This document shows, in pieces, positions 1 through 42,679 of a stretch of DNA of 42,679 nucleotides. Under the pieces are notes generated by a model. The model searched no databases. It was given only the letters and a program-made list of their open reading frames with translations, and was not told the DNA's origin. The translations under genes and the position numbers were made by a program. Numbering within the stretch: the stretch's first letter is position 1; the number at the start of each line of letters is the position of its first letter. The stretch comes from Amoebophrya sp. A120. Taxonomy: Eukaryota > Protista > Dinoflagellata. The stretch is from positions 72,982 through 115,660 of the forward strand of contig CAJINV010000035.1 in the NCBI GenBank assembly GCA_905178155.1, given 5' to 3'.

Positions 1-205
1 GCGCGCGGGCGCTGTGGGAAAGAAGTTGCGGCCACCCTAGGTGGCCGACCAGGTTAAGGCGGGGCGCCGCGCCCCCTCTGGGGGACGCAGAGCGGCGCAC
101 GCACTTTGAACGGCCGCTCTGATCTGAAAGCGAAAACAATGCCAGCCGATCGCTGCGCCCTAGCGAGCTTCTTTGGGGCGGGTTGTGCTCCTGGGGGTGG
201 TCCAC

Positions 206-640
206 GAGAGGGTCCGGGAGAGGGTCCCGGAGAGGGTCCGGGAGAGGTTCAGAGAGGGTCCAGGAGAGGGTCGGAGAGGGTCCGGGAGAGGGTCGGAGAG
301 GTCCCGAGAGGGTCCGGCGAGAGGTAAAATAGAGGTTTCCGGAGAGGTTCGCGATAGAGGGTCGCCTAGAGGGTCGCCCTATACTATGCACCCTCTCCGA
401 CCCTCTACACCCTCTTCCCCTACCCTCTATCTGACCTCTCCCCAACCTCTACCCTACCTCTGCGCGCGTATAGCCCCGCTTTAAGGGCGTATATACGGCT
501 CACCCTCTCCCGACCCTCTCCTTTACCTCTCGTCTTACCTCTCCCCGACCCTCTCATTTTGTCCGACCCTCTATTTTACCTCTCAGACCCTCTATTTTAC
601 CTCTCCCGAACCTCTACCAAACCTCTATTGTACCCTCTCC
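206..640. repeat. Low-complexity fold-back repeat (GAGAGGGTCC-type units followed by their reverse complement)
   Basis: 206-375 is made of gagagggtcc(gg) variants and 390-640 of (cc)gaccctctc variants. gagaggtaaaatagagg (~318-335) has reverse-complement copies cctctattttacctctc at ~568-606. Confidence 0.75.
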
Positions 641-689
641 AGCCCCGTTTTCTTCCATATATAAATATAGTAATTAATATTAATTCGCA

Positions 690-851
690 GCCTCTTCTGT
701 CATGCCAAAGATGCAGTTCTTTGTCATGCGGATTGCCTATGAAAAAGCGTTTTAGGAAGTTGTCATGCAGCTGGGCTGCATTCGGAAGTGTTTCCATCAT
801 GGACATTTTAGCATGACAAGTTTCTAGACCCAGACATATTTGCATTTGATA
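690..851. mobile_element. Truncated family-1 TIR element (right end only)
   Basis: Ends in tctagacccagacatatttgcatttgata, and the preceding ~130 bp align by eye with the right half of element 28149-28410. No left TIR seen. Confidence 0.75.
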
Positions 852-1806
852 GGTTGAAAAGCGTCTGCAAGGTAACATACGGCCCAAACAGTGTTAGGTC
901 CTGCATCTTTGCACCTGTCGGAAATGCCTTTCCACCGCGGCTGTACGTGTAAGTAGTTGTAGGTGGTTTGTACAAGGATGGAGGAATAAAGCTCTGTTAC
1001 GAATGAAGCAGTGATCTTAAAGTGCAATGTCTTCTAGCAGTTGTAACTCAATAGACCACAAAAAGTGTCGTGTGGTGAAAGACAAAGAGGTGCAAACAAG
1101 TGAAGCCTCGTCAGTGTCAACATTTACATTCGGGAGCCGGAAGATTGGAAAATAAGCCAAAACGCGTAGCAGGGTGCATTGGCCGAGGAAGAAATGGCGT
1201 GGGAATCAATCGCACGCCAAGATCTACTGATTGTATCGGGGCTACTAGAAGGCCGAGTTGGCGCTGTCAAGGGTCTATTTCTAGACACTGCAAATTGAGA
1301 TTGACTTTGGGATGAAATAACGATAAGAAATCCAACATACGGATCTGCCTTATTCAGGTAGCTAGTCGCATTTATGTGCAAGTGGGATGAATACAACAAA
1401 GATACTATCACGACCTCCTGTTCACCGGAAAAAACACCGCGATATCAGTTCCGCCTTCTTGGCGCATGTCCACGAAAAGAAACAAAAAGTATTACCGACT
1501 GCAGGCGCGCCACCCACTATTGGATCATCGTCAGAAAAAAAACTGCTAGTACCGAAGCGGGCTATGATCTCGTCTCAATCTACGGAACTGAATGACCGAA
1601 CTGAAGACGTGATGCGTCGTGTCATAGGAAAAAGCAGCAGTATGTACAGGCATGTGAAATTCAAAAAAAAAGCAAGAGTTGTATGAAAAAACAAACCGAC
1701 GCGAGGACTCCATATCCTTGTGTTGTACGGCGGCTCATGCGCTTTTTACGCTGTCAAAAAAGAGAAACACATGGTAGAGGACGCATGTTGAAAGTGGTGA
1801 CGGTGG

Positions 1807-4070
1807 GAAAAGACTGCCGAAACCCAAAATTCGAGATCAGCTGGAACCCCGACCACAAATCTCCGTTTGCGGTAAAACTGACTGCTTTTGACCCACCAGA
1901 CCCTCGTGGTATCACCTCAGCAATCGTTCAAAATGCCGCATCCTTAGAGAGACCCGTACTTGAAGTACGGGTCTCTCCGGAGGAACAGGAAAATAACCCT
2001 CGTTTTCCCAGGATACCGTCGGGGTAACAGGGGGAAAAGAACACCAAGACCCAAAATCGGCTTCCCGCGCCACGTGGAGGCCAAAATCTGCCCGGTCCGT
2101 AAATTTGGCAGGTTTGGGACGACCATACCATCGTTGATTTGGTCGAAACCCATGACAAATCCCGTGATCTCAGAGAGACCCCGACTTCAAGTCGGGGTCT
2201 CTCCCTGCGTTCGCAAAAGCAGCGGCTTTTTCCAAAGCATACCATCGCGCGAAGGCACGAAAAAGAGTGCCGAGCCCCAAAATCTGAGATCAGCTGGTTC
2301 CCAGACCACAAATCTCCGTTTGCGGTAAAGCTGACAGCTTTTGACCCACCATACCCTCGTGGTATCACCCCTGCAAACGTTCAAAATGCCGCATCCGGGG
2401 AGAGACCCGTACTTCAAGTACGGGTCTCTCCGGAAGAACAGGAAAATGGCTTTCGTTTTCCCCCCATACCGTCGAGGTAACAGGGCAAAAAACGCACCAA
2501 AACCCAAATTCGGCTTCCCGAGCCACGGCGAGGCCAGAATCTGCCTGGTGTGTAAATTTCACAGGTTTGCGACGACCATACCACCGGTGATTTGGTCAAA
2601 AAGCATTACAAATACCGTGATCTCAGAGAGACCCCGACTTGAAGTCGGGGTCTCTCCCAGAGTTCGCAAAAACAGTGGCTGTTTTCATAGAATACCATCG
2701 CGCTAAGGCACGGAAAAGAGTGCCGAGACCCAAAACTCGAGATCAGCTGGGCTCCAGACCACAAATCTCCGTTTGCGGTGAAACGGACTGCTTTTGAGCC
2801 ACCATACCCTCGCGGTATCACCTCAGCAAGCGTTCAAAATACCGCATCCGCAGAGAGACCCGTACTTGAAGTACGGGTCTCTCCGGAGGAACGCAAAAAT
2901 AGCTTTTGTGTTCCCAGCATACCCTCGGGATAACAGGGCGAAAAGAGCCCCCAAACCCAGAATCGGCTTCCCGAGCCACGGCGAGGCCAGAATCTGCCCA
3001 GTGTGCAAATTTCACAGGTTTTGGACGACCATACCATCGGCGATTTGGTCAAAACCCATGACAAATTCCGTGATCTCAGAGAGACCCCGACTTGAAGTCG
3101 GGGTCTCTCCCTGCGTTCGCAAAAGCAGCGGCTTTTTCCAAAGCATACCATCGCGCGAAGGCACGAAAAAGAGTGCCGGGCCTCAAAATTCGAGATCAGT
3201 TGGCTCCCGGGCCACAAATCTCCGTTTGCGGTGAAACGGACTGCTTTTGAGCCACCATACCCTCGTGGTATCACCCCTGCAAGTGTTCATAATGCCGCAT
3301 TCGCGGAGAGACCCGTACTTGAAGTACGGGTCTCTTCCGAGGAACGCAAAAGTAGCTTTCGTTTCCCCAGCATAGCATCGGGATAACAGGGCGAAAAGAG
3401 CCCCCAAACCCAAAATCTGCGTCCCGCGCCACCGCGAGGCCAGAATCTGCCGCCTGTGTAACTTTGGCAGGTTCGTCACGACCATACCATCGGCATTTTG
3501 GTCAAAACCCATGACAAATTCCGTGATCTCAGAGAGACCCCGACTTCAAGTCGGGGTCTCTCCATGAGTTCGCAAAAACAGTGGTTGTTTTCATAGAATA
3601 CCATCGCGCAAAGGCATGGAAAAGACTGCCGAAGTCCAAAATTCGAGATCAGCTGCGCTCCAGACCACAAGTCTCCGTTTGCGGTAAAACTGCCTGCTTT
3701 TGAGCCACCATACCGTCGCGCGAGCACCTTTGCAAGCGTTCAATATGCCGCATTCGCAGAGAGACCCGTACTTGAAGTACGGGTCTCTCCGGAAGATCGC
3801 AAAAGTACCTTCCGGCTTCCCAGGATACCGTCGGGGTAACAGGGCGGAAAAAGCACCAAAACCCAAAATCGGCTCCCCGAGCCACTGCGAGGCCAGAATC
3901 TGCCGGGTGTGTCAATTTCACAGGTTTGGGACAACCGTACCGTCGGTCTATGCTTCAAAACCCATGACAAATTCCGTGATCTCAGAGAGACCCCGACTTG
4001 AAGTCGGGGTCTCTCCGTGAGTTCGCAAAAACAGCGGCTTTTTGCAAAGCATACCATCGCGCCAAGGCAA
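1807..4070. repeat. 453-bp tandem repeat, 5 diverged copies; each is a dimer of 226/227-bp subunits carrying a 31-bp palindrome
   Basis: Palindrome centres at 1962, 2188, 2415, 2641, 2868, 3094, 3321, 3547, 3774 and 4000, alternating GAGAGACCCGTACTT-S-AAGTACGGGTCTCTC and GAGAGACCCCGACTT-S-AAGTCGGGGTCTCTC. Confidence 0.95.
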
Positions 4071-7000
4071 GGAAGAAGTGGGAAATCTGTGATGCAAATT
4101 CTGGCGAACCAGAATCGACCAGAATTTGCATCACAAAGCCCCACCTTCTAAAGTTTTACACTGCAGCTATTTCCGTGCGACAGCGTGGCCATTTTTTGGC
4201 CAAGAAGAAGTGGGAAATCTGTGATGCAAATTCTGGCGAACCAGAATCGACCAGAATTTGCATCACAAAGCCCCACCTTCTAAAATTTTACACTGCAGCT
4301 ATTTCCGTGCGACAGCGTGGCCATTTTTTGGCCAAGAAGAAGTGGGAAATCTGTGATGCAAATTCTGGCGAACCAGAATCGACCAGAATTTGCATCACAA
4401 AGCCCCACCTTCTAAAATTTTACACTGCAGCTATTTCCGTGCGACAGCGTGGCCATTTTTTGGCCAAGAAGAAGTGGGAAATCTGTGATGCAAATTCTGG
4501 CGAACCAGAATCGACCAGAATTTGCATCACAAAGCCCCACCTTCTAAAATTTTACACTGCAGCTATTTCCGTGCGACAGCGTGGCCATTTTTTGGCCAAG
4601 AAGAAGTGGGAAATCTGTGATGCAAATTCTGGCGAACCAGAATCGACCAGAATTTGCATCACAAAGCCCCACCTTCTAAAATTTTACACTGCAGCTATTT
4701 CCGTGCGACAGCGTGGCCATTTTTTGGCCAAGAAGAAGTGGGAAATCTGTGATGCAAATTCTGGCGAACCAGAATCGACCAGAATTTGCATCACAAAGCC
4801 CCACCTTCTAAAATTTTACACTGCAGCTATTTCCGTGCGACAGCGTGGCCATTTTTTGGCCAAGAAGAAGTGGGAAATCTGTGATGCAAATTCTGGCGAA
4901 CCAGAATCGACCAGAATTTGCATCACAAAGCCCCACCTTCTAAAATTTTACACTGCAGCTATTTCCGTGCGACAGCGTGGCCATTTTTTGGCCAAGAAGA
5001 AGTGGGAAATCTGTGATGCAAATTCTGGCGAACCAGAATCGACCAGAATTTGCATCACAAAGCCCCACCTTCTAAAATTTTACACTGCAGCTATTTCCGT
5101 GCGACAGCGTGGCCATTTTTTGGCCAAGAAGAAGTGGGAAATCTGTGATGCAAATTCTGGCGAACCAGAATCGACCAGAATTTGCATCACAAAGCCCCAC
5201 CTTCTAAAATTTTACACTGCAGCTATTTCCGTGCGACAGCGTGGCCATTTTTTGGCCAAGAAGAAGTGGGAAATCTGTGATGCAAATTCTGGCGAACCAG
5301 AATCGACCAGAATTTGCATCACAAAGCCCCACCTTCTAAAATTTTACACTGCAGCTATTTCCGTGCGACAGCGTGGCCATTTTTTGGCCAAGAAGAAGTG
5401 GGAAATCTGTGATGCAAATTCTGGCGAACCAGAATCGACCAGAATTTGCATCACAAAGCCCCACCTTCTAAAATTTTACACTGCAGCTATTTCCGTGCGA
5501 CAGCGTGGCCATTTTTTGGCCAAGAAGAAGTGGGAAATCTGTGATGCAAATTCTGGCGAACCAGAATCGACCAGAATTTGCATCACAAAGCCCCACCTTC
5601 TAAAATTTTACACTGCAGCTATTTCCGTGCGACAGCGTGGCCATTTTTTGGCCAAGAAGAAGTGGGAAATCTGTGATGCAAATTCTGGCGAACCAGAATC
5701 GACCAGAATTTGCATCACAAAGCCCCACCTTCTAAAATTTTACACTGCAGCTATTTCCGTGCGACAGCGTGGCCATTTTTTGGCCAAGAAGAAGTGGGAA
5801 ATCTGTGATGCAAATTCTGGCGAACCAGAATCGACCAGAATTTGCATCACAAAGCCCCACCTTCTAAAATTTTACACTGCAGCTATTTCCGTGCGACAGC
5901 GTGGCCATTTTTTGGCCAAGAAGAAGTGGGAAATCTGTGATGCAAATTCTGGCGAACCAGAATCGACCAGAATTTGCATCACAAAGCCCCACCTTCTAAA
6001 ATTTTACACTGCAGCTATTTCCGTGCGACAGCGTGGCCATTTTTTGGCCAAGAAGAAGTGGGAAATCTGTGATGCAAATTCTGGCGAACCAGAATCGACC
6101 AGAATTTGCATCACAAAGCCCCACCTTCTAAAATTTTACACTGCAGCTATTTCCGTGCGACAGCGTGGCCATTTTTTGGCCAAGAAGAAGTGGGAAATCT
6201 GTGATGCAAATTCTGGCGAACCAGAATCGACCAGAATTTGCATCACAAAGCCCCACCTTCTAAAATTTTACACTGCAGCTATTTCCGTGCGACAGCGTGG
6301 CCATTTTTTGGCCAAGAAGAAGTGGGAAATCTGTGATGCAAATTCTGGCGAACCAGAATCGACCAGAATTTGCATCACAAAGCCCCACCTTCTAAAATTT
6401 TACACTGCAGCTATTTCCGTGCGACAGCGTGGCCATTTTTTGGCCAAGAAGAAGTGGGAAATCTGTGATGCAAATTCTGGCGAACCAGAATCGACCAGAA
6501 TTTGCATCACAAAGCCCCACCTTCTAAAATTTTACACTGCAGCTATTTCCGTGCGACAGCGTGGCCATTTTTTGGCCAAGAAGAAGTGGGAAATCTGTGA
6601 TGCAAATTCTGGCGAACCAGAATCGACCAGAATTTGCATCACAAAGCCCCACCTTCTAAAATTTTACACTGCAGCTATTTCCGTGCGACAGCGTGGCCAT
6701 TTTTTGGCCAAGAAGAAGTGGGAAATCTGTGATGCAAATTCTGGCGAACCAGAATCGACCAGAATTTGCATCACAAAGCCCCACCTTCTAAAATTTTACA
6801 CTGCAGCTATTTCCGTGCGACAGCGTGGCCATTTTTTGGCCAAGAAGAAGTGGGAAATCTGTGATGCAAATTCTGGCGAACCAGAATCGACCAGAATTTG
6901 CATCACAAAGCCCCACCTTCTAAAATTTTACACTGCAGCTATTTCCGTGCGACAGCGTGGCCATTTTTTGGCCAAGAAGAAGTGGGAAATCTGTGATGCA

Positions 7001-7537
7001 AATTCTGGCGAACCAGAATCGACCAGAATTTGCATCACAAAGCCCCACCTTCTAAAATTTTACACTGCAGCTATTTCCGTGCGACAGCGTGGCCATTTTT
7101 TGGCCAAGAAGAAGTGGGAAATCTGTGATGCAAATTCTGGCGAACCAGAATCGACCAGAATTTGCATCACAAAGCCCCACCTTCTAAAATTTTACACTGC
7201 AGCTATTTCCGTGCGACAGCGTGGCCATTTTTTGGCCAAGAAGAAGTGGGAAATCTGTGATGCAAATTCTGGCGAACCAGAATCGACCAGAATTTGCATC
7301 ACAAAGCCCCACCTTCTAAAATTTTACACTGCAGCTATTTCCGTGCGACAGCGTGGCCATTTTTTGGCCAAGAAGAAGTGGGAAATCTGTGATGCAAATT
7401 CTGGCGAACCAGAATCGACCAGAATTTGCATCACAAAGCCCCACCTTCTAAAATTTTACACTGCAGCTATTTCCGTGCGACAGCGTGGCCATTTTTTGGC
7501 CAAGAAGAAGTGGGAAATCTGTGATGCAAATTCTGGC
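4071..7537. repeat. 132-bp satellite, ~26 near-identical copies
   Basis: Exact 132-bp period, with one substitution seen in the first unit. Each unit holds the inverted repeat TGTGATGCAAATTCTGG-14 nt-CCAGAATTTGCATCACA. Confidence 0.98.
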
Positions 7538-7555
7538 GTTGGCGAACCAGAATCA

Positions 7556-7760
7556 GCGGAAACGTATCAGCCAAACTTCTAACTTTTCACTATCAAAAGT
7601 GCGAAGATTGTGAGGCGCAAATCTGGGTGGAAGGGAAGACGCCAGATTTTGCATCACAAACTTGGCACTTCTGGTTGCAACAAAATGCAACTGTATCCTA
7701 TTGATATTTTTCGAAATTTTCCACAACCAAAAGTGCCAGGATTGTGAAGCGCAAATCTGG
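7556..7760. repeat. One full and one degenerate copy of the 134-bp unit, separated from the main array
   Basis: Same sequence as the 8346-14580 unit (gtatcagccaaacttctaacttttca...ccagattttgcatcacaaacttggc), decaying after ~7670. Confidence 0.85.
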
Positions 7761-7789
7761 CTCGGGCCTTCGGCAGTGGTTGGGGCCTT

Positions 7790-8345
7790 CGGCAGCATAC
7801 CACGCGGCTTTCCCTCGCCGCGCCTCAGAAGAGCAAGTATCTGGCGGTCGCACCTCTGCAGGCCAGATCCCAGGTTCTCTTCGGGTTTGGGGCCCCGCTG
7901 CCGCCCGACGCTGGTCACTTTCATCGCGAATCCGACGGACCGTCGGATTCGCGAACAAAATGACCAGCATGAGTTGGGCTGTCGGCAGCATACCATGCGG
8001 CTTTCCCTCGCCGCGCCTCAGAAGAGCAAGTATCTGGCGGTCGCACCTCTGCAGGCCAGATCCCAGATTCTCTTCGGGTTTGGGGCCCTGCTGCCGCCCG
8101 ACGCTGCTCACTTTCATCGCGAATCCGACGGACCGTCGGATTCGCGAACAAAATGACCAGCATGAGTAGGGCTGTCGGCAGCATACCATGCGGCTTTCCC
8201 TCGCCGCGCCTCAGAAGAGCAAGTATCTGGCGGTCGCACCTCTGCAGGCCAGATTACAGATTCTCTTCGGGTTTGGGGCCCTGCTGCCGCCCGACGCTGG
8301 TCACTTTCATCGCGAATCCGACGGACCGTCGGATTCGCGAACAAA
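7790..8345. repeat. 193-bp tandem repeat, ~2.9 copies, each with a 31-bp palindrome
   Basis: cggcagcatacc recurs at 7790, 7983 and 8176. Palindrome TCGCGAATCCGACGG-A-CCGTCGGATTCGCGA first at 7924-7954. Confidence 0.95.
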
Positions 8346-11300
8346 GTGGCCAGCTTTGCAACACAAACTTGGCCCTTCTGATTTTCGGGAAATGCAGCGG
8401 AAATGTATCAGCCAAACTTCTAACTTTTCACTATCAAAAGTGCGAAGATTGTGAGGCGCAAATCTGGGTGGAAGGGAAGACGCCAGATTTCGCATCACAA
8501 ACTTGGCCCTTCTGATTTTCGGGAAATGCAGCGGAAATGTATCAGCCAAACTTCTATTACTTTTCAGTATCAAAAGTGCGAAGATTGTGAGGCGCAAATC
8601 TGGGTGGAAGGGAAGACGCCAGATTTTGCATCACAAACTTGGCCCTTCTGATTTTCGGGAAATGCAGCGGAAATGTATCAGCCAAACTTCTAACTTTTCA
8701 ATATCAAAAATGCGAAGATTGTGAGGCGCAAATCTGGGTGGAAGGGAAGACGCCAGATTTTGCATCACAAACTTGGCCCTTCTGATTTTCGGGAAATGCA
8801 GCGGAAATGTATCAGCCAAACTTCTAACTTTTCAGTATCAAAAGTGCGAAGATTGTGAGGCGCAAATCTGGGTGGAAGGGAAGACGCCAGATTTTGCATC
8901 ACAAACTTGGCCCTTCTGATTTTCGGGAAATGCAGCGGAAATGTATCAGCCAAACTTCTAACTTTTCAGTATCAAAAGTGCGAAGATTGTGAGGCGCAAA
9001 TCTGGGTGGAAGGGAAGACGCCAGATTTTGCATCACAAACTTGGCCCTTCTGATTTTCGGGAAATGCAGCGGAAATGTATCAGCCAAACTTCTAACTTTT
9101 CAGTATCAAAAGTGCGAAGATTGTGAGGCGCAAATCTGGGTGGAAGGGAAGACGCCAGATTTTGCATCACAAACTTGGCCCTTCTGATTTTCGGGAAATG
9201 CAGCGGAAATGTATCAGCCAAACTTCTAACTTTTCAGTATCAAAAGTGCGAAGATTGTGAGGCGCAAATCTGGGTGGAAGGGAAGACGCCAGATTTTGCA
9301 TCACAAACTTGGCCCTTCTGATTTTCGGGAAATGCAGCGGAAATGTATCAGCCAAACTTCTAACTTTTCAGTATCAAAAGTGCGAAGATTGTGAGGCGCA
9401 AATCTGGGTGGAAGGGAAGACGCCAGATTTTGCATCACAAACTTGGCCCTTCTGATTTTCGGGAAATGCAGCGGAAATGTATCAGCCAAACTTCTAACTT
9501 TTCAGTATCAAAAGTGCGAAGATTGTGAGGCGCAAATCTGGGTGGAAGGGAAGACGCCAGATTTTGCATCACAAACTTGGCCCTTCTGATTTTCGGGAAA
9601 TGCAGCGGAAATGTATCAGCCAAACTTCTAACTTTTCAGTATCAAAAGTGCGAAGATTGTGAGGCGCAAATCTGGGTGGAAGGGAAGACGCCAGATTTTG
9701 CATCACAAACTTGGCCCTTCTGATTTTCGGGAAATGCAGCGGAAATGTATCAGCCAAACTTCTAACTTTTCAGTATCAAAAGTGCGAAGATTGTGAGGCG
9801 CAAATCTGGGTGGAAGGGAAGACGCCAGATTTTGCATCACAAACTTGGCCCTTCTGATTTTCGGGAAATGCAGCGGAAATGTATCAGCCAAACTTCTAAC
9901 TTTTCAGTATCAAAAGTGCGAAGATTGTGAGGCGCAAATCTGGGTGGAAGGGAAGACGCCAGATTTTGCATCACAAACTTGGCCCTTCTGATTTTCGGGA
10001 AATGCAGCGGAAATGTATCAGCCAAACTTCTAACTTTTCAGTATCAAAAGTGCGAAGATTGTGAGGCGCAAATCTGGGTGGAAGGGAAGACGCCAGATTT
10101 TGCATCACAAACTTGGCCCTTCTGATTTTCGGGAAATGCAGCGGAAATGTATCAGCCAAACTTCTAACTTTTCAGTATCAAAAGTGCGAAGATTGTGAGG
10201 CGCAAATCTGGGTGGAAGGGAAGACGCCAGATTTTGCATCACAAACTTGGCCCTTCTGATTTTCGGGAAATGCAGCGGAAATGTATCAGCCAAACTTCTA
10301 ACTTTTCAGTATCAAAAGTGCGAAGATTGTGAGGCGCAAATCTGGGTGGAAGGGAAGACGCCAGATTTTGCATCACAAACTTGGCCCTTCTGATTTTCGG
10401 GAAATGCAGCGGAAATGTATCAGCCAAACTTCTAACTTTTCAGTATCAAAAGTGCGAAGATTGTGAGGCGCAAATCTGGGTGGAAGGGAAGACGCCAGAT
10501 TTTGCATCACAAACTTGGCCCTTCTGATTTTCGGGAAATGCAGCGGAAATGTATCAGCCAAACTTCTAACTTTTCAGTATCAAAAGTGCGAAGATTGTGA
10601 GGCGCAAATCTGGGTGGAAGGGAAGACGCCAGATTTTGCATCACAAACTTGGCCCTTCTGATTTTCGGGAAATGCAGCGGAAATGTATCAGCCAAACTTC
10701 TAACTTTTCAGTATCAAAAGTGCGAAGATTGTGAGGCGCAAATCTGGGTGGAAGGGAAGACGCCAGATTTTGCATCACAAACTTGGCCCTTCTGATTTTC
10801 GGGAAATGCAGCGGAAATGTATCAGCCAAACTTCTAACTTTTCAGTATCAAAAGTGCGAAGATTGTGAGGCGCAAATCTGGGTGGAAGGGAAGACGCCAG
10901 ATTTTGCATCACAAACTTGGCCCTTCTGATTTTCGGGAAATGCAGCGGAAATGTATCAGCCAAACTTCTAACTTTTCAGTATCAAAAGTGCGAAGATTGT
11001 GAGGCGCAAATCTGGGTGGAAGGGAAGACGCCAGATTTTGCATCACAAACTTGGCCCTTCTGATTTTCGGGAAATGCAGCGGAAATGTATCAGCCAAACT
11101 TCTAACTTTTCAGTATCAAAAGTGCGAAGATTGTGAGGCGCAAATCTGGGTGGAAGGGAAGACGCCAGATTTTGCATCACAAACTTGGCCCTTCTGATTT
11201 TCGGGAAATGCAGCGGAAATGTATCAGCCAAACTTCTAACTTTTCAGTATCAAAAGTGCGAAGATTGTGAGGCGCAAATCTGGGTGGAAGGGAAGACGCC

Positions 11301-14300
11301 AGATTTTGCATCACAAACTTGGCCCTTCTGATTTTCGGGAAATGCAGCGGAAATGTATCAGCCAAACTTCTAACTTTTCAGTATCAAAAGTGCGAAGATT
11401 GTGAGGCGCAAATCTGGGTGGAAGGGAAGACGCCAGATTTTGCATCACAAACTTGGCCCTTCTGATTTTCGGGAAATGCAGCGGAAATGTATCAGCCAAA
11501 CTTCTAACTTTTCAGTATCAAAAGTGCGAAGATTGTGAGGCGCAAATCTGGGTGGAAGGGAAGACGCCAGATTTTGCATCACAAACTTGGCCCTTCTGAT
11601 TTTCGGGAAATGCAGCGGAAATGTATCAGCCAAACTTCTAACTTTTCAGTATCAAAAGTGCGAAGATTGTGAGGCGCAAATCTGGGTGGAAGGGAAGACG
11701 CCAGATTTTGCATCACAAACTTGGCCCTTCTGATTTTCGGGAAATGCAGCGGAAATGTATCAGCCAAACTTCTAACTTTTCAGTATCAAAAGTGCGAAGA
11801 TTGTGAGGCGCAAATCTGGGTGGAAGGGAAGACGCCAGATTTTGCATCACAAACTTGGCCCTTCTGATTTTCGGGAAATGCAGCGGAAATGTATCAGCCA
11901 AACTTCTAACTTTTCAGTATCAAAAGTGCGAAGATTGTGAGGCGCAAATCTGGGTGGAAGGGAAGACGCCAGATTTTGCATCACAAACTTGGCCCTTCTG
12001 ATTTTCGGGAAATGCAGCGGAAATGTATCAGCCAAACTTCTAACTTTTCAGTATCAAAAGTGCGAAGATTGTGAGGCGCAAATCTGGGTGGAAGGGAAGA
12101 CGCCAGATTTTGCATCACAAACTTGGCCCTTCTGATTTTCGGGAAATGCAGCGGAAATGTATCAGCCAAACTTCTAACTTTTCAGTATCAAAAGTGCGAA
12201 GATTGTGAGGCGCAAATCTGGGTGGAAGGGAAGACGCCAGATTTTGCATCACAAACTTGGCCCTTCTGATTTTCGGGAAATGCAGCGGAAATGTATCAGC
12301 CAAACTTCTAACTTTTCAGTATCAAAAGTGCGAAGATTGTGAGGCGCAAATCTGGGTGGAAGGGAAGACGCCAGATTTTGCATCACAAACTTGGCCCTTC
12401 TGATTTTCGGGAAATGCAGCGGAAATGTATCAGCCAAACTTCTAACTTTTCAGTATCAAAAGTGCGAAGATTGTGAGGCGCAAATCTGGGTGGAAGGGAA
12501 GACGCCAGATTTTGCATCACAAACTTGGCCCTTCTGATTTTCGGGAAATGCAGCGGAAATGTATCAGCCAAACTTCTAACTTTTCAGTATCAAAAGTGCG
12601 AAGATTGTGAGGCGCAAATCTGGGTGGAAGGGAAGACGCCAGATTTTGCATCACAAACTTGGCCCTTCTGATTTTCGGGAAATGCAGCGGAAATGTATCA
12701 GCCAAACTTCTAACTTTTCAGTATCAAAAGTGCGAAGATTGTGAGGCGCAAATCTGGGTGGAAGGGAAGACGCCAGATTTTGCATCACAAACTTGGCCCT
12801 TCTGATTTTCGGGAAATGCAGCGGAAATGTATCAGCCAAACTTCTAACTTTTCAGTATCAAAAGTGCGAAGATTGTGAGGCGCAAATCTGGGTGGAAGGG
12901 AAGACGCCAGATTTTGCATCACAAACTTGGCCCTTCTGATTTTCGGGAAATGCAGCGGAAATGTATCAGCCAAACTTCTAACTTTTCAGTATCAAAAGTG
13001 CGAAGATTGTGAGGCGCAAATCTGGGTGGAAGGGAAGACGCCAGATTTTGCATCACAAACTTGGCCCTTCTGATTTTCGGGAAATGCAGCGGAAATGTAT
13101 CAGCCAAACTTCTAACTTTTCAGTATCAAAAGTGCGAAGATTGTGAGGCGCAAATCTGGGTGGAAGGGAAGACGCCAGATTTTGCATCACAAACTTGGCC
13201 CTTCTGATTTTCGGGAAATGCAGCGGAAATGTATCAGCCAAACTTCTAACTTTTCAGTATCAAAAGTGCGAAGATTGTGAGGCGCAAATCTGGGTGGAAG
13301 GGAAGACGCCAGATTTTGCATCACAAACTTGGCCCTTCTGATTTTCGGGAAATGCAGCGGAAATGTATCAGCCAAACTTCTAACTTTTCAGTATCAAAAG
13401 TGCGAAGATTGTGAGGCGCAAATCTGGGTGGAAGGGAAGACGCCAGATTTTGCATCACAAACTTGGCCCTTCTGATTTTCGGGAAATGCAGCGGAAATGT
13501 ATCAGCCAAACTTCTAACTTTTCAGTATCAAAAGTGCGAAGATTGTGAGGCGCAAATCTGGGTGGAAGGGAAGACGCCAGATTTTGCATCACAAACTTGG
13601 CCCTTCTGATTTTCGGGAAATGCAGCGGAAATGTATCAGCCAAACTTCTAACTTTTCAGTATCAAAAGTGCGAAGATTGTGAGGCGCAAATCTGGGTGGA
13701 AGGGAAGACGCCAGATTTTGCATCACAAACTTGGCCCTTCTGATTTTCGGGAAATGCAGCGGAAATGTATCAGCCAAACTTCTAACTTTTCAGTATCAAA
13801 AGTGCGAAGATTGTGAGGCGCAAATCTGGGTGGAAGGGAAGACGCCAGATTTTGCATCACAAACTTGGCCCTTCTGATTTTCGGGAAATGCAGCGGAAAT
13901 GTATCAGCCAAACTTCTAACTTTTCAGTATCAAAAGTGCGAAGATTGTGAGGCGCAAATCTGGGTGGAAGGGAAGACGCCAGATTTTGCATCACAAACTT
14001 GGCCCTTCTGATTTTCGGGAAATGCAGCGGAAATGTATCAGCCAAACTTCTAACTTTTCAGTATCAAAAGTGCGAAGATTGTGAGGCGCAAATCTGGGTG
14101 GAAGGGAAGACGCCAGATTTTGCATCACAAACTTGGCCCTTCTGATTTTCGGGAAATGCAGCGGAAATGTATCAGCCAAACTTCTAACTTTTCAGTATCA
14201 AAAGTGCGAAGATTGTGAGGCGCAAATCTGGGTGGAAGGGAAGACGCCAGATTTTGCATCACAAACTTGGCCCTTCTGATTTTCGGGAAATGCAGCGGAA

Positions 14301-14580
14301 ATGTATCAGCCAAACTTCTAACTTTTCAGTATCAAAAGTGCGAAGATTGTGAGGCGCAAATCTGGGTGGAAGGGAAGACGCCAGATTTTGCATCACAAAC
14401 TTGGCCCTTCTGATTTTCGGGAAATGCAGCGGAAATGTATCAGCCAAACTTCTAACTTTTCAGTATCAAAAGTGCGAAGATTGTGAAGCGCAAATCTGGG
14501 TGGACGGGAAGACGCCAGGTTTTGCATCACAAACATGGCACTTGTGATTTTCGCGAAACGCAGCGGAAATGTATCAGCCA
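8346..14580. repeat. 134-bp satellite, ~46 near-identical copies
   Basis: Exact 134-bp period, also visible as identical 62-aa ORFs every 134 bp. Variants seen only in the first few and last units. Contains the imperfect inverted repeat TTGTGAGGCGCAAATCTGG...CCAGATTTTGCATCACAA. Confidence 0.98.
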
Positions 14581-15864
14581 GCCATTTCAATTTTCTACGC
14601 TTTGCATTGCAAATTTCAATTTTCCATGGACTTTGCAGTTATCATTGCAAATGCAAATTTAGCACTTCGCTACATTTGAAAATATTGGTACAAATGAAGA
14701 GGAGCAGCTTTGTGAAGAAAGCTTGCGACTATGCGTGAAGGCTACAAAAAGTTTAGACTGAAAACTGCTACAGAGGGACACTAAGGTATGTAAAATTGTT
14801 CTTCTGCCATGATATGAGCAGTAACAACGTCAATGCTTGCGGGTGCATCTACGTCTACGGCGATTCGATAAAAACATAACACGAAGCTTTTGGCTCCGTG
14901 ACGTCACAACAAAAACCCTGTGCGTCAGTTGAATGCTGCAAGCCCTTTCAAAACAAAATCTACACTGGCGGAAAACGCGATGTGCTCCTTCAGGCACCAG
15001 TGCATAATATGATATTTATAGGCCGCGCTGCCTGGAAAGTTGAGTATTGAAAAGAACCGACCATATCCGTAATTACGCAAGAGGGATTTGGTATGCTGGA
15101 CTAGTTCAATCCCACCGAAAAGAGTGCGCAACGGCACTCGTTCGCGACAAAAACGATGGTGACGACACGCAATATAAGACAACCGAATTATAGGATACCG
15201 ACCTGTAGTTTCTGTCGGCTAGATAGTGAAGCATCACACCGACTATACCACAACGAATTGTCGGCCGACCAGAGTGGAGGGTTTGCGTGGACATACGACG
15301 CCGCATCAAACACAGACTCTGAACCAATTTACCACAACACCAATGCTAACAGGACCACTGCGGACGTGGCGATCACCGGGCACGAGAGCGCACTGCTCCG
15401 TCTTTCGCTTCACCATCAGACGGGTACCACGGATCTTTTCTTCGGTGCAGCAGCGAAATACGAGCCATTTCATCTACTGTTTCTACTTCTTATCACACTG
15501 TTGTCAATCAAGAGAAAACTCGAGGTCGACGGTGTTCGTCACTTAGGACCTGCACCCCGACAGCAAACATGCGCTCGCTCCACATGTACTTGTCCTGTTC
15601 TCATCAAGGGTTTTTGGAATTAAAGCGCTTGACAAACATCCAAATCTATTTGACAGGATTAGTAAAGTGTTGACTTCTATCAAGCTTCATCTTCCGTAAG
15701 AATAAATTTTTAATTTTGGTTTTCTTGATTTTCCTCTTCATCCACATTTTTTCTGCAGTGTTTTTCCTCTTGCCGACGGTTCCGAGTACGACTTTCGCGT
15801 AAGTACTACACCAAGTACTTCGGCTGGAACTTAGACTTTCTGATTCTCATCGCCCGCTCTTCTT

Positions 15865-18800
15865 CTACGCCAATTCCTTCCGCCATTTGTCGACAAACGC
15901 CCCCCGCTTCACGGGGTCAATCGAGAGCAGGCCGTTCAAAAAATCCACCAGCTCCGTCTCGTCTTTCGTGGGAATCCGATTTTCCGTATCGTCTGTTGTC
16001 AGCGCTCGCGGATTATGAATTGCAAATCTGTCCGGAGCTTCTGGAATGCTACTGACTGACGATTCGCATGCTGTTTCAGGGTGACCCAGGAGGTCTGGCA
16101 AGCAAGACCTAGCATCACAATTTTTATTCAAACGTCGACCTTCCAATGCCTAGTCCGCATGACAAATCTTTGAGCTACAGCTACGAGGCCGCTTTTGCGG
16201 TTCATGCATGACAGATTTTTGCGAGTGCGTGATCTCAAATGTGCATCAGAAGTTTGCATGGTTCCCTACAGGACATATCTGCAATGCATAAGGCTCCGGT
16301 GCTAGTGCGGGAAGCCCTTGTTCGCCAATCCGGTCTCCGTTCCTTTCTTTCTCCGGAAGCAGGTTGCTCAGCAGTCGCCAGTACTGTAGGACGCGGTTTG
16401 GACCCGTCGAGTTGTCGGGCACTTCTCGCGACCGCGCGTAAATATTGTAAGCGCGCAAGGAAACCGGCTTCTGCACTTGCAAAAATATTGCGCTATTCAT
16501 CTTTTCAGGGGCTAGGAAACTGCACTACATTTTTCTACCTCCTGCAAAAAATATAAATTTCTGATTTTTTAGTATTTTCGTTCATAAGCACGGATCGACG
16601 AAAAGGACATAGGTGGGATATTTATGATCAATTCAACCAGCAGTACAAATCAAGTGTGTGATATTTCGCTTTCCTACGAAGCGTTGCAGTTTTTCAACAG
16701 CACCTGCTACATGAGAGCACTAGGATTGCAGCATTCCGGGATACCCGTAGTCCATCCACAGTGCTTCCAGTTCTTTATCGAGGATGGCTACCTGTTCTTT
16801 CCTCGCTTCAAGGATGGCTAGCTGTTCTGCGAGTTTCCGTTCTTTCTCCTTCTCGTCATCGGCTTGTTGTTTCTCCTCTCTCGCTCCATCTGCTTGTTGT
16901 TGTTGTTCCACCACATCAACGACCGGCTTGCTTTCGTACTGCCCCGCTTCTTCGTTCGCGCCATGTCGCTCCAATTTATTCCTCTTTTTGTACGATATGC
17001 ACCTTCTACACGAAAATCATGCCTGGTCCTGGTCCGGCACGAGGAAAAGTCCACGTGCACGAAACGAACGCTATTACTCGTATACGGACGTTGAAGATGA
17101 CACCAGGATGTGCTTGGAATAAAACAACCCTTCGCACTACTTGTTGGTGCATCGGAACACATAGTTACTTTACTTCACGTGCACGTGGACAACCACAACT
17201 ACATTATGGAAGAACATACATAGTGTGAAAAATGGCTTCTAGTGCGACAAATGCAAGCATAACACTGACCTGGACCCAGGTATATAAGTAATTTTTGCGC
17301 AAGATATTATCGCTGTTCAAAAACTTTTTGTCCTTGTCGTCACGCTGCAGGACAGGTCCCCCAACCGGCTGTGGCTGCTCCTCGTCCACCATCAAAACCT
17401 CCTTTCCGCTGTTCTTCTTTCCGAAAATGTTGAAGCCGCCGCCCTCGTGCAGCAAATTGTCGCTCTTGCTTCCCTGGAGGCCGCGCTCTTCATCGTCCCC
17501 GTTCGGGTCTATTTCCAACGACGGAAGCTTCTTCGGCCTTGCCTTCATCGCCTTTGCCATCTTTTTCCCACCACGGAGCGGCTCTTCCTGCTTCTCCAGC
17601 GCGAAAACATTTGCGGCCGCAGGATTTGCCAGCGCCGAGGAGGAGGAAGCTGAGGACGATGAGCTTGATGCTGAGGAGGAGGAAGTCGATGCAGGTGATG
17701 CGGCTGCCGAGGAGCTCGAAGAGGATGACGACCCCCCACCCATCAGCGGCGCAGTGATGGGCTCTGTTGGCGACGATGCGGGAGAGGAAGAAGACACGGC
17801 GGGACCAAACCCGACGTGGAAGGCCGGCAGATCGGGGCTCCCGGCACTTGAGGCAGTGCTGTCGCCCGATTTGTGCTTTTTCAGTCTCCCGGCAGCCCCC
17901 GCGCTAGCCGGCCGCTTTACCCCCTCGCCGGCCGGTGGCTTGGCCTGTGCTACATCTCGGAGCCGAAAGGTCATATGATCCCCGCTCGAAGCGTCTAACA
18001 CCAGCGCACCGCCCTGGGGCAGGGGGAAGAAGGGAAGCACGTAGTCAATAGCCGTGCCGCGGATGTGTTTCGCGTCCCCAAGCACGCCGCGCACGCGGTC
18101 AGCCACTGGACCCTGAGCAAACGACGGCACCGCGAGGCTCGCGCCAACGACTCCAAGGCCCCAGGCGTCTTCGATTATCGGCGACGACTTTTCGTAAGCG
18201 GCGAAGCTTTTCGTGTACAGGGAGCGAAACAGCTTCTTCGGATGCTCCACAATCACGCCCCGCTTCGGATCCTGCTTTTTCTCGCGTTTGTATATCGCTT
18301 CGATCTCCATGTTCATGATGTAGAAACCCCCTTGCTCGGGCGGCACAGACGGGAAGTCCGCAATTTTTATCGCAAGAAAAAACTGCTTCACTGTGAACTT
18401 GTGATGCAGAAAATGTATGGACTGCATCTGCAAATATGTCTGGGTGTGGACGATTGCGAGATTTGTCATGCTAGTCTGGCACGGCTCTGAACTCTGTACT
18501 GCGTGGCCGCGCAGAGCTCCTCTTGCCTGTCATGCAGACACTCAGTGTCTCATACGGAGTACGCAACTCAGAACCACGGCAAAACTTGTCATGCTGGACA
18601 GCGCATTACAGTGTTTTCACTACTCCCTTCCATGCGCCCCAAGTTTCGAGACCCAGACATATTTGCATTTGCCAAAATGGGACACAGAACTATTTGTCTT
18701 GCTACATTTTCAAGACGTGGAAGTTTCAGCCGTGTTTTCCGTCGAGAAGCGCGCACGGCAAATTTTCTGTGTCATGTGTAAACAAACTTGCGCCGCAGAT

Positions 18801-21125
18801 CTCGCAAAACAATCACAGCGAAGCACTTTTTTCATGGGATAATTATGGCGCGCTCGCTAATCTTCTTCGCCCGGTCTTCTTTATTTTCGTCCCGCTTTGC
18901 AAGAAGTTCGGCGACCTCTTTTGCCTCGCCCATGTCCATCAACACGAAGTGGAGAGTCGAAGGGAAACCCCTGCCGTAGCCAACGTTTTGCAGCTTCAAA
19001 TCTTATCCAAAGCAAACCTGTCTGGATCTGAAAACCTGTGGCGCTGACTTGCGCACGGCTGGAGCGCTTGCACTGGCTGCCAAGCTGACACGACATACAT
19101 GCGGATCGGTTTTGGCTTTTGCTACCTGCCACACATTACAGTTACAAGTCGCCGATCTGGTTATATATTGCATAACAAAAGAAGGAGCGGCTCCTCATGC
19201 GGCCGAGGCCTTCCACGCAAAGGGGTACACGGCACACGCGAAAAACGGGCGCCGCCTTTCCAGACCCAAACAGGTCCGCAGTGCATAGATCTCGGTGGGC
19301 GTAGCCGACGGCCTCGAGGTGGAACAGGGCCCGCAGGCCGTCCTTGTTGAACTTCAGCAGCTGCCCGGCCCCCGTTCCCTCCGGCAGGCCGACGACTGCC
19401 GGGACCAGGGCGGCGCACAAAATGCTGGACCCCTCCAGATCCAGCACGGCCAGGACGTTGTCGTGGGGCTGCCCCTGCAGTTTTTGGAGGATTTTGGCCT
19501 CCTTTTCGAACGCTTCCCTCACTGCACTACTCGCTTCCTGCGGCAGATATTTTCTCGCCGCCAACTGGAACGTCCCGGCGGCAAGGTCGGCAACGGCGCA
19601 CAACTCCACTTTGAGACTGCGACCCAGGTGCCACTTCGTGTCATACACGCTGAACAGTTTGCGGGAGCTGTGCTGCTGAGTGCGTGTCTTCTTCCCGAAC
19701 CGTTTGGCGGGTACATATTTGCTTGCTCGAACCTGCTCTTCCCGGGCCTTCTGCTTGAACACGTCCACGGTGAGATGCCCTGCATGCCGGGTCGCAGGCC
19801 TCTGAGGCTGCTGCCTGCTGCATTCTCGGCAGATAATCTCGCCCGCCGCGGACACGGTCCAGTTGTCGTGGTAATTATACAGTGGCGTACTGCAGCTGGC
19901 GCAACACGGGTAGAGGCGCGCCTCTGTGATCCCTGCGTCCCCACGATCAGTCGTGACTTTCAATCGCAGACCGGCCGCATCCTTTTCTGGCTTCAGGCTT
20001 TTCTCTCGACGCTTATCGGTTGCAAATCATACGCCATTCAGGGTGTGGAATGATTGCATCTTTCTCTACTTCTTCGAGAATTTCAATTTTGAATCCGCAA
20101 TAGATTGATAGATAAGTAGTATTTCGAGGCTAATATTAATTGCATCATGTTCTCTACAAGAAAACTATCACTCGCCATGCTTGTGAGGACCGGAAAGGCT
20201 AGGAAATCATGGCTCTTGAAGTAGTCACTTCACCTTTCCACACGAAGAACAGATATAGTTTGCATCGGGTATTCTTGCTTCACCTGTGCCCGCTTCTTCT
20301 TCGCTTCTTCCGTCATGCGATACTGATTCCAATCGGCCCGCTGAAGCCTCGAATCCGTGGGAATTTCGGCCGCAGTTGGACTGATGATCGTTGATTCTTC
20401 GAGGATTATTCTTGTCGCCACCATCTCATTGCCGGTTTCCGTTGCGATTACCACTTCATCTTCTGGCTCGCCAAGGTTTGTGCTGCTGTCGAGGAAGAGG
20501 AATATTGTGCCGTCTTGCTGCTTGCCGTGCGCGCCGCGCGCCCAGTCCAGAGGGGGCACGAGCAGGGCTCCTTCCTTTTCTAGCTGTTTGTTTGTAACAT
20601 CACGTAGAGCTGAGCCCGCGGGCACGGCATCCGGCGTCGCCGCTCCCAGGAAGGTTGACGCCTGGAACTCCTTCAAGGTCAGTTCGTGCATCACCCTGCC
20701 GCCACCTGCTCCCTCGCGGAAAACCTTGACAAACTTGGGAGGGGGCTTTTTTTGCACCGTTTCCACGTAATCCAGGAGCCGGAAGTGCACGCCGTGCTGG
20801 TCCACGCCCCGACTATGACAGTGCACAACTCCGTCTCTCTCCCGTGAATTTGTCATGCAAAAAAAGAAAAACATACTTAAAAATAAAATCCGAATCTCAG
20901 CAGTTGTTATCTTGCATGCAGGCCTGAATTGCATGACAGGTTGCAGCATGTCGAAAAACAACAGTGTCATCCGTGCTTGGATGATTTGGTGTGCTGGAGC
21001 TACATTCTTTGCTGCTACTCGCGCAAAGGAAATCAGGGGGAGAGGCAGTAATCATGCACTCCCATACCAATACCATCTCGTCCATTTTGCCTCTTCCATC
21101 GTGTGTGCCAGAAATTTGTCGACGC
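15865..21125 (-). CDS. Multi-exon Ser/Thr protein kinase with an upstream CxxC...CxxC motif and a long low-complexity insert; 5' end not resolved
   Basis: After removing inserts, the motifs appear in canonical order: AARK, EAFEKEAKILQKL..HDNVL, HRDLKLQN, LMDMG, SVPPE, DAWGLG, DFLNGLLSIDPVKR. Stop at 15865-15867. The links across 16470-16743 and 20814-21066 are the least certain. Confidence 0.85.
16014..16290. mobile_element. Decayed family-1 introner-like insert (kinase gene)
   Basis: tatgaattgcaaatctgtc...ggacatatctgcaatgcata, flanks cggat/aggct. Removal gives LAPEP|RALTTDD in frame. Confidence 0.75.
16470..16743. mobile_element. Strongly decayed insert / probable intron (kinase gene)
   Basis: Ends tctgcacttgcaaaaat...ccgggata, with a poor direct repeat. 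Removal plus 5 nt gives WMDYG|VSLRAY in frame and connects kinase subdomain XI to the gene. Confidence 0.5.
16996..17306. mobile_element. Decayed family-1 introner-like insert (kinase gene)
   Basis: Right end cctggacccagg...tttttgcgcaagata, left end tatgcac. Removal gives NSDN|KKRNKLERH in frame. Confidence 0.65.
18368..18841. mobile_element. Old insert hosting a nested younger copy (kinase gene)
   Basis: tatc...gata ends, flanks atttt/attat. Removal gives SERAII|ADFPSVPPE in frame. Confidence 0.75.
18416..18674. mobile_element. Family-1 element nested in 18368-18841
   Basis: TIRs tatgg...tgcaaatatgtctgggtgtgga and gagacccagacatatttgcatttgcca, with a perfect AAATG duplication. Confidence 0.85.
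19004..19287. mobile_element. Family-1 introner-like insert in the kinase catalytic loop
   Basis: tatccaaagcaaacctgtctggatctgaaa ... tttccagacccaaacaggtccgcagtgcata, flanks aatct/gatct. Removal gives HRDL|KLQN. Confidence 0.92.
20014..20271. mobile_element. Decayed family-1 insert (kinase gene)
   Basis: tatcggttgcaaat...tttgcatcgggta, direct repeat largely lost. Removal gives VKQE|REKSLK in frame. Confidence 0.65.
20814..21066. mobile_element. Decayed insert / probable intron (kinase gene)
   Basis: tatgacagtgca...tgcactcccata, flanks ccgac/ccaat. Removal gives KWTRWYW|GVDQHG, but the upstream open frame is short. Confidence 0.5.
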
Positions 21126-24025
21126 TTCACGTGCACGGTTCGGGTGAAGATGAATGTCACAGCGTCCCGCCAGCGCGCCGAGATGCGCCTGTGTTCAAGT
21201 TTTTTGTTGCAGATAGGTAATTTCTGCTTCATGTTCACCCCATGCCATACGATATGGGGTGAATATTCCAAGTAAAAACATGGATATTGCATCTCGTCTT
21301 ACGAACCGCATTTATACAAAAAAGTTTGAAATACCTGTGAGCTGCCACACCGGTGGTTGCTCTTCCGCAGCACTACACCCTGTACCACGAGGACGAGCAC
21401 GTGGTAAGTGGAGTTGTGGTCTTGGCCAGATGCACTATCTACTATAGTAGCGGGACGCAAAATACACAGTCCCGGTGGCACCCTCGTTACTCTTCCAAGT
21501 ACACCTTCGCGTCGGAAATACTTGGTTGCAGCTGACCTAGAAAGAGGACGTGATCTCCAAAGAACCAAAGTTGTAAGCCACGACTTGGAGATGATGGGTC
21601 CAGTGTTCTCAGTCACGCCGGCTTCTCGAATCGGAGAACCTGGTCGAAATCCAAAGCTCGTACTTCCGAATCAGCAAGACAAATCCACGCTGACGTAGTC
21701 GCAACCGCACGAGATCCCTTCGTCAGCTTCTCGAATCCGCATCAGCATGACAAATTGCCGTCAGCTTCTCGTCGAATCCGGAGCTAAATTATTTGATATC
21801 ATCGTGTACTAGCCCAGACTAAACAAGTCGGCGCTCCTACTAGTTGTAGTCAATCTGCGTCGCAAATGAATCCGGATCTTGTACTGCGTCCTCCTGGTGT
21901 GGCGTAGCGAAGAAGCAAGTGCTGACTGATACTAGAATGACAAACAACACTGCCACGTCGTCAGCAGGATACTGGAACGTCGACCTGCATCTCAAAGCCC
22001 GCCTGCAGGTCGTGCTTAGAGTAGGTCGTAGTTAGAGTCGAAACCTAAACCGTTGTTCTCCGTAAATTAATGCGGACTCTCCCGCTCTAAATGCACAGAA
22101 ACAGATGCTGGTGATGGTCGCCCACACCGCAAGCAAACTCCTGAACGAGAAGTTTCGGATCCTGAAACCGATTGTTCGAACGCGGGGACCTCCTTCTGCA
22201 ATGAATCCGGGATCAGGGAAGTTGTGGTTTCTTGCAGTGGTCCAACAGCACAGGGACATTTACTGCACAGCAAAATCTGTGTTGTAGTGGTAGCCAAAAC
22301 AGCTCTTCCTGTGAAGGAAAAGGACGTGGCCGTGATGCACAAGTGGTTGCTGAACCTCCACGGGGCCGTTTTGATGGCAGCTTCTGTAAAACTGCTTGAT
22401 GTGGTAAATAAACCAGGTTCACCTAGTACCCCCTGGTAGTGCGAGTCGGAATCACGCTGTTCAGCACGCTTTATTCTGATTTTATTTCTGGAAGTTGTAC
22501 GACGACGAGCTGTGGCACTACTGCACAATGTACAAACCCTCCGCCGTACTGCTCGGGACGCCGCCAGTAGCGTGCTTTTAACACAACTTCAAAAATTTCG
22601 GCTCATCCGGGACCGGATTCGCTCTTGCACTGCTGCTGCTCCCACCTAGAGAACAAACTCCTTCCTGGTTCTTGGACAAGTACGTTCCGGTAGTCTTCCA
22701 GCTGCACAATATATCAGGGAAGAGGTAGTTTTACAGCCTTGTCTCCCTTGGCACTCGTAGTTGTAATTCAAGTTCAACTCAAGTAGCAGTGCCGTCCGCA
22801 CGTTGAGGACAAGCTTCCTGGTTTTGTCCGTTCTGCTCGTTATTCTTCGTTCCAATATCAATGGACGCAGGTAGGAGCAAGACTCGACTCCGCTGGACCA
22901 GGATGCGTTTGCCGCTGGTGTGTAACAGTAACTTCGAAGAAGAAGATCCTTGGCGTTATGAACCTCTCGGAAACGTCGACAAGCGAAGCCAATCGGCTAT
23001 TATTCAAAGATGGTTGCCTTTTTGATATTCACCCCGAGGTGCGCAACTTTATTTGAAGAGTGCGCGACGAGGAAGTGCACGTCAAACAACAGTTTTAGAG
23101 ACTGCAGCTTTGGCTTCCCTATCTTCTGTTTATTAGTGCTGTTTCGAGTATATCGAGCGATCGTCTTACTTGTTGTTTTTTTGTATTCTTATTCTTTTCG
23201 AAAAAAAAAAATCACAAGCTACAACTTTTTTTATTTCCACTTCAATGTTCACTTTTGTCGAGGTTCTGGTCGGTAGAGTGACAATCAGGTTATTGCGCAA
23301 AAAAACAGGATCATGACGAGACGAACTTGATGTGAGTTCTCTTCCCACGTCGAATGCCAGCTTGAATTTTTTCAGGATCGATCCCATCGAGACGAAAATA
23401 AAATTGGCAGCGAGCAACAAGACATAGATCTCGGCGACGAGCGACGAAGAGCAACAACAAATCGAAAGCGAGGCGAGCTCAGAAAGCGGCTCTCTGCTGC
23501 TAGCCCTGAACGCAAACAATTACAAGCCACAACACAATCTTTCATGGCGCCTGTGGTCCAATACGATCGAACAGGGCCTGAGCCGTCAACACCGCTCTCA
23601 AAGCATAACTAGTACAGGGAGTCTACGTCGACGTACTTCCCCTTACTTTGTTTTTTTGGTTTTTCCATTTTTCTACACGGGTACATCAAGAAGAAGGTTG
23701 GTTTTTGAAGAATTTGAGCCACCTGTCGACGTTGGCGTCGAAGTTGCAGCTAGAACTGATAAACCACTCGGATCTTGATTACAATATTGGGACTTGGAAA
23801 TCATCATCAGCTTTCGGGTTCGGCTTCAGATGCAGCTGAGGAGCAACAATATTCGAACATCAACTTTCAGAGGCTAACCTAAGACCGAAAGTCAACACCT
23901 TATTGCAGAGTAAAGTCAGCACAGGGCTGGCGAAGTAGTTTTATTGAAAATTATCCTTGTGAAATGGTGCGCGACACAGCTCAACGGTTGCAGGAGTTTG
24001 GCCTGTCGCTGCTTTCGCCGAGAAA

Positions 24026-27000
24026 TCACGAAGAGGAGGATGAAGAAGAAGGAGCGGCGGGGTTGTTGTTCTGTTTCTCCTGCCGCTTGTGTTCCGCCCT
24101 TGCCTGCTGCAGGCTCTGCATGATGTAGGGCGACGGGTAGTCGATTATCAAATGCAAAAGTGTCTGGGTCTGGAAGGTTGAGGTTCTAAAGTTGTAATGC
24201 TGTCTCTGGATTCTGAAGAAATTTGTATTGCGTGACCAGCAAGAGAACTCCAGCCTGTGCTACGCGGAGAGGGCATTTCTCATGCGGCAGAGGCATCGCA
24301 AAGTCCTGTAAAAATCTGTGATGCTAGAGCATGCATCACAGACATCACGCGTCATTCAAAATATGCATGACAAGCCTGGCAATCTTCCAGACCCAGACAT
24401 TTTTGCGCTTGATATCGATAATTCGGACACCATTCAGCCAGGTGTTGCCCACGTCTTCGATCTTAGGCGGGTCTTTCAACGGAGTGATGCGATCCAGTTC
24501 GTAGGCCATGACGGGTTTGAAATTGCAAGTTTCCTATCAAATGGAAACATGTCTGGGTCTGGAAGGATGCAACGTTTGTTATGCACATTTTGCATCATGA
24601 CTCCTGATGTCTGTGATGCATGCCCCAGCATCACAGACTTTGTGAGGATTTCCTGATGCCCATACCGCATGAGACATGCCGTCTTTCCATGGCAAAAGCA
24701 GGACCGCTTTTGCTCTTCATGAAATAAAGGCTTTGGTAGAATGCAGACGCAGAGTCACAAGCTGCATCCTTTCAGACCCACACATATTTTCATTCGATAT
24801 TTCCCAGGTGAGGGGCGGACGCGGCTCCCCGAGGTCCTCCGCTTTTACATTCGGGAGCCCTAGCCATTTGGCCACTGCTTTTGTGCCCCGGTCGGGGTTG
24901 GACTTGTAGCCGCGGCTGGTGATGTGGTCCAAGAGGTCCGCCTTCGTTTTCAAGTGGACCACCTTGGACAGCACGCCGACCGCGACAATCGCCTGGCTCC
25001 TGTTGTTATCAAATGCAAAAGTGTGTGGGTCTGGAAGATTGCAATTTGTCATGCTGTTTTTGGACTCTAAAAAAATTTGTATTTTTGCATGACCAGCAAT
25101 AGGGGTCCAATTTGTGCTATGCGGACAAGCGATTTCTCATGCGGAAGGCGGATCAGGAAGCCCTCTAAAAGTCTGTGATGCTCGGCCATGCATTACAGAC
25201 ATCATGGGTCATGAGAAATATGCATGACAAATCTCGCAATCTTCCAGACCCAGACATTTTTGCATTTGATAGTTGTGGCGGATCAGGAAGGGGATTATGG
25301 ATTGCAAAAATGTCTGGGTCTGGAAGATTGCCAGGTTTCTCATGCATGTTTTGCATGACCCAGAAGGTGTGGAATGTGGGCTCTAGCATCACAAGTTTTG
25401 AGAGGGCTACGCAATGCTAAGTCCGCATGAGAAATGCCGGCCTCTGGTAACCAAAGCTGAGGACTTTTGCTGGTAACGCAATACAGATTTTTGCATCGAT
25501 CAGATTTAGAGTGACACACTCGGACTCTTCCAGACCCAGACATGTTTGCAATGCATAGGGATGCCAGCGTCACAACCTTTCGGCGAGTGTTATGGCGGTC
25601 GCAAGCGTTACACCACTCGCTGCTACTTACACGAAGATGGCTTCACGTTGCCGTGCCGGTGTCCATATCAGAGGAGCTGCAACTACAACTGACCCATAAG
25701 TAGCCAAAGGCGGGAAGCCAAAGTAAAGCTTGTTCATCTTCATTCGCTTCTTGCATTACAAAAAATATGGAACAGGTCTTTGCGCTTCCATTTGGCGTGT
25801 CAAAAATTTGGCACCCGGGCCATCTCGGTCATGCAGAATTTGCCTGCGCCTCGCATGACAAAGCAGGCCGAAGTTATCTAGCAGCGAGCAGCGTAGCAGT
25901 GGCTTGCCAATGTCATACTTTCGCCCCTTTCCGATACTCGGCGGTCTTGACCTTTAAGACGAAATCGTCGCAGTGTTCCGCCTCTAAGCTCGCCACTCCG
26001 ACCCGGGGCTCCTCGTGCAGGAACAAGGGCTCAAACTTGGCCACCCGGCCGTGGAACCCGCCGTCTTTGGTTTCTTCCTCCCTCCAGCACTTCGCGAGCT
26101 GGTCCTGGAGTGCCTTACTGGCCTCGCCGACGGCGTCGCGCAGAGCACCGACTTGCGCGCTGCCCATGGTGGATTCCTTGACCGCGTCTTCCAATTCCCG
26201 GACCGAAGTGTCCAGCGCGAGCTTCAACGCCAACAGCTTCTTCTCTTCGTTGTTCCATCCGTGGTTGAATTTGCTCGCAATGGCACCGGCCGCCAGCTTG
26301 CACTGCCACTCGACGAAGGCCTGTAACGAACTTTGTCCACTGCAAATGTGTCTGGGTCTCCTGGAAGAATGCAAGATTTATTGTGGTTGTACACATTGAC
26401 ACTTTGCATGACCAATGATGACGGTATTTTTCTGCATGAGCATGAGCATGAGCATGACATAGCATCACAAATTTTGTTGAGAGGGCATCCACCTGAGGCC
26501 TATTCCGCACAAGAGATGCTCTCGCTGCGTACTTACCACAAACTGGACTCCTCTGTCTACTTGCCGGTCATGCAAAAATACAGATCATTCATTTTTTCGA
26601 ATCCAAAGACAGCATCACAAGTTGCATCCGTCCAGACCCAGATGACATCACATTTGCAAGAGATATACCGCCGTGCCCCGTTACGATAGACTGTCGCAGG
26701 TCTACCACCGTCATGTACGTCCCTGCGTGGTTCGGTTGCAGTCGGTATCAAGTACAAAAATGTCTGGCTCTGGAAAAGTGTAAACTTGTGATGCAGATTT
26801 TCCATCACCCGTGAGGTCTGGAGTGCGGGACTCAGCATGACACACTCTGCGAGGTGGTCTCTGCCATGCCTATCCTGCATGAGAAGCTCAAAAGTGAACA
26901 GGTTTTGGTAATCATGCAATACAGATTCTTACATGATTCAGATCTACCACGACAAGTTGCCACCTTCCAGACCCAGACATTTTTGCATTTGATAGTCGGA

Positions 27001-30000
27001 AAAGGTTGTGCTTCGTGGAGATTTCTCGCTCCCGCTTCTTGAGGTAGGCGTAGATTTGTTTCTTGTCATCCATGCCCTGGGTGATCGGCTCCTTTCCGCC
27101 GGGCTTCTTCGCCTGGATGACGCCTTTTTCGAGCCACGGAGCACGCTTGTTCCCGATGAACAGCTCCCACTCCTGCGCCCACGTGGTGATTTCTTTGTTC
27201 ATTTCGTTCATGGCGAGTCTCGCACTGGGGCCCCCGCCATCGGGGAGGCGGGGGAAGTATCCACTGCAAATACGTCCGGGTCGTGCTCTGAAATGTTACA
27301 AAATCTGTCATGCAGGTTTTGCATAGCGCAGAAGGTCTGGAATGCGAACTGTAGCATCACAATTTTCAAGAAGTAAGTAGGCGTCCCAGTGCGTAATATT
27401 TATAATTCCATTCTGCAAAGAAAAAAGACCATCTTCGGGTGCCCAAGAAAAGTGCATGTCTTTATTTGCTTGTGCAACACAGATTTTTGTATCGTCCAGA
27501 CCTAGCGTGACAGATTCAGATCCTTCCAGACGAGGACCCAGACATATTTGCAATGCATAGAAATTTGGAATTTGCGATCTGATCCTCCGCGTCTTTCTTT
27601 TTCTCTTCCGCCTCCTTCCTGTCCTTCGCAACCGTGATCTTGCTCAAATCGACATTGATACGTGGTTGGAGATTCATGCTCTCCATGAACTCGCTGGCCA
27701 TGAAGGGGCCCTCCTCGAGCCACACCTCCTTCTGATTATCGGTGGGATTTTTCTCATTTTTCTTGGCCGGATCTTGGTCCTGCATCTGGACGTCCTCATC
27801 TTCACCGCTAGAGGGGGGCTCGGGGGCGAATTGCACTGATTCTTGTTCGAAGGTGTACGATGACGCGAACGCAGGTTTGGAAAAATTGATCTCCATCGCG
27901 GCTAGCTTATTGGTCTTGTTTTCCAGAAAACTGTATGCCTTGCAAAAGTATCGTGTACTAGTATCAATTGCATGACAAATTGATTTAGCATTACAACAAA
28001 TTGAATTTGTAATGCGGATCTGCTTTTAGGAGAAGGAATGCATAATAAATGCAATGAGTACGAGCACGATGCTTTTGCACTGCATAAACTGCGGAAGTCT
28101 TTCGCCGCATCCATCTTCATCTTCATGCCGTGGTACTCGCGGATGTAGTATGCATTGCAAATATGTTGTGTGGGTCTGGAAATTCGGAACTTGTAATGCG
28201 GGCCCGACATTTCTGTGAGGTCTGTATGGCAGGACTGAAAAAAGTCGTAGCCTCTTTTGTTGTACAAAAACGCAGCTTCTCATGCGGAGTGCGTATGAGA
28301 AAGCGTTCTGCCAACTTGTCATGCTTTCCGGCATAACAAGGTGCTTCTGCTTTCATCATGCACATTTTCGCATTACAACTTTCCAGACCCAGACATATTT
28401 GCATTTGATAAGTAGTCTTCCGTGGTCATGCTTCCCGGCTCGGGGGCGGCGTCCGCTTCGACCTGGGCAGGAGTTGTATGGCCTTCTCAAACGTTTACTA
28501 CAGTGAATGCTGTTTTTCATAAGTTTGATGCTAATAAACCGACATAATCATGACACTGTGATGCAAGAATAGCAAAAATTGTGAAAGGGGCGAGAAGCGA
28601 GTTTGCGTGTCTTGCACTGCAGATCTGAAAAGCATTTTAATTTTTTCAATGGTAATATCTACTGCGTGGAAAACTTGTCATGCGAACAAGTACTAGCTTG
28701 TGCTTGATCTTCGTTTGGAAGGGCAGAGCAATTTCACGGAACAAATGATGTAAACAGCGTATATCACTGTCACGTTGGAGAATTCCATAAGCTGCAGAAG
28801 CATGCTCGGGTTTCAGGACCACGTCACGTCCGTTTCCTTCTCCGCCTCCCTGCAGTTTGCGCTTCTTGCTCCGTTATGCATTGCAAATATGTGGTCCTCT
28901 GGGTGTGGAAAGAACCAAACTTTTCTCATGCGCATTTCACAACACACACGAATCTCTCTACTTGCATAAGCAGCAAAAGTTGTCCAATTTCTGTCACCGA
29001 ATTATATGGGGGATTTGTCATGCGCACGCGGCATTGCAGAACCTCTACCTCCCCCACGAGACCTATGATCATGCTAGGACTTAAATGCCCGACCTTGTGA
29101 ATCATGCAAAAACACCAGCATGACAAAAATTTGCAGTCTGGAGCCAGAGACATATTTGCATTGGATATGCGTCCCGTGTCCTCCCCGCCTCCATCGCCCT
29201 CCGCCGCAAATTTTATGGAAGTGGTCCCAGCTGTGTCAATCTCAATTGTGATAAAGAAGAGCCGACGAGGTTTTGAACCAGAATACTTGAATTTCTAATG
29301 CGAAATAACAGTGTGCATGAATAGGCAAATGCTTGCTGCTGTCGACTCTAATTCATCCCAGCAGTTGAAATTCTCACCCCAGCAGTGACCATATTTTCAT
29401 CGTTGCTCTTCGCAGCATCGTCGCTCGCCGCCACCAACAGCGGCTCCGGCTGGTCATCGTCGTTCTCGCTTTTCGCGTCGCTGTCGCTCTTGCTCGAAGC
29501 GTCGTTTTTTTCGCCTTCTTTTTTTTCCTTCGTCTCCCCTTCCCAGGAGTACTCGGCCAGCCCGCCTTGCAGATTGATGACGTGGATGGTAGAAGAAGGT
29601 CCGCGAACTATTGTGAGGGAAAATATCCCTCGTTCCCCATACTGAAAAGAACGACTTGATTCATTTTTGTGTACACAAAAGTATAAGAAAAAATCAGCTC
29701 TGTCTTGCATCCATTAAACTCGGGGGCCATGATGTGGAGAGCACAACTCCACGCGTCAACAAGAAGAACCGGGTGAGTGATATACTCGCAAGCCCTTGAT
29801 GCAATGCAGAGCTGATCTGTCGTGTACAACGCATCAGAATCTTCAGAAAAAAAATCGTTTTCAATATGGGGAAAGCGCCGGGAAGTAGTTTTCAGCTCCG
29901 TATCACCGCCGAGGAGCTTGTTCAGAAAGGTCTGCACCTGTTGATTCGCTTTCCACTCGACCCACTGGCCGCCGCCGCCGGAGCGCTCGATAAAAGCCTT

Positions 30001-30318
30001 CGCGCCCAAAAACTTTCCACCCAAACCGTCGCTCCGCGCGACGTAAAGCTTTCCAGGAGTCGGCGGCAGCGTATCGCCTTTCTTGTGAAGCAGCGACATT
30101 GCGTGCGCGTTGTTTTCGTTGTCGTTGGAGTAGATCTGAACTGTTGGTTTGAATACTGCAGCTACCGGACTAGCTTGCAGCAAGTAGTTGTGTGATGCTT
30201 GAGCAGCGCGTTGTATAGCTTCCGATGATGTGGTTGATGTAGTAGATGCTCTTGCGGTAGATACTGCTGGTCGTTGATAGGAAGAAGTACTGGTCGAAGA
30301 AGATTTCTTGTTGTACAC
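24026..30318 (-). CDS. Multi-exon protein (~15 exons) with a C-terminal ASCH/PUA-like domain; start not resolved
   Basis: Removing 14 inserts gives one open frame ending at TGA 24026-24028. The C-terminus reads SLEAEHCDDFVLKVKTAEYRK...GIPFLIRHNRSQAIVAVGVLSKVV...MAYELDRITPLKDP, resembling the ASCH KxxExR motif and following strands. The domain call is by eye. Confidence 0.75.
24146..24414. mobile_element. Family-1 introner-like element
   Basis: ~31-bp TIRs (TATCAAATGCAAAAGTGTCTGGGTCTGGAAG), perfect TCGAT duplication. Join reads GVRI|IDYPSP. Confidence 0.95.
24535..24799. mobile_element. Family-1 introner-like element, opposite orientation to 24146
   Basis: TIRs present, perfect TTTCC duplication. 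Join reads PLTWE|TCNFKP. Confidence 0.95.
25007..25271. mobile_element. Family-1 introner-like element
   Basis: TIRs present, perfect GTTGT duplication. Join reads FLIR|HNRSQ. Confidence 0.95.
25296..25557. mobile_element. Family-1 introner-like element, opposite orientation to 25007
   Basis: TIRs present, perfect GGGAT duplication. Join reads CDAG|IPFL. Confidence 0.95.
25591..25917. other. Decayed insert / non-canonical intron
   Basis: tatgg...tgtcata ends. Removal plus 5 nt, or joining at the ctttcg repeat (25577/25918), is in frame. The neighbouring GT-AG choice is out of frame. Confidence 0.55.
26334..26665. mobile_element. Family-1 element with decayed direct repeat
   Basis: tgtccactgcaaatgtgtctgggtct ... 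ccagacccaga...tttgcaagagata. Removal plus 5 nt is in frame (TGHGG|xLQAFVEW). Confidence 0.8.
26746..26994. mobile_element. Family-1 introner-like element
   Basis: TIRs present, perfect GTCGG duplication. Join reads HNLFR|LQPNHAG. Confidence 0.93.
27258..27559. mobile_element. Family-1 element, partly decayed
   Basis: tatccactgcaaatacgtccggg ... gacccagacatatttgcaatgcata, flanks ggaag/gaaat. Join reads NSKF|PRLPDGG. Confidence 0.85.
27934..28086. mobile_element. Family-2 short introner-like element
   Basis: TIRs tatgccttgcaaaagtatcgtg / cacgatgcttttgcactgcata, perfect AACTG duplication. Join reads DFRS|FLENKTNKLAAME. Confidence 0.88.
28149..28410. mobile_element. Family-1 introner-like element
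   Basis: TIRs present, flanks tgtag/agtag. Join reads MTTEDY|IREYHG. Confidence 0.9.
28477..28789. mobile_element. Family-4 introner-like element
   Basis: tatggccttctcaaacg ... cgttggagaattccata, flanks agttg/agctg. Join reads HASAA|PAQVE. Confidence 0.8.
28875..29167. mobile_element. Family-1 introner-like element
   Basis: tatgcattgcaaatatgt ... gacatatttgcattggata, flanks tccgt/tgcgt. Join reads EDTGR|SKKRKL. Confidence 0.88.
29214..29393. other. Decayed TA-bounded insert / probable intron
   Basis: tatgg...ccata ends. Removal plus 5 nt gives NDEN|AAEGDG in frame. Confidence 0.5.
29609..29716. other. Decayed TA-bounded insert / probable intron
   Basis: tattg...ccatta ends. Removal plus 5 nt gives MAPEF|GPSSTIHVINL in frame. 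Confidence 0.45.
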
Positions 30319-32054
30319 AGTGAATGCAGCTCCTTCCGGAGGATATAAACTACCTGGGAAAGAACGACTTTGCGTTTTTTCTCCACCTGGTTGTAGTAGT
30401 GATGATAAGCACGACGTTCACGCGTTTTCTTGTTTGCTCAACACTTTATTATTAGCACTTTAGTAGAAGTAGAAGCTGAAGCTTAGTTGTAGTATCCTTT
30501 TTTACAAAAAAAAAGGCAGCTTTATTTCCTTTCCCTACATGTAGTTTTTCAAAAGGTTCGAGCGTTCTCGTCTCGTCATTCTCCTCGGACGGAGAAAATG
30601 ACAGAAAAACAGTTGGTTTATTTTACGACGCCAGCGTTGCAACAGATAGAAAAAGTTTCTCAAAATAAATCCTCGCCGAGGATCGATCCCAAAATCGTTG
30701 ATTACATCGAAGTTGATCCCAACAGACAGCACAATCGAAGATCCAAAAGTGCTCATCGAAGATCGCAAAACTCATCACCTCTTCGAAAAAATAGGGCAAT
30801 TCCCGACGGCGAAAACGAACCCCGATGTTGACCACGAATTCGCCGGCGCAAATAACGAGCAGCTTTTCTCTGTCGCAGTTCTTGGAACACGAACTTATTC
30901 ATCTACGAGCCGAGCAGTCACAGCTTCAAGAGGGCAAAAGAAAAGAATTTTTTCGTAGAGTGTACAAGTTTTTTCGTTTATCAGTCAGTACTTGTCTCCA
31001 AATCTGTACAGTGTTACAAAGCTTGGTGATATGTTGCATGTTGGACTCTTGAAAAAATCGGTAACGGTAGTGTAAACATCAACCAGCAGGTCGCTGAGTT
31101 GTAGTCTACACCTGCAAATATGACAGGAAAATGAATCGAATTGTTTCGACGTAGTAAATATGACATTTTCTATCATGCTTTGTGCGTCAGCAACACAAAG
31201 AATTTGGGTAATATCCATGAAGTCGTTAAATTTTGTCTGTGCAAGAAGGAGGGAATGTGAACTGCTCATACTGATGCCCTTCCTCTTCTGGACGCGGACT
31301 ATCAATTATGTTGACAAAGAGCTGATTTGAGTACGTAGTTGTACTTGCATTTGTTATATAGGTTTGAAATCGAAACTGTATTGATCGTCTGAGAAAGAAA
31401 AATGTAAAAATCAGTCAAACTACAAAGATGAGTGCTTATTACGTGCATTGCACGAAAGGGTAGAGCGAAACTTGAAATAGTAGATGTTTGAGCTTCCGAT
31501 TCAGTCGAAATTGCGCTACAGAATAAAGACGAGTTGGATATGGATATTATTTTTTATTTTTACATCTAGAAGTGCAACGTATTATTTCCATGTGTTCTTG
31601 AGTACTCTGGCCACACTGCACAGGGCGATGTGAAAGCTAAGTTACTTCGAAACGACAAAAACGGATGCTCTACTTTTCGTGCAACTGTTGCACGGGTTTG
31701 GTCAAAATTGGAATGAAGTAAAAATGATTGTAAAAGTTGCGCTCCCCACGGCTACTTCTCGGCCAAAGCCAATCACCCCTGCTGCATCCGCGGAAATATC
31801 ACAGAGTAGTCGCTTATGAAAGTGCGCAACTCCCCATCCCCTCACTTGTCATGCAAAATCCCAAGTCTACCTTTTGCCTCTTAGCACTTTTTGCATGACA
31901 GCTTCCGAAAGCCAAAACAGCACTACAATCCTCTAGGAATTTGTCATGCAAAAGCTGCATCTTGGCCAGCGCTTGTCCTTGTGTTGCTGTTCATGCAATA
32001 CAAATGAGGGAAAGGGGGAAAAATGCTCTTTCATATCGCTGACACGAGTCTCAT

Positions 32055-35000
32055 TTATTTTTTCTCCTCCCCGCTCGTCGTGGTGTCCTCCGTCCAAAAC
32101 TCCCTTCCGACTCCCATAAACTCCAATGCCTTCTCGCACCGACCCTTCTCTTTAGCAGAAGCCGTTGCAAAATACGATGCGTCTTCATCTCGGAGAGGAA
32201 ATCCAGCACAAAGAAATGGCGGGTGCACTTTGTGTAGCCGGCACAGTGCTTTTAAATTCCGCTCGTATCCGCCATCCTCGGTGAACGCCTGCTTTGCTTT
32301 CCCGCAATTCCCATTCCCGTATCCTGCAAAACCTCACCTCAACCCTCTAATTTGTGATGCGAATCCAAATCAGCAGACATTCAATGTTTGGGCAAAGTTT
32401 GGTTGTTTGAAATTGGTATTTGCCTATACAAATTTCAACACAATCACAATCTCGATCTTGCGTGTTGTGCATCACAAATTAAGTGCGTCTGTGATTTTTC
32501 GTGGCGTAGTACCCCGTCGGCAGAATTGATCTTCGCCTCCACCAGCGCTACCCTGATATCGGGTGCAAATATGTTTGGGTCTGGAAAAGTGCCGAAGTTT
32601 GTCATGCGGGTTCCTTTGCAGGGCCCAGAAGATCTGGAATGCAGAGCACCTCAGTACTTCTACAGGCTCTGCAATATTGACGTTGTGTTTGCAATACGTA
32701 TTCTGCATAAGAAACCCTTTTTTCTTCGTGTGGCCCACAAGATTCGTCAGCTTTATGTCCTACTCAGGCATGACAGATTTCTGTGCGCCTGACGGAGAGC
32801 ATCACAAAATCGAATCTTTCCAGACCCAGACGTAACTACTGCGGCTCATACCTGACTGGTGTACACGATTGTGGTGGACAATACACGAAGACGTCGCTGA
32901 GGGCGGTGCCGTTAGATCCACCGCACAGTGCCGTCACAGAGAGGGCGGGCTCGTCCCCATTTTCGGTCGCGAAAAGCAGTCGCAACGCGCTGTAGCTGCT
33001 ACCGGCGTTGTCGCCCCCAGCCACGGAAGATGAAGCTTCGCTGGTGAACCTCGTGTTCTGTTCCTGGACGAGCGACAGTTCTCGTTTTCCACCCAGAAAG
33101 CACAATGGCCTCCCCATGCGCCCTTCGCGGAAACACTTTGTTGCTTCGCTGCTCCAGTTCGTTTTCAAAAACGCTATCAGCAAACTTCCGTCGCAACCGC
33201 GCACCATGTAGTCATGTCGCGGAAAGCATTCTTCTATGCGGATCACCTCCGGCAAGAACTCCGAGTCGGGGGACCAACTAAAATTTCCTTGCTCAGAATC
33301 TACTTCGCGGCTCAGCTGAAACGACAGGCCGTCGAGATGCGTTGGGTCCACTTGGTCCAGGGCCCGGATTAAGCTGTGCGGAATTTCGGAGCATATGCTT
33401 CCGGTGCGAAAGAACGATTCCGCGCGGTCCCGGGTCAATTTTGGAAACAAAACGTCGATATGGGCGGGGACAAGATTTTGCTGCGCGTGCCCAAATTTTT
33501 TCGGGAACCCGCTCTTGGAGGTGCCCAGATCTTGCACAAAGTCTCCGAAGATGTTTTCACGGTGGTAAGTGAAAGAAGAAAGACTAACATCCGGCCAGGC
33601 GAGTGCGAAGGCAGCGGTCGCGCCGCAGGAAAGCGCGGGGACTGGTGCTGCGTGGAGCTTTTTCAGAACGCGCTGCTGCATCATCGGATCGGTGGCGGGA
33701 TCCCAGGTTTCCATGGAAAAAAAAACTTGATATTGCTCGACAGTACAGGGGAAATGCCTCGGCATGTCCTCGACCCAATCAGCAGTGCTTTTTTTCCAAA
33801 CGTCCTTTGCGTCCAATTCGTTGTCGATGTGGAAATTCAAAGGGTCGTCCTTCTCGACGCGGAGCAGGAGTTGCACGCCGAGGCCGACCTTGCCTTTCAT
33901 TTCGTCCAGATCCTTCAATATATCCTGCAATATTACGTACCTCGTCGAGAAGTTTGCTGCGAACCGCACGGAAAGCCCGCACTGCAGATCAACGCAGTGG
34001 GAAGTATCATACTCAATGTTCTCGACTAACCCTGCGATCTTCATGCTCAAGAGGCAAGTCTTCTCGGCTACCCCTGCGATCCGGCAAGTGTTCCGGTCCT
34101 GCCCGACGTGGTAGAGGTCTTGTGCCGTACAGCGGGTGACGGATTCCTCATCTGCCGGATCCACGAAATTGACGATGAGTGCCGGTTTGCCGACGATGGC
34201 GTTCGGGTCCGTCCAGTATGAAGTGATTTTTGGAGAAAGAAACCTGTCTCCGATCCACACGCGCAAGGGAAGAGGATGCTCAACGACGTCCATCACCGAG
34301 AGCAGCGTGGCGGGAATGCCGGACGGATCCCCCGTGCGAAAGAAGTGCTCTGCCTTTTTGCGGCCCAATTTTGGAAACAGCAACTCAAGATGTTCAGGGA
34401 CGGGGTTTTGTTTGGCGCGGCCGAATCTCTTCGGGAATCCCGGCGTCGCGGAAGTGACGTCCCGGGCGAAGCGTTCGAAGTATTCCTCTCGCAAGCCCTT
34501 CTGGCTCATGTCCTCTCCTGCTAGTGCGTAAAGCGCGTCGAGTGCCGGGTGTCGTTCGGGAATTTCGGCTGAGCGGAGCGCCTGCGTCATTTGGGTAATA
34601 CCTGAGGGAGACTCTTCATCGGTTTCGTCAGCGTCCTCGTCCTCGCTGCGTTCGTGCTCGCGATATAATCGCTGGTTATCACAGGGGCGTCGAAAAAGAA
34701 GTTGGCAGCGCTCCACCGCAACCATCGGCGATGAGTGACCGGTTCTGGGACACTTGTCGCCGTAGGAACCGCCAAATCGTGACGCCCACGCGTCAGGGTC
34801 CACCAGGACAGCCGCGAGATTAGTTTCCCAAACGTTGAATGCAAAATTATCTGGGTCCCACAACGTCAGCGCGTCGTCCAGCTGCCACGTCAGCCATGGA
34901 TCGTTCGTTGCCGGGAAGCGAAACACTATTTCCAGCTGCATGTTGGGGAACGGCAAAGCGCCCTGAAGCCGCAATCTCACGCCGTTTTGCAGATCGACCG

Positions 35001-37967
35001 TGAAGTAGGACCGCCAGTGCGCATCGACATCACTCACGAGCGTTTTTCCTGCCAAGGTGCAGCACAATTCTCGGAAGTTGAAGAGCTTTGGCTCGTCCCC
35101 CTCCTCGGGACCGAAATCCACCTCGAGCTGGGCAAACCGAAATCCAACTCGAACTCTGCCACGACGTGTCCATAAAAAGTTCTGCTGTTGCATGGGATCC
35201 CGAAAAGTCCGGGTCTTGTAGGACTTGATTTTGGGGTACCAGGAAGTGGTCTTGTCCTTCACACACAACCCCAAAACTTCATGAGCCTGCATATGACCTG
35301 CTCAACAGCTGTTACAATCTGAAACGTTACAAGAGCAATGCTGCTAAAAGTGCGCTGTTTAGTCTACTGTCACGGTATTGCGCATGACAAGTTACGGAGC
35401 TTGAACCCCAATGAGAATCTGGCGAAATTTGTATTGCGAAAAGCGCAGAGCTCTGCATGTTCCTCGTGCTCTCTATGCAAGACAAACCCCAAATTCTGTT
35501 GCAACGCTAAAGATTGTAACATCTGAGCAAGCCATACTGCAAGCGCTTATCGCGTTTTGTGTACACCGGAGGGTCCGGCATGAAGCGGTAAATCAAGCGC
35601 CCAATCTCGTCGGGGACGGGGACCGGAAACGCCCGCTGGACGGTTTCCGGGTTATTCTGTTGCCCAGTGACTATGCAATGCAAAAGTAGCAAATGTGATT
35701 AATATATCGTACCAATTCTTAGCAGCAGCATCATGGCAGCACAAATTTCTGCGTAATTTTTCCACAAGGAAACGAAAAGCTGAAACTTCTATTTGTCATG
35801 CGTGTTATGCAAGACGTACGATATGAATAAGTATTACCATTGCAGAGGGTAGCAGCTCTGCTATCTGTTCCTTCATCTGCACTTCTACCACCATTCACCG
35901 ACGTCGTTCCACCACCAGCTTGAGGATTTTCCACAGCACCAGACCGTCTTCTTGGCGAAGCCACGGAGCCCGACGTAGTGGATGTTCCTGCGTCAGGTGG
36001 TTGAAAGGCAGAACCGACCGCCCGGAAACCGTATCCTGTGCAAAACAAAGTATCGCACGACGCGTATGAAACACGTACGACAATAAATTTTATCCGCATG
36101 AAAAATGAAATTCGTCATGCGGATTCTCCTTGAGAAAGAACTTTGTAATGCATGACTGCGATTAGTACGAGAACGAGTGCGATACTTTTCCAATGCATAG
36201 ATCGCGTTGGTGATTTGCAATAACACGCGCGGACGAGGAACTCAAGGAAGAAGCTGCACCTGTCGAGAAAAAAAATTCATTTGATTTGGTAAACTTGTGA
36301 TGCATGCAGACGGTATACCACTCACTTTGAATGAACACGGTGGATCTGGACTTCTAACTACCTAAACTGCCCATTACTAGAAGAAACGCATTACAGGTTC
36401 TCATTCTCATCTCGGGGTCGGGAGGTTGTACTATACAGAGAAACTCGCTTGTGATGCAAAACTTGGATATCAAAATCGTTAAACTTCTAGAACACATTTT
36501 TCCTTATCAAATACCGATCTTTTCCTGCGTCGTCGCTGCGGCCACACCACGTCGGTCCTCGTCAGCCCTCGTCGGTGGTAGCAAAAATGTTGGTTGTTCT
36601 TGTGCACTAGCAACTGCAGATGCCGCCACACTTGTTTCTCTTTGTTCCCCGTGCGTAAACAACTCCGGAACTTCTACGCTCTGTTGCAAGTTCAATGCGC
36701 TGCTCGTGTCGTGCTCATGATCACTTCCTTGGACTGGTCCGCGTTCCGCAGAACTCGATGCACCTGCATATCAAGAAGAAAAATCTCCCCTCCCCATATC
36801 AAAACCGAAATCTGTGACGCAGATTTGTGGGCACAAATCAGCTTTCTCATGCTAGAAGCAAAGAGATGCGTATGCGGAGTGTAATGCTGGCTGGCGTGGG
36901 AAAGCCTTGCGCCTTCATCATGACAGAAAAGAAAACGAGTGGAAGTGGATAGCAGCATGACAAATTGCCTGCAAACGAATCCGGAGCTGCCTCTCGTGGC
37001 CTTTTAGCACTGCAAAGCGATTTTTGCCCTCAAATACAGCATCACAAATTTCGTTTTCGATATGGGGAGGGGGGATTTTTCGTTTTGATACTGCAACGGA
37101 ATGAGCGCCTCGTCGTGCTGCATCGGCCGGCGCAGACGTAGCTGTCATCGCCGCCGGGACGAGACTTGCTTCAGCCAGCTGGTGGCCTTGACCAGACACG
37201 AGGGGTGGGTTGCTGGACGAACTAGAACTGGAACTGCTGGGGGCTTCCGGCTGTCTATGCTTTGTGAAATTGATTATGACCAGCTCCTGCAATGTCAATT
37301 TGTTTTTGTTATGCAGGTATTATGCCTATTGCCATGACAAATTCCATTTCGTGCCGTCTTAAGACGATCGTCTACGACGACTGCATGACGGATTGCCATA
37401 TGAAGAGCTGGTACATTTATTTCCATCTGATAGGACCGTCCCAGCGTACGCGTAGCTTGCCCTGCTTGTAGTCCCAGCGTGTCAGAAATTGCGGCATTAC
37501 CGCCCGAGGGCGGCGCAGTTGTCGTCGCAACGTTATTGGGAACGTCGGTCCTCGCGACGACTCGCAGCTGCCGCTCGTCCTCTCTTTGTTTCTTCTCAAA
37601 GCACACCATAGCCGCTATGGGGTTCTCAAATGTTACATTCTCAACTGTTTACATGATTTGTTATGCAAAACGAGCATCAACGTCCACAAAATGAAGCTAC
37701 TTCGCATGACAAATTTTGGAAGGGCTAAACAGGATGAGAATCTGTGCTGAATTTGCATTGCAGGAGTTGCAAGATCCGGCCTTTCCCTGTTGCCATTCTT
37801 GCATCACAAATTCATGTAAGAACAGTTGAGAGTGTAACAATGGAGAATCCCATAGCAGCCTGCACGCAGAGTGCGTTCAGCTTCTTCTTCGCCAGCTTTT
37901 CGGAGTACTTCTCGGCGAGCCGGTCGAAAAGGTGCTGCACATCCGGCGCGCGGATGTTGTGCAGCAT
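32055..37967 (-). CDS. Hypothetical protein (paralogue A, ~10 exons) with a tandemly duplicated module
   Basis: ATG at 37967 (MLHNIRAPDV) to TAA at 32055-32057 (...FWTEDTTTSGEEKK) stays open after removing nine inserts, and includes the 818-aa ORF. Two copies of GFPKxFG..xQNxVP..xxxLFPK...FFRTG. Weak F-box-like PDEIGRLIYRFM at ~35580-35615. Confidence 0.75.
32320..32511. mobile_element. Decayed insert with internal inverted aatttgtgatgc/gcatcacaaatt
   Basis: Flanks tcccg/ccccg. Join reads NSADG|xGNCGKAK in frame. Confidence 0.7.
32557..32850. mobile_element. Family-1 introner-like element
   Basis: TIRs present, perfect CCTGA duplication. Join reads CTPVR|VALVEAKIN, matching the uninterrupted paralogue. 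This one can also be drawn as GT-AG. Confidence 0.93.
35292..35536. mobile_element. Family-4-like introner element
   Basis: tatgacctgctca...tgttacaatct / agattgtaaca...tgagcaagccata, perfect CTGCA duplication. Join reads DKRLQ|AHEVLG. Confidence 0.85.
35672..35851. mobile_element. Decayed family-2-like insert
   Basis: tatgcaatgcaaaagta ... ttgcagagggta. Join reads DSRAA|GQQNN in frame. Confidence 0.6.
36032..36199. mobile_element. Family-2 insert
   Basis: tatcctgtgcaaaacaaagtatcgcac / gtgcgatacttttccaatgcata, flanks aaccg/gatcg. Join is open. Confidence 0.7.
36261..36513. other. Strongly decayed insert / probable intron
   Basis: Right end cttctagaacacatttttccttatcaaata resembles a TIR. Removal plus 5 nt is in frame; the left end is uncertain. 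Confidence 0.45.
36769..37090. mobile_element. Family-3 introner-like element with ~55-bp TIRs
   Basis: tatcaagaagaaaaatctcccctccccatatcaaaaccgaaatctgtgacgc is mirrored at ~37040-37090, perfect CTGCA duplication. Join reads HSVA|GASSSAE. Confidence 0.9.
37256..37432. other. Decayed TA-bounded insert / probable intron
   Basis: tatgc...ctgata ends. Removal plus 5 nt gives TLGRS|PEAPSS in frame. Confidence 0.55.
37616..37854. mobile_element. Family-4 introner-like element
   Basis: 34-bp TIRs TATGGG(G/A)TTCTC..TGTTACA.TCTCAACTGTT, flanks gccgc/gcagc. Join reads LCVQAA|MVCFEK. Confidence 0.9.
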
Positions 37968-39170
37968 TTTGCTTGATAGGGTAAATTAATCAAATCAGAT
38001 TTGAACTTGTCTCGCTCCTCCTTTATTTTACTTCGTCCTATGCTACACTATAAATGAGATCGTTCCTTTGCTTACAGGAAGCTTCGTTTGCTCAGAAACT
38101 TCTGAACTAGGAATAAAGCTGGTGATGGGGTACGTATTGCCGTACTTTTTCTTTCTAGAAATTCCGCGGATGGCTCGGGGAAAAGATAGAGTTTTTTGAC
38201 GGGGACAAGCGACAACATCAAAGTCGGGAATAAAATACCTCCACTTAGTAGAACTTTCGGTACTTAAACTTAGTTTGGGTCGTGGCACAGCTACATATGG
38301 CGTCACCTTCCCTATCAAGTGAAGGCTGTTTAAATAATTGGTGTATAAGAAATAAATACGTGAAAGTAGTGATTTGCGTTTTCAACATCTATTGAAGTCT
38401 TGATTTGTAAACTATGGATACAACAAGTAACCTCGCCTCTCGGATGAAAGAAAAAAGTCGCACATGCTTTGACCAAAACGGTCAACTTTGCCCTCTATGG
38501 GAAAAGCTCGAAGACAGGAAGAAAATGGAGACAGAGTTTGAGGAACCGACAGAGTTTGAGGACGCAAAATGTTCTATGATCCTCCTCAAAGAGGCTCTCG
38601 AACTCGTCGCTCGTCTGGTTTTCACGTTGTTCTTGAAAGTGATCCGGGAAGATGAACTCCAGCATCACAGCTCGGACGTCAGACCGTTATCAAAATGGCA
38701 ACAAATTTCTGTTGTCTTGCCTCTTTCCTAGTATATTAAATTTTTCCACCATACTCAAATTTTTGTACACTTTCGCAGGCATGATTCAAATTTTTTTGGT
38801 AATGTTCTTGTACAGAAGTTGCATAAAAAAATCTCGAAACTACACGGTGCTATCATGACACGAAAGAGAGCGAAACAACTATGACATAAAATAAGTATGA
38901 CATTTTTGCATGTGCTTTCCAGAGCGAAACTGTGTTACAAGTTCAAGGAAGCACTGTGCTAATATATGTAAATGACAAAAAAAAAAACTTGATGACTGCC
39001 TTTATCATTGCGTAAAGTTGAGATAGCGTTATTTGCTAACATCAGATTTGCAAAAATGCAATTGGATATGATCGGTTGAAAAGTTCCGCTCCCCGGAACT
39101 TCTCGATCGACTACCTCTACCTGTGGAGGCACGGGGTGGGTACAGGCAGTCGCAGGAGCTGACAGGACTC

Positions 39171-42106
39171 TCATTTTTCTTCCGTCCCACTCGTGGTGGC
39201 TTCCTGCCAAAACTCCTTGCCGACCCCAATGAACTCCAGCGCCTTCTCGCACACCGCCCGCTCGGTAAATCCCGGAAAAAAACAACGTACTCATATACTC
39301 ATAGTTAGGGTTGCAATACAACATCACGAAAATGTAGCAGCTCGTTTCTCAATATACGAATAAACATCGACTTTCAGAAAAATTGTATTAGGCATGCAAG
39401 TGATTTACATATGATGTACGAGTACGACACTGTGTTTCTTGCAATGCATACGGCAGCACAACCGAGAAAATTCGAGCATGTTTTCGCGTAAATTTCGTAC
39501 GACCCGTTACCTTCTGTAAACGCCGTGTCCGCCCTCCCGAGGTACCTGCTAGATTATCCAATATGAAATCCTCTCCGCCCGCAATCTGCAACTGCAATCA
39601 TGGCAGCACGCACGCAAATACTCTACGAGTTCACTTCTGTCATGCCAGTTCTGCGTCACAGAGCGGGCGCGAGGCCGGTGTTGCATGGCGTATCTCACCT
39701 GTTGCAAAGTTCATCTTGGCCTTGAAGAGCGACACGGCGGTTGGTGTGGCTGACCCCGGCGGAGAATACAACACGATTTCCTGTAGACCGGGAGTTGGCG
39801 GCTGACGGTCCTAGTTTCGAAGTGGAGAGGTTTATTGTAACGCAAACTCAATACCGAGGACGAGCTCAAATTCAAAATCAAATCCGAGCACCGTCTAGAA
39901 GTAGTCTTCACATCTTACAAATCCGCACTAACAATCTCACTATTCAAAGTCTAGTTTTTGAGTTTCTCATGCTTTAACCGTACTTATTCTCAAGGAGCTT
40001 TCCCTAGCGTGACCGCAGCCATGGCAGCTCATCTCCTTCGGAGTAGTAGAAAAGCCAGCATGTCATGCGGACTCAAGATGAATCAGGCCTTCTTTGCTTG
40101 CTGTTCTCTTTCTCACTTTTTGTTTTTTTCTTTTCCTTTATCTTTCGATCGCAGTAAGAATTACTTAGCCTGCTCCTGTTTGCTTCCTGGCCTTTTTCCT
40201 TGCGCAGACGAGTTCTTTCCTTTGCCTCCATCATCATGCTCATTTTCCGCACGTCGATCTACGAGAAGACGAAACAGTGTCCTTCAAAAAATGAACCAAA
40301 AATTGTTCATACACAGTCTTCGTCGCCACACAGCGTCGCGAGGGACAAAGCGGGCTCGTGCGCATTCACGGACTTGAAAAGGAGCCGCACTGGACGATGG
40401 ACCACGGAGCTCACGGAGACGGACGCAGTATGGTCTCGCAAAAACGTCTGAGTCTCGAGTCGTGTAAAAACGCTATGAATGATGTCGTAGTTTTCCGCAA
40501 GAAAATGAAAATCCTGGAAACTAGTCAGGGGCTTCGCGCAGGAGACCGCGACCACGATCCACCGACTTCCTCGAGGACGAAACCCCTGCGCACAGCATGC
40601 AAGAATGTGCAGCTAGTACTGCTCCTGTGGTTCAGTTCAAGAAAGGAGCAGGTCCTGATGATCTGCATGTTCCGTATCCATTTGTCAACCACACGGCCCC
40701 AACAAACCCAAACGTCTTTATGTTGGATATGCATCTCTATCGCGCTGCTCTTCCTTCGCGAGCGACAGCTTCTGTCTGCCGACGACAAAGCTGATTTTCC
40801 CTTCCCGGAAATCTTTTGTTTTCTCGCTGGAGGCGGAATATCCAATGGAAACATGTCTGGGCAGCTTGGAAAAGCGCAACGCTTGTCATGCAAATTTTAC
40901 AAGACTCGTGAAATAAGTCGGTAATATTGCCCTAGCATCACAGATTTCCTGAACGCTTCTTGTTCTAGATGCCTGTTGGGCCAGACAGATGCCATCGCCG
41001 CGTAGCAAAAACTGGACTCCTGTTTCTGCTCACGCAATACAGATTCTTGCAGAATCCAAAAACAGCATAACAACAAACTTCACTCTTCCACCTGACCCAG
41101 ACACATTTGCATTTGATACGACCCATTCGTCTTCAAATCGAATCAGTAAACTTCCGTTGCGACCTATGGTGTGGGAAAATTCCTCCTCCCCACTCTCAAA
41201 TCACATTATACTTTGGAACGCCGATTTGCGTACTGAATTCAGCCCTGTCTTGCGAGATGGCAAGTGTAGAGGTCTTTCGTTGCGTCATGCACGCGGGTGG
41301 CTGCATGCTAAAAAGCTACGCCGAGAAATCCACACTCGAGGAGGTACTGAGATCCGTCTGTCGTTGAAGGCGAGGCAGGGCTGATCTGTGCACACGTATG
41401 CACAGGTATAGCATCACAAGTTCCGCTTTGAATATGCCGAGAAGGGATTTTTCCTTTTGGTACAACCATGCAGCATGTAGCAGGGGGACGAAAATCGCTG
41501 GTAGAGGTTGTAGCGGTCCGGATCCAAATACCTGTACAAGCCGGAAAGGAGTGTTGGGTCCAAAATCTCTACCCACTCGAGTAAAAGTTTCGGAATTCCG
41601 GTCGGATCACCTGTACGGAAGAAGGACTCCACACATTCGCGTGACACTTTCGGAAAGAGTAGGTGGGTGTTCGCTGGGACGAGGTTTTGTTTTTCCGGTC
41701 CAAACATTTTCGGAAACCCCGGATTTGCGGAACAAAGGTCGGTTTCAAACTCTCTAAAACGATCACCTCGCCGTTCATGGTACGCGTCAAAAGGGTCCGA
41801 AAGTGCGAAGACGCTCGTCTTTGCAGCGGAGGTTTTTTCAGGGACCCCTGCTGCCCGCAGTCTCTGGGTGACACGATCAATCGTCTCGCTGATACGATCG
41901 ACGTCTCGCTGAGAATGTGCGCGCGACGAGAAGAAGACTTGGCAGCGTTCGATGTTAATCGAGATCGGTCTTCTCCTTAGATCGGTACGATCATACCAGA
42001 TTTCCTCGGCCACGTCATGGCGATGTCCACTACTGTCGTACTCTTGCCAGTCCACCCCATGTCCCGAAAAGCGGCCGCGTGGGATCTCCTTGGCGGGGAC
42101 ATCAAA
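39171..42106 (-). CDS. Hypothetical protein (paralogue B of the 32055-37967 gene); 5' end and some junctions unresolved
   Basis: Collinear similarity to paralogue A: GFPKMFG..QNLVP..LLFPK..FFRTG; GSLLIRF..SSEKTKDFREG; RLLFKSVNAHEPALSLATLCG; YSPPGSATPTAVSLFKAKMN; AFTEG; CEKALEFIGVGKEFW. Stop at 39171-39173. Confidence 0.75.
40429..40729. mobile_element. Decayed family-1 insert
   Basis: tatggtctcgcaaaaacgtctgagtct ... acccaaacgtctttatgttggata, flanks cgcag/tgcat. Join reads QRDRDA|SVSVSS. Confidence 0.75.
40839..41118. mobile_element. Family-1 introner-like element
   Basis: tatccaatggaaacatgtctggg ... gacccagacacatttgcatttgata, flanks cggaa/cgacc. Join reads FEDEWV|ASSEKTKDFREG. Confidence 0.88.
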
Positions 42107-42679
42107 CTAAAAATCACCCTTCGTCCCCATGCTCAAACTGAAACTTTTTCTGCAAGTTGAGATGCGTAGTACGTAAGTCACTTTGTATTTTGGCATGAAG
42201 CATGATCATCTTCTATTTGGCGTAGGATCATGCCTCTGGTGTTGTAGGCCAAACAGCATCTAGAGAATGGTGGACGGCACCATGCAAAAAGCCGACCTCG
42301 ACGCCCCCCAGCTTTAGCTTTGCCAAACATAGCCGCCGGGGCGGGGGTAGTGAGGTCGTGGGCGTTTTCTTGCCGGCTGCCGCCTTGGCCGCGGCTTTGC
42401 TTTTTCTGGGCTCGACATACCGCCGTGAGTAGCATTATGCCGCACGATATGGCGGCCGCTCGAGAAACATTGCAAATTTTGGCAAATCTCCGAAATTCCT
42501 TTCCAGAGCCCAGCCCCCATGCTATGGCGCCGATCCGGGTGCCACGGGGGGCGCCCAAAAAGCGAAGAAAAATCGGGCCCATAGCATGCGGATTGGCTTT
42601 GCGCGTCTGGGGCGCTTTTTCTTTTTCGCGTTTTTATTTTTCACGCCGGCGCTTTTTGCAAAGCTTCCCAGGCTCTGAA

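Follow-up and report, generated by a model that had tools for sequence, protein, structure and literature searches.

Introner elements of Amoebophrya sp. A120 are skipped in one fixed, transcript-directed register

The genome of Amoebophrya sp. A120 contains introner elements, described by Farhat et al. (2021; PMC7789003, considered here in part, like the other papers cited) as sequences of about 240 nt whose terminal inverted repeats (TIRs) start with TAT, seven further nucleotides and AAA, and which are bordered by direct repeats of 3-5 nt. According to the same source, they are spliced in RNA-seq data and contain no transposase, no transposase was found in A120, and non-canonical introns make up more than 60% of the A120 total. 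The A120 TIR-DNA introner families of Gozashti et al. (2025; PMC12130899) are likewise intron-making TIR DNA elements and measure about 250-310 bp; among the 22 of 58 A120 rows considered from supplement 8 of that paper, the automated annotation lists duplications of 2-5 nt with mixed co-opt and carry labels, and a single cut register is not stated. The cut position is given as variable or unknown in the part of Farhat et al. considered, and no published description of a fixed register N-TAT...ATA-NNNN was found.

The window analysed here is a stretch of 42,679 nt of contig CAJINV010000035.1. For two of its exons, proteins named Amoebophrya sp. A120 show 100% identity; their gene identifiers are consecutive on a single contig. 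The inserts in the genes of the window are virtually certain to be the A120 introners of Farhat et al., so that the class is not new; compared with the published elements, no difference in kind was seen. A preliminary description of this DNA had cited Amoebophrya introns as a precedent, and the relation proves to be stronger, organism and elements being the same. The window has 16 junctions with non-GT-AG borders in RNA-type contigs, TAT at +2 to +4 in all 16, A at +12, +13 and +14 in 12/16, 11/16 and 13/16 spliced copies, and ten perfect 5-mers as border repeats of a genomically repeated sequence. An initial estimate of about 30 inserts was fair, since 27 have support from frame, RNA or gene models and four are further candidates.

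Table 1. Genes, element introns and further elements in the window. Runs are X3-X6; registers are those that the evidence allows.
Feature	Position	Strand	Element	Remarks
Gene A, kinase-like	15865-21099	-		7 element introns; public model P0002 (GSA120T00025639001, 1022 aa)
Intron, gene A	16010-16291	-	16014-16290	TT-CC; joint 16009/16292, 3/4 runs, registers 1-3
Intron, gene A	16466-16744	-	16470-16743	GT-CC, decayed, 3' AGA; 3/4 runs, registers 0-1; ends chosen after RNA evidence
Intron, gene A	16992-17307	-	16996-17306	AT-GT; 3/4 runs, registers 0-1; ends chosen after RNA evidence
Intron, gene A	18364-18842	-	18368-18841	TT-AA; holds nested copy; P0002, registers 0-3
Nested copy	18416-18674		18368-18841	lies inside the element named at left; own AAATG duplication, one end decayed
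Intron, gene A	19000-19288	-	19004-19287	CT-AT; interrupts kinase HRDLKxxN loop; P0002
Intron, gene A	20010-20272	-	20014-20271	AT-CG, start N-TAC; P0002, register 1 only; ends called before RNA evidence
Intron, gene A	20810-21067	-	20814-21066	GT-CG; P0002, registers 0-2
Gene B, no Pfam family	24026-30099	-		14 element introns; public model P0001 (GSA120T00025640001); RNA-type contigs
Intron, gene B	24142-24415	-	24146-24414	TCGAT duplication; skip 274, 4/4 runs
Intron, gene B	24531-24800	-	24535-24799	TTTCC duplication; skip 270, 4/4 runs
Intron, gene B	25003-25272	-	25007-25271	GTTGT duplication; then 19-nt micro-exon; joint 25006/25558 with 14 letters (25277-25290) between, 4/4 runs, covers this and next intron
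Intron, gene B	25292-25558	-	25296-25557	GGGAT duplication; same joint as 25003-25272
Intron, gene B	25587-25918	-	25591-25917	GT-AC; skip 332 unambiguous, register 1 only, 4/4 runs
Intron, gene B	26330-26666	-	26334-26665	AT-GT, 3' ACA; 3/4 runs, registers 1-3
Intron, gene B	26742-26995	-	26746-26994	GTCGG duplication; skip 254, 4/4 runs
Intron, gene B	27254-27560	-	27258-27559	CT-TC; 4/4 runs, registers 0-1
Intron, gene B	27930-28087	-	27934-28086	AACTG duplication; skip 158, 4/4 runs
Intron, gene B	28145-28411	-	28149-28410	TT-AC; 3/4 runs, registers 1-5
Intron, gene B	28473-28790	-	28477-28789	TT-AC; 2/4 runs, registers 0-2
Intron, gene B	28871-29168	-	28875-29167	AT-GG; 3/4 runs, registers 0-1
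Intron, gene B	29210-29394	-	29214-29393	AT-AT; register 1 only, P0001 too; loose end of one X5 contig resumes at 29395
Intron, gene B	29605-29903	-	29609-29902	AT-TC, start N-TAC; P0001 Gly66, register 1 only
Element	31815-32035	.		TCGCT duplication, perfect; directly past the stop of gene C
Gene C	32055-35680	-		959 stop-free codons once 3 inserts removed; frame only
Predicted intron	32316-32512	-	32320-32511	GT-GG; frame and paralogue
Predicted intron	32553-32851	-	32557-32850	transcript-sense duplication TCAGG, GT-AG at -1/+4; frame only
Predicted intron	35288-35537	-	35292-35536	GT-CA; AG one base on would shift frame; frame only
Gene D, 5' part	36515-37966	-		234 stop-free codons once 3 inserts removed; frame only
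Predicted intron	36765-37091	-	36769-37090	GT-CA; AG one base off likewise; frame only
Predicted intron	37252-37433	-	37256-37432	CT-CA; frame only
Predicted intron	37612-37855	-	37616-37854	CT-GG; frame only
Family copy	40839-41118	.		in the paralogue of gene C

All nine perfect 5-bp duplications noted earlier were recovered, and a tenth, at the element downstream of gene C, is added. A scan of the window for TA...TA inverted-repeat pairs found nine with a perfect 5-bp repeat, against none in each of five dinucleotide shuffles. The rule that the inserts have TA at both ends within a 5-bp direct repeat describes most copies but not two of the 16 spliced ones, which have no 3' TA (16470 and 26334), and many duplications in the window are decayed, with one to four of five positions matching. 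On other contigs, the 5-bp target duplication is perfect in 91 of 110 copies and matches at 4/5 positions in another 14; no target-site sequence preference was seen among these 110, and of the lengths from 2 to 9 tried only 5 bp fits. The perfect duplications and the lack of target preference support the proposed MITE-like origin, and the inserts in the window are short, TIR-bounded, non-coding and flanked by a duplication of fixed length. As had been stated, no transposase is evident, 17 ORFs of the window giving no match to a transposase family, and the one long copy found, of 2459 nt, is a normal copy that carries a passenger insert and has no Pfam match. Mobilisation would depend on a transposase acting in trans, as the TIR and duplication anatomy suggests. 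The repeat depth over the inserts is very high in the DNA run X1.

Deletion of each insert with one direct repeat restores the reading frame, as claimed, giving stop-free frames of 745, 1031, 959 and 234 codons across four genes, all the verified ones being on a single strand at a single locus. Genes A and B are indeed interrupted almost entirely by TA-ended inserts, but elsewhere a candidate near 36261-36514 may be an ordinary GT-AG intron. The match of gene A to Pkinase is weak (E 0.012), while its paralogue P0003 matches with E 4e-10. Spliced at -1/+4 before P0002 was fetched, gene A is identical to that model across 1022 aa, and gene B is identical to P0001 at aa 1-730, in both cases in this register only; the public models were probably built on related transcript data. 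Gene C is paralogous to a gene at about 39170-42100; its upstream end is not fixed, and it may join gene D.

In all 16 junctions from RNA-type contigs the gap equals the insert plus 5 nt, as had been predicted; these contigs (runs X3-X6) come from one sample, and their RNA label is the guess of a tool. Register 1 is defined as N-TAT...ATA-NNNN: read along the transcript, the cuts lie 1 nt upstream of the element and 4 nt downstream of it. This register alone fits 16/16 junctions, while other registers fit 7-11; with hand-picked ends left out, it still fits 16 and the others at most 11. The cut very likely falls in this one register throughout, a single value being imposed by the imperfect duplications: register 1 is the sole option for four introns (elements 25591, 29214, 29609 and 20014), and the two element orientations (28149 and 28875 versus 16014, 26334 and 27258) overlap at register 1 only. 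The cut is asymmetric and follows the direction of the transcript, not the orientation of the element. A random-cut null gave such agreement in 94 of 200000 trials, a figure that includes five decayed copies with ends chosen after the RNA evidence; for the five imperfect copies called before it, the null is 0.023 when register 1 itself is required and 0.23 when any register common to them is accepted. Removal without GT-AG was likewise borne out, as 0/16 junctions slide to GT-AG or GC-AG, and the sliding results given earlier for 24535 (GA-AG) and 32557 (GT-AG) were correct. The latter, a predicted intron, is the one GT-AG case among 27, the -1/+4 register yielding plain GT-AG where the duplication ends in AGG. 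Apart from it, the inserts do not combine the GT/GC donor and AG acceptor of major (U2) introns, which lowers their standing as canonical introns but not that of removal by the spliceosome.

Removal takes place almost certainly at the RNA level, since the inserts are retained in DNA contigs. Those of X1, a single run of unspecified life stage that is possibly the source sample of the window itself, extend without a break and at single-copy depth (42-46) across six inserts (25591, 27934, 28477, 28875, 29214 and 29609) that RNA-type contigs or a public model skip. The suggestion of removal at the DNA level found no support, and absence from somatic DNA, as in ciliate IESs, does not apply to inserts carried by X1. 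It is very improbable that a life stage exists in which they are cut out of the DNA and that the spliced contigs represent rearranged DNA. The TA ends and the exact loss of one duplication would suit such excision, the RNA label is a guess and the DNA joints viewed were the top 15 of 824; however, the six skipped inserts are intact in X1, the cut asymmetry tracks transcription, and the spliced contigs end like transcripts at 23656-23678 in 4/4 runs, with 22976-23436 empty.

With the introns aligned in the -1/+4 register, 27/27 have T at +2 and A at +3, -7 and -5, the counts for -5 and -7 in the 11 introns without RNA junction partly reflecting how the ends were called, while +4 (three C) and -6 (two cases) vary. 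Disruptions of the hairpin pairs +3/-6 and +4/-7 are confined to one side, and at other loci 5/5 strand-called, well-bounded copies with altered ends keep +2/+3 or -7 on the acting side (p about 0.05), so that the asymmetry rests on five changes in the window and five outside; the exceptions outside are an ill-bounded copy (L115), which is contrary, and a well-bounded one (L001) without strand call. No terminal stem is predicted for three of the 16 spliced copies (16470, 16996 and 29214). The idea that end geometry, not dinucleotides, is recognised holds in part, in that the cut keeps a constant position with respect to the ends of the element. The asymmetric cut, the stemless copies and the one-sided conservation, however, make linear, splice-site-like signals in the inverted repeat an explanation at least as good as that of a hairpin ruler. 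The predominant A120 splice motifs have T at +2 in 9/9 (Table S4, PMC7789003), and in A25 the motifs are TT- and the repeat starts TTA; +2 T and +3 A would thus be common to both strains, although their offset from the hairpin would differ.

Removal by an altered major spliceosome reading such linear signals is given about an even chance. The 5' end N-UA(U/C) would stand in the register of a canonical GUA donor with the requirement for G at +1 lost, and the invariant -7 A is a candidate branch point from which the 3' cut could be measured with no need for AG; a branch point very near the 3' site has a precedent in Yarrowia lipolytica. The end stem may aid in bringing the ends together, without being essential. 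With an identical repeat at its two ends, an element would present both signals in either orientation and at any target site. In A120, U2, U4, U5 and U6 snRNAs and 83/89 spliceosomal proteins were found, and U1 snRNA was not detected (PMC7789003). More tentatively, a spliceosome without U1 would use a new code, with UA at +2/+3 and a branch A 7 nt from the 3' junction but no AG; if so, the TIR carries both signals on both strands and any insertion would be born a removable intron. Against a spliceosome, G at +1 and AG, both canonically checked, are free, and the putative signals lie in a predicted stable stem in 12/16 copies, which would need unwinding.

The missing G+1 and AG, the non-detection of U1 and the terminal stems, strong in most copies, could also point to an RNA endonuclease acting with a ligase independently of the spliceosome, or to a ribozyme-like reaction, with recognition of the terminal stem in the same -1/+4 register, as proposed for euglenids. 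There, a fixed-offset code in Euglena (5'-N3CDG...CHG-N5-6 followed by R) has been genetically tested, its authors favouring non-spliceosomal factors (PMC12501133), and excised introns are reported to be circular (PMC11282704). This possibility is rather unlikely, as stemless copies are spliced, the end pairs are broken one-sidedly, the register is exactly that which yields canonical GT-AG when the duplication permits, and the same repeat layout occurs in 15% of canonical A120 introns (PMC7789003). Still less probable is spliceosomal chemistry with sites dictated by the hairpin, or by a protein that binds it, in place of U1 and a branch point elsewhere, for instance in the internal motifs GCATGACA and GCATCACA. 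Hairpin-aided joining and U1 replacement were proposed by Farhat et al. (PMC7789003), and these motifs and their complements recur in the inserts on both strands, with 15/16 copies of GCATGACA inside listed inserts that make up 27% of the region; they may instead be transposase-binding sites, and the -7 A and the splicing of stemless copies would be left unexplained.

The -1/+4 register predicts, for each excised intron, with which base it begins and ends, together with a candidate branch point. It also defines the bases that a reporter must retain and those to be recognised by the divergent U6/U2 snRNAs or by a substitute for U1. It would permit exact gene annotation in the A120 genome and would account for the tolerance of tens of thousands of insertions at random targets.

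Among known systems, the large families of Gozashti et al. (PMC12130899) have 5' GT in about a quarter of copies, as a free +1 base would give. The nonconventional introns of euglenids, a lineage unrelated to Amoebophrya, resemble those of the window in a terminal stem at a fixed asymmetric offset, direct repeats that blur the junctions and a likely MITE origin (PMC12501133; PMC11282704), but they combine offsets of 3 and 5-6 nt with CDG/CHG and a purine as the first exon base, while the window has 1 and 4 nt, TAT/ATA (N-TAT...ATA-N4, not N3-CDG...CHG-N5-6) and no exon-base rule that was seen. The non-canonical, MITE-derived introns of Fritillaria borealis (Henriet et al. 2019, via PMC11282704), presumed substrates of an adapted major spliceosome, likewise have TIRs, a duplication and no GT-AG; they prefer AG-AC/AG-AT ends, whereas in the window the terminal bases are free except +2. 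The Micromonas and Aureococcus introners (Huff et al. 2016, via PMC11282704 and PMC7789003) are also TIR DNA transposons with splice sites at a constant position with respect to element and duplication, but they keep canonical sites through an AG co-opted from the duplication, while in the A120 family GT-AG is possible in only 2/182 target orientations and splicing happens regardless.

The inserts in the window could be assigned to a published class of elements. A window scan recovered nine TA...TA pairs of complementary ends whose 5-bp direct repeat is perfect; no such pair appeared in any of five dinucleotide shuffles. The nine duplications quoted in the preliminary description were all in place, and a gapped scan added 32557 (elements are named by start coordinate) and several decayed copies. 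A gene B exon was 100% identical to a protein named Amoebophrya sp. A120, while a gene A exon matched a neighbouring A120 model. According to the available sections of Farhat et al. (2021, PMC7789003), the introner elements of A120 have inverted repeats beginning with TAT, 7 nt and AAA, direct repeats of 3-5 nt and non-canonical borders. The inserts fit this description and are therefore the published elements. With an exact 30-nt motif of the terminal inverted repeat as the query, 128 loci were found in a metagenome collection. Among 110 distinct copies of 200-340 nt the five-base duplication was perfect in 91 and matched at four of five positions in 14; no sequence preference was seen in these duplications, and no other duplication length fits. 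Pairwise likeness among 40 compared copies had a median of 68% and reached at most 96%.

Absence of a transposase, as originally proposed, was borne out for the 17 window ORFs searched against Pfam, where every score above threshold came from repeat artefacts in a satellite frame; an Rfam search gave 0 matches. The sole long copy found, 2459 nt in contig L032 (476-2934, minus strand), was weighed as a candidate autonomous element and dismissed. It has a perfect AGGAA duplication, breaks an open frame, and proved to be a normal copy into which a 2.2-kb passenger has inserted. The passenger has an 8-bp repeat of its own and contains an ORF of 415 codons that has no Pfam match.

The inserts are removed at the RNA level. 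That RNA should skip the insert plus five nucleotides was set as a prediction before the read comparison, and this was seen at 16 of 16 junctions in contigs of X3-X6, four runs of one sample whose RNA nature is a tool's guess. Fifteen of the junctions came from contig joints (among the joints listed), two of them by way of a 14-letter fragment of a micro-exon; the sixteenth was read at a loose contig end. None of the 16 slides to GT-AG or GC-AG, as the preliminary description had noted for several of these inserts. In each run the RNA-type contigs stop between 23656 and 23678, and nothing falls in the adjoining intergenic bin. Excision from DNA, which had been entertained earlier, is very improbable: contigs of the DNA run X1, possibly the window's own source sample and hence not independent, show no difference across six spliced inserts, which they cover at single-copy depth. 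The junctions belong to genes A and B; coverage of 29400-42679 in X3 is thin, which accounts for the lack of RNA junctions in genes C and D and the gene C paralogue. Two raw RNA runs with the same species label, X9 and X10, contributed 101 and 3 reads, which fell on repeat parts and left the exons uncovered; no junction came from them.

A 19-nt micro-exon (25277-25290) lies between two family copies of opposite orientation, whose arms could pair with each other, and is correctly spliced. At 24146-25296 and 28410 some RNA-type contigs from X3-X6 have element ends attached to foreign sequence, and a single contig of low depth sits within the 25591 insert; these may represent either intron retention at other loci or carry-over of DNA.

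The cut can be read wherever the two copies of a duplication are unlike, since the mRNA reveals the bases retained. In transcript sense the intron has the form N-TAT(G/C)...(G/C)A.A-NNNN, taking in one base ahead of the element and four beyond it. This -1/+4 register is the only one compatible with 16/16 junctions, others reaching 7-11; without hand-picked ends the count remained 16 versus at most 11 elsewhere, with a motif derived from the same junctions. Under random cutting, 94 of 200000 trials ended with one register common to all copies, a figure that includes five decayed copies whose ends were picked after the RNA was seen; with the five imperfect copies called beforehand, the probability of arriving at this register was 0.023, and that of arriving at any common register 0.23.

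The public models agree with the same register. P0001, the model of gene B, equals the -1/+4 splice over aa 1-730, other registers giving 3-8 differences, and adds a 14th intron to the gene, likewise pinned to -1/+4. P0002, fetched after the splicing had been done, equals the gene A splice over 1022 aa in this register only; it pins 20014 to -1/+4 alone, and the kinase HRDLKxxN loop is restored across 19004. Both models derive from transcript alignments, and are thus independent of our own choice of ends, not of RNA data generally. With a hidden Markov model built from 91 copies, informative inserts were found in either orientation, and within each of the two classes -1/+4 is the only register that all members allow, which indicates that the asymmetry follows transcription; the verified genes all belong to this single locus and to its minus strand. 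When 68 outside copies were put to a frame test, +5 was weakly favoured (52 open versus 39-45 for +3, +4, +6 and +7); this result was kept out of the evidence.

P0001 shifts frame after aa 730 (aa 731-768, about 24000-24070), where the RNA-type contigs are ungapped over 23678-24140, and the C-terminal part of the model is probably a product of misannotation. Gene C, which may form one gene with gene D, and its divergent paralogue share about 36% identity and a domain of about 165 aa that recurs within the protein; the pair has no family match, and a homologue search with gene C returned no match. Insert positions differ between the two, so empty-site comparisons could be possible. The segment 36261-36514 is a candidate ordinary intron (GTATTT, a pyrimidine run and CAG) or alternatively an element intron whose end lies 3 nt beyond, the frame being identical under both options. 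A GCATCACAAA-type motif is common to the introners and the units of the 132- and 134-bp arrays, which may be derived from element interiors.

Genes and tandem arrays of the window
Feature	Coordinates	Unit (bp)	Copies	Remarks
Tandem array	1808-4069	453	5	near-perfect; palindromic joints
Tandem array	4072-7538	132	26	near-perfect
Tandem array	7789-8354	193		near-perfect
Tandem array	8355-14580	134	46	near-perfect
Gene A	15865-21099			minus strand
Gene B	24026-30099			minus strand
Gene C	32055-35680			minus strand
Gene D, 5' part	36515-37966			minus strand
Paralogue of gene C	about 39170-42100			

Conservation was tallied over 27 introns (16 from RNA, five from public models and six from frame only), numbering positions from the first (+) and last (-) intron base. 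T at +2 and A at +3, -7 and -5 are invariant (27/27), +4 is C in three and -6 differs in two, while +1 and -4 to -1 are unconstrained; GT-AG occurs once, where the duplication ends in AGG. In 35292 and 36769 the predicted cut falls one base short of an AG. The pattern was also followed outside the window, among copies whose partner end is altered, whose strand could be called and whose duplication matches in four or more of the five positions: all five behaved as predicted (p about 0.05), with changes at -5 or -6 in ends acting as the 3' end and at +4 in those acting as the 5' end, one ill-bounded copy disagreeing and three having no strand call. Table S4 of Farhat et al. (2021, PMC7789003), in the sections available, has T at +2 in all nine predominant A120 motifs and TT- in all A25 motifs, and the text there describes a clear signature as absent and the border as variable and unknown. 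In a single case, a nested copy with a perfect AAATG duplication (18416-18674) sits inside another element and has one terminal motif decayed; it need not be spliced.

In folding predictions most copies form a terminal stem; that of 28875 is weak, and 16470, 16996 and 29214 have none. A spliceosome guided by the hairpin, with a distant branch point, appears quite improbable. We favour removal by a relaxed major spliceosome, a route to which we would give about an even chance. N-UA would occupy the register of GUA. The A at -7 would be a candidate branch point merged with the 3' site, an arrangement resembling that of Yarrowia, and the position of the 3' cut would be set by counting, not through AG. 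In Yarrowia, as far as the available source goes, approximately one base separates the branch motif from the 3' site. The accessible sections of Farhat et al. (2021, PMC7789003) report that A120 retains U2, U4, U5, U6 and most spliceosomal proteins, U1 not being detected. A non-spliceosomal, stem-guided cutter of the Euglena type is possible and rather unlikely; on its side, the code of Euglena introns, in the available part of PMC12501133, likewise has fixed asymmetric offsets, a feature shared with the A120 elements.

The literature search found no statement of a fixed register for A120, part of which the figures of Farhat et al. (2021) may show; the parts of PMC7789003 and PMC12130899 examined mention neither the -1/+4 register, nor that it holds irrespective of orientation, nor the one-sided conservation. 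The precedent in Amoebophrya invoked in the preliminary description is closer than supposed there, since the available sections of PMC7789003 already describe both the elements and non-canonical splicing in A120 itself. In this known system, the -1/+4 rule makes the mechanism of removal directly testable.

What the first reader, a model, noticed from the sequence alone, without database searches (positions are those of the whole stretch)
19004..19292. Removing one insert rebuilds the kinase catalytic loop to the nucleotide
The raw ORF reads HRDLCTADL and lacks DFG, like a pseudokinase. Deleting 19004-19287 plus one AGAT(C/T) copy gives CAC CGA GAT CTG AAG CTG CAA AAC, i.e. HRDLKLQN, followed by FVLMDMGEAK. 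The HRDxKxxN and DxG motifs are independent of the repeat analysis, so this is strong internal evidence for exact removal. The best slide gives AT-AG ends.
Basis: partly seen in the sequence, partly recalled or inferred. Interest (0 to 1): 0.8.

Follow-up and report, generated by a model that had tools for sequence, protein, structure and literature searches.

The report
Transposon intron cut at fixed offsets
A 289-base transposon-like insert in a kinase-like gene of the algal parasite Amoebophrya is missing, exactly, from likely-RNA assemblies; it is a known kind of intron without normal end signals, but 24 such introns here all fit one likely cutting rule, one base before and four bases after the element's ends.

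Summary
The insert is real and is spliced out. The window is Amoebophrya sp. A120; the public protein P0001 already reads HRDLKLQN...DMG. Contigs of two RNA-guessed runs skip exactly 289 nt; a DNA run keeps them. It is a published kind: an A120 introner, a 284-nt TAT...ATA inverted-repeat element in a 5-bp target duplication (PMC7789003). What may be new: 24 of 24 introns examined in three genes are 1 nt + element + 4 nt; that register is the only one all allow and five fix it uniquely, although the paper calls the position variable. The focal intron is then 19000-19288, ends CT-AT. The cutting machinery is untested; I favour a U1-less spliceosome (0.5) over an endonuclease-ligase (0.4). The scan noted a similar intron in another dinoflagellate (e1-7625078).

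The parts
19000..19288 (-). Focal intron, 289 nt, at the inferred register (1 nt + element + 4 nt; ends CT-AT). Registers up to 19004-19292 give the same mRNA.
   Evidence: Joint 18999|19289 in X3 and X4 contigs; registers; class rule
19004..19287 (-). Introner element proper, 284 nt, TAT...ATA, non-coding MITE-like
   Evidence: ends shared with many window copies
19258..19287 (-). 5' terminal inverted repeat arm (TAT-N7-GGA; the class's AAA is changed but can still pair G-U)
   Evidence: 18 Watson-Crick + 4 G-U pairs in the first 25 positions; fold z -2.46, 1 of 100 shuffles as good
19004..19033 (-). 3' terminal inverted repeat arm (reads TAT-N7-AAA on the + strand)
19288..19292 (-). 5' copy of the 5-bp target duplication (AGATC); its fifth base is not in the mRNA
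18999..19003 (-). 3' copy of the target duplication (AGATT); its fifth base is in the mRNA
19289..20009 (-). Exon upstream of the insert: kinase N-lobe up to HRD
18843..18999 (-). Exon downstream of the insert: LKLQN ... DMG
18364..18842 (-). Second intron in the kinase domain, 479 nt, same class, holding a nested element
   Evidence: Predicted, then seen as joint 18361|18841 in 4 of 4 runs
18416..18674 (.). Nested element of the focal end family inside that intron, own 5-bp duplication AAATG, one end decayed (CCA for ATA)
   Evidence: Sequence; DNA contigs of X1 join 18409 to 18674, skipping 264 nt
20010..20272 (-). Intron of the same class with no junction ambiguity; fixes offset 1/4 (ends AT-CG)
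   Evidence: Loose ends of X3, X4, X5 mapped; P0001 allows one register
20810..21067 (-). First intron of the gene, same class
   Evidence: P0001
16992..17307 (-). Intron, same class, offsets 0 or 1 only
16466..16744 (-). Intron, same class with a decayed 3' arm (AGA), offsets 0 or 1 only
   Evidence: P0001
16010..16291 (-). Last intron of the gene, same class, offsets 1-3
   Evidence: X3 piece ending at 16009; P0001
15865..21099 (-). Whole coding span of the host gene, 8 exons, 1022 aa, divergent protein-kinase-like (P0001, CAD7974851.1, GSA120T00025639001)

Best explanation
The insert is a 284-nt inverted-repeat element between two copies of a 5-bp target site, present in DNA and missing exactly from likely-RNA contigs, and it is likely cut from the pre-mRNA one base before its TAT and four bases after its ATA, most likely by a spliceosome that no longer needs G at the first position or AG at the end. 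Steps: (1) inferred: a non-autonomous DNA transposon (MITE) inserted into the codons for the kinase catalytic loop and duplicated 5 bp. (2) shown: 289 nt = element + 5 are removed, so exactly one target copy survives and HRDLKLQN...DMG is restored. (3) inferred from 24 introns: the cut sites lie at fixed offsets from the paired TAT/ATA ends whatever the dinucleotides there; 1 + 4 = 5 explains why any insertion in either orientation is removed without a scar. (4) inferred, about 0.5 within this explanation: the 5' end N-U-A-Y-S mimics G-U-R-A-G at +2/+3 (+5), and the stem hands over a 3' site four bases past ATA. The confidence given is for steps 1-3.
For: Joint in X3 and X4; unbroken DNA piece in X1; P0001 identical to the model. 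End family in very many copies: X1 summed depth up to 199,507 over family bins against about 45 elsewhere, with unrelated flanks behind the ATA end. Matches the A120 description TAT + 7 nt + AAA, DR 3-5 nt (PMC7789003 section 11). Register: 24 of 24 introns have length element + 5 and allow offset 1; offsets 0, 2, 3, 4, 5 are excluded by 9, 7, 9, 12, 13 of 24; five are unique at offset 1; the 8 RNA-based ones alone also intersect only at 1; about 2e-6 if offsets were uniform over 0-5. The only intron that can be read GT-AG (32553-32851) is GT-AG at offset 1. All 9 commonest A120 non-canonical types in Table S4 have T at +2, as the rule predicts; all 9 A25 types start TT with an IR starting TTA, so +2 U/+3 A is shared. 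Two introns predicted in a note before testing restore frames that align with paralog P0003 only at length element + 5 among changes of -2..+2. Family members lie in both orientations in one gene.
Against: The RNA label of X3-X7 is a guess by the tool, they are contigs not reads, and X3-X5 are one sample; the two raw RNA runs laid (X9, X10) do not cover the gene. They and the public proteins may rest on the same data. 16 of 24 registers come from public protein models, not junction reads; 3 of the 8 RNA-based ones have one end inferred. I placed the arms by the TA[TC]/ATA motif, so +2 T and +3 A are partly true by construction; 2 of 24 have a changed 3' arm. One window only. The paper's Fig. 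3 legend says splice sites are variable relative to the hairpin. For the machinery step: no AG is available in any allowed register for 18 of 24 introns, +1 and -1 are free, and U1 was not found. No orthologue without the insert was found, so insertion is inferred from anatomy.
Confidence: 0.82

Rival explanations
1. Same intron, same fixed offsets, but removed by a non-spliceosomal system: an endonuclease that measures from the paired ends and an RTCB-type ligase, as proposed for Euglena nonconventional introns and animal SOS splicing.
For: +1 and the last four bases are free; both ends carry the same motif as a pair; Euglena introns have fixed 3-nt and 5-nt spacers outside a paired CAG/CTG and are thought not to use the usual spliceosome (PMC12501133); inverted-repeat pairing triggers spliceosome-independent SOS splicing (PMC12779559); A120 lacks detectable U1.
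Against: SOS splicing is described as imprecise while these junctions are exact; +2 U/+3 A is kept in both strains and +5 is G in 13 of 24; 83 of 89 spliceosomal proteins are reported present; old introns keep the motif with only 6-9 ungapped pairs in 25. Nothing here tests the enzymes.
Confidence: 0.4
2. The cut floats: each introner is cut at whichever register inside the duplicated target best resembles a splice site, here AT-AG.
For: AT-AG is an allowed register here and is among the nine commonest A120 types, 8 of which have A at -2; Fig. 3 and S23 legends give variable positions of 1-5 nt.
Against: All five uniquely fixed junctions are at offset 1 with ends AT-CG, AT-TC, AT-AT, GT-AC, CT-GG; only 6 of 24 introns have any allowed register ending in AG. 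Ambiguity inside intact duplications explains an apparent spread.
Confidence: 0.12
3. The element is removed from DNA (transposon excision or programmed elimination) and the skipping contigs are DNA.
For: The RNA label of the skipping runs is only a guess; the anatomy is that of a DNA transposon.
Against: X1 holds the insert in one unbroken piece at depth 44 and no joint at this site is among those shown (list cut); the skipping runs cover exons and lack every intron of the gene; keeping 4 bases of one target copy and 1 of the other in step with the transcription direction is not what end-symmetric excision would give (inference).
Confidence: 0.03
4. The gene is a pseudokinase or broken gene and the restored motif is chance.
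For: Pfam scores stay below cut-off and the glycine-rich loop is degenerate; the fold model is unusable.
Against: Junction seen in contigs; 1022-aa open frame after removing seven inserts; residues 305-600 score 0.96 to Pkinase clusters, 207 of 256 features shared.
Confidence: 0.02

Closest known systems
Amoebophrya sp. A120 introner elements / non-canonical introns (Farhat et al. 2021, PMC7789003)
   Same: Same organism; terminal IR starting TAT + 7 nt + AAA; 3-5-nt direct repeat over the borders; repeated, non-coding, about 240 nt; non-GT-AG ends; this splice is already in the public protein CAD7974851.1.
   Different: The paper's text leaves the border unknown and calls it variable; here 24 of 24 fit one register with a 5-bp duplication.
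Euglena nonconventional introns (Nomura et al. 2025, PMC12501133)
   Same: Short paired motifs at fixed spacer lengths from the cut sites, free terminal dinucleotides, direct repeats, proposed MITE origin.
   Different: Motif CAG/CTG with 3-nt and 5-6-nt spacers and a purine after the 3' site, tested by knock-in; here TAT/ATA with 1 and 4 nt, untested; unrelated lineage.
SOS splicing of DNA transposons in animals (Zhao et al. 2025, PMC12779559)
   Same: RNA-level removal of a TIR element guided by pairing of its ends, not tied to GU-AG.
   Different: SOS splicing is imprecise and needs AKAP17A, CAAP1 and RTCB; these introns are exact and the factors were not looked for.
Fritillaria borealis non-canonical introns (seen only through the review PMC11282704)
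   Same: MITE-derived introns with TIR and TSD removed despite non-canonical ends, attributed to an adapted spliceosome.
   Different: Preferred AG-AC/AG-AT ends and a TAC target; here the end dinucleotides are free.
Micromonas and Aureococcus introners (PMC11282704, PMC9860276)
   Same: MITE insertion whose target duplication is split by the splice so that the mRNA is unchanged.
   Different: They keep canonical GY-AG ends.

Membership tests
Amoebophrya A120 introner element | Lies in an Amoebophrya A120 gene | tested here: met
   P0001 and P0002 100% identical to window exons, named Amoebophrya sp. A120
Amoebophrya A120 introner element | RNA-supported intron with non-GT-AG ends | tested here: met
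   Joint in 2 of 4 RNA-guessed runs; none of five registers is GT-AG
Amoebophrya A120 introner element | Terminal inverted repeats of 8-20 nt or more forming a hairpin, starting TAT + 7 nt + AAA | tested here: met
   22 of first 25 positions pair; 3' arm fits exactly, 5' arm has GGA for AAA; fold z -2.46
Amoebophrya A120 introner element | 3-5-nt direct repeat over the borders | tested here: met
   AGATC/AGATT, 4 of 5 identical
Amoebophrya A120 introner element | Repeated family | tested here: inconclusive
   The ends match many window copies and a very high-copy family, but the interior had no BLAST match at E 1e-4 to the other 23 elements; no genome held
MITE (non-autonomous TIR DNA transposon) | Short, TIRs, target-site duplication, no transposase | tested here: met
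   284 nt, 5-bp duplications intact in 8 of 24 copies, element length + 5 in 24 of 24
MITE (non-autonomous TIR DNA transposon) | Empty site in a relative and a cognate transposase | tested here: inconclusive
   No orthologue found; transposase not searched; the paper found none in A120
U2 spliceosomal intron | GT/GC-AG ends | tested here: not met
U2 spliceosomal intron | Lariat intermediate, snRNP dependence | not testable with these tools
   needs lariat sequencing or inhibition
U12 (AT-AC) intron | AT-AC or GT-AG ends and minor snRNAs | tested here: not met
   No such register; minor snRNAs reported absent
Euglena nonconventional intron code | N3-CDG ... CH'G-N5-6 signature | tested here: not met
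   Here N1-TAY-S ... S-ATA-N4; it works alike but is not a member
SOS splicing substrate | Dependence on RTCB, AKAP17A, CAAP1; imprecise junctions | not testable with these tools
   Junctions seen are exact, but contigs drop rare variants
Protein kinase (Pfam Pkinase) for the host gene | Score above the curated cut-off | tested here: not met
   15.5 bits against 31.7
Protein kinase (Pfam Pkinase) for the host gene | Catalytic motifs: beta3 Lys, alphaC Glu, HRDxKxxN, DxG | tested here: met
   Aligned to CaMK1D through HRDLK..N; DMG at 452-454 read from P0001; Atlas 0.96 to Pkinase clusters; motif names recalled

The most novel reading that the evidence does not exclude
Amoebophrya A120's tens of thousands of 'signal-less' introns obey one simple code, N-TAY-S ... 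S-ATA-NNNN: cut one base before and four bases after the paired transposon ends, which splits the 5-bp target duplication 4 + 1 and makes any insertion in either orientation a scarless intron at birth; some of its GT-AG introns are the same class by coincidence of target sequence. This would be a second, independently evolved spacer-ruled splicing code beside Euglena's.
Probability: 0.7. Interest if true: 0.65.

Novelty: already known. Interest (0 to 1): 0.4.

Why it matters
The finding as given is ordinary for this genome: about 65% of A120 introns are non-canonical (Table S4) and this splice is in the public protein. The fixed register would matter more. How these introns are removed without U1 and without AG is an open question in the describing paper, which leaves the borders undefined. 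A one-line rule gives exact borders for ambiguous introns, lets gene finders model them, tells where to look for lariat branch points or ligated circles, and predicts which bases are free to drift. It also explains how a transposon family could invade coding sequence, even a kinase catalytic loop, at little cost.

Tried and rejected
No whole genome was held, so no genome-wide count. No RNA holder was on record as such; raw RNA runs X9 and X10 laid 97 and 3 reads, only on repeat ends, so they say nothing on this gene. A blind stem-score scan for the 42-nt exon and for a 279-nt intron gave wrong placements and an open-frame scan gave none; both were replaced by motif and protein-guided placement. 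A first rule-based join of the neighbouring gene without its protein was incomplete. In one search I placed intron 26330-26666 one base off; corrected. A 16-nt gap in the P0002 model at 24058-24073 (no TAT/ATA, no matching join) was left out of the 24, with P0002 residues 731-768. The search for the third gene's own public protein found none within 446-1420 aa and only a 33% paralog among representatives, so the out-of-sample test reached length but not register: offsets 0-5 give the same peptide at both testable sites, and the third predicted intron (36765-37091) was not tested. A greedy upstream walk gave implausible joins beyond the first step and was dropped. Single-sequence AlphaFold of P0001: mean pLDDT 38.6, unusable, no fold search run. 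PDB sequence searches were weak for both spliced and raw forms (best E 0.04 and 0.054) and do not separate them. The X7 joint 18409|18682 was considered as a nested-splicing intermediate and rejected: it has a mismatch, two foreign letters and a loose end, and DNA contigs show similar joins, so it is likely another copy of the outer element.

Full report
Observation. On the minus strand the raw frame 19142-19963 reads HRDLCTADL. Removing 289 nt gives HRDLKLQN and, 17 residues on, DMG. Of 2187 frame-matching deletions around the two ends, 8 give HRDxKxxN; the 8 listed are all 289 nt. The flanks are AGATC (19288-19292) and AGATT (18999-19003), so the peptide does not fix the nucleotide: eight registers give the same residues.

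RNA evidence. Eleven runs were listed, none on record as an RNA holder. I laid 4 on 15000-34999 and 4 on 17200-20200, 7 different runs in all. X1 behaves as DNA of this strain: unbroken pieces without differences at depth about 45, one spanning 18761-24170. X3, X4, X5 and X7 (RNA by the tool's guess) cover exons and skip inserts. X3 and X4 join 18999 to 19289 (289 nt, 4 ambiguous letters); X5 and X7 stop short of it. All four join 18361 to 18841, a second insert that I had predicted from the sequence. X9 and X10 are raw RNA that lay only on repeat ends (97 and 3 reads) and are uninformative.

Identity. The exon before the insert is 100% identical to P0001, a 1022-aa unnamed protein of Amoebophrya sp. 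A120 (CAD7974851.1). It already contains HRDLKLQN...DMG and equals my seven-intron model at 1022 of 1022 residues. The host protein is a divergent kinase: Pfam Pkinase 15.5 bits spliced (profile 25-148) against no Pkinase row for the raw ORF, both under cut-off; weak alignment to CaMK1D; Atlas 0.96 to Pkinase clusters for residues 305-600. Its activity is untested.

Anatomy. The element is 19004-19287, TAT...ATA, 284 nt, with 18 Watson-Crick and 4 G-U pairs in the first 25 terminal positions and a fold z-score of -2.46. Its ends match many copies in the window; in X1 the family bins reach summed depths up to 199,507 and run into unrelated flanks just behind the ATA end. Its interior had no match to the other 23 elements. 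This fits the published A120 introners: IR starting TAT + 7 nt + AAA, 3-5-nt direct repeats, no transposase (PMC7789003 sections 10, 11, 16).

The register. I collected 24 introns in three minus-strand genes: 7 of 7 in P0001, 14 in P0002 (a 16-nt model gap was left out) and 3 in a third gene. All 24 are element + 5 nt; 22 have TA[TC] at both arms. For each I listed the registers that give the same mRNA (contigs) or protein. Offset 1 (one base before TAT, four after ATA) is allowed by 24 of 24; offsets 0, 2, 3, 4, 5 are excluded by 9, 7, 9, 12, 13; five introns are fixed uniquely, with ends AT-CG, AT-TC, AT-AT, GT-AC, CT-GG; the chance under uniform offsets 0-5 is about 2e-6 after allowing for six offsets. 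At that register +1 is any base (A9 C6 T5 G4), +5 is G or C in 24 of 24, -8 is G or C in 23 of 24, and -4 to -1 are mixed. Only 6 of 24 can end in AG in any allowed register; the single possible GT-AG falls at offset 1. In the paper's Table S4 all 9 commonest A120 non-canonical types have T second and all 9 A25 types begin TT. Two further introns predicted in advance restore frames matching paralog P0003 at length element + 5 but cannot tell the register. The focal intron is therefore most likely 19000-19288 with CT-AT ends; AT-AG would need offset 3.

Limits. One window; contigs, not reads; the RNA label is a guess; the public models may share data with these runs; arms were placed by motif, which makes +2 T and +3 A partly circular; young copies with intact duplications carry no information. 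The paper's Fig. 3 legend calls splice sites variable relative to the hairpin and the border unknown, and the S23 legend gives 1-5 nt. I could not see the figures, whose logos may already show the pattern, nor the datasets of PMC12130899.

Mechanism. Shown: exact removal from likely-RNA, retention in DNA. Inferred: MITE insertion with a 5-bp duplication; cutting at 1 and 4 nt from the paired ends, which keeps four bases of the first copy and one of the second and so restores the target in either orientation (both orientations occur in one gene). For the enzyme I put 0.5 on a modified spliceosome (U at +2 and A at +3 in both strains, most spliceosomal proteins present, U1 not found; tunicate precedent as reported in PMC11282704), 0.4 on an endonuclease plus ligase (free end bases; Euglena's fixed-spacer code, PMC12501133; SOS splicing, PMC12779559, which is however imprecise), 0.1 other. 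Several old introns keep the motifs with only 6-9 ungapped pairs in 25, which suggests that the short motifs matter more than a long stem; a nested copy that need not be spliced has lost one end (18416-18674), a single case.

Novelty. The intron class and this splice are known. A fixed register was not found in the papers returned by six searches of the held library, which lacks most subscription papers and theses. Papers seen: PMC7789003 abstract, passages, sections 10, 11, 16, supplement passages (Tables S4, S5, S7, legends S19-S25); PMC11282704, PMC12130899, PMC9860276, PMC12005148 passages; PMC12779559 abstract, passages, Discussion; PMC12501133 abstract, passages, section 8. The Fritillaria paper was seen only through the review. 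Kinase motif names and the GURAG consensus are recalled. Earlier scan notes: none in this genome; one similar intron in another dinoflagellate, not checked.

Verdict. Real, spliced, already known as a class and already annotated; interest 0.4, carried by the probable fixed-offset code (0.7 likely genome-wide, 0.65 if true).

Noticed in passing
window 8355-14580 and 4072-7538: Two long near-perfect tandem arrays: 46.4 copies of 134 nt and 26.3 copies of 132 nt, both 99% matches. The 132-nt array is an open frame of 1194 aa (3998-7582) only because the unit is 44 codons; Pfam hits there have no passing stretch.
   Followed up: no
window 1808-4069 and 7789-8354: 453-nt (5 copies) and 193-nt (2.9 copies) tandem units carrying internal palindromes of about 40-59 nt.
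   Followed up: no
window 15865-16009 (P0001 residues about 990-1022): The C-terminal segment DFLNGLLSIDPVKR resembles kinase subdomain XI (recalled motif), about 400 low-complexity residues after subdomain IX: a possibly split kinase domain.
   Followed up: no
window 18416-18674: Element nested inside intron 18364-18842 with its own 5-bp duplication; one end decayed, as expected if it need not be spliced on its own.
   Followed up: partly
window 32553-32851: An introner that reads GT-AG at the fixed register only because its target was TCAGG; some 'canonical' A120 introns may be of this class.
   Followed up: partly
window 23944-30099: Neighbouring gene (P0002, 768 aa) holds 14 introners in 6 kb, with exons as short as about 20-30 nt, family members in both orientations.
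   Followed up: yes
window 24058-24073: 16-nt gap in the public P0002 model without introner ends; probably a model artefact or frameshift patch.
   Followed up: no
window 25005-25671: Raw RNA run X9 has 97 reads at 90-99% likeness on the element ends with different flanks and no cover elsewhere: a related strain seems to carry the same end family at other sites.
   Followed up: no
window 30976-37958 and 41462-41875: A third minus-strand gene and a further segment both align to A120 protein P0003 (30-56% in pieces), suggesting a local paralog family of unknown function.
   Followed up: partly
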